From assembly GCA_965200315.1 (NCBI GenBank), contig OZ241362.1:3168001-3232000 (forward strand): DNA of 64,000 nucleotides. Direction: 5' to 3'. Below, piece after piece: positions 1 through 64,000 of the stretch. A model generated the notes under the pieces. The model searched no databases. It had not been told where the DNA came from and was given only the letters and a program-made list of their open reading frames with translations. Each line of letters opens with the position of its first letter. Positions within the stretch are counted from its first letter, which is position 1. Both the position numbers and the translations under genes were made by a program. The DNA comes from Candidatus Latescibacterota bacterium (GTDB lineage Bacteria > Latescibacterota > UBA2968 > UBA8231).

Positions 1-1182
1 CGCGATTCCGCTGCTGTACACTTGGTCGCGCTCCACTGTGCGGCCATCGGCCAGCGCGATGTGGCTGCGCATTCGCAGCGTGGCGTCGCCAAAGAGTTTT
101 TCAGTGGTTTCGAGGGAGTTGAACAAAACCGAGCGGACCAAGGACGCGCTTAGTTCGGGGTGGCGCAGCACCTCGCAGCGGAAGTTGTGACCGTCGGCCG
201 CCGATCGCAAGGCGACTCGCACTGGCAGCATGTCCGGCGCTTCGCCCAGCGTCCCGGCGATCGCGGGAAGGCGGTCTTGGCGCACTGCCCCCATTGCGCC
301 GGTCGGCGTCCCCAGCTTGAAGGAGAAGGTCTGGATGGGAATGACTTGGTGGATATAGGCACCAGTGGCGGGCAGGTTGGTGGCCCCCCAAAAAAACAGC
401 GGATGCCCAAAGCCGACGAAACGCCCGTCGCCGACCCAAGTAAGAGTGCCTATTGCCGCGGCGCTGTAATCGCCGCGGATTAGCTGCACGGCCAGCGAGG
501 CTCCAGGCGCAATGGACACCTCGTTTCGGCTGAGCTCTTGGTCGGACAGTTCCTGCCCTGTCGGGCTGTCCAAAAACTGGATGCCCGGCGCGTCGAGCGC
601 GTCGCGCAACACTTTCCGCCCCCGCGGACTGAAGCCAGCAACGGCTATGGGCATCCCCAGCGGCGCTAGGGTGCTGGCTTCGACGTTGAGCTCAGCCGAA
701 ACGACGCCCTCGCCGCCGAGCAGACGGGTAGTCTCTTCATCTAGTAGTTCTAATTCTAAGACTTTTCCGTGCTGGCTTGGCGCGGGATATTCGCGCGTGG
801 CGATGTCCAGCATGTGGGAGATGGGGGTGATGCCGCCGATGGGATCCTTGGAAAAGTACCAGCCATAAGCGATGGCACCGATGAGCCGTCCGTCGATGTA
901 CACCGGGCTGCCGCTCATGCCCCTTATTATGCCCGTGTGTGCCAACGGGCCGCCGGAGAGCCGTGCGAGGATCATGTCCATGCGCGGCCCCAAGGCCCCT
1001 TTTAGCACTCCCAAAATTTCGACTTGGAAGGTGTCGATCTCAGTGCCTTGAAAGGTTGTCAACCCAAAGCCGCTCATGCCGCGGCGCAACTCGCTTGGCT
1101 CCATGAAAGGTTGTGCGCGGAGTGCGGGAACAGCCAAGAGCAACGACGCTAGTGCAACTAGTATGCGAAATGAGGTCTGCAC
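1..1182 (-). CDS. SpoIVB peptidase S55-domain protein with signal peptide (C-terminus runs off window)
   Basis: Not in ORF track; manual translation from GTG at 1182: VQTSFRILVALASLLLAVPALRAQPFMEPSELRRGMSGFGLTTFQG...GIIRGMSGSPVYIDGRLIGAIAYG (GMSGSP catalytic-Ser motif of S55). Confidence 0.85.
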   Translation of the reverse strand, partial: MQTSFRILVALASLLLAVPALRAQPFMEPSELRRGMSGFGLTTFQGTEIDTFQVEILGVLKGALGPRMDMILARLSGGPLAHTGIIRGMSGSPVYIDGRLIGAIAYGWYFSKDPIGGITPISHMLDIATREYPAPSQHGKVLELELLDEETTRLLGGEGVVSAELNVEASTLAPLGMPIAVAGFSPRGRKVLRDALDAPGIQFLDSPTGQELSDQELSRNEVSIAPGASLAVQLIRGDYSAAAIGTLTWVGDGRFVGFGHPLFFWGATNLPATGAYIHQVIPIQTFSFKLGTPTGAMGAVRQDRLPAIAGTLGEAPDMLPVRVALRSAADGHNFRCEVLRHPELSASLVRSVLFNSLETTEKLFGDATLRMRSHIALADGRTVERDQVYSSGIA

Positions 1183-1399
1183 GACCTTTTGCTTGCCTTT
1201 CCCTCAGAGAAAAGAATGAAAAAACCTATACTTGGGCTAGGGAAAAGTCAAGGTAAGCCAAGCGATTATAGGCGTTGTAACATTTTGTTTGACAATAAGT
1301 TGCCTCTTTTGGAGATTTGCGGCAGTCCCTTGACAAACTTCGCGCTAGACGCCATTACTGTTGCTCTTGCAACCACCTACATGCCAATAGGAGAAGATC

Positions 1400-2404
1400 A
1401 TGCTGAATATCGGTTTTATCGGCTGCGGCGGCATCGCCCGCCATCACGCTAGCTGCTTATCCCAAATCCGGGGTGCGCGCATTGTCGCGGCTGCGGATGT
1501 CGTGGCCGACGCGGCCGCGGCTTTCGCCCGCGACTTTGGAGCCGAACACCACTTCGCGGACTTTCGAGCGCTGCTCGACCTGCCCGAGATCGACGCGGTG
1601 TGGGTCTGCACCCCCACCTTCCAGCACCCCGCCCCGGTCATCGCCGCAGCCAAAGCTGGCAAGCACGTCTTCTGCGAGAAGCCTATGGCGCTGAAGGTGG
1701 CTGATGCGCGGCGCATGGCGAATGCTTGCCGCCAAGCCGACGTGCGGCTGACCATTGGTTTCGTGCGCCGCTTTGACGCTCAGTGGGGCAAACTCAAGGA
1801 GGTCGTCCAATCCGGTGCCGTCGGCTCGCCGGTCATCTGGCGCTTTGCTGCGGGGGGGCGTCCAGGCCGCCCGTGGTTCCGCGATGTGAACAAAGGCGGC
1901 GGCCCGCTGATGGACGGTGCCGTGCATAACTACGATTTCGCCTTGCAGATTTTCGGCCCGGCCGCTTCGGCCCAAGCCTCTTCTCTGCAATTCGATCCCA
2001 CCAGCGTCGGTGCTGACACCGCCAGCGTTATCATCAACTTTGCCAGCGGCGACCAGCACTCCTTGATCTGGTCTTGGGGCGTGGCCGCTGGCGCACCCGT
2101 GGCGAGCCTCAACGATGTGATTGGCCCGGCCGGCACCCTGCAATTCGGCATGACCGCGCAAAAGGCCCCGGCGCGCTTCAACCCGCAAAAAAGTGGTGCC
2201 TTCACGCTCAAGCTGGGCGAAGGCCGCGAGCGGGTGTACACCTATCCGCTCAAGGACATGTTCGCCGAACAGGACAAACACGTGGTCAAGTGCTTTGCCA
2301 AGGGCGAACAGCCCTTAGTAACGGGGGAAGATGGGATCGCCGCCTTGGAGGTTGCGACGGCTGTGTTGCGGGCTGGGAGGGGGCAGCGGACGGTTAGGAT
2401 CTGA
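1400..2404 (+). CDS. Gfo/Idh/MocA family oxidoreductase
   Basis: IGFIGCGGIA Rossmann motif, HVFCEKP motif, GGGPLMDGAVH. Confidence 0.92.
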   Translation: MLNIGFIGCGGIARHHASCLSQIRGARIVAAADVVADAAAAFARDFGAEHHFADFRALLDLPEIDAVWVCTPTFQHPAPVIAAAKAGKHVFCEKPMALKVADARRMANACRQADVRLTIGFVRRFDAQWGKLKEVVQSGAVGSPVIWRFAAGGRPGRPWFRDVNKGGGPLMDGAVHNYDFALQIFGPAASAQASSLQFDPTSVGADTASVIINFASGDQHSLIWSWGVAAGAPVASLNDVIGPAGTLQFGMTAQKAPARFNPQKSGAFTLKLGEGRERVYTYPLKDMFAEQDKHVVKCFAKGEQPLVTGEDGIAALEVATAVLRAGRGQRTVRI

Positions 2405-2433
2405 CGCGAGAGAACTTCCGCGCCGCTCGCTTC

Positions 2434-2461
2434 ATAGGGCGTCCACAAGGGGACGCCCTAT
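2434..2461. repeat. REP-like palindrome / bidirectional terminator between convergent genes
   Basis: ATAGGGCGTCC-ACAAGG-GGACGCCCTAT, perfect 11-bp stem. Confidence 0.6.
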
Positions 2462-2486
2462 ATCATTCCTTTCATAGAAACCAGCT

Positions 2487-2866
2487 TTAATTCTGCACGA
2501 CTAAGGCAGCAACCTGTTCGGCCAGCCGGATCGCCTTCTTGTTTCTACATCGGGGTCTTCTGATCCCCCCATCGGATAGCGCACCGTCGTCCCATACTCG
2601 CCTAAAATTTCGGCAGCCGACATCAATTCTTCAAAGGCAGGTTCGTGTGTCGTGCATAACTGCGTAAGATAAACGAGATCATGTACAAAGCGGAAAGGCA
2701 CTGATTGAGCGATCAGATAGCCCTTCAGATATTTCTCGGCGCATTGTTGGGCGTGATAGCAGACCATCTCCGGGAGGAGCTTTTTTGGCCCCAACGCCCG
2801 ACGAGCCATCTCCAGATCTTGATCGGCCTTCTCGAACCATTTTCGTTCAGGCGACACGCCGCTCAT
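2487..2866 (-). pseudogene. HEPN-domain toxin, frameshifted near C-terminus
   Basis: CYHAQQCAEKYLK, HDL and RYP HEPN motifs; the typical final helix KKAIRLAEQVAALVVQN* lies in another frame after ~2541 (stop 2487-2489). Confidence 0.75.
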
Positions 2867-3197
2867 ACAGCACTTTCCCCTCTTTTAGCACCTTGTAGAT
2901 CAAGGAATACGGGTCATTGCGCTGCTCGGCTAGGACTTCTGGAGAGCGGATAACCACATCGACGGGCAAGATGAAACGCTCGGCAATCGCCCGACGAATC
3001 GGATTGCCGTGCTGTGGTGGTCCTGCATCTGCACGAAACACGACCAGCAGATCTACATCGCTGTGCGCTCCAATCTCTCCGCGAGCATGGCTGCCGAAGA
3101 GAATGATTTGTTCAGGATCAAAGCGTTCAACAATTAGTTGTGTTATGGCTTGGATGGAGGTGCTGTCGATATGGGATTCAATGGCATTCATAAGCAC
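2847..3197 (-). CDS. Minimal nucleotidyltransferase (MNT antitoxin of HEPN-MNT pair)
   Basis: IILFGSHARG...SDVDLLVV Pol-beta motif, directly upstream of HEPN. Confidence 0.9.
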   Translation of the reverse strand: MLMNAIESHIDSTSIQAITQLIVERFDPEQIILFGSHARGEIGAHSDVDLLVVFRADAGPPQHGNPIRRAIAERFILPVDVVIRSPEVLAEQRNDPYSLIYKVLKEGKVLYERRVA

Positions 3198-3328
3198 CTC
3201 TTGCTTCGGAAATTCATCAAGACTGGCAGCCTCAATGTGTAAGCCCTCAATGTCGCTTTGGGCACAGAAAACCTGTGCCTTATTTTATGCACTTTCGCTT
3301 CCAAGCGATTTAACTCTTTGGCAGTCAT
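3198..3328 (-). pseudogene. DUF1902 / HicB-like fragment
   Basis: MTAKELNRLEAKVH, then a frameshift to AQVFCAQSDIEGLHIEAASLDEF (DUF1902-like signature); truncated. Confidence 0.55.
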
Positions 3329-3347
3329 ACCCCAAGAAGAAGCTAAC

Positions 3348-4472
3348 CTACCAGTCCACGACCGACCCGTCGTCGGGATCCAAGCGAGCTCGATAGGGAC
3401 TCGGTTCGCCGACTTGGGCCATGAGCTTGTCTTCGTCGATGGTGATGCCGAGGCCGGGCTCTGTGGGCAGAGGCCGATGGCCGTTGGCGACCGGTGGCAA
3501 GGGTTTGGCCAGCAGGTCCGCGTATTCGTTGTCGCCGCGCTCTTGGATGAGAAAGTTGGGGATGGAAGCGGCGACCTGTAGACTCGCGGCAAGCGAACAG
3601 GGGCCTTGGGGGTTGTGCGGGGCCAGCGGCGAGTAGTAGGCCTCGGCCATGCCGGCGATGATCTTCAATTCGGTGATGCCACCGGCATAGCAAACGTCCG
3701 GTTGGAGGATGTGGGCGGCGCGTTTTTCGAGGATTTCCTTGAATCCCCACTTGGTAAAGATGCGTTCACCCGTGGCAATGGGGATGTGGGTTTTTGCGGC
3801 GATTTCGGCCATGACGTCGACGTTGAGGGCCTGGACGATTTCCTCGTAGAACCAAGGATGATACGGTTCGAGTGCCTTGACGAGCAGTAGGGCGGTAGGG
3901 GGCTGCACTGCGCCGTGAAAGTCAACGGCGATATCGACGCCGGAGCCGTGTTGTTCGCGCAGCGCCTTGAAACGCTCGACGATCTCATCGACGAATTTTT
4001 GGCCCTCGATGTATCTGAAGGGGGAACGCGACGTGCCCGGCCCCACCTTCATGGCGTTGACGCCGGTCTTCTCACTCACTTCGCCGTAAACCCGAACCCG
4101 CTCGCGCGTGGGGCCGCCGAGCAGTTTGTACACGGGCACACCATAGCATTTGCCGGCAATGTCCCAAAGGGCCATGTCAATGCCGGAGGAAATGGCGGTT
4201 TTGATCGGGCCGCCGCGATAGAAGGCACCGCGATGGATGGCCTGCCAGTGGTGAGTGACTGGGCGCGGATCCTTGCCCACTAGGTAGTCGGCGACTTCGA
4301 GCGCGCCGGCGGCACAGGCCCTGGCGTCGTCCTTGAGCATCTCGCCCCAACCAGTGATGCCTGCGTCCGTGGAGAGCTTGACGAAGACCCAGGAGTTTTT
4401 GAGAACGAATGTCTCGATCTTGGTGACTTTAATCGCATCGTTGGGACTGATGGGATCTGTAGTGCTCGACAT
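3348..4472 (-). CDS. dgoD: Galactonate dehydratase-like mandelate racemase/enolase superfamily protein
   Basis: GIDMALWDIAGK...LLGGPTRE, VDFHG, IATGER, LQPD, APHNPQGP, C-terminal DDGSVVDW. Confidence 0.8.
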   Translation of the reverse strand: MSSTTDPISPNDAIKVTKIETFVLKNSWVFVKLSTDAGITGWGEMLKDDARACAAGALEVADYLVGKDPRPVTHHWQAIHRGAFYRGGPIKTAISSGIDMALWDIAGKCYGVPVYKLLGGPTRERVRVYGEVSEKTGVNAMKVGPGTSRSPFRYIEGQKFVDEIVERFKALREQHGSGVDIAVDFHGAVQPPTALLLVKALEPYHPWFYEEIVQALNVDVMAEIAAKTHIPIATGERIFTKWGFKEILEKRAAHILQPDVCYAGGITELKIIAGMAEAYYSPLAPHNPQGPCSLAASLQVAASIPNFLIQERGDNEYADLLAKPLPPVANGHRPLPTEPGLGITIDEDKLMAQVGEPSPYRARLDPDDGSVVDW

Positions 4473-4507
4473 GGCGGTAAACCTTTGGTTACAGGGTGAT
4501 CGTTTGC

Positions 4508-4615
4508 TATAGCAATCCTACATCATTCACAAGATAATCCGCAGATGAACGCAGAATAGTAGAAACAAGACGATCGGCATCTTGAATCGTTCAAGTCATC
4601 TAGGATTGCTCTATA
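4508..4615. mobile_element. MITE with IS630/Tc1-type TATAGCAATCCTA termini
   Basis: Left TATAGCAATCCTAC (4508-4521), right TAGGATTGCTCTATA (4601-4615); noncoding interior. Confidence 0.65.
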
Positions 4616-4662
4616 TGGACGGTCCTTCACGGGCAGGATGAACGGAGTTATCAGCTCGCGGG

Positions 4663-5673
4663 TCAAGGGCTGTGGGGCGCAGTAGATGCAACCGAAGTTG
4701 CGCTGGCAATGCGCCAGCGTCCGTCGAGATCACAGGCTTCGTAGAACATGCGGAAGCGGCCGTCGGCGAGGTCAATCACACACGGCTCTGATGCCTTGGC
4801 GGCGTCCCATGGTCCCCCATTGTCAATGCAGATTCCCGGGTCCTTGACCCACTGCAGACCGTCCGCGGAAAATGCGCTGAATATTCTGCCGTGATACTTT
4901 GATCCACGGGGGACCTCCGGAGCCGACGTCCAGCCTGCGTAGTACATGCGGAAGCCGCCCTCGCCTAGGCGCAAAACCTCCGGGGCATAGACGGCATAGC
5001 TTTCGAGCGCTCGGTCTTGGGGTATGCAAACGCCGGGCTCCAACTCGAACGTTAGGCCATCTTCTGACACGGCGCTGACGATATTCTTGTTGTTGTAAGC
5101 AACATCTGGATAGGGATAGGCACTGGCGTAGAGACGAAAGCGGGAGCCGTCCTTTTCTGCGGCCGGGTCGAGGTGAAGGCATCGAGGTGCCAGATAGGAG
5201 ACGCTTGCTCCGGCTAGGCGTAGGCCCGGCTCTCGTTCCCAGACCAGACCGTCGGCGGAAACAGAACTCACAATTGCGGCCTTGACTTGGCCATCCCCCT
5301 TCTCGGTCTTCCCCTCGTAATACATGCGGTAGCGGCCATCCGCTAGCGGAATGACGTCCGGGCTCCAGATGTAGTGCTCGGCACCATCCCCGCCCGCATC
5401 CATTCTGACACCCGGCTCCTTCTCCCAGTGCTCGGCATCGGTGGAGAAGGCACTCAGGATGTAACCCTTTGAAGCCGCGTTTGGACGCTCCGGCCCGAGG
5501 CCGTGATAGTACATGCGGTATCCGCCGTCCATTTTGACCACGTTCGGAGTGAGGGTTCGGGCCGAATCGAGCGGTCCGTCGGAATCGATGGCAACGTCAG
5601 CGTCCTTGATCCACTGAGTTCCGGGATCCGCGTCCTGATAGTGGACGGCTCTCAGCATGTTTGCAGATGTCAT
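4663..5673 (-). CDS. Five-bladed beta-propeller glycoside hydrolase-like protein (GH43/32/130-like)
   Basis: Repeated P.V...dG.yRMYY.G...I.SA.S.DGL.W..epG blades. Confidence 0.75.
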   Translation of the reverse strand: MTSANMLRAVHYQDADPGTQWIKDADVAIDSDGPLDSARTLTPNVVKMDGGYRMYYHGLGPERPNAASKGYILSAFSTDAEHWEKEPGVRMDAGGDGAEHYIWSPDVIPLADGRYRMYYEGKTEKGDGQVKAAIVSSVSADGLVWEREPGLRLAGASVSYLAPRCLHLDPAAEKDGSRFRLYASAYPYPDVAYNNKNIVSAVSEDGLTFELEPGVCIPQDRALESYAVYAPEVLRLGEGGFRMYYAGWTSAPEVPRGSKYHGRIFSAFSADGLQWVKDPGICIDNGGPWDAAKASEPCVIDLADGRFRMFYEACDLDGRWRIASATSVASTAPHSP

Positions 5674-5681
5674 TGCGGTTG

Positions 5682-6464
5682 CTATTTGCGGCCCCCAACC
5701 CGATAGCTACTCGCCGTATAGGTCAAAGTCTGCCCAGGCTGCATTTCTACCACCTGCGTATTCGGCGAGAGGAATTGTACCGCTTCGCTCAATGCGCCGA
5801 TGTCGGCCGGCTGATTCATAATCGGCCCGTAGTGGCAGGGAATGACGATGTCGGGGCGGATCAGGCTCGCCGCCCGCGCTGCCTCGCGGATCCCCATTGT
5901 GTACTGCCCGCCCACTGGCATAATCGCGATCTGTGGTCCGTACATCTGACCGATGAGCTGCATATCGCTGAACAGACAGGTATCAGAGGTGTCGTATATG
6001 GAGATGCCGTTTTTGTAGGCCACGACAAAGCCATTGACCGCGCTGTCGGGGTGGAAGAGCAATCCCGTCGGCAGCTCGCCGCCGATGACGTGCGGCGATA
6101 GCGACTGCGAGTGATGGCCCTGTACCATGGTGATCGTGGCGTCTTTGACCTTGACCTCGCCGCCGGGGTTCATCGACAGCGCCCGCGAGCCCATCTTGAG
6201 CCCATGCACTGCCTCGGCGACCGAGCAAAGCTCGTAGTTGCCGACGAACTTGGCCTTGGTGCGTTTGCAGATCTCGTAGGAATCGCCGATGTGATCGCTG
6301 TGGCCGTGGGTGGCGATGACGATATCGGCTTCTTTAACTTGGCTGAGCTTCATCTTGGCGGTGGGATTGTCGTCGAGCCAAGCGTCGAAGTAGGTTATCG
6401 AGCCTTTGTCGGACTCGAAGCGGAAAGAAGCGTGGCCGATAAAGGTGATCTTCACGGATGCCAT
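5682..6464 (-). CDS. Metal-dependent hydrolase, MBL fold (UPF0173)
   Basis: ITFIGHASF, THGHSDH, IPCHY motifs. Confidence 0.9.
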   Translation of the reverse strand: MASVKITFIGHASFRFESDKGSITYFDAWLDDNPTAKMKLSQVKEADIVIATHGHSDHIGDSYEICKRTKAKFVGNYELCSVAEAVHGLKMGSRALSMNPGGEVKVKDATITMVQGHHSQSLSPHVIGGELPTGLLFHPDSAVNGFVVAYKNGISIYDTSDTCLFSDMQLIGQMYGPQIAIMPVGGQYTMGIREAARAASLIRPDIVIPCHYGPIMNQPADIGALSEAVQFLSPNTQVVEMQPGQTLTYTASSYRVGGRK

Positions 6465-6481
6465 TAAGATGGTCCTTTCTG

Positions 6482-7300
6482 TTAGCGGTGGCTTAGATCG
6501 TCGCCGAGGTCCGTTGAGTCGAACTGCCCCTTCTCGGCGCAGACGGCGACGACCAGCAATTCGAGGTTTTCTTGCGTGTGGTTATAGAGGCCGTGGCTGC
6601 CCCCCAGCCGGTTGGGAATCGCGTCCCACTGCGCGACCTCCTGAGTCTCCCCGTCCACTGTCATTCGCCCGCTTCCCTCGATGATGATATAGACCTCCTC
6701 GACGCCTTCGTGGCGATGGTAGCCAAGCGACGTGCGCGGCGGCAACAGACAGTGATCCAAACAGTAAAAATTGCTGCGGAAATCCTCCGGCCCCCAGATG
6801 CGCCGACCGCCGACTTCGCCCTTGCCGCCGTGCGCTTGGCCGTATTTCAGTGCAGCGCGGTCCAGCCGCCCCACCGGCAGGCGGTCGGTGGATTCCAGCT
6901 CCGCACCGACCCGGTCGTCGCCCAAGTCGGTCGATTGGGGGTTGCCTCCGGGAACCACGCAGTGAACGTTGAACCAGCGGGTCTCGCGGTCGGTGTGGTT
7001 GTAGATGGCGTGGATCTCGCCCGAGCGCAGAGGCACTGTGGCCCCGCCCTCGACTACGGCCGTGCGCCCGTTGTGGGTGAACTGCGAGGCGTTGTCAACG
7101 GCGATGAAAATCTCCTCGCTATCGTCGTGGCGGTGATAGCCAATCCCGCCGCCGGGTAGGAGGACCGCGCAGTGGACGAAGGCAAAGGGCGTCTCGAAAT
7201 CGGCGCGCTCCCACAGGCGGTTGAAGAGGATCGTCCCGGCGCCGCCGTGGACGTTGCTCAGCTCTTTCATGGCCGCACGGTCGGCTCTGGCTACGCGCAT
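6482..7300 (-). CDS. Bicupin domain protein
   Basis: Two cupin repeats (GYHRH..EE...H..YNHT). Confidence 0.85.
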   Translation of the reverse strand: MRVARADRAAMKELSNVHGGAGTILFNRLWERADFETPFAFVHCAVLLPGGGIGYHRHDDSEEIFIAVDNASQFTHNGRTAVVEGGATVPLRSGEIHAIYNHTDRETRWFNVHCVVPGGNPQSTDLGDDRVGAELESTDRLPVGRLDRAALKYGQAHGGKGEVGGRRIWGPEDFRSNFYCLDHCLLPPRTSLGYHRHEGVEEVYIIIEGSGRMTVDGETQEVAQWDAIPNRLGGSHGLYNHTQENLELLVVAVCAEKGQFDSTDLGDDLSHR

Positions 7301-7307
7301 GACGGCC

Positions 7308-7679
7308 TCATTTCTCGCGGTGAAAAAGCTGTAGGTTCAGTTGGTTCGGCCCCTCGAAGAACCCCAAGGTGATGCCGGTGCCCCCACCGACGGCAAAAGG
7401 CTCTTTGGTGATGGCAACCCCCTTGTCCTTCAACGCCTGTGCGCTGTCTTCTACGCTATCGACCTCAAAGGAGATGTGGTGGAAACCTGAGTCCTGCCCC
7501 ATGCTCTTTTGCGGCATAAGTTCCAGCAGGATTCCGCCGGCGTCGAGGAAGACATAGTCCTCGTCGTCCTCGTTGGCAAAGCGTTCCACCACAGTAAGCC
7601 CCAGTTTCTGGGTGTAGAACTCTACCGCTCCTTCGATGTCGTCGGTTATAACCGCGATTTTGTGGATTTTGTGTACCAT
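7308..7679 (-). CDS. VOC / glyoxalase family protein
   Basis: DIEGAVEFYTQKLGL, HHISFEVDSVE. Confidence 0.9.
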   Translation of the reverse strand: MVHKIHKIAVITDDIEGAVEFYTQKLGLTVVERFANEDDEDYVFLDAGGILLELMPQKSMGQDSGFHHISFEVDSVEDSAQALKDKGVAITKEPFAVGGGTGITLGFFEGPNQLNLQLFHREK

Positions 7680-7696
7680 CGAATTCCTCCTCGTCG

Positions 7697-8581
7697 TTAG
7701 CTAACCTGTTCGTGGTCGAGGTGCTTGCGCAGCCGCCGCCCGACCACGCCGATCTGGTGTTTGAAGTCTTGAAAAGTATAGCTCTGGTGAGATTTCCAGT
7801 AGGAGTTCCACAGTGCGTCGTCCTTGTCCTTGACCTCGGCTAGCTGCGTTAGCGAGCGGCCCAGTTCGGTGCGGCGGAAGTTGCGGTAGGCCTGCTCGGT
7901 CAGGTAGTAGCCGTATTGGGGATTGGCCACCTCATAGCCGTATTTAATCATGGAGCGTGGCTTGGCCGACCAATGCGCGGCGCGGGCGTGGAGAATCGAG
8001 GGAAAAGTCACGGCGAGGGCACCGGCCTTGACGACCACTTTCTGCTGCCCGCGGATCCAGCCCAGCTTAGCGGTCTGCGGCGGCGTGTAGAGCCGCCGGT
8101 GGCTGCCGGGCAACAGCATGGTCGGCCCCATGTCTTCCTCCACGTCCTGCGGGTAGTACATGCACAAAATCTCGCTCAGCGGCCGGTCGGACATATAGGT
8201 ATCGTCCACGTGCCAGCCGCCGCCGTCGCTTTGGCCGCCTTGCGTAAGGTGGTTCCAGAAGCGGAAGGGGCTGACGGCCACCGCGGGCGTCTCCAGCAGG
8301 AAGGCGATGAATTCGATGACCTTGGCGTGGCAGAGCAAGTCGCCGATGCTCTCGCACTCGAAGATGTCGATGGAGCCGTACTGGTGATTATCGGCGGCAG
8401 CCGTATCAACCACGGCACCCCCGGTCTCGCACTCGAAGATGTCGATGGAGCCGTACTGGTGAGCGTCTTGCTTGGTCCGTTCCACCAGCTCAGGCTCGAT
8501 CCAGCCGTCGAGTATGACGTAGCCGGTATCGAAGAATTCTTTTTTGAGCTTTTTCCAGTTGGCTTCCATGGCCTCCTCCAT
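7697..8581 (-). CDS. Phytanoyl-CoA dioxygenase (PhyH) family protein with internal 25-aa duplication/insertion
   Basis: FFDTGYVIL, WHVD, GPTMLLPGSH, ILHAR; HQYGSIDIFECE occurs twice. Confidence 0.85.
   Translation of the reverse strand: MEEAMEANWKKLKKEFFDTGYVILDGWIEPELVERTKQDAHQYGSIDIFECETGGAVVDTAAADNHQYGSIDIFECESIGDLLCHAKVIEFIAFLLETPAVAVSPFRFWNHLTQGGQSDGGGWHVDDTYMSDRPLSEILCMYYPQDVEEDMGPTMLLPGSHRRLYTPPQTAKLGWIRGQQKVVVKAGALAVTFPSILHARAAHWSAKPRSMIKYGYEVANPQYGYYLTEQAYRNFRRTELGRSLTQLAEVKDKDDALWNSYWKSHQSYTFQDFKHQIGVVGRRLRKHLDHEQVS
8350..8462. repeat. 38-bp perfect direct repeat separated by 37-bp unique insert
   Basis: TCTCGCACTCGAAGATGTCGATGGAGCCGTACTGGTGA at 8350-8387 and 8425-8462. Confidence 0.95.
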
Positions 8582-8984
8582 TTATCGGCGCTGGCCGTGT
8601 GGCGTGAAATCCAACCCCTCGCCGGGCCGGAAGTAGTGCTCTAGGATAAACTCGAACCCGAGTTGGTTGTGGGCATTTTCCAGCGGGTACTCCACGGTCG
8701 GAAAAGATACCACCCGCCACCCATCGGCCATAGCCGCGGCCACGCTGGCATACGGACATTCGTTTTTGGGGTCGAAGCGGAACTCGCTAGCGAAGGGGCC
8801 GAAGTAGTTCCACGCGATGACGCCCGCGTCGATGCGGTCTTGATCGGCCCAGATTGTAGAGGAGGTGCTGCTGCTCGCCTTCTTGTAGGTCGCGCAGCGC
8901 GTCTAAGTCCTGCAAGGTGACGCCCGAGCCGCTTAAAATTTTCTCTTGCGACTGGCGTATCCAGCCGTCTATGGCAGTGGTCAT
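8582..8984 (-). pseudogene. Conserved hypothetical protein upstream of PhyH, +1 frameshift
   Basis: MTTAIDGW...QQHLLY [extra A ~8855] IWADQDRIDAGVIAWNY...PYASVAAAMADGWRVVSFP...LGFEFILE; span is 3n+1. Confidence 0.7.
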
Positions 8985-9116
8985 ATCGGCTCCGGTGGAT
9001 TCAAAATTCGGCAGCAAATATAGAGCGGGCGAACAAATCGCCGCAAGCTCGACAGGGCTTGGCCGCTGGTATCCGTGCCCCTATGTTCTGAAGCCCAACA
9101 AAATCAGGAGGCTGTC

Positions 9117-9947
9117 ATGTCCCATCCGCTCTTCGACCTATCCAATCGCGTCGCCTTGGTCTCTGGGGCGGCTAGCGGCCTCGGCAAAGCTATGGCCACC
9201 GGCTTTGCCGAAGCAGGGGCCCACCTCGTCTTGGCCGACATTAACGCCGACGGTTTGGCCACGGCAGCCCGCGAAATGGGTGCCTTGGGCCGCCGCGTCC
9301 TCCCGGTGACGTGCGACATGTCCCAACCCGATCAGATTCGCACCATGTTTGAATCAATAGATGCGGAATACGGTCGCATCGACATCGTGGGCAATGTGGC
9401 CGGCAATGCGCGGCGCAACACCCCGCTCGACCTGACGCCCGAGGAGGTCGAGTTTACCCTGCAAAACCTCGTCGTCGGCCGCTTGGTCTGTTGCCAAGAG
9501 GCCGGCCGGCGCATGATGGCCTCGGGCCACGGCGGCAGCATCATCAACCTCGTGTCGATCGCCGGCATCAATGCCCTCGGCCGCAGTCACCTCTCGTACA
9601 GCATGGGTATGGGTGCGGCCGCGCAGATGACCCGCGAGTTGAGCACAGAGTGGGCCGCCAAGGGCGTGCGCGTCAACGCCATTGTCTGCGCCCAGCTAAT
9701 GAACGCGGACCTAAAGGAGCGCATCGCCGCGGATCCCGGGCTGGGCGCAACCTATTTGCACGGGCTCCCCATGGGCCGTCTCGGCAGCTCCAACGACATC
9801 AAGGGCGCGGCGATTTTCCTCGCTTCAGACGCCTCGGCTTGGATCACCGGCGCGATGCTGCCCCTAGACGGCGGCAACCTCTCCAAGAACGCCGGCGGCT
9901 CGCATCCGGGCATGCCCAACGCGCCCGCCGAACAGATTGGCCTCTAG
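9117..9947 (+). CDS. SDR family oxidoreductase
   Basis: VALVSGAASGLG, GVRVNAI, LPLDGG; catalytic YxxxK is atypical (YSMGM). Confidence 0.88.
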   Translation: MSHPLFDLSNRVALVSGAASGLGKAMATGFAEAGAHLVLADINADGLATAAREMGALGRRVLPVTCDMSQPDQIRTMFESIDAEYGRIDIVGNVAGNARRNTPLDLTPEEVEFTLQNLVVGRLVCCQEAGRRMMASGHGGSIINLVSIAGINALGRSHLSYSMGMGAAAQMTRELSTEWAAKGVRVNAIVCAQLMNADLKERIAADPGLGATYLHGLPMGRLGSSNDIKGAAIFLASDASAWITGAMLPLDGGNLSKNAGGSHPGMPNAPAEQIGL

Positions 9948-9950
9948 GCC

Positions 9951-10688
9951 ATGGATATTGGCATCTGGCAAACCATTCCCCAACCGGCAATTTCCCGCTA
10001 CTTGGGGCTGATGGGCTGGGACTGGATCGTCCTCGACCTCCAGCACGGCCCGATGACTTGGGAAACCGCCTATGAGTGCATCTACGCCGCTCGCCCAACC
10101 GGTGCTCGCCCCTTGGTCCGCACCTCCATTGGCAACCCCGGCGAAGTGGAGAAAGCCCTCGATATAGGAGCGGGTGGAGTCGTCGTGCCCATGGTCAACT
10201 CGCTTGCTGCGGCCCAAGCCGTCGCTCGCGCCGCCAAGTACCCACCCACCGGAGTGCGCTCGCTGGGCGGCGACCACTATCTCCACTACGGCGACTCCTA
10301 CTTTGAAAAGGCCAACGACGAGACCTTGCTCCTAGTGCAAATGGAACACATTGACGCTGTTGAGCAAGCCGAAGAAATCATGGCCCTGCCCGGCGTTGAT
10401 GGCTGCTTTGTCGGGCCGGTTGACCTAGCGCTATCGCTGGGCCTGTCCCGCCATCGCGCCAGCTACGAACAGCACCCGGCCTATCAGACGGCGATGGAGC
10501 GGATTGTCGCCACAACCCTTGCCGCCGGCAAAAAGCCCTGCTGTAACACGTATGCCCCCGAGGACTTCGCGGCCAAAAAAGCCGCCGGCTTCCAAGCCCT
10601 CACATTCAAGTCGGACCTCGACCTGCTTATGGACCGAGGTGCTCAACTACTAAGCTGTCTCAGGGGAAGCACCGGAGACGCCGTGTAA
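9951..10688 (+). CDS. HpcH/HpaI aldolase family protein
   Basis: DWIVLDLQHG, VVVPMVN, KYPPTGVRS, VQME, FVGPVDL. Confidence 0.9.
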   Translation: MDIGIWQTIPQPAISRYLGLMGWDWIVLDLQHGPMTWETAYECIYAARPTGARPLVRTSIGNPGEVEKALDIGAGGVVVPMVNSLAAAQAVARAAKYPPTGVRSLGGDHYLHYGDSYFEKANDETLLLVQMEHIDAVEQAEEIMALPGVDGCFVGPVDLALSLGLSRHRASYEQHPAYQTAMERIVATTLAAGKKPCCNTYAPEDFAAKKAAGFQALTFKSDLDLLMDRGAQLLSCLRGSTGDAV

Positions 10689-10716
10689 CACAAAGGCCAA
10701 ACGGACGGAGATTGCC

Positions 10717-11532
10717 ATGACCCTCACCTGCGCCGATGTAGATTTCGACCTCAAACTCGCCGAGTTCAAAATCAACGGCTACGCCGTCTTTGAGGACATG
10801 ATCCCCAGCGAAAAGATCGACCGGATCCGCGAGGCATTCCTGCCGCTATTGGCACACATCCAAGAGCGCGAAACAGAAGTTTCGAGTGTCGAACTCGGCG
10901 ACCCACGCATCGGCCAAGGGCGCTTGCAGACGACCAATCGCTACACCCTGACCATCCCGTGGATCGAACCTTTCGCCGACCCGGCCATTTACGAACACCC
11001 CGTCATCTTAGAATTCCTCGACCGCTTCTGGCGTCCCGACGGCTACGTCATCACCTGCTACCACTCCAATACCCCCTGCGCGGAAAGCGCCTTCCAACAG
11101 TGGCACCGCGACACCGGCATCGCCCGCGAGATCCCCCACGTCGGCCTCGAAACCGTCCCCGTAGTAGGCGTCAAGTTTCCCTTGGTCGAGACCTCGGAAG
11201 AAAACGGCAGCTTTGAGGTGCTTCCTTCGACTCAGTATATAGCCGACCCGGAATTTGAGGGGCGTTACGACGAAATCCTTCTCAAGGGCCACTTCCCCTC
11301 GGCCCATCGCCTCAACCTCAAAAAAGGCTCGATGTGGGTCCAAGACCCGCGCACCCTCCACCGCGGCACCCCCAACCGCACCCCAGACCCGCGCCCCGAG
11401 CTCGTCGTCTGCTACTGCCGCGACTGGTTCGCCATCGCGCAAAACGTCGAGATGCCACAGGCTTCCTACGAGTCGCTATCCGAAAAAGGTCAGCAGTTGC
11501 TAATGCGCTACCGGAAGGTCGAGTGGGATTGA
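10717..11532 (+). CDS. Phytanoyl-CoA dioxygenase (PhyH) family protein
   Basis: FKINGYAVF, QQWHRD, ENGSFEVLP, LHRGTPN. Confidence 0.88.
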   Translation: MTLTCADVDFDLKLAEFKINGYAVFEDMIPSEKIDRIREAFLPLLAHIQERETEVSSVELGDPRIGQGRLQTTNRYTLTIPWIEPFADPAIYEHPVILEFLDRFWRPDGYVITCYHSNTPCAESAFQQWHRDTGIAREIPHVGLETVPVVGVKFPLVETSEENGSFEVLPSTQYIADPEFEGRYDEILLKGHFPSAHRLNLKKGSMWVQDPRTLHRGTPNRTPDPRPELVVCYCRDWFAIAQNVEMPQASYESLSEKGQQLLMRYRKVEWD

Positions 11533-11552
11533 GTGTTGGCTCCCTACGCTCC

Positions 11553-11847
11553 TATAGCCGTCCTACATGCGTTGCAAGCGTGGAACGTTCAGCGGCACCG
11601 TGCGGCACCGTCTTCGCGGCGTTGTCGGCCGTAGGCGAGCGGGCGAGACGCCAGCGCACCCAGCCATGCTGCAGCTGTCTAGGCATTATAGTCTCCTAAG
11701 TTTAACGCGAGCGGGCGAGACGCCAGCGCACCCAGCCATGCTGCAGCTGTCTAGGCATTATAGTCTCCTAAGTTTAACGCGAGCGGGCGAGACGCCAGCG
11801 CACCCAGCCATGCTGCGCATCGTATAGAAGGACGTAGGATTGCTATA
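11553..11847. mobile_element. MITE with IS630-type termini carrying REP-like tandem repeat
   Basis: Left TATAGCCGTCCTAC (11553-11566), right GTAGGATTGCTATA (11834-11847); same terminus family as 4508-4615. Confidence 0.65.
11635..11816. repeat. Three 38-bp REP-like units separated by two identical 34-bp inserts (72-bp period)
   Basis: GCGAGCGGGCGAGACGCCAGCGCACCCAGCCATGCTGC at 11635, 11707, 11779; insert AGCTGTCTAGGCATTATAGTCTCCTAAGTTTAAC. Confidence 0.95.
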
Positions 11848-13084
11848 ACACTTCCCGGGCAACTCTGAGGATGTTGTCGCCGAGGATTTTGCGAATGTCG
11901 TCGTCGGCATAACCGCGTTGCACCATGCCGACCGTAAATAGGGGGAAATTGGTCCAAGCCGTACTCTGGAACATGCGCTCTTGACGCCACTCGGAGCGTT
12001 GCACGGGATCGTCGCTCTCCCATAGTGCCTCCCAGCGCGGGCGGCTGCCCGGTCGCGCTGGGACCTTGGCATTCTCTTCCTGGGCGCGGCAGCTAAGGTA
12101 CGCTCGATCCGTGCCAATCGTCACGTGATCGACGCCGACGACCTGCACCGCGTGGTCTATGTGATCGAGCATGGCGTCGATGCAGCCGCTGCCGCCGACA
12201 AAGGCCGGCACATTGGTGATGCCCACCGTTCCGCCCTTGTTGGCGATCGCTCTCATCACCTCGTCTGGCTTGCAGCGATGGTGGGGGTTCAGGGCTGCGC
12301 AGGCCGAATGGCTGGAGACGATTGGCTTTTGCGACACTTCGGCTGCGTCTAGGCAGGTCTGCCAGCCCGAGTGGGCCACGTCGGCAATCACGCCGGCCTT
12401 GTTCATCTCGGCGATCACAGCCCGGCCAAAGTCACTCAAACTGGCGTTAGCCGGCTCGGCACAGCCATCGCCAATCGGATTGCGGCGGTTGTAGGTCAGG
12501 TGCATCATGCGGCAGCCAAGCTCGAAGAACTGGCTGATGAAACGCAACTCCTGCTCGACAGTGGCCTGTTCTCCTGGGAGGGGTACGCCGTTACACGTCT
12601 GGTAAATGCAGTGGCGTCCGGCGGCTTTTGCTGCGACGATGTCGTCGGGGAAGGCCGCACGCGCCACGTGATCGCGCATGCGATCCGTCAGATGCGTATA
12701 GTGCGCTAGTCGCCCCAACATGCGCATGGGGTTATTGCCCTCCTCGCCGGCATTTTGAAAGGCGCAAGTCACTCCAGACGCCTCCCAAGCTCCCAAATAC
12801 TCGGCCTTTAGCTCGTCGTCGTAGGCCCAGCGCGTCATTCGCATCTGCTCCGACAGGTACTGCAGCTCGACTTCTGAGGCCCGCGCCTCCACGGCCTGCG
12901 CCATGACTTCGCCATCGATTGGCGCTAGCAGCCCGAGGCTGTACGACTCGCACACAATGGCGTCGCGGTGCAAGGCCAACCCGTGCTCCAACTGCGACGC
13001 GGATGGTTGCAGGATTTCGAGCGCCACAGCCCTCGCTTGTTGGATATTTTTTTCCCAAGTGGTCATGTATTCTTTCCTTTTCAC
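11843..13084 (-). CDS. Membrane dipeptidase (peptidase M19)
   Basis: LTYNRRN.IGDG, DVAHSG, SSHS, GVDHVTIGTD, KILGDN. Confidence 0.9.
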   Translation of the reverse strand: MKRKEYMTTWEKNIQQARAVALEILQPSASQLEHGLALHRDAIVCESYSLGLLAPIDGEVMAQAVEARASEVELQYLSEQMRMTRWAYDDELKAEYLGAWEASGVTCAFQNAGEEGNNPMRMLGRLAHYTHLTDRMRDHVARAAFPDDIVAAKAAGRHCIYQTCNGVPLPGEQATVEQELRFISQFFELGCRMMHLTYNRRNPIGDGCAEPANASLSDFGRAVIAEMNKAGVIADVAHSGWQTCLDAAEVSQKPIVSSHSACAALNPHHRCKPDEVMRAIANKGGTVGITNVPAFVGGSGCIDAMLDHIDHAVQVVGVDHVTIGTDRAYLSCRAQEENAKVPARPGSRPRWEALWESDDPVQRSEWRQERMFQSTAWTNFPLFTVGMVQRGYADDDIRKILGDNILRVAREVL

Positions 13085-13087
13085 GGG

Positions 13088-13372
13088 TCAATCAGGGATC
13101 AACTCAATGTTGAGGCGACATCCTACGGCCTCAGCGTATTTCCGCAGCGTCTCGACTTTGGGCGAGTGTTCACTGCTGGCAGACTCTAAGCGGGTGATCG
13201 CCGTCGCCTTCGTGCCCATCTTCTCAGCTACCTGCTCTTGAGTCAGGCCAGCCCGTTTTCGCGCTTCGAGCATCTTGCGCAGCAATTCAAGCTCGGGTGC
13301 TGCTGCATCAGACTTTTCTTTGTATTTAGGCTGCGACCGCATCTTTTCGATCAATTCTTTGTGCGTCATCAT
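13088..13372 (-). CDS. XRE-family HTH antitoxin (HigA-like)
   Basis: ARKRAGLTQEQVAEKMGT...ITRLES...TLRKYAEAVG. Confidence 0.88.
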   Translation of the reverse strand: MMTHKELIEKMRSQPKYKEKSDAAAPELELLRKMLEARKRAGLTQEQVAEKMGTKATAITRLESASSEHSPKVETLRKYAEAVGCRLNIELIPD

Positions 13373-13393
13373 CTTAATTCTTCATTCCTCCTA

Positions 13394-13466
13394 ATTTTGA
13401 GAATTCCTGAGTTCTGATAGCTACCTTCTGGCGGTTTCAAGCTCCTTATTTGGTGTCTTTTGAGAC
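13394..13466 (-). pseudogene. C-terminal remnant of RelE/Gp49-like toxin
   Basis: [18 protein letters not shown] immediately upstream of XRE gene, matching the KKxQKTPxxELxxAxxR toxin C-terminus. Confidence 0.65.
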
Positions 13467-13479
13467 TTCTACACCACCA

Positions 13480-13800
13480 CCCTCGTCTCCGTATCTCCCG
13501 CGGCCAGCGTTCATGTCGCGGGTGCGGTATGTTGCTTCATCTTCGCGGCGGACGATGAGGAAGGTGTCGAACACGTAGGCCGCGTCGTCCCGCGACAGGC
13601 CGTAGAGGTGGAAGTAGAGCGCGTCGAGACGGGCGCGCAGGTGGCGGCGTTCCTCCCGATTTCTGTGCAAGTGCATTCACCAAGTTGGGAAACACCCGCT
13701 CGAACACCACTCCCAAAAGGATCCTGCGCGACCTGTTCTTCCGTAGCGACGACCCTCAGCCAGCACCGCTTCGAGAAACGTAGTCGTAGCTCAAGCCGCC
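13480..13800 (-). pseudogene. Type IIG (Eco57I-like) restriction-modification enzyme relic
   Basis: [38 protein letters not shown] (two +1 shifts) joined to the C-terminal [40 protein letters not shown]. Confidence 0.7.
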
Positions 13801-13863
13801 GAGCGGCGAAATCCCCAAAGTGCCCGTGTCCGTGCATCCCTTTTTCGACAAGCGGACTCCTTA

Positions 13864-14002
13864 GCCGCCGTCTTAAAATGCCCGTCGGGTTGGCTTGCCC
13901 GGAGTAGTCTTGGCCGCCGGGGTTTTTCGCGGGCGAGACGCCCTCGAACCAAGGCTCTTTGAGCCAGTTGAGGAGCCGAACTTGGAGTTTTCAGACGGCT
14001 TC
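13864..14002. mobile_element. 139-bp IS5-type MITE with TTA target duplication
   Basis: Ends GCCGCCGTCTTAAAAT / GTTTTCAGACGGCTTC, flanked by TTA (13861-63) and TTA (14003-05); right end matches IS5 terminus at 51262. Confidence 0.75.
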
Positions 14003-14163
14003 TTAGTAGGTTTATGTGCCGCGGCCTTGGTTGGGCTCGGTGCGCTTTGCGTCCGCCCTACCGATCCGCCGTTTAACATGCCCCCCGCCTCATCTCTACA
14101 CCGGATCCAACGCTGACGCGGATGCAGCAGGCGAGGAGTTTTGGAGGATAGTGGCGTAGTGAT

Positions 14164-16254
14164 TTAACGCGCCGCCGTCAGCACCATCTGCCCAACCTCG
14201 TCGACACGCACTTGGTACTGAGGATGGACGACAGTGGTTGAATCGATCTCCTCGACGATGGCCGGCCCCTGCACTACCACACCAGCCCCCAGCGCATAGC
14301 GGTCGTACACCGGGCATTGGACAAAGCCGTCGCTTTCGGCAAAATACACTAGGCGATGCTCCTTAGCGGTCGCTGGTCCGGCGGCCTTGGCGATGGGGGC
14401 CAGCGCGGGTTTGGCAATCTGGCCGATGGCCGCAAGCCGCACACTGACTAGCTCGACAGGCTCGCCCGGCGCACTAAAGCCATAGGCGCGATCGTGGGTG
14501 CGGTGGAACTGTTCGAGTAGCTGCTCTAGCTGCGCTGGGCCCAAGGCTTTGTTTGCCAATGGCAGCGTCAGCTCGTGGCTCTGCCCAACGTAGCGCATAT
14601 CCGCTTGCCGTCTGAAGGCCATCGCCGCTTCCGCCATCCCTTCGCGCCCCAGCGTTTCTCGCCCCTGCGCCTCTAACTCGCGGAAGGTCTGCTCCAAGGC
14701 TTGGGGAGCTACTTGGTCCAACCGCTGGATGAGGGTGGTCGCGTAATCGTGCTTTAGGTCCGTTACCAACAGGCCCAGTGCCGAGGCCGTGCCCGGACTT
14801 TGGGGAATGATCGCCACGGGAATCTCGGTCAGGGCGGCGAGGCGGTTGGCGTGGGCCGGCCCGGCGCCGCCAAAGGCTACCAGCGCGAAATCGCGCGGGT
14901 CGTAGCCGCGCTGTACGGAGACGAGCCGCAGTGCGTTGACCATGGCGGTGTTGGCGATCTCGACGATGCCATAGGCCGCCTCGACTAGGTTCATGCCCAG
15001 CGGCTGGGCGCAGTGTTGTTCGATGGCGCGTTGCGCGGCCGCCGGGTCGAGGGCGATTTCGCCGCCGAGAAAATAGCTCGGGTTGAGCCGGCCCAAGACG
15101 AGGTTGGCGTCGGTGACCGTGGGTTGCGTCCCACCTTGGCCGTAGCAGACCGGCCCGGGATCGGCCCCGGCGCTTTGGGGGCCGACCCGCAGGATACCGC
15201 CGGGATCTACCCAAGCGATGGACCCGCCACCCGCGCCGATTTCCACGAGGTCAATCACCGGGGTGCGAATCGGATACCCCGCACCGCGAGTCGCCCCAAC
15301 GCCCGTTTGCGCCGTCGTCCCGACCTCGTAGTCCTTGGTCACGCTGGGCGCACCGTCTTGAATCAGCCCGGCTTTGGCGGTCGTCCCGCCCATATCGAAG
15401 GAAATCACTTGGCCGTAGCCCCGTGCCTGCCCCAAATGCGCTGCCGCAATCACCCCGGCGGCCGGACCGGACTCAACCATGTACACCGGCTTTTGCCGCG
15501 CCGCCGCAAAGGTGTACACTCCACCGCTACTCTGCATTACGAGCAACTCAGCGGCGATGCCGGCCTGTGCCAACCGATCTTCGATCCGCTGCAAATAGCG
15601 CGCGACCACCGGGCGGATGCAGCTATTAATCGCGGTCGTGCTGGCCCGCAAGTACTCGCGGAACTCAGGTGCAACTTCCGCGGATAGCGAGACGACGGCC
15701 TCGGGGAAGACTTCGGCGAGAATCTCTCCGGCTCGCTGCTCGTGGACGGGATTGGCGTAGGCGTGCAAAAAGCAGACGGCGATGGATTCCACGCCCTCGT
15801 CGCGTAGCTTGCCCGCTACTTGGCGCAGGGCGTCTTCGTCGAGCGGGATCAGCACGGACCCGCTGGCATTGAGGCGTTCGGGCACGCCAAAACAGCGGTG
15901 CCTCGGCACGAGTGGCCGGGGTTTTTCAAACTGCAAGTCGTAGAGGGTCGGGCGAATCTGGCGGGCGATTTCCAGCATATCGCGGAAGCCGTCCGTGGTG
16001 ATAAAGCCGGTCGGCGCGACCTTGCCCTCGATGATGGCGTTGGTGGCGACTGTGGTGCCGTGGACGATGTAGGCCACGTCTTGGGCAGCAACCTGCTGCT
16101 TGGCGAGCAGCCGCTGCACGGCTTCCATAAACCCGCCGGATGGGTCTTGGGGAGTGGAAGAAACCTTGCCGGTATAGATTTGTCCGGTCTCTTCGTCAAT
16201 GAGCGCAATATCGGTAAAGGTGCCGCCGATATCGACGCCGAGTCTATAGGCCAT
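14164..16254 (-). CDS. Hydantoinase A / 5-oxoprolinase family subunit
   Basis: MAYRLGVDIGGTFTD, HGTTVATN, SGPAAG, DMGGTT, GAGGGS; start taken at ATG 16254. Confidence 0.93.
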   Translation of the reverse strand: MAYRLGVDIGGTFTDIALIDEETGQIYTGKVSSTPQDPSGGFMEAVQRLLAKQQVAAQDVAYIVHGTTVATNAIIEGKVAPTGFITTDGFRDMLEIARQIRPTLYDLQFEKPRPLVPRHRCFGVPERLNASGSVLIPLDEDALRQVAGKLRDEGVESIAVCFLHAYANPVHEQRAGEILAEVFPEAVVSLSAEVAPEFREYLRASTTAINSCIRPVVARYLQRIEDRLAQAGIAAELLVMQSSGGVYTFAAARQKPVYMVESGPAAGVIAAAHLGQARGYGQVISFDMGGTTAKAGLIQDGAPSVTKDYEVGTTAQTGVGATRGAGYPIRTPVIDLVEIGAGGGSIAWVDPGGILRVGPQSAGADPGPVCYGQGGTQPTVTDANLVLGRLNPSYFLGGEIALDPAAAQRAIEQHCAQPLGMNLVEAAYGIVEIANTAMVNALRLVSVQRGYDPRDFALVAFGGAGPAHANRLAALTEIPVAIIPQSPGTASALGLLVTDLKHDYATTLIQRLDQVAPQALEQTFRELEAQGRETLGREGMAEAAMAFRRQADMRYVGQSHELTLPLANKALGPAQLEQLLEQFHRTHDRAYGFSAPGEPVELVSVRLAAIGQIAKPALAPIAKAAGPATAKEHRLVYFAESDGFVQCPVYDRYALGAGVVVQGPAIVEEIDSTTVVHPQYQVRVDEVGQMVLTAAR

Positions 16255-17980
16255 CGCCAGCCACCTCCCGGCGCTGGGCCTCGGTCGCCGCTTGATCGAC
16301 TTGTCCGGTGGCACTGTCGATGACCACGCCATACGCGGCCCGCGCCCGCTCCGCGCTTACCTTGCCCTCGCGCACATCCTCGGCCACCGCTTGGGGATCG
16401 CGCTGATGGGGCGGTCCGTAGCCGCCGCCGCCGCAAGTGCGATAGCTGAAGATTGTATCGGCCGCGAGCGCAATCGTCGTTTTGGACCCCAGTTCGACGT
16501 GCTGGCCCTCGGGGTCGAGGATATAACGCGCTTTGCCTCCCGCTTGACCTCCAGCTAGCCCTTCCGGCCCCCAGCGATCCCGGTCCGACAAGACGGTAAA
16601 AGACACTTCGTGATCGATAAATCGGTAGTCGCGCCGCAGTCCCAAGCCACCGCGATGCTGTCCGGCTCCCTCTGAATCCTCTATCAGTTCATAGCGGTCA
16701 ATTCGCAGCGGATAGTTGATTTCGATCTCTTCAATCGGCGCGTTCTCAGTGTTTTGACCGTGGCACTGCACGGCGTCTGGCCCATCCTTGGTACTGCGCC
16801 CTCCATAGCCGCCGGCCATTGTCTCGTAGTAGGAATAAAGCTGCCCAGTGCGCGGGTCGGTGCCGCCGAAGCCGACTTGGCACATCGTCCCCTTGGTCGC
16901 GGCCGGGATCTTGTCGGGCAGCGCCGGATGCAGTGCCTTGAGAATGGTATCGGAGAGCCGCACTTGGGTCTCCCAGCCCCCGACCACGGGCGAAGGTGCC
17001 GTGCAATTGACGACCGTTCCCTCGGGGGCCACGAGCCGCACTTGCTCGTAAAACCCGGCGTTGACCGGCACGTCTTGGTCGATTAGACACTTGAGCACGT
17101 AGGCGCAGGCCGCAAAAGTTTGGGAGTACGTGGAATTGACCGGTGCCCGGCGCTGCGGATCGCACCCTGTCAGGTCGAAGAGCACTCCCTCGTCGTCGAT
17201 GGCGACGCGAGCTTGGAGCCGCACTGGTTCGTCGGTAAAGCCGTCGTTATCGACGACGCCTGTGGCCGTGAACTCCCCCTTGGGCAACTTGGCCAACTCG
17301 GCTAGCGTCCGCTCCTTGGTGTAGTCGATCAGCCGGTCCATGTAGAAAGACACCTGCGCCAATCCCACCTGATTGACGAGCCCGTTGAGCCGGCGAATCC
17401 CCGAATTATTGGCCGCCACTTGGGCGCGAAAGTCGCCGCGCGTCTCCCGCTTGGAGCGGATCTGGGCGATGACCAGTTCAAAGACATCGGCCGCAATCTC
17501 TCCGCCGCGCACCAGCTTTACCGGAGGGATGATGATGCCCTCCTGATATACCTGCTGGAAGGCCCCAATGCTGGCCGGCGCACCGCCGCCGACATCGACG
17601 TGATGGGCGAGATTGGCCACATAGCCGAAGAGTTCCTCGCCGCAATAGACGGGCGAAATCAGCGTGATGTCGTTGAGATGGACTCCGCCGCGATAGGGGT
17701 CGTTGACGAGGATCGCGTCGCCGGGTTGTAAGTTCTCAGATCCGTATTCGGCGACCGCACGAGGCGTGAGGATTGTCAGCGAGCCGAGGTGTACTGGCTG
17801 GGTAAAGGCTTGGGCGACGGGTCGCAACTGGCGGTCGAAAAAGGCGCAGGAGAAATCGGCGCGGGTTTTGATGTTGGTCGAATACGCGCTGCGCCGCAGG
17901 GCAATGGCCATCTCCTCGGTGGCTTCGAGCAGGGCGTTGCGAATGACCTCGAATTGGATGGGGTCGGTCTGGTCGGGCAT
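16244..17980 (-). CDS. Hydantoinase B / 5-oxoprolinase family subunit
   Basis: RSAYSTNIKTRADFSCA, NDPYRGGVHLND, HHVDVGG, GGGGYG. Confidence 0.93.
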   Translation of the reverse strand: MPDQTDPIQFEVIRNALLEATEEMAIALRRSAYSTNIKTRADFSCAFFDRQLRPVAQAFTQPVHLGSLTILTPRAVAEYGSENLQPGDAILVNDPYRGGVHLNDITLISPVYCGEELFGYVANLAHHVDVGGGAPASIGAFQQVYQEGIIIPPVKLVRGGEIAADVFELVIAQIRSKRETRGDFRAQVAANNSGIRRLNGLVNQVGLAQVSFYMDRLIDYTKERTLAELAKLPKGEFTATGVVDNDGFTDEPVRLQARVAIDDEGVLFDLTGCDPQRRAPVNSTYSQTFAACAYVLKCLIDQDVPVNAGFYEQVRLVAPEGTVVNCTAPSPVVGGWETQVRLSDTILKALHPALPDKIPAATKGTMCQVGFGGTDPRTGQLYSYYETMAGGYGGRSTKDGPDAVQCHGQNTENAPIEEIEINYPLRIDRYELIEDSEGAGQHRGGLGLRRDYRFIDHEVSFTVLSDRDRWGPEGLAGGQAGGKARYILDPEGQHVELGSKTTIALAADTIFSYRTCGGGGYGPPHQRDPQAVAEDVREGKVSAERARAAYGVVIDSATGQVDQAATEAQRREVAGDGL

Positions 17981-18190
17981 GGTTTCTCACAGAGTATGAT
18001 CAGGTATGTGTTGACATCTCAGTAGTACAATAAGTACATACGCCGCTAGGGACAAGACAGGGGTGACATCTATGGTTTTCTTGTAGGTTGACCGATCAAG
18101 AGTTGGTGTCGATCTTCTGATTTTCTCCATTTTTCGATACGTAGAGCCATCTAGCAAGTACGCAACTATCCATGATGAGGAATTCTAAAA

Positions 18191-18974
18191 ATGAATAGAT
18201 GGACTGAGTTGAGCATCGACTATGCAAATCAGAGGTCTTACTTGGATGATTTATTCCAAGTATATCCGACGATTCCGGAAGGAATAAGAGATATAGACAA
18301 AGAATCTTGGGCTAAAATTGAGCAGGCATTTTATTATGAAGATAACTACTCTCTAGTTCACGAACTATTAAAACTAGATTTATTTCCAATAAAAGATAGC
18401 TATATTGCTTATCTAAGAAAAGATAGACGAGCAATAGGGAGAAATCCTAGAACTATAAATAGAATCTGTGGTAGATTATATGAGATGGGCATTGATAGGA
18501 TATTTGAGAAATGTACCGAACCGAAGGAAACCAACAGACAAATCGGTCCTATGTTTCGTTATTGGTTGAAAAGAAAATCACTAGGTATTCGTTCCTGTTA
18601 ATTGGGAATTATTTGTTGCGGATAATAAAGATGCAATTTTGGATGGAAGTGATAAAGAAAACATGAATTTTGCAAGGCAATATTTGGGATATAACCATGA
18701 AAAAGGATTGGATTTTGTCGCAAGATTTAACAATAAATACGTTATAGGTGAAGCGAAGTTTCTTACGGATTTTGGAGGACATCAAAATGCCCAATTTAAT
18801 GATGCAATTAGTACGTTGACAACAGAAGGTGCAGAGGCTATTATAATTGCGATACTGGATGGCGTTCTGTACATAAAAAGCAATAATAAGATGTATAAAT
18901 CATTAAATGAAAAATACAAAGGTTATAACATTATGAGTGCATTGGTGTTACGAGAATTCTTATACCAAATATAA
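18191..18974 (+). pseudogene. Type II restriction endonuclease (Tsp45I-like), split by +1 frameshift at ~18590
   Basis: ORFs 18191-18601 and 18639-18974 join as ...LGI/VPVNWELFVADNKDAILDGSD...; PD-(D/E)xK-type LDF...IGEAKFLTDFGGHQNAQ; adjacent MTase; AT-rich. Tsp45I assignment is from recollection. Confidence 0.75.
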
Positions 18975-18991
18975 GAGAGGGATACATACTG

Positions 18992-20041
18992 ATGAATCTA
19001 CTAATTGAAGGCGACAATATCAAGGGCTTGAACTATCTCTTGGACACGAGAAGTCTCCAAGGAAAAATAGACTTAGTGTACATTGACCCTCCCTTCGCTA
19101 CTGGCAGCGATTTTACTATTACCAAAGGGCGTGTTTCGACAGTGAGCCATTCGCGCAGTGGTTCTGTCGCTTATTCTGATCGACTGGTTGGGGCTGAGTT
19201 TGTCGATTTTTTGCGGAAAAGATTGGTTTTATTAAGAGAGCTTTTATCGACGAGAGGGTCTATTTATCTACATATTGACTACAAAATAGGACACTACGTC
19301 AAAGTTATGATGGACGAAGTATTTGGCATGAAAAATTTCCGTAACGACATCACGAGAATAAAATGCAATCCTAAGAACTTTAACAGAATTGGCTACGGAA
19401 ACATAAAAGACTTGATCCTTTTTTACAGCAAAACATCGTTTCCTATATGGAATGAACCAAGAGAAAAGTACTCGGCAAAAGACATCGAAAGACTATTTCC
19501 AAAAATGAACCAACAGGGAAGACGCTATACTACTGTACCTATTCATGCCCCAGGGGAAACAGAGCAGGGCAACTCCAATCGACCGTTTAGAGGCATGATG
19601 CCTCCGAAGGGCCGTCATTGGCGAACCGATGTAGAGACACTGGAGCAATGGGATAGAGACGGTCTGATAGAATGGTCGGCAACGGGCAATCCGCGAAAAG
19701 TAGTATTTGCAGATGAAAGAGAAGGTAAGAGGGTACAAGACATTTGGGAGTACAAGGACCCCCAATACCCTGTGTATCCAACGGAAAAAAATAATAGATT
19801 ACTAGATCTGATTATTCGCATCTCTTCTAATCCAGAGAGCATTGTGCTGGACTGTTTCTGCGGATCGGGAACGACGCTAAAATCTGCCCAGCAACTCAAC
19901 AGAAACTGGATCGGCATTGATCAATCAGAACACGCTATCAGAGCAACGATCAGAAAACTTGAAAACGCCGAAGGGGATTTTTTTGTTAGCGATCCAGAGT
20001 ACGAGTTTTTACAACTTGCCTCCGTAAATAGCGACAAGTAA
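18992..20041 (+). CDS. Site-specific DNA methyltransferase, beta class (N6-A/N4-C)
   Basis: YIDPPF (motif IV) precedes LDCFCGSGTT (motif I). Confidence 0.93.
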   Translation: MNLLIEGDNIKGLNYLLDTRSLQGKIDLVYIDPPFATGSDFTITKGRVSTVSHSRSGSVAYSDRLVGAEFVDFLRKRLVLLRELLSTRGSIYLHIDYKIGHYVKVMMDEVFGMKNFRNDITRIKCNPKNFNRIGYGNIKDLILFYSKTSFPIWNEPREKYSAKDIERLFPKMNQQGRRYTTVPIHAPGETEQGNSNRPFRGMMPPKGRHWRTDVETLEQWDRDGLIEWSATGNPRKVVFADEREGKRVQDIWEYKDPQYPVYPTEKNNRLLDLIIRISSNPESIVLDCFCGSGTTLKSAQQLNRNWIGIDQSEHAIRATIRKLENAEGDFFVSDPEYEFLQLASVNSDK

Positions 20042-20116
20042 TAGCTGAATGGTCAGTTCTTCTCGTTCTAATATCGCTATTGACTGTATATTACGACGCG
20101 TACTCTGAGCGTCTGC

Positions 20117-21040
20117 CTAGACTGCGATTCTCGCCAGATAAATACTGGTTTTTCCTTCGTGCGACGAATAATAACTCATCCACAGCAAGCCCTCGTGCTC
20201 GACTAGGCCGGGGTAACTACAGTCGCCGCCGCTGGGTAGCCACAGCACCGGCTCGTAACTGGTTGGCGTCATCCGCGCCAAGACCGTGGCCGCGCCGCCA
20301 TCGGGGTGCCGCCCGCGGGCACTGGCCCACAGGGCACCATCCGACCAGCGGATAAAATTAGGTCCTCCCATTGAGTAGCCGATCTGGGTCCACTGCCAGT
20401 CCGTGTACGGAGCTTGGCTGGTTCCGATCCAGTCGGGCCTCACTAGGGCAACCATGGTGCCGTCAGGCATAAAGCGCAGCGTGGTTTCGCTGGCCGTCCA
20501 AGTGTCGTTGGGCAGGAAGAACTCGGTGATCCACTGCCAGGCGAGGCCGTCGGTGCTGGAGTAGAGGAACCCCCGGCGCGGATGGGAGCCTTCGCCCAGC
20601 TTTGATACGCTGTAGGCGACCCCCTCGTGCCAAGTGACGCGCCACAGCCAGTGATCTTCCGCCAGCACTTTCTGCGGCGTAGTCCAGGTATAGCCATCGT
20701 CGGAGAAGGCAATGCGCGGTGCGCGGGTGCCGTACTCGGTGCCTGCGTACAGGCTGCCGCCGGCTACCAGCATCAGGCGTCCGTCGCTGGCGATCGACAG
20801 CTTGGGATCGCGCAGGTCTACTTCCTGTTCTGCTAGGACTGCTGCCGACTCATAGGCGTGGCCATCGTCTGAGCAAATGACGCGCACGGTGCCGATACTC
20901 GGCCCGTGGTCTTGGGCCTCGCGGAAGGTACACCACCACCGATCGGCGAAGCGCACCAGATCGGTAAAGGCGTTGTGGGGACCGCGGTCCCAGATCTTCT
21001 CAACCGAGAGGATTTGCGGCGTTGTAGAGTGCGTATTCAT
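20117..21040 (-). CDS. Sialidase-like / BNR-repeat beta-propeller protein
   Basis: HNAFTDL, Asp-box SDDG/STDG repeats, GDCSYPG. Confidence 0.8.
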   Translation of the reverse strand: MNTHSTTPQILSVEKIWDRGPHNAFTDLVRFADRWWCTFREAQDHGPSIGTVRVICSDDGHAYESAAVLAEQEVDLRDPKLSIASDGRLMLVAGGSLYAGTEYGTRAPRIAFSDDGYTWTTPQKVLAEDHWLWRVTWHEGVAYSVSKLGEGSHPRRGFLYSSTDGLAWQWITEFFLPNDTWTASETTLRFMPDGTMVALVRPDWIGTSQAPYTDWQWTQIGYSMGGPNFIRWSDGALWASARGRHPDGGAATVLARMTPTSYEPVLWLPSGGDCSYPGLVEHEGLLWMSYYSSHEGKTSIYLARIAV

Positions 21041-21118
21041 CGTTCATCTCCTCGTTAGATTTGTCGCGAAAGCTGTTGCACGCCCCCTGATAAGTCAAGT
21101 TTGATCCTCTATCCACGT

Positions 21119-21163
21119 TCTATATATGTTCCTTAAACATAATGTTTGAGAAGCATATATAGA
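21119..21163. promoter_or_regulatory. 45-bp AT-rich inverted repeat (putative operator) upstream of ATPase gene
   Basis: TCTATATATGTTCCTTAAACAT-A-ATGTTTGAGAAGCATATATAGA. Confidence 0.6.
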
Positions 21164-21174
21164 GAAGCTGTGCC

Positions 21175-22156
21175 ATGCGCCTCGAATTTTTGGACAGAAC
21201 GCGGGAAGTTGATCGACTGACCAAGGCTCTCGCTGCCCAAAATCCCAGTTTTATCGTGGTCTTTGGTCGGCGTCGATGCGGTAAGTCAACTCTTTTGCAG
21301 CAGGTGATTCGCCCGGGCGATATCTACTGAAGCCATTGAACAGTACGCGGTTTGGGGTGGCGTACCGCGCTACTGGGAACTGGCCCGGGATTACACCGGC
21401 CTGCAAGCTGCCATCGAGGAACTGGTGCTCGATAAATACGGCGTCCTCCACAGCGAACCCGAGCGCTTGTTGCTCGACGATATGCGCAGCACCGTGCAGG
21501 CTAATTCCCTGCTGTCGCTTATCGCCAATGGCTGCCATCGACTCTCCGAAATCGGTGCGCGGCTGGGCAAACCCGCAGGTCATTTGACCCGCCCCCTTGC
21601 CCAGTTGATCGAACTGGGCTATATCCGGCGGGAAGTGCCCTTTGGCGAGACCACCAAATCGACTAGGCGCTCTCTATACAAACTGAACGATCCGTTTCTG
21701 ATCTTCTGGTATCGCTATGTCCAGCCCAACCGGTCGCTGTTGGAACGCGATTTAATCGACGATGTAACCCGCGCTATTAGGACCACTTTTGCACAACATG
21801 TCGCCGATATATGGGAAGATCTAGCCCGCCTCTCCACTGCCGCCTTGCCCATTGGCAATATCCGGTGGAAACCAGCCCAGCGTTGGTGGGGGCGCGGCTT
21901 GGATGGGCAGCCAATGGAGATTGACTTGGTTGCTGAGTCCCTCGATGGTGAGGCCCTGTTGCTAGCTGAGGTCAAATGGCAGGAGCGGCCGAATCAGGGT
22001 GCTGTTTTCGACCGTTTGCGCTACTGCGCGGCAAACTTTCCCCAAGCCCGAGGAAGGGAGACGATCCTAGGGGCTTGGCTCAAGCAGGGGGTCGCTAAAA
22101 CCCAACCAAGAGAATTCGTCGTCCATCCAGCAGGAACGCTGGCGGTTCTGCGCTGA
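21175..22156 (+). pseudogene. Archaeal-type ATPase (ATPase_2-wHTH-DUF234) with internal deletion
   Basis: MRLEFLDRTRE...FGRRRCGKSTLL stops at 21330; resumes in another frame at YAVWGGVPRYWEL...DPFLIFWYRY...EIDLVA...EVKW; Walker B region missing. Confidence 0.85.
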
Positions 22157-22234
22157 GCCAGCAGACGACCAGCTATCTTTCGAGTCGCGGCATTTTCGCC
22201 GGAAGTCCATATTACGACAAAAAAGGATCAAACT

Positions 22235-23713
<1,479 letters not shown>

Positions 23714-23720
23714 GGTAGCA

Positions 23721-25115
23721 ATGAAAAACAAAATCGAAGAAACAATCGTCGCCGAGGTCGAGGCGCGGTCCGAGGCTTGGGAAAATCTGCTCGTGCTGGC
23801 CGACGACATTGGCATGCGCGTAGCCGGCAGCAAGGGAGAGGTCCAAGCCCGGGACTTCCTGTTGCAGACCTTTCAGCACTATGGACTCGACCGCGTCCAC
23901 TTAGAGTCTTTCGAGTACCTTGCTTGGCGGCCGCAGTGCGAGGAGTTGACCGTGGTGGCACCGGAGGCTGGACGCTCAATCCCCTGCCGGTGCGGAGGGC
24001 TGTCGCCTTCGACCCCGGAGCAAGGAGTAGAAGGCGAGGTCGTGTTCCTCGAGCGCTGCGACGCCGAGGAGCTAGAGCAGCGTGCCGACGAGGTGCGCGG
24101 CCGCATCGCAGTGGCTCCCTACTACCCCTTTGCCCGCCAGTTGAAGACGCCCTTGGCCGCGCGCTTCGGTGCCGTGGCACTGCTTGAGCACCGCAACTAC
24201 GCCGGTGCCCTACAGCCGGCCCGCACCTGCTGCTTCCAGCGGGTCGGCGATTTGCCGGTGGCCTCGATCAGTCTCGAAGACGCCGAGTACCTCAAGCGTC
24301 TGCAACAGCGGCGTGGACCAGTGCGGCTACAGTTGGTCCTCGACAGCCGCATCGAGCCCAAGGAGTCGTGGAACGTGGTCGGCGAGTTGACCGGGGTTGA
24401 GCATCCGCAGCAAACCTTGGTTTGTGGTGCTCACTACGACACTTGGCACGTGGGGCCCGGTGCTATTGACAACGCCGCGGGCGTGGTCGCCGTGGTCGAG
24501 GCGGCGCGCTCGCTCGCCGTGCATCGCGAGCATCTGCGGCGCACGGTGCGGTTCGTGGCCTTTGGAGTCGAGGAGTCGGGGCTGGTCGGGTCTTGGGCGT
24601 ACACACAGCAGCACGCCGGCGAACTCGACGACACTTGGCTGATGATCAACAACGATGTCGGCGGCCGGCCCTCGGGGCTGGGAATCGCCGGGGCCGAGGA
24701 TCTGCTGCCGGTTTTGGCGGCGGTGGCGAGGCGCGTCCGCGTGGATGGGCTCGAAAAACCCTTCGGCGCGTCCTGCGGCACGACGAGTTGGGGTTCGGAT
24801 CACTTCCCGTTCTTTGCCCACGGCGTGCCCACCGTGGGGCTGGGCACAGAATCGGTATGGCCCGAGGATCGCTTCTATGGCCACAGCCGAGCCGACACCG
24901 CGGACAAGGTCTATCCCCAGGGCCTGAGCGAGTGCGCGGCGATCAATGCGCGGGTGCTGTTCGAGGTGGCCAACTTAGACGAACGTCCGGCGCAGCGGCG
25001 CACACGGGAAGAGTTGGAAGCGTCCTTTGCCGGCACGTCGCTGGCGGAAGCTGTTGAGTTGCTCGACTTGTGGCCGCCGGAACGGGTGCTGGCGAGGTAT
25101 TTCGAGAGGGGATGA
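23721..25115 (+). CDS. Peptidase M28 with PA domain
   Basis: GAHYDT, GAIDNAAG, VEESGLVGS, SDHFPF, HSRADT. Confidence 0.9.
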   Translation: MKNKIEETIVAEVEARSEAWENLLVLADDIGMRVAGSKGEVQARDFLLQTFQHYGLDRVHLESFEYLAWRPQCEELTVVAPEAGRSIPCRCGGLSPSTPEQGVEGEVVFLERCDAEELEQRADEVRGRIAVAPYYPFARQLKTPLAARFGAVALLEHRNYAGALQPARTCCFQRVGDLPVASISLEDAEYLKRLQQRRGPVRLQLVLDSRIEPKESWNVVGELTGVEHPQQTLVCGAHYDTWHVGPGAIDNAAGVVAVVEAARSLAVHREHLRRTVRFVAFGVEESGLVGSWAYTQQHAGELDDTWLMINNDVGGRPSGLGIAGAEDLLPVLAAVARRVRVDGLEKPFGASCGTTSWGSDHFPFFAHGVPTVGLGTESVWPEDRFYGHSRADTADKVYPQGLSECAAINARVLFEVANLDERPAQRRTREELEASFAGTSLAEAVELLDLWPPERVLARYFERG

Positions 25116-25124
25116 AGCGGCTGC

Positions 25125-26201
25125 TCAGCCCAAGTCCAGATTGAAATTCGCAGGATCGAGACCACTGTCTTCGGCTAGCCCTCGCAGGCTTATCAAGACA
25201 TCCTCGGGCATGACAATACCCTCGGCTAGCGCTTGCTCCCGCTGGTTCCACTCGATTTCGCCTGGTAGGAAGATGGTCCCGCCTTTGGCTGGAGAAGCGC
25301 TCTTGATCTCTTTGCATAAGGCGTCCATGCGGGCGTGGAATTCCTCCAGCGGCATCATCGCGCCGACGTCAATGGCGACAAAGGCGTGACCTTGGTTGGA
25401 GGGCGCGTCCGTGTCGGCCACCCAGCTCTGGACGCTGCTCATCATCGCCGCTCCGCTAAGGGTCGCTGTTAGCAACTCTACCAGCACAGCCAATCCGTAC
25501 CCTTTGTGCCCGGCCATGGGCAATTGCGCCCCTTTTTCCGGAAACTCGGTGGGATCAGTCGTTGGGATGCCCTCTTCGTCCACCAGCCAAGTGTCGGGAA
25601 TGCTGCGCCCTTCGTTTTTGGCCGCGAATATCTTGGTGGCCGCAACCGCGCTGGTGGCAATATCGAGCATGACGGTGCGGTCGGTGCCGGTGGGTGCGGC
25701 GTAGGCGATCGGGTTGGTCCCCAACACTCTGCTCTTGCCGCCCGGCACGGTCATGCAGGGTTCTACATTGCACATGGAAAGACCGATCATGTCGTTTTCG
25801 GCGATCATGTTGGCGTAAAATCCGGCGGCACCGTAGTGGCTGCTGCCTCGGATGCCGATGTAGCACATGCCGCTTTGGCGAGCTTTTTCAACAGCTAGCT
25901 CAACGGCGCGGCAGGAGATGGCGGGCGGCATGCCGTCGCAGGCGTCGATAATGGCCCAAGAGGGTCCCTCGGCGACGATTTTCTCTTTTGCGGTCGCGAC
26001 TAGACGGCCGCGCCGCGCATTCTGCATCAGGCCGCGAATTTGCCGGGTACCGTGCGTAAAGGTGCCCCAAGTGTCGGTGGTGACGAAGACGTGGGCGCTT
26101 AGTGCGGCGTCTTCTTGGCTGAGGCCGGCTTTGACCATGGCGGCGGTGCAAAAAGCCTTCAGGTCGTCCGGTTGGATGCTTTGGCGGGTAGGTTCAGTCA
26201 A
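25125..26201 (-). CDS. Ldh_2 family (malate/L-lactate/ureidoglycolate-type) dehydrogenase
   Basis: THG, SSHYGAAG, LGTNPIA, LDIATS, GHKGYGL, FLPGE. Confidence 0.9.
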   Translation of the reverse strand: MTEPTRQSIQPDDLKAFCTAAMVKAGLSQEDAALSAHVFVTTDTWGTFTHGTRQIRGLMQNARRGRLVATAKEKIVAEGPSWAIIDACDGMPPAISCRAVELAVEKARQSGMCYIGIRGSSHYGAAGFYANMIAENDMIGLSMCNVEPCMTVPGGKSRVLGTNPIAYAAPTGTDRTVMLDIATSAVAATKIFAAKNEGRSIPDTWLVDEEGIPTTDPTEFPEKGAQLPMAGHKGYGLAVLVELLTATLSGAAMMSSVQSWVADTDAPSNQGHAFVAIDVGAMMPLEEFHARMDALCKEIKSASPAKGGTIFLPGEIEWNQREQALAEGIVMPEDVLISLRGLAEDSGLDPANFNLDLG

Positions 26202-26464
26202 TGGATTGGCTCCTTTTTAGTTGGTGCGTGGTTCGCGCCTATGGATAAAGAGATTTTTCGCGGCCTAGTCAAGGAAGGATGGCGTCTGTTGGCGCGGAGT
26301 GGTAACGGGGCCGCTCCTTGACTAGCGCCCGCAAGGGCCTTTTAATGCCATTACTTTCACCTACGTCAATGCGCTATGTTGATCGCCAGTTGGCCGTTGT
26401 TGCTCTTGGGCTATAAGCACCTTGCTCACCAGAAAGGGAGCTCCGAAACGGAAGCGAACACGCC

Positions 26465-28027
26465 ATGCGTTTCTTCAACACAGCCGGCCCTATCATCGCG
26501 GCGGATCACTACCACATCCCGCCGTTGGAACGGCTCGACCTCGACGAGGTCCTACTGCTGATCGAGCAGAAACGGTACTTTGCGCTGCACGCACCGAGGC
26601 AGACGGGCAAGACATCCGCGTTGCTGGCGCTAAGGGATGAGCTCAACGGCAGCGGGCGGTATCGCTGCGTGTACGTAAATGTCGAGATCGGCCAGTCGGC
26701 GCGGGAGGATGTGGGGGCGGCCATGCGGGCCATTCTCGGTCAGATGGCTTTAGAGGCGGAGTTCGTTTTGAGCGATCTGACGCTAAGGGAGATAAGTCTC
26801 GACACTTTGGAGGCGTTTGGCCCGCACCAAGCGCTCCAAGGGACGTTGAGGCGCTGGTCGGCGGCGGATGCCAAACCGCTGGTGCTGCTGATTGACGAGA
26901 TCGACGCGCTGATCGGCGATACGCTCTTAGCCGTGCTGCGGCAACTGCGTGCGGGGTATCCCGACCGGCCACAGCACTACCCGCAGACCGTCGTCCTGTG
27001 TGGTGTGCGCGATGTGCGCGACTACCGCATCCAATCCACCGCCGAGAACGCCATCATCGCCGGCGGCAGCGCGTTCAACATCCGCGCCGAATCCCTGCGC
27101 TTGGGCGATTTCTCACTGGCCGAAGTGCAGGCGCTGTTGGTGCAACACACCGAGACCATCGGGCAGGTGTTTGCCGAGGATGCGCAAAACGAGGTCTGGC
27201 GGCTAACCCAAGGCCAGCCGTGGCTGGTCAACGCCTTGGCGTACGAAGCGTGCTTTAGGAACAAGGCCGGACGGGATCGCAGTCGTCCCATCACGGCCGC
27301 GGCGATAAGCGATGCTCGCGAGCAGCTCATTTTGCGACGCGAGACCCACCTAGACCAACTCACTGACAAGCTGCAAGAGGAGCGCGTACGGCGCGTGGTT
27401 GAGCCGTTGCTGAGCGGTGCCGAATCCGACGAAGCCATTCCCCAAGACGATGTGGAATACGTCCATGATCTCGGCCTTGTGCGCTTAGTTCCCTTTGCCA
27501 TTGCCAACCCGATCTATCAGGAAGTCATCCCCCGCGCTCTGACTTACACCACGCAGATCAGATTCCGACACGAGCCGACTTGGTACGTGGATGCGGACGG
27601 GCGGCTGCGCCTTGACGACTTGCTGACCGCATTCCAAGCGTTCTTCCGCGAACATTCGGAACATTGGGTCGAGCGATTCCAGTACAAGGAAGCCGGTCCT
27701 CAATTGCTCTTGCAGGCGTTCCTCCAGCGCATCGTCAACAGCGGTGGGCGGATTGAGCGCGAGTATGGCTTGGGTCGGATGCGCACGGACCTGCTGATCG
27801 CGTGGCCGATGCAGCGGGTGGTGATCGAATGCAAACTGCTGTACAAGAGCTTAGAGCAGACCATTGTTGCGGGTCTCGATCAGACTCGCGCCTACATGGA
27901 TCGCTGCGCCGCGACCGAAGGGCATCTGGTGATCTTCGACCGCACGGCCGGGGTGTCGTGGGACGACAAGATATTCCGCCGCGAGGAGGGCCGGGACGCG
28001 GCGAAAGTCACTGTGTGGGGCATGTGA
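26465..28027 (+). CDS. AAA ATPase with C-terminal PD-(D/E)xK nuclease-like domain
   Basis: MRFFNTAGP, HAPRQTGKTS, LLIDEID, REYGLGRMRTDLLI...VIECK. Confidence 0.88.
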   Translation: MRFFNTAGPIIAADHYHIPPLERLDLDEVLLLIEQKRYFALHAPRQTGKTSALLALRDELNGSGRYRCVYVNVEIGQSAREDVGAAMRAILGQMALEAEFVLSDLTLREISLDTLEAFGPHQALQGTLRRWSAADAKPLVLLIDEIDALIGDTLLAVLRQLRAGYPDRPQHYPQTVVLCGVRDVRDYRIQSTAENAIIAGGSAFNIRAESLRLGDFSLAEVQALLVQHTETIGQVFAEDAQNEVWRLTQGQPWLVNALAYEACFRNKAGRDRSRPITAAAISDAREQLILRRETHLDQLTDKLQEERVRRVVEPLLSGAESDEAIPQDDVEYVHDLGLVRLVPFAIANPIYQEVIPRALTYTTQIRFRHEPTWYVDADGRLRLDDLLTAFQAFFREHSEHWVERFQYKEAGPQLLLQAFLQRIVNSGGRIEREYGLGRMRTDLLIAWPMQRVVIECKLLYKSLEQTIVAGLDQTRAYMDRCAATEGHLVIFDRTAGVSWDDKIFRREEGRDAAKVTVWGM

Positions 28028-28086
28028 AGGTGTGGCGGATAGACCTAAAAATAGATGCTTTTGATGAACTATAGGAGGCATAGCTT

Positions 28087-28872
28087 ATGAACAGTAGTAC
28101 AGAGCTTGAACAGTACGTAACGATAGAAGAATACCTCAAGGGGCGGCGCTGCATTATCACCGGCTCTAGTGGGACGATTGGAAAACTCTTTGCGACCTTT
28201 ATTGCCTCGCGCGGCGGGATCCCCATTCTGGTGGATGTTGTCTCGCAAGAAGAGACTGAGGAGGCCGTCGCGTCCTACGGTGGCGAGTACAGTGCTCATC
28301 GCGTTGATCTCAGCGATGTCGCGCAGATCAAATCCTTCTACGCTGAAATCGCCGAACAATACGACGGCCTCGACCTGATCATCAATAACGCCGGGCTGCT
28401 CAGCGAGGTAAAGCTACTCGACATGACCGAGGACAACTGGGACCGCGTTCTCAATGTAAATGCAAAAGGCGCGGCCTTTATGAGCCAAGGCGCGGTCGGC
28501 CTGATGCAGCATGGCAGCGGCGACCGACAAATCATCAACATTGTGTCGCTGGCCGCATTGGTGGGCGGGCTGTACGTGGGGGCACCCTATGTGTGCAGCA
28601 AGGCGGCCCTGCTCGGTCTCAGCCGCAACTATGCGGTGCAGGCGGGTAAGGAATTCGGGATTCGCGTCAATTCCATCAGCCCGGTCATTGTCAGCGGCCA
28701 GATGATTTCCAACACGCCGTGCGAAGCCATTGACGGAGTCAAAAACCTAATGAAGGTGTGGAATCAAGAAGTCCCCCCTATGCACCTGCTCTACGTTTTT
28801 GAAATGCTGTGCAGAACTCCGTCGATGACGGGTAAGAACATCGTCCTCGACGGCGGCATTCTGCTGGAGTAG
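28087..28872 (+). CDS. SDR family oxidoreductase
   Basis: ITGSSGTIG, INNAG, YVCSK, VLDGG. Confidence 0.88.
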   Translation: MNSSTELEQYVTIEEYLKGRRCIITGSSGTIGKLFATFIASRGGIPILVDVVSQEETEEAVASYGGEYSAHRVDLSDVAQIKSFYAEIAEQYDGLDLIINNAGLLSEVKLLDMTEDNWDRVLNVNAKGAAFMSQGAVGLMQHGSGDRQIINIVSLAALVGGLYVGAPYVCSKAALLGLSRNYAVQAGKEFGIRVNSISPVIVSGQMISNTPCEAIDGVKNLMKVWNQEVPPMHLLYVFEMLCRTPSMTGKNIVLDGGILLE

Positions 28873-28958
28873 GTATGGATTCCGATCGCGCGGCGATTTG
28901 GGCAGCGGCGATCTAACTGCTTGTGGCGGTGCGGCAAATGGCGTTACATTGGGATTAG

Positions 28959-29618
28959 GTGGTGTTACCCATGCACAGTTCAACACTCGGCGACAGCGAT
29001 TTTGAGATACTTGTCAGCGACCGCCCGGTCGCGCTGGCAGAGTACTTTCGCGGCTTTACCAATACCAAGAGGCTGGGGGTGCTAGCGCCCAATCGCCTCG
29101 AGGGCGTCGGGGCCGTCAGTTTGATCATGGCCCACGTAACCGCCTTTTACAATACCTACCGTGCCACGGGTGAGGATTTTTTCGCGTATCCCGATAACTT
29201 TACCTTCCAATCGTGCGAGCCCAAGGCGGCCTACGGGATGTTCGACATCTGGCCGGAGCACAAAGACGTGCTGGTCGGCACGGATGCGATCGAGCGGCTC
29301 AACGCGATTACCGACCGCGGCGTCAACATCTTGCTCGTGCCCGACGGTCCTCCGGCCCTGTGCGAGTACCAGCGGCAGCAGCTAGCCGCGGCCGAGCGGC
29401 TCATCGAAACCTGCTATGCGTATTCAGCCACCGGCGAGGTCGCCGATCCCGACGTAGTAATCCGCTGCCCGGCAGATCCGCTCGCCGATTGGTGCCAAAG
29501 CGTCTGCGACTCCGTGCCCGACGGCGAAGGCGGGGAGGGCTGGCAGGGCCAAGGTTCCGTGCTCGAACAATCCTTCCGCCGCATCAGTCGGCAAGACGCG
29601 CTCGCTCGTCTCGCTTAA
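28959..29618 (+). CDS. Hypothetical protein
   Basis: Well-placed 219-aa ORF co-oriented between SDR and PhyH; no recognised domain; start uncertain. Confidence 0.7.
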   Translation: MVLPMHSSTLGDSDFEILVSDRPVALAEYFRGFTNTKRLGVLAPNRLEGVGAVSLIMAHVTAFYNTYRATGEDFFAYPDNFTFQSCEPKAAYGMFDIWPEHKDVLVGTDAIERLNAITDRGVNILLVPDGPPALCEYQRQQLAAAERLIETCYAYSATGEVADPDVVIRCPADPLADWCQSVCDSVPDGEGGEGWQGQGSVLEQSFRRISRQDALARLA

Positions 29619-29635
29619 GACCAAAGGAATTTGCC

Positions 29636-30424
29636 ATGACCGCTCTCCACGCCTCCGCGCTCAGTCCCGCCGAACTCGACCAGTTTCACGATCAAGGCTA
29701 CGTGCGCCTCGGCCACGTCGCTTCCCGCGAGGAAATCGACGCCCTCTGCCAGCGCATCGACCAGATCATGCTCGGCGAAGTGCGCTACGACAATATGCTC
29801 ATGCAGCTCTGCCCTTCGGCCGGCAATCCCGAGCTTTCGCGGCAGACCAAGGAGTTTAAGGGCTCTTCGCTGAAGTACCGCAAAATTCAGGACCTGGAGC
29901 AGGATCCGCTGTTCTTGGGCTATATGCAAAAGCCGCTCTTCCGCGACTTAACCGCCAAAATCGTCAGCGCGGAGGTCTCGATTTTTCGCGCCATGTTTTT
30001 CAACAAGCCCGCCGAGCAGGGCGTCCTGATCAACTGGCACCAAGACGGTGTTGGCGGCTGGCAACTGAGCATTCCCCCCAAAGTCACGGTGTGGACCGCG
30101 CTCGACGACACGTGCGTTGCCAACGGTTGCCTACAGATCATCCCCAGCTCGCACCACACCATGATCCCCGAGACGGGCGACCAGCTCTCGGCGGACGAGC
30201 GCGCGTTGCACGCCCCGGATGAGAAGCGGCTCTATTTGGAAATGGAAAAAGGCGAGGTGGTGCTTTTGCACAACTGGACGTTGCACCGCTCGGAGACGAA
30301 TAGCACCAATCACCCGCGCCGTGCGTTCAGCGTTTGCTACATTGACGCAGCTACCCGCCAAAAGACCTCGGGCTGCGCCTTTCCCCGCGTCTTCCCGACC
30401 TACCAGCCTATTACAGATAATTGA
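29636..30424 (+). CDS. Phytanoyl-CoA dioxygenase (PhyH) family protein
   Basis: FHDQGYV, FFNKP, WHQD, WTALDD...NGCLQIIP, LHRS; ATG 29636 after AAGGA. Confidence 0.9.
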   Translation: MTALHASALSPAELDQFHDQGYVRLGHVASREEIDALCQRIDQIMLGEVRYDNMLMQLCPSAGNPELSRQTKEFKGSSLKYRKIQDLEQDPLFLGYMQKPLFRDLTAKIVSAEVSIFRAMFFNKPAEQGVLINWHQDGVGGWQLSIPPKVTVWTALDDTCVANGCLQIIPSSHHTMIPETGDQLSADERALHAPDEKRLYLEMEKGEVVLLHNWTLHRSETNSTNHPRRAFSVCYIDAATRQKTSGCAFPRVFPTYQPITDN

Positions 30425-31859
30425 TAAAGGCGACCTTGTGCTCGGTGAAAAACTCGATCCCAGTGTCGCCCGACTCGGGGATTCCGTGCCCGGAAGCCTT
30501 GACCCCGCCGAATGAGAGTTGGGGCTCGCGGTAGGCCGTCATCATGTTCACATGCGTCAGCCCCACGTCGGTCTGTTCTAAAAACTGAAAAGCCCGCCCA
30601 ATGTCCCGCGTGAAAATGGACGACGCCAGCCCAAACTCCACGCCATTGGCGATTTCTAGGGCCTCGGAGAAATCCTCCGCTACCATCAGGCACAACACCG
30701 GGCCGAAAATTTCTTCTTGAGCGATGCGCATCTGCGGCTGGACATTGGTAAAAACCGTCGGCGCAATAAAACACCCTTTGTCGAGACCGTTGTCGGTCAG
30801 GCGCTCGCCTCCATGTGCGATGCAGGCCCCTTCCGCTTTGCCGATCTCGATGTAGCCCTCAATGGTTTCGAGCTGGTCCGTGCCGCACACCGGCCCCATA
30901 TCCACCCCGTCTTCTGTCCCATTTCCCACGCGAATTTGCTTGACGCGCTCTAGCACTTTGTCGGTGAAGGCTGCGGCGATCTCGTGCTCGGCAATGGCCC
31001 GGCTCGTCGAAGTACACCACTGCCCGGCGCAGGCGTAAGCTGCCTTGACGACCGCATCCGCGGCCATGTCGAGGTCGGCGTCGGCCAAGATAACCGCGGG
31101 ATTTTTGCCGCCCATCTCCAGTTGCGTGCGGATGATCCCTTGGGCGGCGCGCTGCTGAATGCCCCGGCCCACTTGGGTCGATCCGGTGAAGGAAATCGAC
31201 TGCACCAACGGATGCGTGATCATGGTTTCCCCGACTGTACTGCCCCCGCCGCAGACGAAGTTCAGCACGCCCGGGGGCAATTCCGCCTCGGCAAAAATAT
31301 CGACGAAAGCCCGCCCGGCTCCAGGCGTCAGGCTCGCCGGTTTGAAGACGATGGTGTTGCCGCTGATCAGCGCTGGGGTACACTTGCGACCCGGCACGTT
31401 GAACGGAAAATTCCAAGGGCTGATGATCGACGCCACTCCGAGGGGCCGCCGCACGCTGTAGGCAAACACCCCAGCTTGCGCCGAGGGCGCGGTCTGGCCG
31501 CACATGGAGATTCCTTGGGCGATCTGGAACTCCATCTCGCGCACCGCCGATCCCACCTCGGTGCGCGCTTCGTCGAGCGTCTTGCCGTTTTCTGCGGTGA
31601 GGATGGCGGCGATTTCTTCGGCCCGCCCCTTTAGCACGGCGACCGCCCGCGACAAGTACTCCGCTCGCTGGTACACCCCCATGTCAGCCCACGCTGGAAA
31701 CGCCGCGTGCGCCGCTTCGATGGCCTGCTCGGCGTCGGCGCTGGTGCCTTGGGGCCACTCCCCGGTTACTTGCTCTAGGTCGGCTGGATTGCGCTGGGCA
31801 AAGGTCTTTCCGTCCGAGGCCCCAACCCACTGACCGTCGATGTAGTTTTGAGATTGCAT
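30411..31859 (-). CDS. Aldehyde dehydrogenase family protein
   Basis: SPWNFP, SFTGS, LEMGGKN, AGQWCT, EEIFGP. Confidence 0.93.
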   Translation of the reverse strand: MQSQNYIDGQWVGASDGKTFAQRNPADLEQVTGEWPQGTSADAEQAIEAAHAAFPAWADMGVYQRAEYLSRAVAVLKGRAEEIAAILTAENGKTLDEARTEVGSAVREMEFQIAQGISMCGQTAPSAQAGVFAYSVRRPLGVASIISPWNFPFNVPGRKCTPALISGNTIVFKPASLTPGAGRAFVDIFAEAELPPGVLNFVCGGGSTVGETMITHPLVQSISFTGSTQVGRGIQQRAAQGIIRTQLEMGGKNPAVILADADLDMAADAVVKAAYACAGQWCTSTSRAIAEHEIAAAFTDKVLERVKQIRVGNGTEDGVDMGPVCGTDQLETIEGYIEIGKAEGACIAHGGERLTDNGLDKGCFIAPTVFTNVQPQMRIAQEEIFGPVLCLMVAEDFSEALEIANGVEFGLASSIFTRDIGRAFQFLEQTDVGLTHVNMMTAYREPQLSFGGVKASGHGIPESGDTGIEFFTEHKVAFINYL

Positions 31860-31887
31860 AGTAGCTCCAGTTAAAAGTGATGGCGAC

Positions 31888-33045
31888 TCAAGACCACAGC
31901 GGCACCCCGGCCGGCAGCGCCGCGGCGATGGCTTCTTCGTCTAGATTGACGCCCAAGCCAGGGCCGTCGGGCACGGCGATGTAACCCTGTTGAATTGGGT
32001 TCTTGATGTCGAGCATGGTGCCCCACAGTGGGATGTTGCGCGAGTGGTGCTCTAGGGCGAGGAAATTGGGCAGGGTGGAACAGATATGCACCGCGGCCAT
32101 GCCCGTAATCGCGCTCCGCATGTAGTGGGGGGCTACCGACATGTGGTACATCTCGGCCAGCTCGGCGATGCGGCGGATTTCAATGGCGCCGCCGCTGTGG
32201 GGGATGTCCGGTTCCAGTAGGTCGCAGGCCTGTTGTTCCATTAACTCGCGGAACATCTTGGCGCCGTAGAAAATCTCGCCGGTGCAGATCGGCGTCTCGG
32301 TCTGCTGACAGATTTTGGCCAGGGCGGCGACATTGCCCCACTCCCAGCGGATGGGGTCCTCCAACCAAAGCAGGTCGAGGTGCTCCACGTCTTTGCAGAT
32401 GCGCAGGGCGTCGGCGAGGTTGAAGGAACCGTGCAAGTCGATAGATAAGTCGATGTAAGGGCCAATCGCGTGGCGCAGGCTTTCGATGGTGGTGACGATG
32501 TGGTGGTGCTGCCGGCGGCTGATGGAGCGGTCGTAGGTGTCGAGCTTCCAAGGGTTGGGCACGTCGAGATCGAACTTGATCGCGGTGTATCCTTCGGCTA
32601 CCACCTCTTGGGCCATGGACACGTAGGCGCTGGTTTCGTACACCGGATCCAATTGCCCGCTGGCCCGCGTCTCCTGCCAGCGCCGCTCGTAGTCTTCCCG
32701 CGTCCAGTGTGCGCCCGAGTGGCAGTCGCAGTACACGCGGATGCGGTCGCGCAGTTTGCCGCCCAGCAGCTCGTGCATAGGTGCGTTTAGCTGCTTGCCG
32801 CGGATGTCCCACAGGGCGATTTCCACGCCGGCGCCGCGGCCCTGCATCTGCCACAGGTGATCGTAGTGAAGCTGATTGATGTTGGTCGGGTCGCGGCCGA
32901 TGATCATTCGTTTGAGCTGCTCGATGGCCCCCCCAGCCCACTCGCCAAGGCCGACAATGCCTTCGTCCGTGAAAATTTTCAGCAAGGACCAGTGGCGATT
33001 TTCAGCGCCGAGGGAGGGCGTAACCTTAATGTCGGTGATCTTCAT
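31888..33045 (-). CDS. Mandelate racemase / muconate lactonizing enzyme family protein
   Basis: EIALWDIRGK...LLGG, KFD, DLH, WLEDP, TGE, APH, GPGLG. Confidence 0.9.
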   Translation of the reverse strand: MKITDIKVTPSLGAENRHWSLLKIFTDEGIVGLGEWAGGAIEQLKRMIIGRDPTNINQLHYDHLWQMQGRGAGVEIALWDIRGKQLNAPMHELLGGKLRDRIRVYCDCHSGAHWTREDYERRWQETRASGQLDPVYETSAYVSMAQEVVAEGYTAIKFDLDVPNPWKLDTYDRSISRRQHHHIVTTIESLRHAIGPYIDLSIDLHGSFNLADALRICKDVEHLDLLWLEDPIRWEWGNVAALAKICQQTETPICTGEIFYGAKMFRELMEQQACDLLEPDIPHSGGAIEIRRIAELAEMYHMSVAPHYMRSAITGMAAVHICSTLPNFLALEHHSRNIPLWGTMLDIKNPIQQGYIAVPDGPGLGVNLDEEAIAAALPAGVPLWS

Positions 33046-33073
33046 GGTCTCTCTTTCGCTGGCAAACATAAGA

Positions 33074-33106
33074 AAGCGCGACTTCGGATGTGCAGAAGTC
33101 GCGCTT
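33074..33106 (-). terminator. Intrinsic terminator-like hairpin
   Basis: AAGCGCGACTTC-9nt-GAAGTCGCGCTT with T-rich tail on the minus strand. Confidence 0.65.
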
Positions 33107-33239
33107 AAAGATGGTGGAGGGCCTGCAGCCTTTCCAAAATCCGCGATCTCCTTATTCGTTCGTTGACTTACAGATCGCTACAAACATCAGCGGATGACTC
33201 TCCGAGGTGCCGATCACGGAAGTTTCCGCCTTCTTATGG

Positions 33240-33416
33240 TCAAAATAGGTTCCGCTGAGACATGGGGTCAAGGATGTCCTGCCAGTTGAGTACGCCCTCG
33301 TATTCGCGCACGACCGGTTCGATCTCCTCCTGCACATTGAGCAAGCCGCGGGCGAGGAGATAGCCCTCCTCCTGAAAATGTTCACGCGCATGGTTGATAT
33401 CGCTGTTGTCGGTGCT
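33240..33416 (-). pseudogene. N-terminal fragment of a PhyH-family dioxygenase
   Basis: AREHFQEEGYLLARGLLNVQEEIEPVVREY, then truncated. Confidence 0.6.
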
Positions 33417-33425
33417 GTAACACCT

Positions 33426-34871
33426 TTATTCGTCCACGACCTCCAGTATAGAGCCGTCGGGCTGAATCCGCCGCCTTTCCGCCTCGACCTCCTCAAACCA
33501 CCCCTCCAACGCCCCGAGCATTCGGCTCGCACGCTCCGACTCATCCGTCGCCATGTTGTTCTGTTCAAGCGGGTCGTCGTCAATATTGTAGAGCTCCAAA
33601 TCAGCCGGCGGCGGGACAATCAACTCGGGATCCGGCTCGCGCATCAGCTCCGTCACCTCGTCGGGGTGGTATTTGTATTGGATATCCACTTCCACGTAGC
33701 GCTCCATCACGCGCTTATCCGCATCGGTCTTGGGCTTTTGCGCCAACTGGGGACGGACCAGCTTCCACGGCCCCTCGCGCATCGCCGCGTTGATCCAGCC
33801 GACGGGCTGAAATTGGTTGAGCTGCCAAAATCGCGCCGGAGCGTCATCGCCGGTGCCGCGCAACACCGCCGCGGCGTCGCGCCCGTCTAGGGGCCGCCTG
33901 CCGGGCGGCTCGATACCGCACAACCCGGCTAATGTCGGCAACCAATCCATACCGTGCACCAACTCGTCGACCTGCCGCCTCCCCTCCAACCCGCCGCGCC
34001 AGCGCACGATCATCGGCACCCGGATGCCGCCCTCGTAAACCGACCCTTTCTGCCCGTTAAAGCCGCAATTGTAGCGCCGTAAATCCGTGCTCATCCCCTC
34101 GGGCACTTGGTCGGGTCGCGTTCCAAACGCCGGTCCGTTGTCGCTGGTGAACATCAGGATCGTATCGTCCGCCAGCCCCAGAGCATCCAAGGTTTCCGCG
34201 ATCCGCCCGACGCCCCGATCCATGATCTCGTTCATCGCGTAGGTAATCGCCACACCCGGGCTCATCCCTGCGTCGAGATAGGGTTGTACCGCCTCGTCGG
34301 GGGCCTGCAACGGCGTATGCGGCGCATTGTACATCATGCAGAGCAGAAAGGGGTCCTGCCGGTGCCGCGTAATAAAATCCACCGCCTCGTCGGTGAACAC
34401 ATCGGTCAAATAGCGCCCGTCCGCGGTCTCGCGCCGCCCGTTGCGCTCGACCCACCAGTCAAAATAATCCATCCACCCGCCGCGAAAGCCCAAAAACTCA
34501 TCGAAGCCGCGTGCGTTGGGATGATAGCGATCGTCAAGTGCTCCATTGTGCCACTTGCCGATCAGCCCCGTCGCATACCCCGCGTGTTTGTACGCATCGC
34601 CGATGGTCTCCTCGTCGAGCGCGATGCGGTCCATCCCGCGCACCTCCATCGGTGTCAACGCGCCGGTGCGGTGCGGGTAACGACCCGTAAGAAGCGCCGC
34701 CCGCGACGGCGAGCAGGCCGGCGAGCCGGCGTAGTGTTGGGTCAGACAGACCCCCTCGCCAACCAGTGCGTCGAGATGGGGTGTGCGGGCCGGGCCGTCG
34801 TTAAAAACGCCGAAATCGCCATAGCCCATGTCGTCGGCGACGATAAGAATCACATTGGGTCGTTTTGGCAT
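33426..34871 (-). CDS. Arylsulfatase (FGly-dependent sulfatase)
   Basis: PNVILIVADD, CSPSRAALLTG, GKWH, SDNG. Confidence 0.95.
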   Translation of the reverse strand: MPKRPNVILIVADDMGYGDFGVFNDGPARTPHLDALVGEGVCLTQHYAGSPACSPSRAALLTGRYPHRTGALTPMEVRGMDRIALDEETIGDAYKHAGYATGLIGKWHNGALDDRYHPNARGFDEFLGFRGGWMDYFDWWVERNGRRETADGRYLTDVFTDEAVDFITRHRQDPFLLCMMYNAPHTPLQAPDEAVQPYLDAGMSPGVAITYAMNEIMDRGVGRIAETLDALGLADDTILMFTSDNGPAFGTRPDQVPEGMSTDLRRYNCGFNGQKGSVYEGGIRVPMIVRWRGGLEGRRQVDELVHGMDWLPTLAGLCGIEPPGRRPLDGRDAAAVLRGTGDDAPARFWQLNQFQPVGWINAAMREGPWKLVRPQLAQKPKTDADKRVMERYVEVDIQYKYHPDEVTELMREPDPELIVPPPADLELYNIDDDPLEQNNMATDESERASRMLGALEGWFEEVEAERRRIQPDGSILEVVDE

Positions 34872-35124
34872 TACGATTATCCTTAGTCGTAAAGAAATTT
34901 CAAGAGAGTCTCATGTGATCTCGCCCGCCGCGCTCCTCCACCCAGATGTTATGAATAACGTCGTTGAGAGTCAGCGTAATGTTTAATCCGCTGCCTAGCG
35001 CGTCTCCAAACCAGCTAAGACTTCGCGGAAGCTGTTGAGACTGAAATCGGTGGTGTGGGAGTGAAGTTATTAGATGAGGTTGCAAAAAGAGGGTGGGCTA
35101 CTGCTATAACAGTGCCTTTCAAGA

Positions 35125-35165
35125 CAAACGTCTCTCCGGAGAATCACCCCGAAGAGACGTTTGTG
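35125..35165 (-). terminator. Long hairpin immediately downstream of ssrA
   Basis: ACAAACGTCTCT...AGAGACGTTTGT 12-bp stem. Confidence 0.65.
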
Positions 35166-35175
35166 TGTGGAAGAA

Positions 35176-35534
35176 TGGTGGAGGCGGCGGGAATCGAACC
35201 CGCGTCCGAGACCGGTTCTACCGAAATATGCTACGTGCGTAGTCGGCCTTAGTTATCTCGCCTGTTGCGCTGCCGGCCAACGGGCCACGCAACAGGCCAG
35301 CCCGAAAAATCTCGCCCCATTCCCTCGGGCGAAGGTTTGGGACCAGCCTGCTAAGAGATGGCATTGGGGCCTGCCGCGCAGGCTCAACAGACCCCAATGG
35401 GCTGCTCTAAATTTAGGCAGCCAGAGCGTACGTGTTATTTTCGTCGCTTAATTGTTTCCCGAGGATTTACGAGGTGTCGGGACCTCGGCACGCAATTTGG
35501 GCTTCTCCGACCCCGTCGAAGCCAAGTCGCCCCC
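35176..35534 (-). ncRNA. ssrA: Transfer-messenger RNA
   Basis: 5' GGGGGCGACTTGGCTTCGAC; 3' GCGGGTTCGATTCCCGCCGCCTCCACCA; internal tag (A)DENNTYALAA* at 35445-35413. Confidence 0.97.
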
Positions 35535-35574
35535 TTGGAGCATAATAACCGAAAATCGAGCGCAATGTCAACGC

Positions 35575-36393
35575 TTAGTTCACCTTATTCTGTGGGTTAA
35601 GAACGACCAGTTCCGCCGGCTGCAGCCGGCTGTCCGGTGAGTAGAGGCAAACCCGGTAGATCTCGTTGTTCTCGATCAGGAACTCGTTGCCCCAGAATAG
35701 GATGGCGTTGTGCGGCGCGTCGTGGATCAGGTTGTGGGCCAAGCGCATGCCGACCCCGTCGGCCCCGATGCCGGCGACATAGCAGCGGGTCCAGCGCGCA
35801 AAGTGGTGGATATGGTTGTTGACGACGGCGTGGTTGCAGGGGGTCAGACTGGGGCGGTCGCCGCCGCTGACGCTGATTCTTGGCCCCACGGGTTGGACAT
35901 CGGCTTGGTGAAGCCGGTGATTGCGGCGAACTGCCCGGCATTGGGCCACTGGGCCACGGTCATGGGCAGGTCACTGAAGAAGAGCTCCAGATGGGCCGGT
36001 GCCGTGTCGCGGCCGAACCCGCGCGAGACAAAAGCGCCAAGGTCTGTCATACCCTCGGCGGTCAGATCGATCTGCACGTCGTGCTCCTTCGCCGCCTCGG
36101 CCAGACGGGCCCGGCCGCGGGATCGATCACGGGCATCCACGCCGCCGGGTCGAGCTGCCGGCCGCCTAGGAGGCGCACCGTCTCGCCCTCGGCAGGGCAA
36201 TACACGGTGGGGCTGCGGCCGTGCCCGAGTCCTCCGGGCCGAAGTGTACGCCGTGCGCCAGTGCGTGAACCCCACTGCGGACCCGGACCTTCAGGCCACC
36301 GGTGGGTAGGCCGGAGGTCGCCTTTAGTTCCCGGACTGCATCTCGGGCACCTTCGAGCGTGGCGAACGGCCTGCCGTCATTGAGCTCTGCCAT
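35575..36393 (-). pseudogene. Right-handed beta-helix (pectin lyase fold) protein, multiply frameshifted and deleted
   Basis: Fragments PFATLEGARDAVR, LELFF...AQWPN and NNHIHHF...HNLIHDAPHNAI...ENNEIYRV in three frames. Confidence 0.8.
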
Positions 36394-36482
36394 GTCATTT
36401 TCCTCAACCAAGACGAAAACTAACCCAACAAGGAGACCAACATGTTGCCGTCATTAAGCTCTGCCATGTCCCTCTCCTCAAC
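36372..36482. repeat. 37-bp imperfect direct repeat separated by 37-bp insert
   Basis: TGCCGTCATTGAGCTCTGCCATGTCATTTTCCTCAAC (36372-36408) vs TGCCGTCATTAAGCTCTGCCATGTCCCTCTCCTCAAC (36446-36482). Confidence 0.9.
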
Positions 36483-36484
36483 GC

Positions 36485-37441
36485 TCAGTTCACCACGTTG
36501 ATCGGCGCACCGTCCATAAAAGCCCGCACGTTCTCCGCCGTCATTTGCATCAGTCGCTTGCGCGCCTCTAGCGTGGCCCAAGCCATGTGCGGCGTGATGA
36601 GCAGATTCGGTGCCTGCAAGAGCGGATTGCCGCTAGTGATTGGCTCGACGGAAGCCACGTCCGTTGCCGCCGCCCGGGGCTTGCCAGTGCGTAGGGCTTG
36701 CAAAAGGGCCTGCTCATCGACGAGTGCGCCGCGCGACGTGTTGATGAACAGCGCCCCTTCTTTCATGGTGGCTAACAACTCGGCGTTGACAAAACCGGTG
36801 TTGTCGGGCGTCTGCGGGCAGTGCAAGCTGACCACATCGGCTCCGGCGAAAATCTCCGCCGTGCTCTTGAGGGCAAACGGCGCGTACCCCGGCGGGTCCT
36901 TGGGCGACGGCGCATACGCCCAGACTTCCATGCCAAAAGCGTGGGCCAGCTCGCCGACGCGCTGGCCGATGCGCCCAAAGCCCACGAGGCCGATAATTTT
37001 TCCCGCCAACTCCATCAGCGGCGTCTCCCAAAAACACCAGTGGCCCGATTCAGCCCAGCCGCCGCGATGGACCGCCGCGTCGTGGCGACCGACGTGGTGG
37101 CATAGCTCCAGCAGTAGCGCCATGGTGTATTGGGCGACCGAGTCGGTGCCGTACACTGGAATGTTTGACACCGGGATGGCGTGGGTGCGCGCGGCTTCCA
37201 CATCGACGACGTTGTACCCAGTGGCCGTAACCGACACGAAGCGCAGGTTGGGTAGCTGGGCAAATGTCTCGGCCGTCAGCGGCACCTTGTTGGTCAAAAT
37301 CACGTCGGCGTCCGCAGCCCGCTCTAAGATCAGGTCGTCAGGTGTTTTGTCGTACACCGCAAATTCGCCCAACGCCGAGACCGGATCCCAAGGGTTGTCG
37401 CCGGGGTTTAGGGTGTGTCCGTCTAGTACGGTGATTTTCAT
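36485..37441 (-). CDS. D-2-hydroxyacid dehydrogenase (glycerate dehydrogenase-like)
   Basis: LDGHTLNPGD, GFGRIG, SLHCP, INTSRG, ITPHMAW. Confidence 0.92.
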   Translation of the reverse strand: MKITVLDGHTLNPGDNPWDPVSALGEFAVYDKTPDDLILERAADADVILTNKVPLTAETFAQLPNLRFVSVTATGYNVVDVEAARTHAIPVSNIPVYGTDSVAQYTMALLLELCHHVGRHDAAVHRGGWAESGHWCFWETPLMELAGKIIGLVGFGRIGQRVGELAHAFGMEVWAYAPSPKDPPGYAPFALKSTAEIFAGADVVSLHCPQTPDNTGFVNAELLATMKEGALFINTSRGALVDEQALLQALRTGKPRAAATDVASVEPITSGNPLLQAPNLLITPHMAWATLEARKRLMQMTAENVRAFMDGAPINVVN

Positions 37442-37463
37442 GGGATTCCTTTTGTTTGCAGAG

Positions 37464-39305
37464 CTATTTCTGTAGCTGACCCACGTCCCGCACGGCTCCG
37501 TGCGCTGCGCTCGTCGTCAGCGCGGCATACGCCTGTAGCGATTGGGGGATGTGGCGTTGGCGGTTGCGGGGCCGATAGGCGTCTATTTTTTGCCGTCGTG
37601 CAGACAGCTCGGCGTCTGCGATTAGCACGTCGATTGTGCGATTGGGAATGTCGATACGAATCCGGTCGCCGGTTTCCACCAAGGCGAGTGCGCCGCCCTC
37701 AGCCGCTTCCGGCGAGACGTGGCCAATCGACAGCCCGGAGGTGCCGCCGGAAAAGCGGCCATCGGTCAACAGCGCACAGGTCTTGCCCAGCCCCATGGAC
37801 TTGATGTACGACGTTGGATAGAGCATCTCCTGCATCCCTGGCCCGCCCTTGGGCCCCTCGTAGCGGATCACTACCAAGTCGCCATCGCGGACCTTGCCGC
37901 CTAAGATGCCCTCGCATGCTTCGTCTTGCGACTCAAAAATTTGGGCCGTGCCCTCAAAGACCCAGATCGACTCATCAACGCCAGCCGTCTTCACGATGCA
38001 GCCCTCCTCGGCGATGTTGCCGAAAAGCACGGCCAGCCCACCGTCCTGCGAATAAGCGTACGCGACCGAGCGGATGCAGCCCGTTTGAGCATCGGTGTCC
38101 GACTCGGCGTAAAAGTTGTTCTGGGAAAAGGCGGTTTTCGTCCGCACGTTGCCCGGGGCCGCCAATGCCCGCTGCACAGCCATCGCGTCGACCGGACCGG
38201 ACCCGCGAATGTCGTTGGCGGCGATCAGGTCGCCCAGCGATGGCCCGGCCACGGTCTTTGGCTCGGGGTGGATTTTGCCGCCGCGCCACAGCTCGCCTAA
38301 AATGCTCATAATGCCGCCGGCGCGTGCGACGTCCTCTATGTGAAACTCCTGAGTGGCCGGTGCCACTTTGCAGATACAGGGGACTTGCCGCGAGAGCCGG
38401 TCGATGTCGGCCATGGTGAAGTTGACTTCGGCCTCGCGGGCCATGGCCAACAGGTGCAGGACCGTGTTGGTGGAGCCACCCATGGCGATGTCTAAGGTCA
38501 TGGCGTTTTCAAAGGCCGCGAAGTTCGCAATGCTCCTCGGCAGTACCGACGTGTCGCCCTCTAAGTAAAATGCCTTGGCCATTTCGACGATCCGCTTGCC
38601 GGCCGCGGCAAAAAGCTCCCAGCGCAGCGCGTGCGTGGCGAGGATGGTGCCGTTGCCCGGCAGGGCTAGGCCGATGGCTTCGTTGAGGCAGTTCATGGAG
38701 TTGGCGGTGAACATGCCCGAGCACGAGCCGCAAGTCGGGCAGGCTTGTTCCTCCATCTTGGCCACGTCCTCGTCGCTCAGGTTGGGGTCGGCCGCAGCGA
38801 CCATGGAGTCGACTAGATCGAGCTTGGCGCGGCCCGTTGATAGATCGGTCTTGCCGGCCTCCATCGGCCCGCCCGAGACGAAGATCGCCGGAATGTTGAG
38901 CCTGAGCGCGGCCAGCAACATGCCTGGGGTGATCTTGTCGCAATTGGAAATGCAGACGAGGGCATCGGCCTTGTGGGCTTGGACCATGTACTCGACGCTG
39001 TCGGCGATTAGCTCGCGGCTCGGCAGGGAGTAGAGCATGCCGTCGTGTCCCATGGCAATGCCGTCATCTACGGCAATGGTGTTGAACTCCACGCCGTAGC
39101 CGCCGTGCTGATCGATCACTTCCTTGACCTTTTGGCCGATGGGGTGCAAATGCACGTGCCCGGGCACGAACTGAGTAAAGGAGTTGGCGATGGCGACGAT
39201 GGGCTTTTGGAAGTCCTCGGTCTTCATGCCGGTGGCGCGCCACAAGGCACGTGCGCCGGCCATGCGCCGCCCCTGAGTGGTGGTACTGCTGCGAAATGAT
39301 TGCAT
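37464..39305 (-). CDS. ilvD: Dihydroxy-acid dehydratase
   Basis: [57 protein letters not shown]. Confidence 0.97.
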
Positions 39306-39343
39306 AATAGCTCTTTCAAAAAGCTGCCGTCTAGCAGCGGGTT

Positions 39344-39654
39344 TCAGGTAGCAAAGTCAATTTCTAGCGCATCGCCCATAGGCACGTAGCCGATTTTCAT
39401 ATAGATGCTGTTGGAGGTTGGATTGGCTTGATCGGCAAATAGGCTGCAAAACGAGTAGCGCTCGGCGAGCAGTTGCTTGCTCAACGACGCGACGCATGAA
39501 GTGGCGTATCCCTTGTCGCGCTGCTCGGGCGGCGTGTACACCGCGGTGACGGTTACGCCGTTTCGCATTGGGCGCGTCGTTTTGGCAATTCGAGACAGGC
39601 ACCTGAAAGCGCAATCAGTTCGCTGGCGTCGGCGTGATGTATTATTTCGACCAT
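39344..39654 (-). pseudogene. GNAT acetyltransferase with internal deletion
   Basis: N-terminus MVEIIHHADASELIALSGACLE joined out of frame to C-terminus VYTPPEQRDKGYA...NPTSNSIYMKIGY. Confidence 0.75.
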
Positions 39655-41784
39655 TCAGAAAGCCTGACCGATGGAAAAATAAAGGTGCCGCCGCTGATAC
39701 AACCGCTTCCACCACTGTTTCTCGTCAGATGGGTTGTCGAGGGAGCCATCGCTGAAGGCTATGTCGAGCCGGAGGGGAAAGCCCAAAGCGTAGCGCAGCC
39801 CCCCCCCATAGCCATCGACCATGCTTCGCAAGGTCGCTTGGCTTGGCTGGCGCCAGACCTGCGCCCGATCCCAAAAGCCAACAAGGCCGAAGCTGTTGCG
39901 CTGGTAGCGCAATTCCCCGCGCATATTCAGGCCGAGACGTCCGCCGCCCGGCACGTGTATGACGTCGCGCTCAACGCCGCGCAGGGACCCCTCGCCCCCG
40001 TATGTCCACCAGTATTTCTGCGGTAACCGCCGTCCCTCGCGCAGTGAAGCCGCTCCTCCCCCTTGCAGGGCTAGGGCCAACACCAGCCGACGCGAGAGCG
40101 GTTGGTAATACGTGAATGCGGCCTCACCGTCGATCACATAAGTCTGACGCCGACCAAGAGTGAACGAGTAGGCATAGAGTCCGGTCAACCGCAAGAGCGC
40201 ACCGCGCGTGGGAGCAAAGGGATCGTCGCGCGAGTCGCGCAAAAACTCGGTTTTCAAATTGACCGAGCGCTCGCGTTCGGTCAGAATTCGCAGCCAATCC
40301 GCCGTCGCTGGGATCTTGCCGTCGCTGTAGTCTATAACCTCGTCTTGGGCAGATAAATTGCCTTTGCTAGAGAAATCGAAGTCGTCGTCGCCAAACAGAT
40401 CGTCCGCGTCGGTCGTCTCATCGCTGTCGGTTTCACCCTCGTCTCCGGGATCAAGAGGCTTGGGAGCGTAGTCGATGCGCTTGCTCGGATCGGGCCGGGT
40501 GCGCGAGTCTTCTCCGCTAATAGAGACTTGGGCTTGGTAGATCTCGCGCCAGCCCTTGGTGAGCGTTGCTTCCGCTTTCCACAAGTGCTCAACTGCGAGG
40601 TAGTTGAAGGTGGCTGTGTTTATATACTCTCGTATAACCGCTTCCCCCCCGAAGGGAAGGAACAAAAAGTCGTTGAGCACCGAATCGTTGGCCGTCAAAA
40701 GCGCGACTTGCCGCTGGTCGTCTGGGTTGCCCTGCTGCTTGGTCGGCTGCCATTTGTCGGTGACCCCTACCGACAACACCAAGTCAGCGCCCGTGCCTAG
40801 CAAGTTGCGCTCGGTAAAGGACGCGGTGACGCCCTGCTCTGGCTTCCCCCAACCGGCATTGAGGCTTAGTCGAGCGCCACGGCCCAGCCAGTTGTTGTGC
40901 TGCACGACCCCGCCTACGCGCGGCTCAATGTTGCTGAAGAAGGCACCGGCACTTAGGGAGATACGCTTTCTTTCTTTTAAGCGAACCACGACCGGCTGCA
41001 AGCTGTCACCCGTCTCGGGAGTGAGTAGAAAGACCGAGCGGAACAGGCCGGTCTTCGCCAGTTGCTCGCGGCTTTTGGCTAGCTGCTCGGGATTGTACAA
41101 GCCCCCCTGCTCAAAGTGTAGATAACGCTCGATTACCTCCTTGCGCGTGTATAGCTGGTCGAGGTTTTCGACCTCGACAGCACCGAAGTACATCTTGCGC
41201 CCGGGATTGATGTGAAAGACGACCTCTGTGCTGCGGCTAGCGCGGTCGTCCTCCACCCACTCATTGTGTACTGCGGCATGAGGGTAGCCGTGCTGATTGA
41301 GAAAGACCTGTAGTTGGCGCTCGCCTTTGAGCACCTTGCCGTAGTCGAGGGGTGCACCAGCGCGCAGACCGACCTGAGCACTCAGGGTGTCGGCCGCAAA
41401 GGGTGCGCCCCCTACGAGCGTTAGGGTGCGCACCGTCCACAGTGCGCCGCTGTTGATTTCAATGTGAATGTGGACTCGGTTTTTGGCGTCCAAGCGCAGG
41501 AGCTTGCGGACGATCTCGGCGTCGCGATAGCCCTTGCTGTAATAGAGATTGACTAGGCCGCTCAGGTCGTTTTTGAAGAAGCGGCGTTGGAAGCGCTTGC
41601 CCTCTTGGGTCAGCATGACCGAGCGCAAGGTCTCGCCTTTGATGCGCTTTGCGCCTCGGTGAACGAAGCGAATCTGAGCCACCTTGTGACCATCGGCTTC
41701 GCGAGCCGATATTTCGCGCAGATCCTCTTGGGCCAAGGCCGTCCCCGCGAGAGCCAGACAGAGGACGGCGGCGAGTACGCTCAT
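39655..41784 (-). CDS. TamA/BamA-family outer membrane protein (POTRA + beta-barrel)
   Basis: Signal peptide, POTRA repeats (Y...GY..A), GG..SLRG, C-terminal YFSIGQAF. Confidence 0.9.
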   Translation of the reverse strand: MSVLAAVLCLALAGTALAQEDLREISAREADGHKVAQIRFVHRGAKRIKGETLRSVMLTQEGKRFQRRFFKNDLSGLVNLYYSKGYRDAEIVRKLLRLDAKNRVHIHIEINSGALWTVRTLTLVGGAPFAADTLSAQVGLRAGAPLDYGKVLKGERQLQVFLNQHGYPHAAVHNEWVEDDRASRSTEVVFHINPGRKMYFGAVEVENLDQLYTRKEVIERYLHFEQGGLYNPEQLAKSREQLAKTGLFRSVFLLTPETGDSLQPVVVRLKERKRISLSAGAFFSNIEPRVGGVVQHNNWLGRGARLSLNAGWGKPEQGVTASFTERNLLGTGADLVLSVGVTDKWQPTKQQGNPDDQRQVALLTANDSVLNDFLFLPFGGEAVIREYINTATFNYLAVEHLWKAEATLTKGWREIYQAQVSISGEDSRTRPDPSKRIDYAPKPLDPGDEGETDSDETTDADDLFGDDDFDFSSKGNLSAQDEVIDYSDGKIPATADWLRILTERERSVNLKTEFLRDSRDDPFAPTRGALLRLTGLYAYSFTLGRRQTYVIDGEAAFTYYQPLSRRLVLALALQGGGAASLREGRRLPQKYWWTYGGEGSLRGVERDVIHVPGGGRLGLNMRGELRYQRNSFGLVGFWDRAQVWRQPSQATLRSMVDGYGGGLRYALGFPLRLDIAFSDGSLDNPSDEKQWWKRLYQRRHLYFSIGQAF

Positions 41785-44700
41785 CGAAATTCTCGCTTCA
41801 GGCCAATGCCTAGCCCATAGCTATCGTACTTGCTTTGCGCCGAGCCGACGATGGTCAGAAAGGATTTGATTTTGTGCTCGACTCGCACCTCGCCCCAAGC
41901 CATCTCTTTTAGTAGGGCCTCGTAGCGCACCCAGAGGGGCAGGGGCAACCAACCGAGGTATTTGCCCGCACGCAGGGCGACCCCAGGCTCGGCCCCGGCG
42001 ATCTCACTCGACGGCAAGACCGTGAATTCATCAAGCCCCACCTCCTTCTCGACCTGCTTGCTCAAGAGTTGGCCGGCGGCCGTTACGGCCGCGTCGTAGT
42101 CGAGGTTAGCCACGTCGAGGTCAGCCATATTAAAGACCAGCAGGTTGACGATGCTCAAATAACCTTCTACCGGGTCCGCGTCCGGGTCTTCCGAGTCCGC
42201 CTCAAAATCCGGCACAATTTTCTGAGCCGACCCTTTTAGCGTCAGGGTCACGTCGTACTCATAGTCGCTCTTAATGTTGCGGATGTTCTCGACCTTAGCC
42301 TCTAAATCGAGTGTGGGATTCAGTTCAAGGGGGTCGTACATCACGTCGAGGATGGACTTAGTCGGTGCTAGGCGGTTGAAGACGACGCGCCCCTGTGTAA
42401 TGTTGAACTCCTGATTGAGTACGAAGACTTGCCCTTCGTCTATTGTGATGTCGCCTTGGAAGAGCGGCTTGTAGAAGGTGCCGCCGATCTCGACCGCGCC
42501 CGATGCCTCGACCTCGGCTAGCTCGCTGTCGACGGCGAGGCCGCGGAGATCGACTTCGACGGCGAGGGCCATGTTCTCCAAAAAATCGTCGCGCAGTGCC
42601 GGCGGTGGCGGTGGCACGGGAAGCGCGAGGACCACGAGGCTTGCCTCGGATTTCGGCCGGTCGATGCGGACGCGCCCCGCCAACTTGGATGCGCTGAGCG
42701 AGCCGGCGAAAGATAGATCCATGTCGATGTCGTCCGCCCTAAAGGACTGCCCAACGTCTTCGTAGTAGGAGGTCATCCGCTCGGCTTGGAGCCGCAAGTC
42801 AAAGCTAGGGTCGTCGAGCCGCGCTAGGTCGAGCTGCCCGGTGAGCGACGCGCTGCGAAACCCCCGCTTAGGTTCTTTCTCGACGGAGAACCCTATCAGT
42901 TCGACCTGCCGGCCATTGAATTGCAACTGCCCGTCGGGTAGCGCGTAGATCGGCTCTAAGTCGAGCAGGGCAAATTCGAGACCTGCGACCCCTATTTGAC
43001 CTTGTAATGAGAGCGTTGAGTCCAAGCCCTCGGCCCGGAGATCCGCGCTAATCCGTCCGTCGAGATGGTCCAGTTCGGCTATGAGGTCGCCGAGGAAGAG
43101 GAGGCCGATGCCGTCGGAACGCGCTTCGAGCCAGCTCTCGTCTAATGAGAGTTCACCGGCCTGTAAATCCCAAGGTACGCGACCGGTCACTATGAGGCTG
43201 TCGTCGGGCGAAGTCGTCCAGTTCAAATGCCAATCGCCGCCGTGGCGGTCGCCGCCGAGTTGGCCACGAAGCTTGCCTAAGTCCGCGGATTCCACGGCCA
43301 GATCAGCGGCAACTTGAGGAGCGGATACCGTGCCGCTGACTTCGGCGTCGAGTTGGACCAGCCCCGTGGGGCCGCCGAAGAAAGCCAAGTCCACGTCTTC
43401 GAGGGCCAGCTCAATTTTCGAGGGCTTGGTGTCCACTAGTTGGCCCGTCAACCGCAGAGTGCCAGCCGGCTGCAGGGCGAGACGGTCGCGGTCGTAGTGC
43501 TGCAAGCCAATCGCCACGGAGTCCAAGACCACGCGCCCCTCGCCGAAAGAGAAATGCCCTCCAGACAGGAGGTTCAGCCGCAGCGAGTCGGCTGAAGCTT
43601 GGCTCTCGATGGCCAAGCCTTGCAAGTCGATCTGCCCGGACAAGTCCGGCCAGCTCGGCATGGAATCCCCTAAAGCCACCTCTAAGTGCCCATCGAGGTC
43701 GAGCCATCCGTGTAGCGGGCGTCCCAAAGCATAACTGAGCAACGGCCCCAAGTCGGCTGCCTTCGCTTCGATTGCGAGTTGAGCGGGAGCTGCCCCCGGC
43801 CCGAAGAGCGGCGCGGCTGGGCAGGAAAGCGTGAGGCGTACGCCGGCATCGGCGCTGAACTCGGCCATGAGCGAGCGGTCTGTCGCCAGCCTTGGCGACA
43901 CATCCGCCAATGAGAGACGCAGCCGAGCATTGCCGAGAGCGAGGGTGTCGAGGCGCATCTCCGTCAGCGTCACCACGCCCTGTGCCTCTGGTCTTGCTAG
44001 AGTACCGCCGACTCGCAGATGCCCGCCGCCCGTTGCGCTGAGGGCGGACACAAAGTTGGATAGTTCAAGGGCGGATAACTCCGCCGCAACGGAGAGCGAA
44101 TCCCGCCCGACCCAACCCGAAAGGCCCACTAGGCCGAATGACGTTTGCAGATGTAGCGCCGTGAGGTCTAGGCGTTTGTCGTCATAGTTGGCTTGGAGGG
44201 AACCGCGATTTTGCAGCACCCATTCCCCCTGCCGCAGCCAGAGCGAGTCGAGGGAGAGGTTAGCTTGGACTGCGTCTAGGTTATCCAGCGGCCCCTCCCA
44301 GTGCAAAGTGCCGTCTAGTGAGGCCGCTGCGCCATCTACCCCTCGCAACAAGGTATCGGCAAAATCCGCTTGGGCCTTTAAGTGCCCGTCCGCGTCCAAT
44401 TTCGCTAGTAAGCTCACACCCGGTCCCCCACCGGATACCCGCGCCGCACCTTGGTCCCAGTCCACGTCCAGCGCGAGTTCGCCGGTCTGCCATCCCGCGT
44501 ACTCTAGCGGCATGGTCGCAACGCGCCCGGCCAACCGGAGCTCGTCGAGCGCCCGCCCGCCCGCCCCGCGCAAATCCGCGTCGAGCTGCCCGCTCAACCC
44601 GGGCATGACCCGCTCTACTGCCAGTCCGTTCACAGCCGCCACCAGCGTATCGACTTCGCTGCGCTCTAGGTCAATGTCTGCCCGCGCTACTAGGAGATCG

Positions 44701-46082
44701 CGTTCTAAGCGCAAATCCGCCGCGAGGTAGCGGTTGGCGTACAGGTATAGATCCGCGGTGAGCGGACCGAATTCCTCGCCCAATTCGCCGGGGAGATGGT
44801 TGGTCGTCAGCCGCAACGCTAGGGTATCGAGCTTAGCCTGCCCGGCGATGGCTATGGGCGCGGCACCGCGCAAAAAGGACGCCGCTTGCAACGCGCCCTT
44901 TAGCGCGAGGTCGTAGTCGCCCGCTAAGCTAGAAGAGCCGGTGGCCACCAACTCCAGCAAGGGCGATTGCAGGTTGATACGAGTCGCTCCATCGGGTCGA
45001 TGCCAACCCGTTATCTCGGCGTCGAACCGCCGGTCGGGAATTAGGTCCACATCGCGCAGAAGGGCGGCAAAATCCGCTGCATAGCGCCGGTGCTGCAAAT
45101 GTACTCCAGCCGCTAGCTCAAATTCCGCCCGCCCCGCAAAGGGAGCCGCGAGCGCAAGGTCAAATCCCTCGCCCCGCAGTTGGGTCTGCAAGCTGTCGCG
45201 GGTAAAGAAATAAGTCGCCTCGCCCGTCAGGGTGCCGTCGAATAAAGAGACGAGTAGAGAATCCAACACTAGGCGCGTGCCGTTGGTGCGCATATCCCCT
45301 CGCAGCTCCACAGCCGAGACCGCCGGCGCGCTTCCCTTGCCCCTGAGCGTCCCGTGTAGTTGCAACGGCGTCACCGCCCCAACGATCTCCGCTGCTAGGG
45401 AACCCCGCACGGAATCGGTCTCCACCGTCGCCGTGGCGTCCATTTGTAAAGGCCGCGGCAACTTCAGCCCCAAGGCAAACGAAGCCTGCAGTGCGGCCCT
45501 GAGACTGTCGCTAGCGCCCACGGCCCGGAGCTCTCCGCGGTCAATGCGGTGCGGACTGAGCGCGAGCTCCAGAGTTAGCGAGCGCAGCGGCACACCCTGT
45601 AAGTCGGACAAGGTCAGGTCTAAGTGTCCTGAGGTGTCTGCTGCTAAGCGATATGCGCCGCGCCAGTCCTGCGCTCCGATCCGCGTCGCGCCTAACTGCC
45701 AATCGAGTGTACCGGCTTGCACGTTGAGGTTGGGGAAGAAGGCGAGGGGCAGCTCTATGTCTATGGCTGCGGTAGTTGAATCGGCCCCGGTGCCTGACTC
45801 GATACGCACCTTGGGTGCCTGTATGTCGACTGCCCAAGACCACGGCCACACAGCGATGTGCTCGGCATTGATGGTCACCCCTAGGGCGGGGTTTTTGCAG
45901 TACACGTCGGAAAAGGAAAACGCGTAGAGCAAGCCTCCCCGGCGACTGCCGATGGAGACCTGCCATCCCCCAACTCCGCGCTCTAGCAGGTGCGCGAGTG
46001 CGGCAGGCCCTATGGGCGTGACCGCGACGAGGACGAGGACGGCACCCAAAACGGCCACCGCCCCGAGCAGTTTCCTCTTCAT
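41781..46082 (-). CDS. TamB-like translocation/assembly module protein (DUF490)
   Basis: 1433 aa, N-terminal membrane anchor, beta-rich repeats, overlaps the TamA-like gene. Confidence 0.8.
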   Translation of the reverse strand: MKRKLLGAVAVLGAVLVLVAVTPIGPAALAHLLERGVGGWQVSIGSRRGGLLYAFSFSDVYCKNPALGVTINAEHIAVWPWSWAVDIQAPKVRIESGTGADSTTAAIDIELPLAFFPNLNVQAGTLDWQLGATRIGAQDWRGAYRLAADTSGHLDLTLSDLQGVPLRSLTLELALSPHRIDRGELRAVGASDSLRAALQASFALGLKLPRPLQMDATATVETDSVRGSLAAEIVGAVTPLQLHGTLRGKGSAPAVSAVELRGDMRTNGTRLVLDSLLVSLFDGTLTGEATYFFTRDSLQTQLRGEGFDLALAAPFAGRAEFELAAGVHLQHRRYAADFAALLRDVDLIPDRRFDAEITGWHRPDGATRINLQSPLLELVATGSSSLAGDYDLALKGALQAASFLRGAAPIAIAGQAKLDTLALRLTTNHLPGELGEEFGPLTADLYLYANRYLAADLRLERDLLVARADIDLERSEVDTLVAAVNGLAVERVMPGLSGQLDADLRGAGGRALDELRLAGRVATMPLEYAGWQTGELALDVDWDQGAARVSGGGPGVSLLAKLDADGHLKAQADFADTLLRGVDGAAASLDGTLHWEGPLDNLDAVQANLSLDSLWLRQGEWVLQNRGSLQANYDDKRLDLTALHLQTSFGLVGLSGWVGRDSLSVAAELSALELSNFVSALSATGGGHLRVGGTLARPEAQGVVTLTEMRLDTLALGNARLRLSLADVSPRLATDRSLMAEFSADAGVRLTLSCPAAPLFGPGAAPAQLAIEAKAADLGPLLSYALGRPLHGWLDLDGHLEVALGDSMPSWPDLSGQIDLQGLAIESQASADSLRLNLLSGGHFSFGEGRVVLDSVAIGLQHYDRDRLALQPAGTLRLTGQLVDTKPSKIELALEDVDLAFFGGPTGLVQLDAEVSGTVSAPQVAADLAVESADLGKLRGQLGGDRHGGDWHLNWTTSPDDSLIVTGRVPWDLQAGELSLDESWLEARSDGIGLLFLGDLIAELDHLDGRISADLRAEGLDSTLSLQGQIGVAGLEFALLDLEPIYALPDGQLQFNGRQVELIGFSVEKEPKRGFRSASLTGQLDLARLDDPSFDLRLQAERMTSYYEDVGQSFRADDIDMDLSFAGSLSASKLAGRVRIDRPKSEASLVVLALPVPPPPPALRDDFLENMALAVEVDLRGLAVDSELAEVEASGAVEIGGTFYKPLFQGDITIDEGQVFVLNQEFNITQGRVVFNRLAPTKSILDVMYDPLELNPTLDLEAKVENIRNIKSDYEYDVTLTLKGSAQKIVPDFEADSEDPDADPVEGYLSIVNLLVFNMADLDVANLDYDAAVTAAGQLLSKQVEKEVGLDEFTVLPSSEIAGAEPGVALRAGKYLGWLPLPLWVRYEALLKEMAWGEVRVEHKIKSFLTIVGSAQSKYDSYGLGIGLKREFR

Positions 46083-46909
46083 TCGGATTCGAGGCGAGTC
46101 AGAGCCTTAGACACGTGGAAAAGCGAGTCGGGCAACGGCGCGTACGCCATGGTCTTGATCTCGCGGTCTAAGCGGAATACTTGGCTGGACTTCTCTTTTT
46201 CCGGCAGCTTGACTGAGGCCGTCAAGGTCGAGCGCAGCGCAAAGCCTTTGAGTTCCTCGGCGTTCTCTAGCTCGTCACTTAGAGCTTCGTGGTCGTCTAG
46301 CCCTTCCAGACCTCCGCCGATTAGCGACGGATAGGACGTGCTAGCGTCCTGCAAGGCCATAAACGCTGTGATCTCCTGAAAGCCGGGGAAATCCTTGGCG
46401 ATGCAGGCATCGTACGTGTAGCGGTTTTCGCGGCGGAGCTCTTGGGTGTTGGGGTCGAGGTAGCGGGCGCGCATTTGCGCGACGACCCGCTGGCAGGGAA
46501 TGCCAGCGATGCGCTCTGTTTCTTCCGGCACCTTGACCGCAAGAGCTCTCTGTGGCCCGCCGGGAGTGGCTGCCGGCTTGGCCGCGGCCTTGCGCGCCGG
46601 AGGGGCTTTCTGCTGGACGAAGGTCTGTGCCGCGAGGTCGATTTCGTACACTTGCGCTTGGTCCAGCCGCAAGATAGTGCTGGTATTGAGGGACTGGCCC
46701 TGCCGTCGGAGGGCCTTGGCCGTTTTCGCGTCGGTCTCAATCTGCTGCTCGACCCGCTGGCTCTTGCCCTTAATGTAAATTTTGTGGGTCGTTTTGCGCG
46801 CTCCGGTTTTGTCTTTGCCAAATCCCCGATTGACTACCTCTTCCTCGAAGTACACATCGGCACCAGCGCTCGCGGCACTGACGAGCAATGCACATAAGAA
46901 TAAAATCAT
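46079..46909 (-). CDS. Secreted hypothetical protein (DUF4412-like)
   Basis: Signal peptide; ETERIAGIPC and LPDSLF motifs. Confidence 0.65.
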   Translation of the reverse strand: MILFLCALLVSAASAGADVYFEEEVVNRGFGKDKTGARKTTHKIYIKGKSQRVEQQIETDAKTAKALRRQGQSLNTSTILRLDQAQVYEIDLAAQTFVQQKAPPARKAAAKPAATPGGPQRALAVKVPEETERIAGIPCQRVVAQMRARYLDPNTQELRRENRYTYDACIAKDFPGFQEITAFMALQDASTSYPSLIGGGLEGLDDHEALSDELENAEELKGFALRSTLTASVKLPEKEKSSQVFRLDREIKTMAYAPLPDSLFHVSKALTRLESE

Positions 46910-46977
46910 GCTCGCACTCTCCTCGTGTATGGAAATGGAATAATAATATAGAAACGCAGTTGCTGGCTCATAAACAA

Positions 46978-47008
46978 AAGGCCCCTGCCCACAAGGGCGA
47001 GGGGCCTT
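46978..47008 (-). terminator. Intrinsic terminator
   Basis: AAGGCCCCTGCCC-ACAA-GGGCGAGGGGCCTT with T-tail on the minus strand. Confidence 0.75.
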
Positions 47009-47031
47009 GAAACTTCTTGTTGCGCCTGCTG

Positions 47032-47706
47032 TTATTCGTCTGAGCCGCGCATGAGCAAAAGACCCACTAGGTTTAGCACGGCGGTCGCGGCGGCGGCCAC
47101 ATAGGTCATGGCCGCGGCGTTGAGCACCCGCCGAGCCGAGCGCACCTCGTCGTTGGCTAGGTAGCCCTGCGAGAGAATGGCCATGGCCCGCGAGCTGGCG
47201 TTGAACTCCACCGGCAGGGTGACGATTTGGAACAAGACTGCGCCAGCGAAGAACATGATGCCGATATTCATCAGGCCGGCGGTCCCGAAGAACATCCCCG
47301 CTAGAATCAGGGGAAGGCCCAGCGTCGAGCCCAAGTTGGCGACGGGCAGGATCGCGTGCCGAAAGTTGAGCGGCGCGTAGCCGCGGGCGTGTTGGATCGC
47401 GTGGCCGACCTCGTGCGCCGCCACGGCCAAGCCGGCTAGATGGTGTCCGTGGAAGTTGTCCGAAGAGAGGCGCACGGCTTTGGCGCGGGGATCGTAGTGA
47501 TCGGAAAGCATCCCGCCCGTTTCTTCGACCGACACGTCGTAAATGCGTTGCTGATGCAGGATGCGTCGTGCGGTCTCAGCACCCGAAAGCTGCGCGGCCG
47601 AAGCCACTTGGCTGTACTTGTTGAAGGCGCTGCGGACCCGCATCTGGGCCCAAGCGACCAAGATTATCGGCAGAATTAAAAACGGGTTCAAAAGAAACGA
47701 AAACAT
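47032..47706 (-). CDS. Neutral zinc metallopeptidase (YugP / Zn_peptidase_2)
   Basis: LSDHYDP, AAHEVGHAIQ, TLPVEFNASSRA, AAAMTYVAA. Confidence 0.92.
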   Translation of the reverse strand: MFSFLLNPFLILPIILVAWAQMRVRSAFNKYSQVASAAQLSGAETARRILHQQRIYDVSVEETGGMLSDHYDPRAKAVRLSSDNFHGHHLAGLAVAAHEVGHAIQHARGYAPLNFRHAILPVANLGSTLGLPLILAGMFFGTAGLMNIGIMFFAGAVLFQIVTLPVEFNASSRAMAILSQGYLANDEVRSARRVLNAAAMTYVAAAATAVLNLVGLLLMRGSDE

Positions 47707-47811
47707 CTCCTCATCTCCTCAGTATGCGACGGGCTTCTATTGGAACACTAAATGAACGATCTAAGTTTCTAGCAGAATAACGAAAGCACCTGAAAATCGC
47801 AAGAAAAGGGT

Positions 47812-48477
47812 TTATACTTTCTCTTCAGCTTCAGCAAGGAGAGCAAGAGCCGGGGGCACGACGACGCCGGCCGAGACGATCATTTTCAGAGCTTCCTCAA
47901 CGCCGAGGTCGGTGGGACGCAATTGTTCGGGCGGCACGATGAGCATAAAGCCGGTCGTGGGGTTAGGAGCTGTGGGCACGAAAATGCTGTGCGCCGGTGC
48001 TATTTCGTCCTCGCGGGGGACGTTGCCGGCCAAAAAGCCCAAGGTCCACATCCCGATGCGCGGATATTCGACGAGTACGACTTTCTCGAAGCCGGCCTTG
48101 CCCGGGGAGGTCAGCGACTCCATGAGCTGCTGTATGGGCGCGTAGATCGTGCGCACCAACGGCAGGCCCTCTAGCGCTTCGCGCGCGAATTGCCACAGGC
48201 TGCGGCCAACCACGTTGGTGGCGAGCGCACCGACGATCCACAGAATGATAAAGGTCAGCACAAAGCCCAAGCCGGGAATGTGGAAGTCGGGATCGTCGAC
48301 GAACGGTCTAGCCATTTGGCTAATCAACGGCGCGGAGAAGCCGTCGGCCCAGTCGAACAGGAACTTGAGGACCCAGCCGGTAAGCCACAGGGGCACGATG
48401 ATCGTCAGGCCGGCCATTATCGTGCGCCGAAGCCGCTGTAGCCGAGTGGGGCTTTTGCGCGGAGGTGTTTCATTCAT
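47812..48477 (-). CDS. DUF502 membrane protein
   Basis: AGL.IIVPL, LPLVRTIY, VLVEYPR.G, FVPTAPNPTTGF. Confidence 0.9.
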   Translation of the reverse strand: MNETPPRKSPTRLQRLRRTIMAGLTIIVPLWLTGWVLKFLFDWADGFSAPLISQMARPFVDDPDFHIPGLGFVLTFIILWIVGALATNVVGRSLWQFAREALEGLPLVRTIYAPIQQLMESLTSPGKAGFEKVVLVEYPRIGMWTLGFLAGNVPREDEIAPAHSIFVPTAPNPTTGFMLIVPPEQLRPTDLGVEEALKMIVSAGVVVPPALALLAEAEEKV

Positions 48478-48609
48478 GTCGTAAATTGCCTTATATACAT
48501 ACACATTGACATTTTTTGAATATCCAATTGGTCAAAAATACTGTCAATACAAAGGATGCGCCCGTGCACAGGCTTACGCTTTTTGCGCGGTAGCTTATTT
48601 TATTTCTGT

Positions 48610-49293
48610 ATGACGGCTATTTTATTCAGCGGCGGCATGGACTCGACCATCTTGCTGTGGTGGCTAAAAGCGCGGCAACAAGGTCCCATCCACGCCATCA
48701 GCATTGACTACGGCCAGCGGCACCGCGTTGAGCTGGAATACGCCGCCCGCCTCGCTCGTCGCGCTGAGGTCGCGGTCCACGAGACGCTGTCGTTGGACTT
48801 GGCGGTTCTAGAGGGCAATCCGCTGACCGATCCCAAGCTGGACGTGCCCACCGCTGAGTCCAAACGCCAACGCGATACCGTGGTTCCCTTCCGCAACATG
48901 CTCTTTGCGACGCTCGCAGCGGCGTACTGCGCAACAAAGGGCATCACTGATTTGTATATGGCGCCGGTTAAAGACGACTACACGGCCTATCGCGACTGCC
49001 GTCGTCCTTTTTACGACAGCCTCTCACAGACCCTGCGCTTGGGGGCGGCCCACGACGCGCCTTGGACGATCCATACGCCCTTTGTCAAGCTGTGGAAGCG
49101 GGACATCGTGGCCCTCGGGATCAAACTCGGCGTTCCCTACGAAGAGACCCACACCTGCTATGAGGGCTTGCGGCCGGCCTGCGGCTTGTGCGACGCCTGC
49201 TGCGGGCGACTCGCAGCCTTTGCGGCAAACCGAGCCTGTGACACTCTGGCGTATGCCGCGGCTTCGACCAAAGCTCAGCCAACGGATGAGTAG
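48610..49293 (+). CDS. queC: 7-cyano-7-deazaguanine synthase
   Basis: LFSGGMDS, DYGQRH, VPFRN, Y.DCR, TCY...CG.CDAC. Confidence 0.93.
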   Translation: MTAILFSGGMDSTILLWWLKARQQGPIHAISIDYGQRHRVELEYAARLARRAEVAVHETLSLDLAVLEGNPLTDPKLDVPTAESKRQRDTVVPFRNMLFATLAAAYCATKGITDLYMAPVKDDYTAYRDCRRPFYDSLSQTLRLGAAHDAPWTIHTPFVKLWKRDIVALGIKLGVPYEETHTCYEGLRPACGLCDACCGRLAAFAANRACDTLAYAAASTKAQPTDE

Positions 49294-49298
49294 AGGCC

Positions 49299-49934
49299 GT
49301 GACTGCTTATATGCCAGCCGAAAAGCGCACCGATTATCTGCCGGTGTGGAACGATTCGGGGCGCGTCCTACAGATCAACGAGATTTTCTACTCGATTGAA
49401 GGCGAGGGCCTGCGCGTCGGCGAGCCTACCACCTTTGTGCGCTTGGCGCGCTGCAATCTGCGCTGCCCGTTCTGCGACACCGAGTTTGACCGCTTCACGC
49501 CCATGGACATCGAGGACATTGCCGCGGAGGTAGCGCGCCACCCGGCCGAATGGGTGTGCTTGACTGGCGGCGAGCCTTTGGGCCAAAATCTCGCGGCGCT
49601 GGCTGGCCGGCTCAAAGAAGCGGGCTACAAGCTCCACATTGAGACCAACGGCACGATCGCGCCCGATCCGGTGCTATTCGAGCTGATTGACCACTGGACT
49701 GTGTCGCCGAAGTGCTACCCGGTCGTCGCTGGTTTTGCGCGCATTACCGAGCTCAAATACGTAGTCGGCCGGGCTTTTCGCGAGGAGCGTGTCGAGGAGC
49801 ACTGCGCCGACTTCGTCTATTTGCAGCCCGAATCCTCCGAGCCGTGCTACATACAGAAGGCCCTTGAGATACTCAAGCGCCATCCGCGCTGGCGCCTCTC
49901 CACGCGCATTCACAAGACGCTCGGCCTGCCTTGA
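49299..49934 (+). CDS. queE: 7-carboxy-7-deazaguanine synthase (radical SAM)
   Basis: INEIFYSIEGEG, CNLRCPFCDT, TGGEP, IETNG, LQP, WRLS..HK. Confidence 0.92.
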   Translation: MTAYMPAEKRTDYLPVWNDSGRVLQINEIFYSIEGEGLRVGEPTTFVRLARCNLRCPFCDTEFDRFTPMDIEDIAAEVARHPAEWVCLTGGEPLGQNLAALAGRLKEAGYKLHIETNGTIAPDPVLFELIDHWTVSPKCYPVVAGFARITELKYVVGRAFREERVEEHCADFVYLQPESSEPCYIQKALEILKRHPRWRLSTRIHKTLGLP

Positions 49935-50021
49935 GCAAACGCGATCCGCAGATGGACGCAGAATACATAGCGCGAGTTTTTCAAGTCATTCACGATTGCT
50001 AAATGCTAAAAAGGAGATCCC

Positions 50022-50885
50022 ATGCCCGAAGTAGCCGAAATTTACAAGTTCGACGAGCTTACTTGGCCGGAAGTCAACCAAGCCGTGGCCATGGGCAAAA
50101 TTCCCATCATACCCACCGGCTCGGTTGAACAACACGGCCACCACCTCCCGCTCAAGGTGGATCACCTCTGCGCCAACGCAGTGGCGACGGAAGCCGCACG
50201 CCTAAAGCCCGAGATCGCCCTCGTCCTGCCGCCGGTGAGCTACGGCTATGTCCACCATGTGATGGACTTCCCGGGTTCGCTCAACATTCACTACGAGCAC
50301 TTCATTCAATACGTGCTCGACATCACCAAGAGCTTGGCCTATCACGGCTTCAAGAAGATGATCCTCGTCAACGGCCACGGCTCCAACCACAACCTCGTGG
50401 ACATGGTCGCTCGGCGCACGATCGTCGAGACCGACGCGAGTTGCACGTTTTGCTCGTGGTGGCACTTGCTCCGGGTCCATCCCGACTTCGACAAAGAGTG
50501 GCGCGAGAGCGTGTTCCCGGGCGGCTGCTCGCACGCGTGCGAGTTGGAGACTTCGATGCTGCTGTATCTCGCGCCGGAGAGCGTACGCCAGGACAAGATC
50601 AAGAGCGAGATCGCCAAGACGAACAAGCTCGGCTCCAAGTTCTTGTACACCGACCTATTTTCACACGGGCCGATGGGCTTGATCGAGTGGACGAGTCAGT
50701 ATTCGGATACTGGGGTGATGGGCGAGGCGGAGAAGGCCACGGCCGAAAAGGGCAAGATCGTCTTTGAGGAGGCGAGCCGGAACTTGGCCGAATTTGTCGA
50801 GGAATACCACGCGATGAAGATCGAGCCGCGCACTCGTCATCAGGACCAAGCGCCGACGTTTCCGCTGTCGTTTCCGACGGATTAG
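50022..50885 (+). CDS. Creatininase family amidohydrolase
   Basis: GSVEQHGHHLP..D, NGHGSN, HACELETS. Confidence 0.92.
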   Translation: MPEVAEIYKFDELTWPEVNQAVAMGKIPIIPTGSVEQHGHHLPLKVDHLCANAVATEAARLKPEIALVLPPVSYGYVHHVMDFPGSLNIHYEHFIQYVLDITKSLAYHGFKKMILVNGHGSNHNLVDMVARRTIVETDASCTFCSWWHLLRVHPDFDKEWRESVFPGGCSHACELETSMLLYLAPESVRQDKIKSEIAKTNKLGSKFLYTDLFSHGPMGLIEWTSQYSDTGVMGEAEKATAEKGKIVFEEASRNLAEFVEEYHAMKIEPRTRHQDQAPTFPLSFPTD

Positions 50886-50904
50886 AGTGCGGAAGGATTT
50901 GGCG

Positions 50905-51261
50905 ATGAAAAATGATCTGGTGATCGATAGGATACGAAAAGTCCGCCATAGCATATCGACGGAATGCGGACACGATCCTGAGAAGCTAGTTGAGTACAGA
51001 ACAGAATCTCAGGGAACATGGTATTACTTTTGAACGCGCTGCTACCGTTTTTCAGGATCCAAGAGCACTCTCCGGGTTCGACGAAGAACACAGTCAAGAT
51101 GAGGACCGATGGATCACTCTTGGTCTAGATCGGACAGGTAGCCTACTGGTCGTTTGTCATACGTATCGAGAAGAGACTGCCTCAAGCGACCGGATACGGC
51201 TGATCTCGGTACGTAAAGCAAACACGAATGAAACAATGAAACAGGAATATGATTTTTCTAA
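50905..51261 (+). pseudogene. Fused fragments: small conserved hypothetical N-terminus + BrnT toxin (no N-terminus) + first residues of BrnA antitoxin
   Basis: MKNDLVIDRIRKVRHSISTECGHDPEKLVEY | NLREHGITFERAATVFQDP...EDRWITLG...IRLISVRKA | MKQEYDFSK, cut by IS5. Confidence 0.75.
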
Positions 51262-52221
51262 GAAGCCGTCTGCAAACTATATTTTTTTCATTTGATGCGT
51301 TTGAGTAGCCAGTGGATCATGGCGATCTGAATCAAGGCTTCACTATGGTGGGTCAACACCTCATAATCTCTCGCATGCCGGCGAAAATGCGGCCGCCATA
51401 CGGCGGCCGGACTGATCATCAACCCCGCCAAGGGGCGCTCGACGACCCACCGGCGTGGTAACACCTCAAAGCCGCCGCCTTGTTTGGTGACGACTTCCCA
51501 GTCTATTTTGTGCGTCTTTTTTTGATTGGCCACCCACGTTCGGATGGCTTCGCCTTGGTAGCCGCCATCCGCCCATAGCTTCCGTAAGCGGGCCACGCCA
51601 GCGGCTCCTCAGCGGGTCAGCCCCTGCTTGAGGCCGTCGCGAGCATCCACGTCGGCGGCCGTGACCACCCCCTGTCTGAGTAAGCCCAACGTATCCACCA
51701 ACAGAGGCCGTTTGCGGCCTTTGATCTTTTTGCCGGCGTCATAACCAATGGCGTGGCCTTGGGTTGTGGTCTTAACCGTCTGACTGTCGACGAGGCCCGC
51801 CGACGGCCGCCCAGCCCGTCCGTTCCGGCGGCGCTCCTGCTGGGTACGCTGATCCAGCACCGGCGGCCAGACCCCTTGCAGGCTCCAACGACGAAAGTAA
51901 TCATACACCGTTTGCCACGGCCCAAAACAACCAGGCAACAAAGCCCAAGGACACCCCGTCTTGTTCAAATACAAAAGGCCGTTGACGATTTGGCGGCGAT
52001 CCCGCGGGGGCCGGCCCGGACCGTGAAGACGCCAGCGCGGCACCGGCCGCAACGGTGCGATCCGCCGCCATTGTGCATCGGTTCGATCGGTGGCATATGA
52101 CATAGGCGGCGTACTCAGCATACAAGCCTTTCTGTTCAGATTGTGTGGTGAACACCTGAATAGGGCTCGATGAGTACGCCGGTTCAAATAGCGGCTACAT
52201 TAAGGGTTTGCAGACGCCTTC
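51262..52221 (-). mobile_element. Degenerate IS5-family insertion sequence
   Basis: IRs GAAGCCGTCTGCAAACT / GGTTTGCAGACGCCTTC; transposase split into 51609-52187 and 51288-51596 (DSQTVKT, YDAGKKIKGRKR, WADGGY, RRWVVER). Confidence 0.9.
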
Positions 52222-52690
52222 TCAAGTGCGTACTGTTTAATTTCGATAGATATCCACATACCGGCATCAATGAGTTGCTCAAGCAAGGGGGCGATCTTTG
52301 GAATTAAGTTCTGTTCTTTAGCACGCATCAAGATGCCAATGGTGCCTATAACGTGTAGCCCTAGTGCTTCAGCGGCATAGCGTGCGTCCAGATCATCTAG
52401 ATAATTTGGTCGGCCGATGTTTCTCTTGCCAATAGAATTGATGCACACTCACCAGCGCCCAAGGATTTTAACTCGAATGGAATGGAATGGCTATCAGGTT
52501 TTGCAATGGTGATCCAAGAATAGTCCGTTATGTTTGGAACTGAATACCCTGTTGATTTTCCCCGATTCAATTCTTGTTCAACAGCATCAGCGACTAGAAC
52601 TTCATCAAAGAGTGTCTGGAGAATATCCAATTGGCCAATGCGAAAAAGATACTGTAGTGCAGATGTATCAACCACGCATCTTTCCGGCAC
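52222..52690 (-). pseudogene. DUF3368 PIN-domain protein, frameshifted
   Basis: VVDTSAL...LGAGE..I.LA, stop at 52397, resumes LDDLDAR...GL.VIGTIGIL. Confidence 0.8.
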
Positions 52691-52939
52691 TCTCGAAGTC
52701 CTTTTTCAACTCTTCACGGGTTAAATTCGCAACAGTAACTTTGTACGACTTCAAAATATCAAAAAAGCCACTCTGCCTAGGCCGGCGAGTTCTGCGGCTC
52801 GTCCCGAGGATAAGCGACCAATTTCATACAGCTTTGCTGCCAAAAGTATCCGTGCTTCCTGTGCAAACTCCTCAGGGGTTTCTTTTAGCGCATTTAGAAT
52901 GTTGGCAGGGCATTCATTTGTATACTTATAGACGACATC
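52668..52939 (-). pseudogene. UPF0175 family antitoxin, two frameshifts
   Basis: LAAKLYEIGRLSSGRAAELAGLGRVAF core; N- and C-termini in other frames. Confidence 0.75.
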
Positions 52940-53048
52940 TTGGGCCTCCGACGGGCGACGAGGGCGGCTATGCCTCAGGCTACGTAAAAAAATACAGGGG
53001 AGGGGTAAAGGCGTTGTCAACAGAGCAGCAAAGCGGGGATCGCGCACC

Positions 53049-53615
53049 TCAACTTAGCGGTCGCAACCGCCCTTCCCCTTCCTCGTAGCCTGCTCTACAC
53101 CCCCCACAGACCAGATCATCCCCCAGCGTGATGCCACAGCGGCAGGCCCAGCCCGTCTGCCGCCCTGGCACGCCGGTTATCAGCGCATAGGCCGGCACAT
53201 CGCGGGTTACGACCGCTCCGGCACCAATGAGGGCATACGCGCCGATTTCGACACCGCAGACGATGGTCGAATTGGCCCCCAGCGAAGCCCCCTTGCGCAC
53301 CCGCGTCTCTTGGAACTCGTGTCTGCGGTCGACAAAGGCGCGGGGGTTGACGACGTTGGTAAATACCATTGACGGGCCGCAGAAGACCTCGTCTTCGAGG
53401 ATAACTCCCTTGTAGATCGAGACGTTGTTCTGTATCTTGCAGCCGTCGCCGATCACCACGCCTCGATCAACATAGACGTTCTGGCCGATATTACAGCGTT
53501 GGCCGATTTCTGCGCCGGGCATCAGGTGGCAGAAATGCCATATATGGGTTCCCGCGCCAATGGAGACCGGCTCATCGACGCAAGTGCTGGGATGGATAAA
53601 GTATTCTCTGGGCAT
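53049..53615 (-). CDS. Hexapeptide-repeat N-acetyltransferase (WbpD-like)
   Basis: IWHFCH, CNIGQNV, KIQNNVSIY, FCGPSMVFTNVVNPR. Confidence 0.9.
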   Translation of the reverse strand: MPREYFIHPSTCVDEPVSIGAGTHIWHFCHLMPGAEIGQRCNIGQNVYVDRGVVIGDGCKIQNNVSIYKGVILEDEVFCGPSMVFTNVVNPRAFVDRRHEFQETRVRKGASLGANSTIVCGVEIGAYALIGAGAVVTRDVPAYALITGVPGRQTGWACRCGITLGDDLVCGGCRAGYEEGEGRLRPLS

Positions 53616-53729
53616 GACGATAGAATATAAATTGTCCCTATCTATTTACCAATGCACCGACCGATCTTTACTTGGCCGTCCGGCCACAGCCATGGTCGGT
53701 GCAGAAACCCTTTTCATACGGAGGAAATT

Positions 53730-54689
53730 GTGAAACTAGCCACGTACTTTGCTGCTGGCGAACAGCGCGTGGGCGCAGTCGTCGGCGACGACTCTGTGGT
53801 CGTCGATCTCAGGGCGGCCGACCGCGCCTTGGCCCGCCAAGAAAGGCGCAAAATACATCCCTTCTTTACAGATATGCTGGCCCTGCTCTCCGCTGGTGCC
53901 AAGGGCCTGCGCGCCGCCAAAAAGGTCGCCGCGTATGCCGAGGGGAAGGAACCCAACGGCGAGACCATCCACGCCCTCAATAAGGTCCGCCTCCGCGCGC
54001 CCGTGCCCAACCCGAGCAAGGTCTTCTGCTTGGCCGGCAACTACCAAGACCACATCGAAGAGGGCGGCGGCAAAATGGATGCCCAAGACAAGGAAACCCC
54101 GCGCGTCTTTATGAAGCCGCCGACCACTACGGTCATCGGCCCCGGCGACCGCATTCTCATTCCCCCGATCGCCAATAGCATCGACTGGGAAGGCGAGTTG
54201 GCCGTAGTCATCGGCCGCAAGGCCAAGGGCGTCAAAGCTAAGGACTCGCTCAGGTACGTGGCCGGTTATACTGTTATGAACGATGTATCCGAGCGCGACC
54301 TCAAGATCAAGGAGCGCACCGACAGCCGCCCGCGCGACGAGTGGTTCGACTGGCTCAACGGCAAATGGCTCGACACCTTTGCCCCGCAGGGGCCTTGGAT
54401 CGTCACCGCAGACGAGATCAAGAATCCCCAAGTCCTCGACATCAGCACGTACGTCAACGGCGAGCGCAAGCAACACAACAACACCGGCCAGATGCTCTAC
54501 CCGGTTGATAAGATCATTGAGTACATCTCGGCGATTATCACCCTAGAGCCAGGCGACCTGATCAGCACCGGCACCATATCAGGCGTCGGCGCGACTACCG
54601 GCACCTTTATGAAGCCCGACGACAAGGTCGAAATCGAAATCTCCGGGATTGGCGTACTCAAAAACTCGGTCGCTGCCAGCAAGAAATAA
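53730..54689 (+). CDS. Fumarylacetoacetate hydrolase family protein
   Basis: GNYQDH, FMKP, DWEGELAVVIG, NDVSER, GK..DTF, PGDLISTGT; GTG after GGAGG. Confidence 0.92.
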   Translation: MKLATYFAAGEQRVGAVVGDDSVVVDLRAADRALARQERRKIHPFFTDMLALLSAGAKGLRAAKKVAAYAEGKEPNGETIHALNKVRLRAPVPNPSKVFCLAGNYQDHIEEGGGKMDAQDKETPRVFMKPPTTTVIGPGDRILIPPIANSIDWEGELAVVIGRKAKGVKAKDSLRYVAGYTVMNDVSERDLKIKERTDSRPRDEWFDWLNGKWLDTFAPQGPWIVTADEIKNPQVLDISTYVNGERKQHNNTGQMLYPVDKIIEYISAIITLEPGDLISTGTISGVGATTGTFMKPDDKVEIEISGIGVLKNSVAASKK

Positions 54690-54692
54690 CCC

Positions 54693-55910
54693 TTGCACTC
54701 AGCGTCTGCGATCACGGGCCAGGAGGGCGGGCTGCTCAGCCGCGCCTTCCTGGCTCTTTGTTTGATTTACTTTTTCGAGAGCTTCCTAGTCGCCCCCTTC
54801 CAAGCACTCTTTCCCGTCTATATCGAGGCCGATTTGGCGCGGCCTCCGTGGTTTACCGGCTATCTGCGCGGGATCATGCTGCTCCTTGGCGGCATATTTG
54901 CCGTGGTCGCTGGCCGCCTTTGCGACCGCTTTGGCCGCAAGACAACCCTGATGATCGGCCTCGTTGGCAGCGCATTCACCGGCTTAGTCTTTCGCACCGC
55001 AGACCCTTGGGGGTTGTCGTGCCTGCTTTTGGTGATGGGCGCGGCCAGCGGTCCTTGGTCCACGGCCGGGCAGAGCATCCTCATCACCGCGGTCACCCCG
55101 GCTCGACTCGGTTTGGGCGGTGCCCTCTACTTCCTCAGCAACACGCTCGGCAACGCGCTCGGCAGTCTTTGTACTGGCTTGGTCAAAACCGCCTATTCCT
55201 TCTCCCAGATCGGTGCTGTTATGAGCATCGGCATGGTCGCGGTAGTCGCCCTAGCACTAGCGTTGTTGCCCGGCGACGCGCCTAGCCCGACCACGGCGCA
55301 AACGGCGCGCCTCAATACGTGGACGGCCTATCGCCCGCTTTTGGGACGCGGCAATGTGCATCTCCTGCTCAGCCTGCGCCTGACCATCACCACCTTCTGG
55401 GGTATGGCGACGCTGGCCCTGCCCCTGTTGATCTATCGAGTTGGCCAGAGCCAATCCCTACCCGCGTATTTTGCCGCCGCTTCGCTGGTAGCTGCCGCCT
55501 GTTGCCAGCTCAGCGTCGGCTATCTCAACGACCGCCGCGGCCGCACCGCACCGCTCCTCGGCTCGGCGTCCGGCGTCTTCCTCAGCGTCTTGGGACTGGC
55601 CTTGTGGCACGATTCCCTTGTCGGCCTGTTTGCCTGCGGCACCGCTCTCACGGCTACGGCGTGGGCCGTCTCGACGCTGATCCCCCGGCTCATCAACGAC
55701 GTCGCTGCCCCCGAAGAAAAAAACCGCCTCGTCGGCTTGGGACACTTCGCTTGGAGCGGCTCGATGGTGGTCGGCAGCCTGCTCGGCGGCTATCTGATCG
55801 AGATAAATGCCGCCCTGCCCTTCTACCTCGGCACGGCCCTCACGGCGCTCGGTGCATTGGGTGCCTTTGGCCTCTGCCGCCGTCTGGACGGCGTGGGGGT
55901 TACGGCTTAG
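54693..55910 (+). CDS. MFS transporter
   Basis: ~12 hydrophobic segments, GRLCDRFGRK motif A. Confidence 0.9.
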   Translation: MHSASAITGQEGGLLSRAFLALCLIYFFESFLVAPFQALFPVYIEADLARPPWFTGYLRGIMLLLGGIFAVVAGRLCDRFGRKTTLMIGLVGSAFTGLVFRTADPWGLSCLLLVMGAASGPWSTAGQSILITAVTPARLGLGGALYFLSNTLGNALGSLCTGLVKTAYSFSQIGAVMSIGMVAVVALALALLPGDAPSPTTAQTARLNTWTAYRPLLGRGNVHLLLSLRLTITTFWGMATLALPLLIYRVGQSQSLPAYFAAASLVAAACCQLSVGYLNDRRGRTAPLLGSASGVFLSVLGLALWHDSLVGLFACGTALTATAWAVSTLIPRLINDVAAPEEKNRLVGLGHFAWSGSMVVGSLLGGYLIEINAALPFYLGTALTALGALGAFGLCRRLDGVGVTA

Positions 55911-55919
55911 ACTAGGCGA

Positions 55920-57074
55920 ATGCAAAAACTCCGCTTGTTCGTCATCACGATCTCTCATTTTTGCGTCGATAGCTACGCCACGATGTTGGCCCCGCTCTTG
56001 CCCCTGCTCAAGGTCAACTTGGGGCTGAGCTTGGCGCAAGTTGGGTTTTTGGGTTCCATCGTTTCTATATGCAATATCAGTCAGCCGCTCATGGGCTTGT
56101 GGGCCGACCGCATGGCTTGGCGCTGGCTGATCATCGGTGGCTTGGCCTTGACGACCATTTTCTCCCCGCTCATGGGGCTAGCACCCAATTACCTGACCCT
56201 CGTCGGCATCCTGACGTTGGGTGGGATTGGGGTCGCCGCCTTCCACCCCCAAGTCTTTTCGCTGGCCGGCGAACTCAGCAGTCCGCGCCGCTCCTTCGGC
56301 TTGGCGCTCTTTATCTTCGGCGGGACGCTGGGGCTGGGTCTAACGCCGCTGTGGGCACCCGCTTATACCAATTCCTTCGGACTGGCCGCCCTGCCCTACC
56401 TGTCCATTCCTGGCCTGTTGTTCCTGTTGCTCGTCTGGCGCACGGTGCCGCTCGGCAACCCCAACTTCTCCCACGGCAGAAGCACAGCCCAATGGCGCAG
56501 TCTCGGCGACCAAGCCGGTCCGCTCGTGCTAATCACCGCAATCGTCATTTTGCGCTCGGTATCGGGACTGGGCTTTGGCACGTTTTTGACGCTCATGGCC
56601 CAAGAGCGCGGCCTCGGTCTCGTCGCGGGCGGCATTCCCTTGGGGATCTACAATATCGCCGGGGTGGTCGGTGCGCTCGTCGTTGGCTATCTGGCTGACC
56701 GCGTCGATCCCAAACCGCTGGTCTGGGGATCGCTGCTGTGCTCGGCGCCGCCGCTCTACGCCTTCATCTATGCCGAGGGAACGCTGGCCAGCTACAGCCT
56801 GCTTTTTTTAGGCGGCGGCCTGTTGCTGTCTTCCAACTCGATTATGGTCGCCTTGGCCCAAGAGTTTTCGCCGGAAAATTCGGGCTTGGTCTCCAGCCTG
56901 CCGCTGGGCTTTAGCTGGGGAGTGGCCAGCCTCGCGCTGCCGCTGATCGGCTATCTCGGCGACCAGATCGGCGTGGCTGAGACCTTGAAATACCTAGCCT
57001 TGCTACCGATATTGACCGCTGGACTGGCCTTCTTCCTGCCCAACAGCCCAACCGCAAAGGACGCCGCGCCATGA
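55920..57074 (+). CDS. MFS transporter (Fsr-like)
   Basis: HFCVD, QPLMGLWADR, GVAAFHP, GYLADR. Confidence 0.9.
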   Translation: MQKLRLFVITISHFCVDSYATMLAPLLPLLKVNLGLSLAQVGFLGSIVSICNISQPLMGLWADRMAWRWLIIGGLALTTIFSPLMGLAPNYLTLVGILTLGGIGVAAFHPQVFSLAGELSSPRRSFGLALFIFGGTLGLGLTPLWAPAYTNSFGLAALPYLSIPGLLFLLLVWRTVPLGNPNFSHGRSTAQWRSLGDQAGPLVLITAIVILRSVSGLGFGTFLTLMAQERGLGLVAGGIPLGIYNIAGVVGALVVGYLADRVDPKPLVWGSLLCSAPPLYAFIYAEGTLASYSLLFLGGGLLLSSNSIMVALAQEFSPENSGLVSSLPLGFSWGVASLALPLIGYLGDQIGVAETLKYLALLPILTAGLAFFLPNSPTAKDAAP

Positions 57075-57853
57075 GCTTGCTCATTTTAGACTCCGAGCAG
57101 AAGCAGTTTTTCGACGACAACGGCTATCTCCTGCTCAAAGGCTTCTATGGCCCGGCCGAGATGGAGCAGATGCGCGGCGAGTTTCATCGCTTGGTGACCG
57201 AGATCGAAAATCGGCCCAAGAACGTCAAGTACTCCTTCATGGACGCGCCGAAAGGCTACGCGCCCGACTCCTTCAACCCGCGCAATGTAGTCGGCATGAT
57301 GGATCAGACCTTGGCTGGCGACTACTGGTTCGATCAGTTTACCGAGCCGCGCATTGTCTCGGTCATGGTTGATCTTTTGGGCCAAGACCTCGACTTCCAC
57401 AACGGCAAGGTCCGCAATAAACCCCCCGGCTTTGTCTGCACCCAAAGCTGGCACCAAGACTGGCCTTACGAGCGCCACACCGAGCCAGACTTGGCCGCGG
57501 CCATTACGTACCTTGATCCGAGTGGATTTGAAGCCGGGGCTACCGAGGTCCTGCCCGGCAGCCACCTCAAGGGCGAATATCCCACGTTAGAAAACAGCCA
57601 CACCATCCCAGACGAGTACGTTCCTGTTAGTGAGCAGGTCGTCTTGGAGGCCGAGCCGGGCGACGTGGCCATCATCCACGTCCTCGTCGTCCACCGCGCC
57701 GGCCACAACTACACCCCGCGCACCCGCCACGCCATTATTAATGAGTACAAAACCGCGGCCACCATCGACCAATGGGGCAACTCCTGCGCCTTTGCCGGCT
57801 TGCCGCTGGCCCGCAATGGCCAGCTCTTGATGCCGCGCGTTTATCAGGGATGA
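57071..57853 (+). CDS. Phytanoyl-CoA dioxygenase (PhyH) family protein
   Basis: FFDDNGYL, KPPG, WHQD, VLPGSH, VHRAG. Confidence 0.9.
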   Translation: MSLLILDSEQKQFFDDNGYLLLKGFYGPAEMEQMRGEFHRLVTEIENRPKNVKYSFMDAPKGYAPDSFNPRNVVGMMDQTLAGDYWFDQFTEPRIVSVMVDLLGQDLDFHNGKVRNKPPGFVCTQSWHQDWPYERHTEPDLAAAITYLDPSGFEAGATEVLPGSHLKGEYPTLENSHTIPDEYVPVSEQVVLEAEPGDVAIIHVLVVHRAGHNYTPRTRHAIINEYKTAATIDQWGNSCAFAGLPLARNGQLLMPRVYQG

Positions 57854-57901
57854 TGCGGCTCCCAACGTACGCTCGCCTTCCCGCCTTGATTATTGTTATA
57901 A

Positions 57902-59860
<1,959 letters not shown>

Positions 59861-59900
59861 ATCACCGGCGACTTTTCAACCAAATAGAAAAGAGAGGAAG

Positions 59901-60893
59901 ATGGACAAAATTCGCGTGGGATTTATCGGCTGTGGTGGAAACGCCAGCGGGCACCTAGGGAGAGTGCTTGACATCCCCGAGACCGAAGTGGTGGCGCTGT
60001 GCGATGTGGATCAGGCCAGCCTACAGCGAGCTAAAGAGCGCAACTCGCAGGCCGCAGCGTTGCCGGAGTTTACCCACTACCAAAAGATGCTGGAGCAAGT
60101 CGAACTGGACGCGGTAGAGATTTCCACGCCGCACACATTGCACTTTGAGCAGATTATGGCTGCGCTGGACAAAGGGCTGCACGTGCTGACCGAAAAGCCA
60201 ATGGTCTGTACTGTCGATCACGCGCACCAAGTTATCGCCAAAGCCGAGAAGACCGGCAAGGTCCTGATGATCTCCTATCAGCGGCACTTGCAGGCGCAGT
60301 ACCGCTATGTGCGCAATCAGATCGCGGCCGGGGAATTGGGGGATATCCAGTTTATATCGGCGCTCCAAGACCAGAAGTGGCATCAGGGGACGATTGGGCT
60401 GTGGCGGCAGCAGATGGCGCTGTCGGGCGGCGGACAGCTCAACGATTCGGGAAGCCATCTACTAGACATTGTGTTGTGGATGACCGGGCTGGAGGTGGCA
60501 GAGGTGCAGGCCTACATGGACTATTTAGACTCTGAGGTGGACATCAACTCGGCGCTGTCGCTGCGCTTTCGCAACGGCGCGCTGGGGACGATTGCGGTGG
60601 TGGGCAACTCGCCGACCGGCGGAATCTGGGAGGACATCACCATCTGGGGGACCAAGGCCGTGGTCTACATTCGCCGGGGAGAGGTCTTTTATAAGACGCA
60701 GCACAGCAATGAGGTGTACGAAGTAAACAACTTGCCCGGCTCGACGACGCCCGACCAGAATTTCATCGACGCGATTCTCGGCCGCGATCAGGTGCAGGTG
60801 CCCCCCGAATGCGGCCTGCGGGTCATTGAACTGACCGAGGCAGCTTGGGCCTCGGCCGCTAGCGGGCAGCCGGTGAAAGTAAAAAGCATTTGA
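59901..60893 (+). CDS. Gfo/Idh/MocA family oxidoreductase
   Basis: VGFIGCGG, HVLTEKP, GGGQLNDSGSH. Confidence 0.92.
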   Translation: MDKIRVGFIGCGGNASGHLGRVLDIPETEVVALCDVDQASLQRAKERNSQAAALPEFTHYQKMLEQVELDAVEISTPHTLHFEQIMAALDKGLHVLTEKPMVCTVDHAHQVIAKAEKTGKVLMISYQRHLQAQYRYVRNQIAAGELGDIQFISALQDQKWHQGTIGLWRQQMALSGGGQLNDSGSHLLDIVLWMTGLEVAEVQAYMDYLDSEVDINSALSLRFRNGALGTIAVVGNSPTGGIWEDITIWGTKAVVYIRRGEVFYKTQHSNEVYEVNNLPGSTTPDQNFIDAILGRDQVQVPPECGLRVIELTEAAWASAASGQPVKVKSI

Positions 60894-60919
60894 CATGGTT
60901 CTTCGGCGTTTGTCATATT
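60890..60919 (+). promoter_or_regulatory. Sigma70-type promoter for the intergenic RNA
   Basis: TTGACA (60890-95), 18 nt, TG-N-CATATT (60914-19); same architecture as the next promoter TTGATT...TGTCATATT at ~61244. Confidence 0.65.
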
Positions 60920-60924
60920 AAACG

Positions 60925-61226
60925 CAAGACGGGTTCAGGTGCTATAGCTCCTGTTACCGCCACGCTGAGGCTCGAGGCTACGCGAGCGAGCCAGCCCGGC
61001 TTTGTAATTGGCCGCAACGACGCGCAGAGTTGGAGCATAGATTATGAGGCGCGCACAAGCGAAAGGAGGTGGTCCATTGAGTAGTAATTGTACCGCAGGG
61101 AGGTTGGTCACTTGATCAACTCCAGGTGATTGACTACCTGGTCAGAAGTTATGTCGCCGAGGCGACACCGCTTCTGAGAGTACAGCCGGGCGCACCCCAC
61201 CTTAGCGGGTGCGCCCGGTTTTTTTT
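60925..61226 (+). ncRNA. Unclassified structured RNA containing an extended Shine-Dalgarno and a 12-codon ORF
   Basis: Own promoter and terminator; multiple hairpins; AAAGGAGGTGGTCC then TTG...TGA (61077-61115, MSSNCTAGRLVT). Confidence 0.6.
61186..61226 (+). terminator. Intrinsic terminator
   Basis: CCGGGCGCACCC-9nt-GGGTGCGCCCGG followed by T8. Confidence 0.93.
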
Positions 61227-61292
61227 GCCCGCGCTGCACTAAGTTGATTTCCACGCGGTATTTTTGTCATATTGTCCGCAAGGAGGCCGTCT

Positions 61293-62264
61293 ATGAAACG
61301 CATTGCCAAGCCCGCAGGGGCCTATAACATCGTGGTAGAAGAGGTCGAGATTCCGGCCATTGCCCCGACCGAGATTTTGATTCGCGCCGAATGTTCGCTT
61401 ATCAGCCGCGGCTCGGAGATTTGGCGGCGCTACGTGCGCGAAGAAGCGATCGACCACCGCTCTATGGGCTACTCGCTGGTGGGCCGCGTCGAAAAGGTGG
61501 GCGCGGAGGTCGAAGAGTTCAGAACCGGTGAGCTGGTCGCGGCCCTCGCGCCGCATGCCGAGTACGTAGCGGTCGAAGTCGCAGCCAGCCGGCACAAGCC
61601 AGCGGCCGTGCGCCTGCCAGCGGGCCTGTCGCCCGAGGCGGGCACCTTCTGGCCGCTGGGAACTAGCTCGGTCCTGTGGATGTGGGAGACCGAGGCCGGC
61701 CCGGATGATGCCGTGGTCATTCAGGGGCAGGGCTTGGTCGGCAGCGGTTGTATGCAGGCGGCCAAGGCACAGGGCGCGGGGCGCGTCATCGGGGTTGATA
61801 CCTTGCCCTTGCGCTGCGAACTAGCGCACGAGTTGGGGGCCGACGCGGTGATAGACGCCAGCGCCGGCGACCCTGTTGCACAGGTCTTAGAGCTGACGGA
61901 CGGAGCGGGTGCCGACATCGTGGTTGAAGCCGTGGGCGGGCGGGCCGGGGCGCAGGCTTTTGCCGAGGCGCAAGACATGCTCAAGCGCGGCGGCCTCTTG
62001 CAGGTGCTGGGCCTATACGAAAACGAACCTCTGCCGCTCTATTCAGAAAAAATCATGGGCAAGCGCCTCATAGGCAGCTACCTCGACGCCAGTCGGCGGC
62101 CCGAAGGATCGGCACGTACGCTAGAATTGTTGGCTACGGACCAGATCCAATTCGCCAAGATGATCACCCACCGCTTCCCCTACACAGAAGCGGCCGCCGC
62201 TTTCGACTTGCTCTACAATCGGTTGGGCGCGACGATGGCCGTATTGTTGACGTGGGACAACTGA
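61293..62264 (+). CDS. Zinc-binding (MDR) dehydrogenase
   Basis: SLISRGSE, MGYS..G, GQGLVG, GADIVVEAVG, ITHRF; ATG after AAGGAGG. Confidence 0.9.
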   Translation: MKRIAKPAGAYNIVVEEVEIPAIAPTEILIRAECSLISRGSEIWRRYVREEAIDHRSMGYSLVGRVEKVGAEVEEFRTGELVAALAPHAEYVAVEVAASRHKPAAVRLPAGLSPEAGTFWPLGTSSVLWMWETEAGPDDAVVIQGQGLVGSGCMQAAKAQGAGRVIGVDTLPLRCELAHELGADAVIDASAGDPVAQVLELTDGAGADIVVEAVGGRAGAQAFAEAQDMLKRGGLLQVLGLYENEPLPLYSEKIMGKRLIGSYLDASRRPEGSARTLELLATDQIQFAKMITHRFPYTEAAAAFDLLYNRLGATMAVLLTWDN

Positions 62265-62279
62265 CTCAGGAGACGACGT

Positions 62280-62975
62280 ATGAGTAGGACCGTAGAGAAG
62301 CTCTTCCGCGCCCCTTACGGGGTGCCCAATGCGCTGCAAGTAGTAGAAGAAGGACTGTGGATTACCGACCAAATTACCGACCGGGTGGCGCTGATCGAAA
62401 TCGCCGATCCGTCTGAATACGGCGTCACCCGCCTGATCCGCGATATCCCCAGCGAGTCGTCCAATACCAGCGGCATGGCTTGGGGCGGTGGTTCGCTGTG
62501 GTTGGCGGCCAACGGGGCGAGTACGCTCTGGCGGCCCTCACGGCCGACGGACGCTGAGGAGGGAGAAATTTTCGAGGTCAATCCGGCCACTGGCGCGACC
62601 CGCAACCGCTACCCGGTGCCCGGCGGGGGCGGGGTTCACGGGATGGAGTACGATCCGTTTGAAGATGGCTGCGTGTGGATCACCACCCTCAAGAGCCAGA
62701 CGCTGAGCAAAGTCAAGATTGCCGGCTGGTCGGTCGAGCACGTGCTGGAGTTGCCTTACGGGCGGGCGCACGGCGTGGTGCGGGTCGCCGACGGCATCTG
62801 GGTGGTGCATACGTCCGACCGCGTGATCGTCAAGCTCGACGTGGAGAGCGGGGCCGAGTTGGATCGAGTTGTGGTGCCCGGCAGCGCCCCCGAGCCGCAT
62901 GGCCTGTCGATTTTTGGCGAGGATTTGATCTATTGCGACGCCACGTCTGGATGGGTCACTAAAATCAGTCTGTGA
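62280..62975 (+). CDS. Beta-propeller protein (Vgb lyase / glutaminyl cyclase-like repeats)
   Basis: Repeated P/H-G-hydrophobic...W blades. Confidence 0.65.
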   Translation: MSRTVEKLFRAPYGVPNALQVVEEGLWITDQITDRVALIEIADPSEYGVTRLIRDIPSESSNTSGMAWGGGSLWLAANGASTLWRPSRPTDAEEGEIFEVNPATGATRNRYPVPGGGGVHGMEYDPFEDGCVWITTLKSQTLSKVKIAGWSVEHVLELPYGRAHGVVRVADGIWVVHTSDRVIVKLDVESGAELDRVVVPGSAPEPHGLSIFGEDLIYCDATSGWVTKISL

Positions 62976-63017
62976 GGCGAGGGATGAGAGTGCTTGAAGC
63001 GGAGCGAAAGGAAAGGC

Positions 63018-63497
63018 ATGGCTGGACAGTACTGGCTCGTCAAGTGCGAACTCGACGAGTGCTCCTTTGACGAGCTGAAGCAGCGTCCGCAAAGCACGGG
63101 CTACTGGCGGGGTGTGCGCAACTACCAAGCGCGCAATTTAATCCGCGACAGCATGGACCAGGGCGATCTGGCGTTCTTTTATCACTCCAACTGCGACGAG
63201 CCGGGGATTGCTGGAATCGCGACGATTACAAGGGCAGGCTACCCCGATCCCAGCCAATTCGACGACCAGCACCGCTACTACGACGAAAAATCCACTGAGG
63301 ACGAGCCGCGCTGGTTTTCCTTCGACGTGAAGTGGAAACGCAAATTCAAACGGTTTGTCCACCTCGCCGACCTCAAGGCCAACGACAAGCTCGCCGACAT
63401 GCGGGTGGTGCAGCGGGGCCAGCGGCTCTCGATCCAGCCGGTCGCCGCTCAGGAGTGGAAGGAAGTCTGCAAGATGGGGGGCGTCAGTCCGGCGTGA
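63018..63497 (+). CDS. EVE domain protein
   Basis: YWLVK, W.GVRNYQARN, FFYHSNC, RLSIQPV. Confidence 0.93.
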   Translation: MAGQYWLVKCELDECSFDELKQRPQSTGYWRGVRNYQARNLIRDSMDQGDLAFFYHSNCDEPGIAGIATITRAGYPDPSQFDDQHRYYDEKSTEDEPRWFSFDVKWKRKFKRFVHLADLKANDKLADMRVVQRGQRLSIQPVAAQEWKEVCKMGGVSPA

Positions 63498-63563
63498 TGC
63501 GCTGCGAGCGCAAAGAGAAGCGTGTGAGAAGGTTTGAACACGGCAACCGCAGAACCATTTGCA

Positions 63564-63842
63564 ATGATTCAGTCCTTCGCAAATCGAGATACTGAGCAAC
63601 TATTCTATACCGAAAACAGCCGCCGTTTTGCGGCCATATCTCGCGTTGCGTTGAGAAAGCTAATACAGATGAATCAAGCCCGTACTCTCAGCGACCTTGC
63701 CATGCCGCCGGGTAATCGCCTAGAAGCTCTTAGAGGCGACTTATTTGGCTTTTACTCGATTCGGATTAACGACCAATGGCGCATTATCTTTCGATGGACC
63801 AATGACGGGCCGGAAAGGGTGGCCATTGTAGACTCCCATTGA
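63564..63842 (+). CDS. higB: HigB-family (RelE/ParE) toxin
   Basis: [32 protein letters not shown]. Confidence 0.92.
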
Positions 63843-63873
63843 CAAGCCCCTTATAACGTCATAGGGTGTGAAC

Positions 63874-64000
63874 ATGGATAACCCAATTACACCTGGCGAG
63901 ATCCTGCTAGAAGAATACCTCAAGCCCATGGGGATTTCGCAGAATGCCATGGCTCGCGCCATCGGCGTCCCCCCACGGGCAATCAACGAAATCGTCCACG
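63874..64000 (+). CDS. higA: HigA antitoxin (partial, runs off window)
   Basis: [42 protein letters not shown]. Confidence 0.92.

Follow-up and report, generated by a model that had tools for sequence, protein, structure and literature searches.

Three loci in the window (the whole 64,000-nucleotide stretch of DNA analysed), at positions 8350-8462 (hereafter referred to as L1), 11635-11816 (L2) and 36372-36482 (L3), are very probably scars of full-site integration of spacers outside the CRISPR arrays (off-array or non-canonical integration), carried out by the Cas1-Cas2 of the host, a sponge-associated bacterium with a genome of 5.36 Mb and 59% G+C. All three insertions are derived and measure 72-75 bp, of which 37-38 bp duplicate the local target (hereafter referred to as R) and the remaining 34-37 bp are an unrelated insert (hereafter referred to as S). 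The CRISPR-like geometry originally predicted for these loci was confirmed in its coordinates and lengths, as were the contexts assigned to the repeats (a coding segment for L1, a REP-like element for L2 and a ribosome-binding site/start region for L3), but L2 corresponds to a single integration, the product of which was later duplicated, rather than to two integrations. Events of this kind are already known from experiments in E. coli, and natural polymorphic cases are rare.

In the mechanism that we propose, Cas1-Cas2 loaded with a 33-39-nt prespacer would target ordinary chromosomal DNA and make two strand-transfer cuts on opposite strands, separated by one repeat length (36-37 bp). Gap repair would then copy the DNA between the cuts, yielding a target copy, the insert and a second target copy (R-S-R), and at L2 a second R-S unit may have been gained through recombination or slippage between the repeats. 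We infer the identity of the enzyme, the module acting at each site (among four) and the reason for the choice of site.

Four Cas1 matches above the cut-off were found in the genome, all outside the window, consistent with the earlier statement that the window contains no cas genes. The genes around Cas1 were typed as I-G, I-C, III-B and a primase-polymerase/Cas1/Cas2 module; Cas2 adjoins two of the four Cas1 genes, and Cas4, I-C, I-G and III-B genes lie nearby. As expected from the original prediction, which called for a host CRISPR system with repeats of ~36-38 bp, five arrays are present outside the window. Their repeats are 36-37 bp and their spacers mostly 34-43 nt long, which gives an array period of 70-80 bp:

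A1: repeat 36 bp, spacers 36-38 nt
A2: repeat 36 bp, spacers 34-36 nt
A3: repeat 37 bp, spacers 31-53 nt (mode 39), 245 spacers
A4: repeat 37 bp, spacers 37-65 nt (mode 40), 109 spacers
A5: repeat 37 bp, spacers 34-36 nt

The genome-wide scan of repeat lengths suggested with the prediction revealed a sharp peak at periods of 71-79, matching the period of the host arrays. No exact repeat of 36-38 nt is expected by chance in 5.36 Mb. Ten isolated non-tandem repeat pairs (period range 45-130) had periods of 69-79, with none at 45-60, 62-68 or 80-91. After curation, insert-type pairs with an R of 36-40 bp amounted to eight which, together with L2, make nine loci at periods of 71-79; elsewhere in the 45-130 range there was only one, with a period of 99. 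R was 36-40 nt long in the eight loci fitting the model (38, 38 and 37 in the window), versus 36-37 in the arrays; the frequent lengths of 38 nt, and the single case of 40, require one to three chance-matching junction bases. The inserts of the window loci (37, 34 and 37 nt) fall within the range of array spacer lengths, and the flank-similarity scores of these loci (-13 to -2) never reach the 99th percentile of the null distribution.

Beyond the window, the E5211927 site is empty in eight congeners by coordinates (5/5 where aligned) and the E2346916 site in 1/1. E590036, E601439 and E3594305 had no informative orthologous site among the five genomes searched. Three pairs were rejected as insertion scars. 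E1858064 and E3821005 were removed from the set because of homology between their “spacer” and the upstream flank, and E3516597 has homologous flanks; all three are ordinary tandem or coding repeats. One pair within the peak, E2365231 (R = 36), contradicts the model, in that congeners natively have R and S and lack only the second R; it is a 36-nt insertion copied from a sequence lying 43 bp upstream, and its target was not duplicated.

L1 lies inside a PhyH-family gene, with the following features (strand is given here and below for genes only):

7697-8581, minus strand: PhyH-family dioxygenase ORF hosting L1 (from its translation; Pfam PF05721, E = 5e-9)
8350-8387: target copy R1, 38 nt, identical to 8425-8462; single-copy in congeners
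8388-8424: insert (“spacer”), 37 nt, absent in congeners; matches A3 spacer no. 105
8425-8462: target copy R2, 38 nt, identical to R1

The insertion is in frame and adds 25 residues to the ORF, with duplication of HQYGSIDIFECE. It is missing, with a single R in its place, in all 13 congeners with the locus (9/9 where aligned). Contigs of a near-identical strain from two other samples (runs X2 and X3; 4 and 8.5 kb) also lack it, with a clean 75-nt skip joining 8349 to 8425, for which 38 letters fit on either side. Conversely, in X18 and X19, from an independent study, a 97-nt record (8358-8454) spans the insert between partial R copies. L1 is polymorphic between near-identical co-occurring strains and, given this polymorphism and the identity of its R copies, is a recent event. 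Aligned with A3 spacer no. 105, its insert is identical at 24/25 positions in the core and 29/36 overall, at a 2-nt offset (42.1 bits, E = 7e-8), a score reached by none of 20,000 random genomic 37-mers (best 36.2 bits). The insert resembles a spacer of the largest array of the host and is homologous to it. It is unrelated to both flanks, the better of its flank-similarity scores (-2) lying near the 95th percentile of the null distribution (-1).

L2 is found in a dispersed element, and comprises three exact repeats and two copies of the insert:

11553-11850: REP/MITE-like dispersed element hosting L2, between convergent PhyH-family and M19 dipeptidase genes
11635-11672: repeat copy 1, 38 nt, exact
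11673-11706: insert copy 1, 34 nt, 38% G+C (59% for the genome)
11707-11744: repeat copy 2, exact
11745-11778: insert copy 2, same sequence as copy 1; from a secondary duplication of R-S
11779-11816: repeat copy 3, exact

The locus is an exact 72-bp tandem unit present 2.5 times (TRF score 364, 100% matches), with a 38/34/38/34/38 layout. The identity of the two 34-nt “spacers” indicates that a single R-S unit was later duplicated, rather than that two separate inserts were acquired. Indirect empty-site support comes from the absence of the whole host element in four genomes (G022, G020, G006 and G023), in which the flanking genes abut without segment 11553-11850, and from the other members of the family, which have one R: about 25 related copies in the same genome contiguously fit a single-R model, with the 38-mer present once. 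The insert has no further copy in its own genome and was found in 0/30 congeners with up to three mismatches allowed.

L3 duplicates the start region of a short minus-strand ORF:

36166-36393, minus strand: 75-codon ORF with duplicated ribosome-binding site and start; no Pfam family
36372-36408: target copy R1, 37 nt, providing the working ribosome-binding site and ATG (36393-36391, minus strand) of the downstream ORF
36409-36445: insert, 37 nt, 43% G+C, unrelated to both flanks
36420-36467, minus strand: 15-codon upstream ORF, MAELNDGNMLVSLLG followed by a stop (translation); the duplicated start in R2 reads into the insert
36446-36482: target copy R2, 37 nt, 33/37 (89%) identical to R1
36485-37441, minus strand: D-2-hydroxyacid dehydrogenase, upstream operon neighbour; stop codon 2 nt from R2

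Besides the ribosome-binding site, the repeat includes the 22 nt with which the 75-codon ORF begins. The site is empty in four congeners (G022, G011 and G008, aligned, and G020, by coordinates), and R-S-R was observed at this locus in 0/24 genomes, one of which has other intergenic DNA. With four differences between its copies, L3 is an older event. The view that the inserts are not ancestral was thus upheld by the empty sites of L1 and L3 and the absence of the L2 spacer from congeners, although no donor was found for the L2 or L3 insert.

The window loci resemble arrays A1-A5 of the same genome in repeat length, spacer length and period, and in the occasional duplication of R-S. Unlike these arrays, they contain just two or three copies of a locally derived repeat, lack a second, different spacer and have no cas genes beside them. 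Functional arrays were rejected for L1 and L3, which have only two repeats unlike any host repeat, and for L2, which has three repeats but identical spacers, and a repeat unlike those of the host. As the R copies are unlike real repeats, the window loci appear, from their sequences, most likely to be inert scars rather than working mini-arrays.

A mechanism independent of Cas proteins could leave the same footprint if an unknown integrase, or a templated break-repair process, inserted fragments of ~35 nt with or without a target duplication of ~37 bp. Such a process could accommodate E2365231, which canonical Cas1-Cas2 chemistry does not explain, and the failure to detect a repeat-like or leader-like target motif. 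We nevertheless consider it improbable, because both the duplication and the insert match the host's own arrays in length, the L1 insert has a relative among the genuine array spacers and the host has four Cas1-Cas2 modules. We know of no other enzyme class for target duplications of ~37 bp. The proposal of a resident CRISPR integrase with a ~37-bp ruler therefore draws support from the host arrays, the genome-wide peak, the empty sites and the L1 spacer homology, and the alternative put forward with it, an unknown integrase with the same chemistry, is not needed.

No integrase would be involved if a unit of ~72-75 bp had undergone ordinary tandem duplication or replication slippage and half of it had then diverged; this scenario is less probable still. 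L2 is formally a perfect 72-bp tandem repeat (x2.5), and the three pairs rejected above, in or beside the period range, are repeats of this type. However, the inserts of L1, L2 and L3 are unrelated to either flank even though their R copies share 89-100% identity, only one R and no vestige of S is present in relatives (L1 and L3), R is single in the other REP-family copies, and slippage predicts neither a peak at the host CRISPR period nor the match between the L1 insert and an array spacer. An artefact of metagenome assembly, conceivable for a single-contig metagenome assembly with an estimated contamination of 7.8%, has a negligible probability and is refuted for L1 and L2, as the L1 insert is present in X18/X19 from a different study and cleanly skipped in X2/X3, and the L2 R-S-R record 11643-11736 is unaltered in all four compared runs; the duplications of both loci, for which lack of sequencing support had been raised as a possible objection, are carried by independent contigs.

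Returning to integration by the host Cas1-Cas2, exact donors were identified for two loci outside the window: the insert of E601439 exactly reproduces genome positions 713048-713084, and that of E2346916 positions 1179590-1179622, both donor sequences being distant from the insertion. These two exact protospacers are too few for a PAM to be judged. The inserts of L1, L2 and L3 had no exact match in viral_contigs, nor did those of L1 and L2 in metagenome_contigs. The search for insert sources proposed earlier therefore yielded an array-spacer match for L1, but no foreign donor for any of the three. The similarity of the duplicated targets to the five repeats and four leader-repeat junctions was within the distribution for random sites, and there was no general excess of hairpins (P = 0.66). 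Likeness of the target to the repeat or leader junction is not required by Cas1-Cas2 chemistry.

In two separate copies of one REP-like family, L2 and E3594305 start at an identical position, each with a period of 72. A rather speculative extension, which we regard as doubtful, is that off-array integration might repeatedly act as a natural source of mutations in this lineage, with the dispersed REP-like hairpin acting as a register-specific landing pad. If so, L2 (R-S-R-S-R) would be a nascent array, a new CRISPR locus born from a dispersed repeat family in a wild population, and the same process would write in-frame protein insertions (L1) and new upstream ORFs (L3).

Nivala, Shipman and Church reportedly obtained off-target integration and “neo-CRISPR” loci in 2018 by overproducing the type I-E Cas1-Cas2 of E. 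coli. The loci described here are like those neo-CRISPR loci in having a spacer-sized insert between repeat-length copies of non-CRISPR chromosomal DNA, with a resident integrase. They differ in that the events occurred naturally and have been fixed or are still polymorphic in a wild population, that one of them is in frame within a coding gene, and that the host repeats are 36-37 bp long (I-C, I-G, III-B-linked and primase-polymerase-linked modules), versus 28 bp for the I-E repeat of E. coli. One study describes the detection of rarer off-target integrations in E. coli (PMC7054753). For Pyrococcus furiosus, another report states that Cas1-Cas2 alone completed full-site integration in vitro at some non-CRISPR sites, and that these off-target sites had sequence features in common with the repeat (PMC6698737). 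No such similarity was detected here, the reuse of a REP-like hairpin in a specific register being a possible exception. Ectopic spacer acquisition within arrays is described for Streptococcus thermophilus and S. mutans (PMC7999890, PMC8265633). As portrayed there, the integrase likewise misses the leader-proximal repeat, but the target is a genuine internal CRISPR repeat, whereas the loci studied here duplicate unrelated host sequence far from the arrays. The parts of the literature consulted offer only circumstantial evidence for natural off-target Cas1-Cas2 integration.

To the extent covered by these sources, off-target integration has so far been seen in vitro and in E. coli overproducing the enzyme, and has rarely been documented in nature. 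The genome analysed here holds a compact natural record of about eight scars sized like the host's own arrays, including one that is polymorphic, one with an insert related to an array spacer, one in frame within an enzyme gene, two with exact self-donors and two at the same register of a hairpin element. This record makes it possible to test the frequency of chromosomal damage or remodelling caused in the host by CRISPR adaptation, the target preferences of integrases with a 36-37-bp ruler and the seeding of new arrays by off-array integration. Finally, duplicated R-S units were also observed within genuine arrays (A1 and A6).

The original prediction, that three loci of the window are ectopic Cas1-Cas2 integrations, was supported: the loci are real and derived, and pairs of this kind elsewhere in the genome peak in length at the periods of the host arrays. 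We consider it very probable that L1, L2 and L3, in each of which a target (R) is duplicated around an insert (S) in the order R-S-R, were generated by off-array integration by Cas1-Cas2. Their components are as follows.

Loci of the window and the sequences hosting them
7697-8581, minus strand: ORF of 294 codons, Pfam PhyH (E = 5e-9), hosting L1
8350-8387 and 8425-8462: R copies of L1, the same 38-mer, with 37 nt between them
11553-11846: 294-bp segment holding L2
11635-11816: L2, an exact 72-bp unit present 2.5 times (TRF score 364)
36372-36408 and 36446-36482: R copies of L3, 37-mers with 33/37 identical positions, 37 nt apart

The geometry predicted for L1 and L3 was found on reading the window, and the contexts assigned to their repeats, a coding segment and a ribosome-binding site with a start region, were also borne out. 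L1 lies in frame within the PhyH-family ORF, adding 25 residues, with HQYGSIDIFECE duplicated in the translation. At L3, the duplicated target includes the ribosome-binding site of a 75-codon ORF together with its first 22 nt; this ORF is located on the minus strand, behind a D-2-hydroxyacid dehydrogenase gene. A 15-codon ORF now starts in the upstream copy and extends into the insert.

Comparison with sister genomes identified single-copy empty sites for both loci. The L1 locus was found in 13 of the 40 relatives searched and was empty in all 13, each giving a split match with the two halves overlapping on one R; nine of these relatives were aligned, and matched an empty-site model of L1 end to end without gaps. 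The L3 site was empty in four of 24 congeners (G022, G011, G020 and G008), both flanks overlapping on a single R. A fifth (G007) carried an unrelated 84-bp intergenic sequence with no duplication, only the right flank was matched in the other 19, and the R-S-R structure of L3 was present in none of the 24 congeners searched.

The stretch of the window between positions 7900 and 12300, which covers L1 and L2, is partly present in 20 public sequencing runs. We compared the contigs of four: X2 and X3, other samples of the probable source study, and X18 and X19, from a different study. The strain in X2 and X3 differs by 22 to 24 single letters across 4.4 kb and has an empty L1 site: one contig in each run (4.0 kb and 8.5 kb) passes directly from position 8349 to position 8425, so that exactly 75 nt are absent, and 38 letters at the joint fit either side. 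X18 and X19, with no or one difference, each contain a 97-nt record at 8358-8454, comprising the L1 insert and 30 nt of R per side. L1 is polymorphic between near-identical strains, and is either very recent or has been lost again through recombination between its two R copies. The R-S-R record of L2 (11643-11736) was present without differences in all four runs compared; its word depth relative to its neighbours varied between runs, and one figure per contig gives no copy number. L1 and L2 are not assembly artefacts, because the contigs of the compared runs carry these records. Joints skipping 227 or 317 nt were rejected, as their sides were shorter than 30 letters; they probably correspond to other REP copies or other organisms.

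The genome is a single 5.36-Mb contig with a G+C content of 59%, of which the window occupies bases 3,168,001-3,232,000. Four Cas1 matches exceeded the Pfam cut-off, all of them outside the window, in agreement with the claim that the window contains no cas genes. The genuine CRISPR arrays (A1-A7) and the cas sets beside them, typed with NCBIfam on the neighbouring ORFs, are listed below.

CRISPR arrays and neighbouring cas sets of the host genome
A1: repeat 36 bp, spacers 36-38 nt, 11 repeats; adjoined by a type I-G set at the contig end
A2: repeat 36 bp, spacers 34-36 nt, 7 repeats
A3: repeat 37 bp, spacers 31-53 nt (mode 39), 245 spacers; preceded by a CRISPR-associated primase-polymerase with Cas1 and Cas2
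A4: repeat 37 bp, spacers 37-65 nt (mode 40), 109 spacers; preceded by a type III-B Cmr set with a Cas_APE2256 protein and Cas1
A5: repeat 37 bp, spacers 34-36 nt, 26 spacers; preceded by a type I-C-like set with Cas4, Cas1c and Cas2
A6: repeat 28 bp, spacers 36-40 nt, 17 repeats
A7: repeat 29 bp, spacer 32 nt, 2 repeats

The host therefore has several integrases with 36-37-bp rulers, as anticipated from the repeat length of about 37 bp, and its array periods are about 70 to 80 bp. The primase-polymerase (NF040561, E = 6e-107; genome 125620-128823) lies directly before Cas1-Cas2 and the 18.6-kb, 245-spacer array (129082-147678). The contig begins inside a CRISPR array (1-840) and ends inside the Cas4/Cas1g gene of the type I-G locus (5350001-5359245); the point at which the circle closes is therefore within the I-G locus, where some sequence may be missing.

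The whole genome was scanned at every lag between 45 and 130 for pairs with at least 29/34 matches, leaving out arrays, short-period repeats, full tandem repeats and clustered coding repeats. This yielded 31 isolated pairs, 10 with periods of 69-79 and two with a period of 61, none having periods of 45-60, 62-68 or 80-91; the remainder had periods of 92-126, most of them multiples of three. Candidates elsewhere in the genome are designated E followed by their genome coordinate. A “spacer” homologous to its flank was considered to indicate ordinary tandem duplication, which led to the removal of E1858064 (period 69), with a spacer homologous to the upstream flank and an R-S-R structure conserved in 24 congeners, and of E3821005 (period 77; 54/23). 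E3516597 was removed as a coding repeat, its flanks being homologous to each other. The curated set, with an R of 36-40 nt and an unrelated insert, contained eight isolated loci with periods of 71-79, at genome coordinates 590036, 601439, 2346916, 2365231, 3176350 (L1), 3204372 (L3), 3594305 and 5211927, plus L2. A single pair with an R of 36-40 nt had a period outside this range (99). The scan proposed in the original prediction thus revealed a sharp length peak, at 71-79, coinciding with the array periods of the host. The two pairs of period 61 (712921-713013 and 4787341-4787436), located in REP-like DNA and with an R of 32-35 nt, fit no resident adaptation module. An I-E-like mini-array of two repeats at 4569431 (29+32) has the same period, but the genome yielded no Cas1 of I-E type.

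Outside the window, the E5211927 site was empty in eight congeners on the basis of coordinates and in all five that were aligned, and the only genome that had both flanks of E2346916 showed an empty site there. For E590036, E601439 and E3594305, no orthologous site with both flanks was found in five genomes.

The search for the origin of the inserts linked the L1 insert to an array spacer and identified no donor for L1, L2 or L3. Spacer no. 105 of A3 (genome 137005-137042) agrees with the L1 insert at 24/25 positions in the core and at 29/36 overall, with a 2-nt offset. Against the 413 array spacers, this match scored 42.1 bits (E = 7e-8), compared with a maximum of 36.2 bits among 20,000 random genomic 37-mers. 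As seven positions differ, the insert is not a copy of this spacer; it resembles a piece of a related invader acquired from almost the same position. Exact scanning of viral_contigs gave no match to the L1, L2 or L3 inserts or to A3 spacer no. 105, and a metagenome_contigs scan gave none to the L1 and L2 inserts; such scans require an exact or near-exact match, so a diverged donor would be missed. The 37-nt insert of E601439 is identical to genome positions 713048-713084 on the other strand, and the 33-nt insert of E2346916 to positions 1179590-1179622. Because the latter identity continues into the R copies, by 1 and 2 nt, E2346916 may in reality be divided as 35-37 plus 34-36. Both loci demonstrate the copying and pasting of fragments that are spacer-sized and have defined ends. 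Each self protospacer (713028-713104 and 1179570-1179642) lies between a 3-nt inverted pair (ctc...gag and cct...agg), but two cases are too few for a PAM or processing signal to be called.

The lengths of L2 can be read as 38/34/38/34/38, as proposed, but its two 34-nt “spacers” are identical to each other. The second R-S unit is best explained by recombination between repeats. A1 and A6, which are genuine arrays, show internal duplication of the same kind. L2 is flanked by convergent genes, a second PhyH-family gene and an M19 dipeptidase gene, which abut in G022, G020, G006 and G023, where the 294-bp segment is absent. This segment belongs to a dispersed REP-like family, confirming the predicted context of the repeat, and the single-R model matches about 25 other places in the same genome contiguously. 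No second locus for the 34-nt insert was found in the genome itself, nor any match with up to three mismatches in 30 congeners. The reverse complement of the insert (11673-11706) resembles a ribosome-binding site and start codon. It shares 12 identical nucleotides (AATGCCTAGACA), possibly by chance, with the start of a CARF-type cas gene (genome 590036-590050), itself a duplicated target.

In full-site integration by Cas1-Cas2, staggered strand transfers are followed by gap repair, which duplicates the target. The simplest account of the loci would be such integration at non-CRISPR DNA, with two strand transfers occurring one repeat length apart and the intervening 36-37 bp being duplicated by gap repair. 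The observed R is often 38 nt long, a length that requires bases at a junction to match by chance. Judging by period, L2 and E3594305 (both 72) and E2346916 (71) may be attributable to the module of the I-C-linked A5 (71-73), and L1 (75), with its insert related to an A3 spacer, to that of A3 or A4; the R of 36 in E601439 would fit the 36-bp ruler of A1 or A2. One member of the curated set, retained as an exception, contradicts off-array integration. E2365231 (2365231-2365345) has the structure R36/S43/R36, and four congeners have the native R and S, lacking only the second R. It is a 36-nt insertion that copies a sequence lying 43 bp upstream and has duplicated no target, which canonical spacer integration does not explain.

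The similarity of the targets to five array repeats and to four leader-repeat junctions was within the null obtained from random sites, and as a set they were not unusually structured (mean folding energy −7.2 versus −7.8 kcal/mol, P = 0.66). The sole hint of target choice is a shared register: in two different REP-like copies, L2 and E3594305 begin at the same position.

Overproduced Cas1-Cas2 of E. coli reportedly integrates off-target, and such events are said to be capable of seeding “neo-CRISPR” loci (Nivala et al., 2018). This E. coli work is described in PMC7054753 and bioRxiv 10.1101/148544, the latter presenting the natural evidence, from two other species, as circumstantial. According to PMC6698737, Cas1-Cas2 of P. 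furiosus integrates off-target in vitro. The “ectopic” acquisition of streptococci differs in that the integrase uses the internal repeats of genuine arrays (PMC7999890 and PMC8265633). In the literature searched, which mostly excluded subscription journals, we found no off-array case that was both natural and polymorphic within a population. The kind of event is already known, and the present genome is an unusually rich natural example.

The scars are clustered, with three within 28 kb of the window (8350-36482), two 11 kb apart, flanking the III-B locus, and a further two at 2.35 Mb separated by 18 kb. Cumulative GC skew had no clean minimum and gave no landmark for placing the window relative to the origin or terminus; no cause of the clustering was found. 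E590036 (590036-590148) is a 38/37/38 insertion at the start of the Cas_APE2256/CARF-type gene preceding the III-B Cas1. It duplicates the start codon and first 12 codons in frame, and its copies have three differences, all synonymous third-codon changes. Within the window, positions 4733-5530 contain a family of diverged direct repeats, unrelated to the R-S-R loci and 189-378 bp apart (multiples of three), resembling a repeat-protein gene.

Follow-up and report, generated by a model that had tools for sequence, protein, structure and literature searches.

The DNA window analysed here, a stretch of 64,000 nt, raises the question of what is served by a structured RNA of ~300 nt that carries a long complement to the 3' end of 16S rRNA and, right behind it, an open reading frame (ORF) of only 12 codons. 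A reading made from the letters alone (hereafter the sequence-only reading) had considered a 30S-binding RNA, a ribosome trap or a micropeptide gene. Our analysis leads us to a stand-alone, highly expressed and briefly translated RNA switch, which would respond to ribosomes and is built of SD and anti-SD look-alikes, as the probable answer. The features on which this reading draws are collected in Table 1.

The RNA gene was confirmed, with both the TTGACA/extended -10 promoter and the terminator that the sequence-only reading had drawn around it. In the promoter scan, the promoter showed 10 of 12 matches plus the TG and was one of only two promoter-like sites in 60500-61700, where shuffled sequences gave 0.2; its position is kept across the genus, and other genera show TTGAC..TATATT there. 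The terminator stem, in which CCGGGCGCACCC (61186-61197) pairs with GGGTGCGCCCGG (61207-61218), forms both in the single-sequence fold and in the consensus fold of the genus, with one compensatory pair (CG 23, UG 5, UA 1). The terminator scan around the locus found none, although stem and T8 can be read in the sequence, probably because the loop is as long as 9 nt. The RNA as a whole folds with a z-score of -4.7, and none of 100 shuffled sequences folded equally well.

Table 1. Features of the RNA locus, in positions of the window.
Feature	Position	Strand	Description
Promoter	60890..60919	+	-35 TTGACA 60890-60895; TG 60911-60912; -10 CATATT 60914-60919; 18-nt spacer
RNA gene, ~300 nt	60926..61226	+	5' end inferred from -10 box; 3' end is the T-run of the terminator
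5' domain	60926..61060	+	hairpins P1 and P2 and further long-range pairs (consensus fold, 29 genus sequences)
Hairpin P1 (local)	60936-60941 with 60948-60953	+	consensus fold, 29 genus sequences
ACCGCC, anti-SD-like	60956..60961	+	predicted to pair with GGUGGU of SD1
Hairpin P2	60969-60974 with 60987-60992	+	GGCTCG with CGAGCC; consensus fold, compensatory pair
SD1, GAAAGGAGGTGGTCCA	61061..61076	+	16-nt complement (one G-U) to the genome's own 16S 3' tail
Small ORF	61077..61115	+	TTG start, 12 codons (MSSNCTAGRLVT), TGA stop 61113-61115
Closing stem, 5' strand TGTAC	61089..61093	+	inside ORF codons 5-6; pairs with 61180-61184
SD2, internal GGAGG	61099..61103	+	9 nt before the stop codon; conserved in family alignment
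Segment B, TTGGTCACTTG	61104..61114	+	5' strand of helix B:C; ends in the ORF stop codon
Segment C, CCAGGTGATTGA, SD-like	61122..61133	+	pairs with B (61123-61133) or D (61122-61128)
Segment D, TACCTGG	61135..61141	+	3' arm of hairpin 2 (C:D); similar to 3' part of B
Hairpin 3, TCAGAAGT...GCTTCTGA	61142..61177	+	inner stem GTCGC/GCGAC
Closing stem, 3' strand GTACA	61180..61184	+	immediately 5' of the terminator
Intrinsic terminator	61186..61226	+	12-bp G+C-rich stem, 9-nt loop, T8 at 61219-61226
Promoter-like element of downstream gene, outside the RNA	61243..61272	+	TTGATT, 17 nt, TG-CATATT

The RNA is apparently abundant. In three of four metatranscriptome runs, the depth of contigs over it far exceeds that on the neighbouring genes: over 60943-61077, contig word depth reached 1.6e4-3.8e4 in run X6 and 1.4e5-4.2e5 in run X7, with 11-113 over the flanking genes, and in run X1 it was 800-2800 over 61024-61131 versus 91-194 on the flanks. 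Run X9 showed no excess, with ~12 over the RNA against 14-120 on its flanks. When referring to these values, it should be considered that depth is a single figure for each contig, that it may sum several organisms and that it shows neither strand nor ends. Adapter-joined ends were seen in RNA-library contigs at 61069, 61072 and 61076.

The gene is present as a single copy in its genome and is widely kept among relatives. BLAST across genomes, a check that the sequence-only reading had proposed, recovered homologues in 28 of the 30 genomes of the genus, and a model of the 3' domain (R1) detected the RNA, always as one copy, in 67 of the family's 75 genomes. With a model of the core (R2), applied to 151 genomes sampled from the phylum, it was recovered in 58 of 63 genomes of family f1, 17 of 30 of f2 and 2 of 2 of f3, and two sister families hold diverged forms. 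As related genomes are not independent, these counts overstate the support that conservation provides. When R1 was run on 100 of at least 120 loci picked by the SD1 motif, only matches driven by SD1, of 25 bits or less, were obtained, and this run is circular, as the loci had been chosen by the same motif.

For SD1, the sequence-only reading had noted a complement of 14 nt to the canonical 16S 3' end (AAAGGAGGTGGTCC, 61062-61075); measured against the genome's own 16S, of which there is a single gene ending in ...GCGGCTGGATCACCTCCTTTCT, the complement is longer, with GAAAGGAGGUGGUCCA pairing over 16 nt including one G-U. The energy of this duplex is -29.0 kcal/mol, and a 15-mer of SD1 is unique in the 5.36-Mb genome, bar the reverse complement of the 16S gene. 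SD1 is nearly invariant within the family. An additional pairing of ACCGCAGG, behind the ORF start, with 16S helix 45 was considered and rejected, as the genome's own 16S shows no likeness beyond the tail.

Upstream of SD1, the 5' domain is kept in its extent, the distance from promoter to SD1 being 100-170 nt in every family member examined, with a sequence that differs between genera. The long irregular hairpin which the sequence-only reading had drawn here lost its outer arms (CTATAGCTCC with GGAGCATAG), as the genus's other species show no complementarity between them, and kept its inner GGCTC/GAGCC stem, now P2, where one position reads UA in 13, UG in 9 and CG in 7 of the 29 genus sequences. 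The predicted pairing of the anti-SD-like ACCGCC with GGUGGU of SD1 (RNAalifold, columns 39-44 with 152-157; duplex energy -10.1 kcal/mol) shows one-sided changes only and is thus neither proven nor refuted.

The 3' domain had been read as a multibranch junction of a closing stem and three hairpins. Its closing stem and hairpin 3 stand, and hairpins 1 and 2 do not stand unopposed, since they compete with the longer helix B:C, which has the covariation support. The GUAC/GUAC closing stem is invariant in the genus, and at the same relative place other genera form different complementary stems (CAAUCA/UGAUUG, AUACC/GGUAU). Hairpin 3 displays compensatory pairs within the genus (AU 17, GU 8, CG 2, GC 2), with changes in the inner stem too, and is missing in some genera (e.g., at L030). 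Helix B:C is 96.5% paired, with two-sided changes in 4 of its 11 pairs, and its covariation score of 0.339 (0.213 in shuffles) was reached by none of 500 shuffled alignments, so that the covariation check, also proposed from the sequence alone, came out in favour of this helix. Segment B agrees with the 16S tail (GAUCACCU) in 6 of 8 letters here and in 7-8 of 8 in relatives; as this tail-like segment pairs with the SD-like C, helix B:C resembles an SD/anti-SD duplex. Two further pairings, C:D (99.7% paired) and SD1:B (pairable in 98.7%), show no two-sided change and are thus possible but unproven. The fold with B:C and that with hairpin 1 plus C:D lie close together, at -49.2 and -46.9 kcal/mol, respectively, a gap of 2.3. 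In this strain, the state with SD1:B lies 12 kcal/mol above the best fold, and masking of SD1 by B is thus unlikely here; we retained it as a possibility for other genera only.

The 12-codon ORF reported by the sequence-only reading, with its TTG start 7 nt after GGAGG, is real, and its reading frame is kept in the family. The ORF ends directly after segment B in 59 of 60 distinct family sequences, with lengths of 9, 10, 11, 12 or 13 codons, and the frame survives at least nine length changes. TGA, TAA and TAG all occur as stop codons at one position, even at a cost, as helix B:C loses its terminal G-C pair with TAA or TAG. The distance from SD2 to the stop codon is 9 or 10 nt in the family, the extra base being compensated upstream; for relatives in other phyla, among the matches listed, GAGG or GGAG is found 5-17 nt before the stop in 53 of 111; two control windows gave 9 and 10 of 111. 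Of 118 distinct motif matches listed from other phyla, 97 start with GTG, 17 with ATG, 3 with TTG and 1 with CTG, this sole CTG belonging to an ordinary long gene. Codon 2 encodes Ser, as TCN in 104 of the 114 short-ORF rows listed from other phyla and as AGY in the RNA's own family. From these patterns, we infer that ribosomes translate the small ORF.

Translation bears on the rival explanation that the RNA is a purely noncoding sRNA acting in trans, where the tail-like segments (B, D and the 3' arm of hairpin 1) would pair with the SDs of target mRNAs, or the SD-like segments would act on other RNAs, the ORF being an accident of an SD-rich sequence. The kept frame, the three stop codons at one position, the restriction of true starts to GTG, ATG and TTG and the Ser codon written with two codon families all argue against such an accident, and we thus regard this explanation as unlikely, even if the conservation of several anti-SD-like and SD-like segments and the depth of the RNA-library contigs, as with stable sRNAs, are what it would lead one to expect, and CC2171, the closest Rfam family (see below), is listed there as an sRNA and was seen as a discrete RNA. 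The ORF evidence leaves room for a dual role, in which the RNA is both translated and acts in trans.

Two other ideas on the ORF were rejected. Re-initiation at a UUG overlapping the stop codon (UUGA) was dropped as other genera carry CUG or no start there, and a sensor of queuosine-dependent codons was dropped as the ORF of the Rhodobacterales-type clade is without such codons. The queuosine idea had arisen from NAU codons and a Vut_1/YhhQ neighbour in Rhodobacterales-type relatives.

The internal look-alikes of the 16S tail, which are conserved, and the covarying helix that resembles an SD/anti-SD duplex would also be in place if the RNA acted as the decoy or operator of a protein recognizing the tail or such a duplex. 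Candidates would be a factor for 30S assembly or maturation, a 3' exonuclease, a platform ribosomal protein or a tail-cleaving toxin. The 16S tail is copied exactly over 11 nt in the Caulobacteraceae relative L122, and a gene with an RNB domain (RNase R/II-like) or with an RF-1 domain (ArfB-like) adjoins the RNA in two loci each. Both counts come from the 106 flanking ORFs scanned of 232 extracted, among which no neighbour gene conserved across clades was found. As a decoy role alone also leaves the conserved ORF unexplained, this explanation appears to us quite improbable.

If translation takes place, the peptide itself could be the functional product, with the RNA structure only tuning its synthesis, as in the micropeptide gene considered by the sequence-only reading. 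The conserved frame, start and stop and the widely kept Met-Ser(-Ser) N-terminus are consistent with this; the remainder of the peptide is not. Residues 4-5 vary even inside the genus (NC, KR, NR, TC), the peptides differ across genera (MSSNCTAGRLVT, MSSCIPAGGATT, MSSSIPLRRSTT, MESTGRSIT) and are wholly different between clades, and the C-terminal residues depend on which frame SD2 and B are read in. Conservation peaks, at the nucleotide level, in those elements that are meaningful in the RNA. Since frame, start and stop are conserved but the peptide is free to vary, we disfavour a functional micropeptide and hold it to be very unlikely. Both MSSNCTAGRLVT and the related peptides are polar and vary in sequence, unlike type I toxins, which are small, hydrophobic and membrane-active and have an antisense RNA partner.

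The sequence-only reading had further held that the RNA stands alone and is not a 5' UTR, and this is borne out by its own promoter and terminator, by the promoter-like element of the downstream gene, which is conserved in the genus alignment while lying below the threshold of the promoter scan, and by neighbours that differ between genera and phyla. The small ORF and the mutually exclusive helices recall leader-peptide attenuators, and an ADH_zinc_N gene lies downstream in four examined f1 loci (L001, L026, L169, L174), with a GFO_IDH_MocA gene upstream in three (L001, L174, L178), yet a cis-acting leader, that is a translational or transcriptional attenuator of the downstream zinc-type dehydrogenase gene, is hardly tenable, given that a strong terminator apart from the alternative helices ends the RNA, that both a conserved promoter-like element and an SD belong to the downstream gene itself, that the neighbours are others elsewhere and that depth falls ~100- to 10,000-fold from the RNA peak into the downstream gene in X6 and X7.

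We thus return to the RNA switch. Both a 30S-binding RNA and a ribosome trap, as first proposed, would fit the anatomy described above, and the fold switching and the cellular role that follow are what we infer from it. The exposed SD1 would dock a 30S subunit on the TTG start codon. The ORF passes through the closing stem's 5' strand, SD2 and B, and its stop lies precisely where B ends. Once bound, a translating ribosome would have to melt the closing stem and helix B:C, and the RNA would shift to another fold, where C could pair with D and, in this genus, B could form hairpin 1. The anti-SD-like element of the 5' domain could cover part of SD1. At the stop codon, SD2 would lie at a start-like spacing from the P site and could hold the terminating ribosome. 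Since translation would melt the helices and SD2 could hold the ribosome, the RNA would serve to report free 30S subunits or tie them up. What counts would then be the act of translation together with the RNA fold, rather than the peptide. Should the RNA indeed sense or tie up ribosomes, global translation control would gain a new layer; otherwise, the RNA would remain a clean example of structure and translation combined in one molecule.

Comparison with known systems begins with Rfam, against which cmscan, as had been suggested from the sequence alone, returned no match at the gathering score for the RNA gene. The only match at that score in the window is the tmRNA at 35176-35534 on the minus strand, and RNase P, SRP and tmRNA, which the sequence-only reading had set aside, as well as 6S RNA, are absent from 60700-61400 at E<=10. 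The statement that the RNA belongs to no named family thus holds at the gathering score but has to be qualified, as the best match is a sub-threshold one to CC2171 (RF01867), which has the same layout: 27.6 bits against a cut-off of 75, with an E-value of 7e-4 on 701 nt. When RF01867 was searched genome-wide, the RNA gene was the top match (27.6 bits, E 1.3e-3), and of 20 family loci, 10 matched at E<=1, with 22.3-37.4 bits, none over 75.

The 5' consensus of CC2171 (..GAAAGGAGGUG(A/G)UCCA), to which SD1 is common, is followed directly by a start triplet and a short ORF. This arrangement of a single-stranded GAAAGGAGGUGAUCCA and a start triplet is found here as well, 61061-61079 aligning with model positions 9-26 at high posterior probability. 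In both, a closing stem joins the early codons to the stretch 5' of the terminator, and inner hairpins precede an intrinsic terminator; cmscan aligns GUAC/GUAC of this RNA, and CAAUCA/UGAUUG of L182, to the closing stem of the model. The differences should also be considered. The model starts 8 nt before the SD, whereas here the predicted -10 box is separated from SD1 by ~135 nt, so that, by predicted transcription starts, this RNA does not share the short 5' leader; in the sister genus g8, the leader predicted in this way is ~13 nt. The ORF has 12 codons here and mostly 14-26 in the motif-scan relatives listed, the core here is SD2-B-stop-C-D, and CC2171 is found in Caulobacter and other Alphaproteobacteria, while the present host, belonging to a small class of 132 species genomes, is not an alphaproteobacterium. 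A search with PF07587, meant to place the lineage, gave no match here and none in the control genomes, so that it carries no information on this point. Judged by sequence and layout, the RNA is nonetheless a distant relative of CC2171.

This relationship does not explain the finding away, as CC2171 has no known function, and our literature search on it returned no functional study, partner, target or phenotype. One preprint shows CC2171 as a discrete Northern-blot band in Methylorubrum (bioRxiv 10.1101/2022.01.24.477521), and Schrader et al. 2014 (PMC4117421) state that two ncRNAs predicted by Landt are translated, their names being given in Dataset S1. According to the same paper, Caulobacter, the source of CC2171, rarely starts translation from SD sites. 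This would make global control by such an RNA, if true, especially notable. The CC2171-like layout reaches well beyond the Alphaproteobacteria, and for a family that has been in Rfam for years, this locus offers concrete and testable features: a near-invariant complement to the full 16S tail, a micro-ORF with a kept frame and a free peptide, a covarying helix of tail look-alikes and a second SD placed ahead of the stop at a spacing like that before a start.

The leader-peptide attenuators, including those of the erm/cat type, resemble this RNA in their short ORF with a strong SD, in the chained exclusive helices (SD1/B/C/D), one of which translation must melt, and in a largely free peptide sequence. 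They differ in that here no regulated gene follows, the terminator lies outside the competing helices and the competing segments are SD/anti-SD look-alikes. B:C, C:D and hairpin 1 are all upstream of the terminator and exclude it from their pairing, which is not the arrangement of a transcription attenuator, and neither a regulatory codon run nor a known stalling motif was identified in the small ORF. By analogy, the likeness may thus describe a possible manner of working, not membership in a family.

6S RNA mimics open promoter DNA and ties up RNA polymerase, which is freed by the synthesis of pRNA. Here the comparison is one of analogy only. There is no likeness in sequence or structure and no Rfam match, and ribosome binding by the present RNA is only proposed. 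Both would be abundant, stable RNAs that imitate a nucleic-acid ligand of a central machine, and each machine could escape by using the RNA as its template, for pRNA synthesis in one case and for translation of the small ORF in the other. Among the matches listed, relatives are seen in Alphaproteobacteria, Planctomycetota, Gemmatimonadota, Acidobacteriota, Eisenbacteria, Burkholderiales and this lineage. A bolder proposal, which we offer as a tentative one and consider rather doubtful, is that this RNA, CC2171 and their relatives form one multi-phylum class that would be to ribosomes what 6S RNA is to RNA polymerase: 30S or 70S particles would be captured by perfect pairing with the whole 16S tail, held at the stop of a micro-ORF flanked by a second SD and reset by translation, with the tail look-alikes gating access.

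The gene is real and richer than the sequence-only reading described. Every element of that reading was found in its place. These elements include a promoter made of TTGACA, an 18-nt spacer and a TG-extended CATATT, the 16S complement AAAGGAGGTGGTCC (61062-61075), a small ORF MSSNCTAGRLVT opened by TTG, and a terminator with a 12-bp G+C-rich stem followed by T8, which was seen in both single-sequence and consensus folds. The terminator scan did not list the terminator (61186-61226), probably because of its 9-nt loop. Only two promoter-like sites, that of the RNA included, were found by the promoter scan in 60500-61700 (shuffles 0.2), and the fold of the 302-nt stretch, with its z-score of -4.7, is equalled by 0 of 100 shuffles. 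The tmRNA gene, said to lie elsewhere in the window, was indeed detected there.

Positions (window coordinates) and support of the features considered
Feature	Position	Strand	Support
Promoter	60890-60919		TTGACA at 60890-60895
The RNA	60926-61226	+	
Hairpin P1			local, 5' domain; supported in consensus fold
Hairpin P2			GGCUCG/CGAGCC, 5' domain; one pair UA 13, UG 9, CG 7
SD1 (16S-tail complement)	61061-61076		
Small ORF	61077-61115		TTG start, stop included
SD2 (internal GGAGG)	61099-61103		
Segments B; C; D	61104-61114; 61122-61133; 61135-61141		
Helix B:C	61104-61114/61123-61133		96.5% of cells paired; two-sided change in 4/11 pairs (28 cells)
Helix C:D (hairpin 2)	61122-61128/61135-61141		99.7% of cells paired
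Helix SD1:B			98.7% of cells paired
Hairpin 3	61142-61177		AU 17, GU 8, CG 2, GC 2, plus changes in inner stem
Terminator	61186-61197/61207-61218		supported in consensus fold of genus
tmRNA (ssrA)	35176-35534	-	204.4 bits, full length; sole window match at Rfam gathering scores

The host genome has a single 16S gene, with the 3' end ...GCGGCTGGATCACCTCCTTTCT. Against this tail the complement proved longer than had been described, with GAAAGGAGGUGGUCCA matching over 16 consecutive positions, one of them a G-U. For this duplex an energy of -29.0 kcal/mol was computed, compared with -12.1 for SD2 and -11.2 for segment C against the same tail. A 15-mer of SD1 occurs in the genome only at the RNA and, as reverse complement, within the 16S gene.

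The ORF frame proved conserved: in 59/60 distinct family sequences, the ORF that begins 6-7 nt past the SD1 element GGAGGTGGTCC or, in one genus, 11 nt past it, terminates exactly behind B (..CACC followed by TGA), while the sixtieth has a B-ending ORF only from a neighbouring ATG. Every ORF length from 9 to 13 codons occurs in the family. Most members stop at TGA, with TAA in loci L206, L211, L214 and L216 and TAG in L217; in the TAA and TAG variants the terminal G-C pair of B:C is lost (3 unpaired cells, columns 59/83), so the stop codon is kept at the expense of a base pair. SD2 lies 9 or 10 nt ahead of the stop, depending on the genus, with the frame restored upstream, and two in-frame indels occur within the genus (-3 in L023/L024, +3 in L021). 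By count, at least nine separate length changes have taken place, every one a multiple of three; the chance of nine such changes without constraint is about (1/3)^9, a rough estimate and no formal test. Residues 4-5 vary within the genus (NC, KR, NR, TC), and the C-terminus (GRLIT, GGATT or RRSTT) is set by whichever frame reads SD2 and B. Judging from these alignments, the reading frame of the small ORF is constrained. The kept frame and stop, the in-frame length changes and the variable peptide together speak for translation of the ORF and against the peptide being what matters.

The RNA is present in one copy in its own genome. BLAST detected the anticipated homologues in 28/30 genomes of the genus (80-93% identity) and partial matches in 4/6 genomes from the family's other genera. 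With a covariance model built from 25 sequences of the 3' domain, a single copy was seen in 53/60 sampled family genomes and in 16/18 genera (the host genome counted); across the class (132 genomes), this model matched 67/75 genomes of the host's family and only 3/56 of the remaining three families. A model of the core only (47 distinct sequences), applied to a sample of 151 genomes of the phylum, matched 58/63 genomes of the host's family, 17/30 of family f2 (genus g8, 17/20, about 27.6 bits each), 2/2 of f3, 1/19 of f4 and 0/36 of f5-f14, where all counts from both models should be considered as samples of related genomes and not independent trials, and genomes with no match are often incomplete. 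The single f4 match is probably false, as its site looks like coding sequence. In four g8 loci (L248-L251) and a locus titled Eisenbacteria (L090), the leader behind a TTGAC promoter is short, about 13-15 nt, and the ORF ending, GGAGGTGGCTGT(C/A)G(T/C)TAG, is common to these forms; the -35 region of L090, TTGACATGGTCCTCCG, is similar to the RNA's own, TTGACATGGTTCTTCG.

A consensus fold computed from 29 sequences of the genus supports the 5'-domain hairpins, hairpin 3 and the terminator; in it, ACCGCC (60956-60961) is paired with GGUGGU of SD1, with one-sided changes only. For the core, three mutually exclusive helices were counted on a structure-blind MAFFT alignment of 47 distinct family sequences. 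The suggested covariation check on stems succeeded for helix B:C, which scored 0.339 (shuffles 0.213, 0/500 as high; slid registers at most 0.131). For C:D and SD1:B, these 47 sequences gave no two-sided change and covariation not above shuffles. The B:C strands are UUGAUCACUUG/CAGGUGAUCRA in the genus and GCGACCACCUG/CAGGUGGUCGC, UCGACC../..GGUCGA and UGUACC../..GGUACA elsewhere. As B is GAUCACCU-like (8/8 16S-tail letters in some relatives, 7/8 in most of the genus, 6/8 in this strain) and C is AGGUGAUC-like, the helix resembles an SD/anti-SD duplex. The 3' arm of hairpin 1 (GAUCAACUCC), which competes with B:C, is another look-alike in the genus and a few others, with 9/10 tail letters. Genus g9 (f3) is simpler: there a CCCACCUC strand further downstream is the direct partner of the SD2 strand, whose end is the stop codon. 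The closing stem, also noted earlier, pairs ORF codons 3-6 with the stretch immediately 5' of the terminator and keeps its place while its sequences differ (GUAC/GUAC, CAAUCA/UGAUUG, AUACC/GGUAU). Over 61055-61186, the B:C fold is the minimum (-49.2 kcal/mol), followed by hairpin 1 + C:D (-46.9) and SD1:B + C:D (-37.1), the last being unfavourable in this strain. By these computed energies, the first two folds should be near enough to interconvert.

In this arrangement, a maximal, exposed 16S-tail complement adjoins a start codon, and the frame-conserved micro-ORF spans the closing stem, SD2 and B. Within the covarying, SD/anti-SD-like B:C, the stop codon occupies the apical end of the 5' strand, and C has an alternative partner in D, the two folds being close in energy. 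We propose that SD1 would dock the 30S subunit and that the translating ribosome would melt the closing stem and B:C, upon which C would pair with D. A ribosome at the stop codon may be held by SD2, whose distance from the P site is start-like, and the RNA would refold once the ribosome is released. Such an RNA could serve as a free-30S gauge, a ribosome-parking buffer or a decoy for tail-binding factors.

RNA libraries on record make up 14/22 listed runs containing part of the stretch, and depth was compared in four runs from four studies, all as assembled contigs. Contigs over the RNA were deeper than the flanks in X6 (marine; 1.6e4-3.8e4 over 60943-61077, flanks 113 upstream and about 20 downstream), X7 (sponge; 1.4e5-4.2e5 over 60943-61077, flanks 11.5 upstream and 17-56 downstream) and X1 (near-identical sequence; 800-2800 over 61024-61131, flanks 194 and 91), and showed no excess in X9 (coral; 5-12.5 vs 14-120 for flanking genes), where it should be noted that contig depth is one figure per contig, may combine several organisms and is blind to strand and true ends. 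This provides moderate evidence that the RNA is abundant. In X6 and X7, whose adapters differ, depth is 5- to 16-fold lower past 61077, and adapter-joined contig ends fall at 61069, 61072 and 61076 (X6) and 61042, 61069 and 61076 (X7), a weak hint that a 5' fragment of about 150 nt, ending in or just past SD1, is stable.

A scan for the motif GAAAGGAGGTGRTCCANTG, with one genome per species, gave at least 120 loci. Among the 80 matches listed, most are alphaproteobacterial and 14 are titled otherwise: Planctomycetota (including Kolteria and a Phycisphaerales MAG), Gemmatimonadota, Acidobacteriota and Terriglobia, Eisenbacteria, Bdellovibrionota, Ktedonobacteraceae, Burkholderiales/Bordetella and a gammaproteobacterium. 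Twelve of these 14 are built like the RNA, with an ORF of 12-26 codons followed by structure and a terminator-like hairpin; the other two, L099 and L100, are ordinary genes of 192 and 173 residues. Among the matches listed, the free position of the start triplet in 118 distinct sequences is G 97, A 17, T 3 and C 1 (the sole CTG being part of a long gene), and the ORF has at most 35 codons in 112/118. Codon 2 is Ser in 104/114 short-ORF rows listed, spelled TCN, vs AGY in the host's family. GAGG/GGAG lies 5-17 nt ahead of the stop in 53/111 distinct short-ORF loci listed, compared with 9/111 and 10/111 in control windows of equal size. The peptides form clade-specific families, unrelated to one another.

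Upstream of the RNA lies a GFO_IDH_MocA oxidoreductase gene, and the zinc-type dehydrogenase gene downstream has its own promoter-like element, as had been claimed, and its own SD. This pair partly recurs in two other genera, with unrelated neighbours elsewhere. Rhodobacterales-type relatives have a Vut_1 (YhhQ-like) gene upstream on the same strand (10 loci), two of this type (L042, L064) have a small RF-1-domain gene (ArfB-like, 140-154 aa) directly downstream, and two Bosea loci (L072, L075) an RNB-domain gene (RNase R/II-like) downstream. As no universal neighbour was found among 106 flanking ORFs scanned, out of 232 extracted, the RNA is an independent gene. The promoters of the RNA and the dehydrogenase gene have in common TTTGTCATATT...CGCAAG (60908-60928 and 61262-61284), which may be a local duplication or a common regulatory site; TTGTCATATT has only 6 occurrences in the genome, both strands considered.

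The sequence-only reading recognised no named family. This stands insofar as no Rfam family matches at its gathering score; a nearest described relative does exist, the alphaproteobacterial sRNA CC2171 (RF01867) of Caulobacter. It is the best permissive match in 60700-61400 (61053-61217, 27.6 bits, E 7e-4) and, in the whole 5.36-Mb genome, its top match is the RNA's locus (E 1.3e-3). Its second-best match, L032 (G000:C1:3904402-3907544, outside the window, 19.9 bits), contains GAAAGGAGGTGATTC, a 25-codon ORF for the hydrophobic peptide MKKWLPLAIQIAIALLDNWPSKRHS and a terminator; it is a different kind of locus and may be a small membrane peptide or toxin-like gene. At E<=1, RF01867 also matches 10/20 diverged family loci, none of which reaches the cut-off of 75 bits (the best has 37.4), and by this Rfam criterion the RNA, at 27.6 bits, is not a fellow member. 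The CC2171 consensus begins with GAAAGGAGGUGAUCCA, common to the RNA, followed by the start triplet and then, in the same order, closing stem, inner hairpins and terminator, and the two closing stems align. Published work records that CC2171 was seen as a band in Methylorubrum by Northern blotting (bioRxiv 10.1101/2022.01.24.477521) and lists it among predicted sRNAs of Mesorhizobium (PMC5596092). In one CC2171-type RNA, L122 (Caulobacteraceae), a hairpin inserted beyond the small ORF carries 11 nt identical to the 16S tail, GGATCACCTCC. The RNA in the window is a new variant of a known, uncharacterised family, differing from CC2171 in its host outside Alphaproteobacteria, its added 5' domain and its sub-threshold score, and its features provide the first concrete, testable mechanism for that family.
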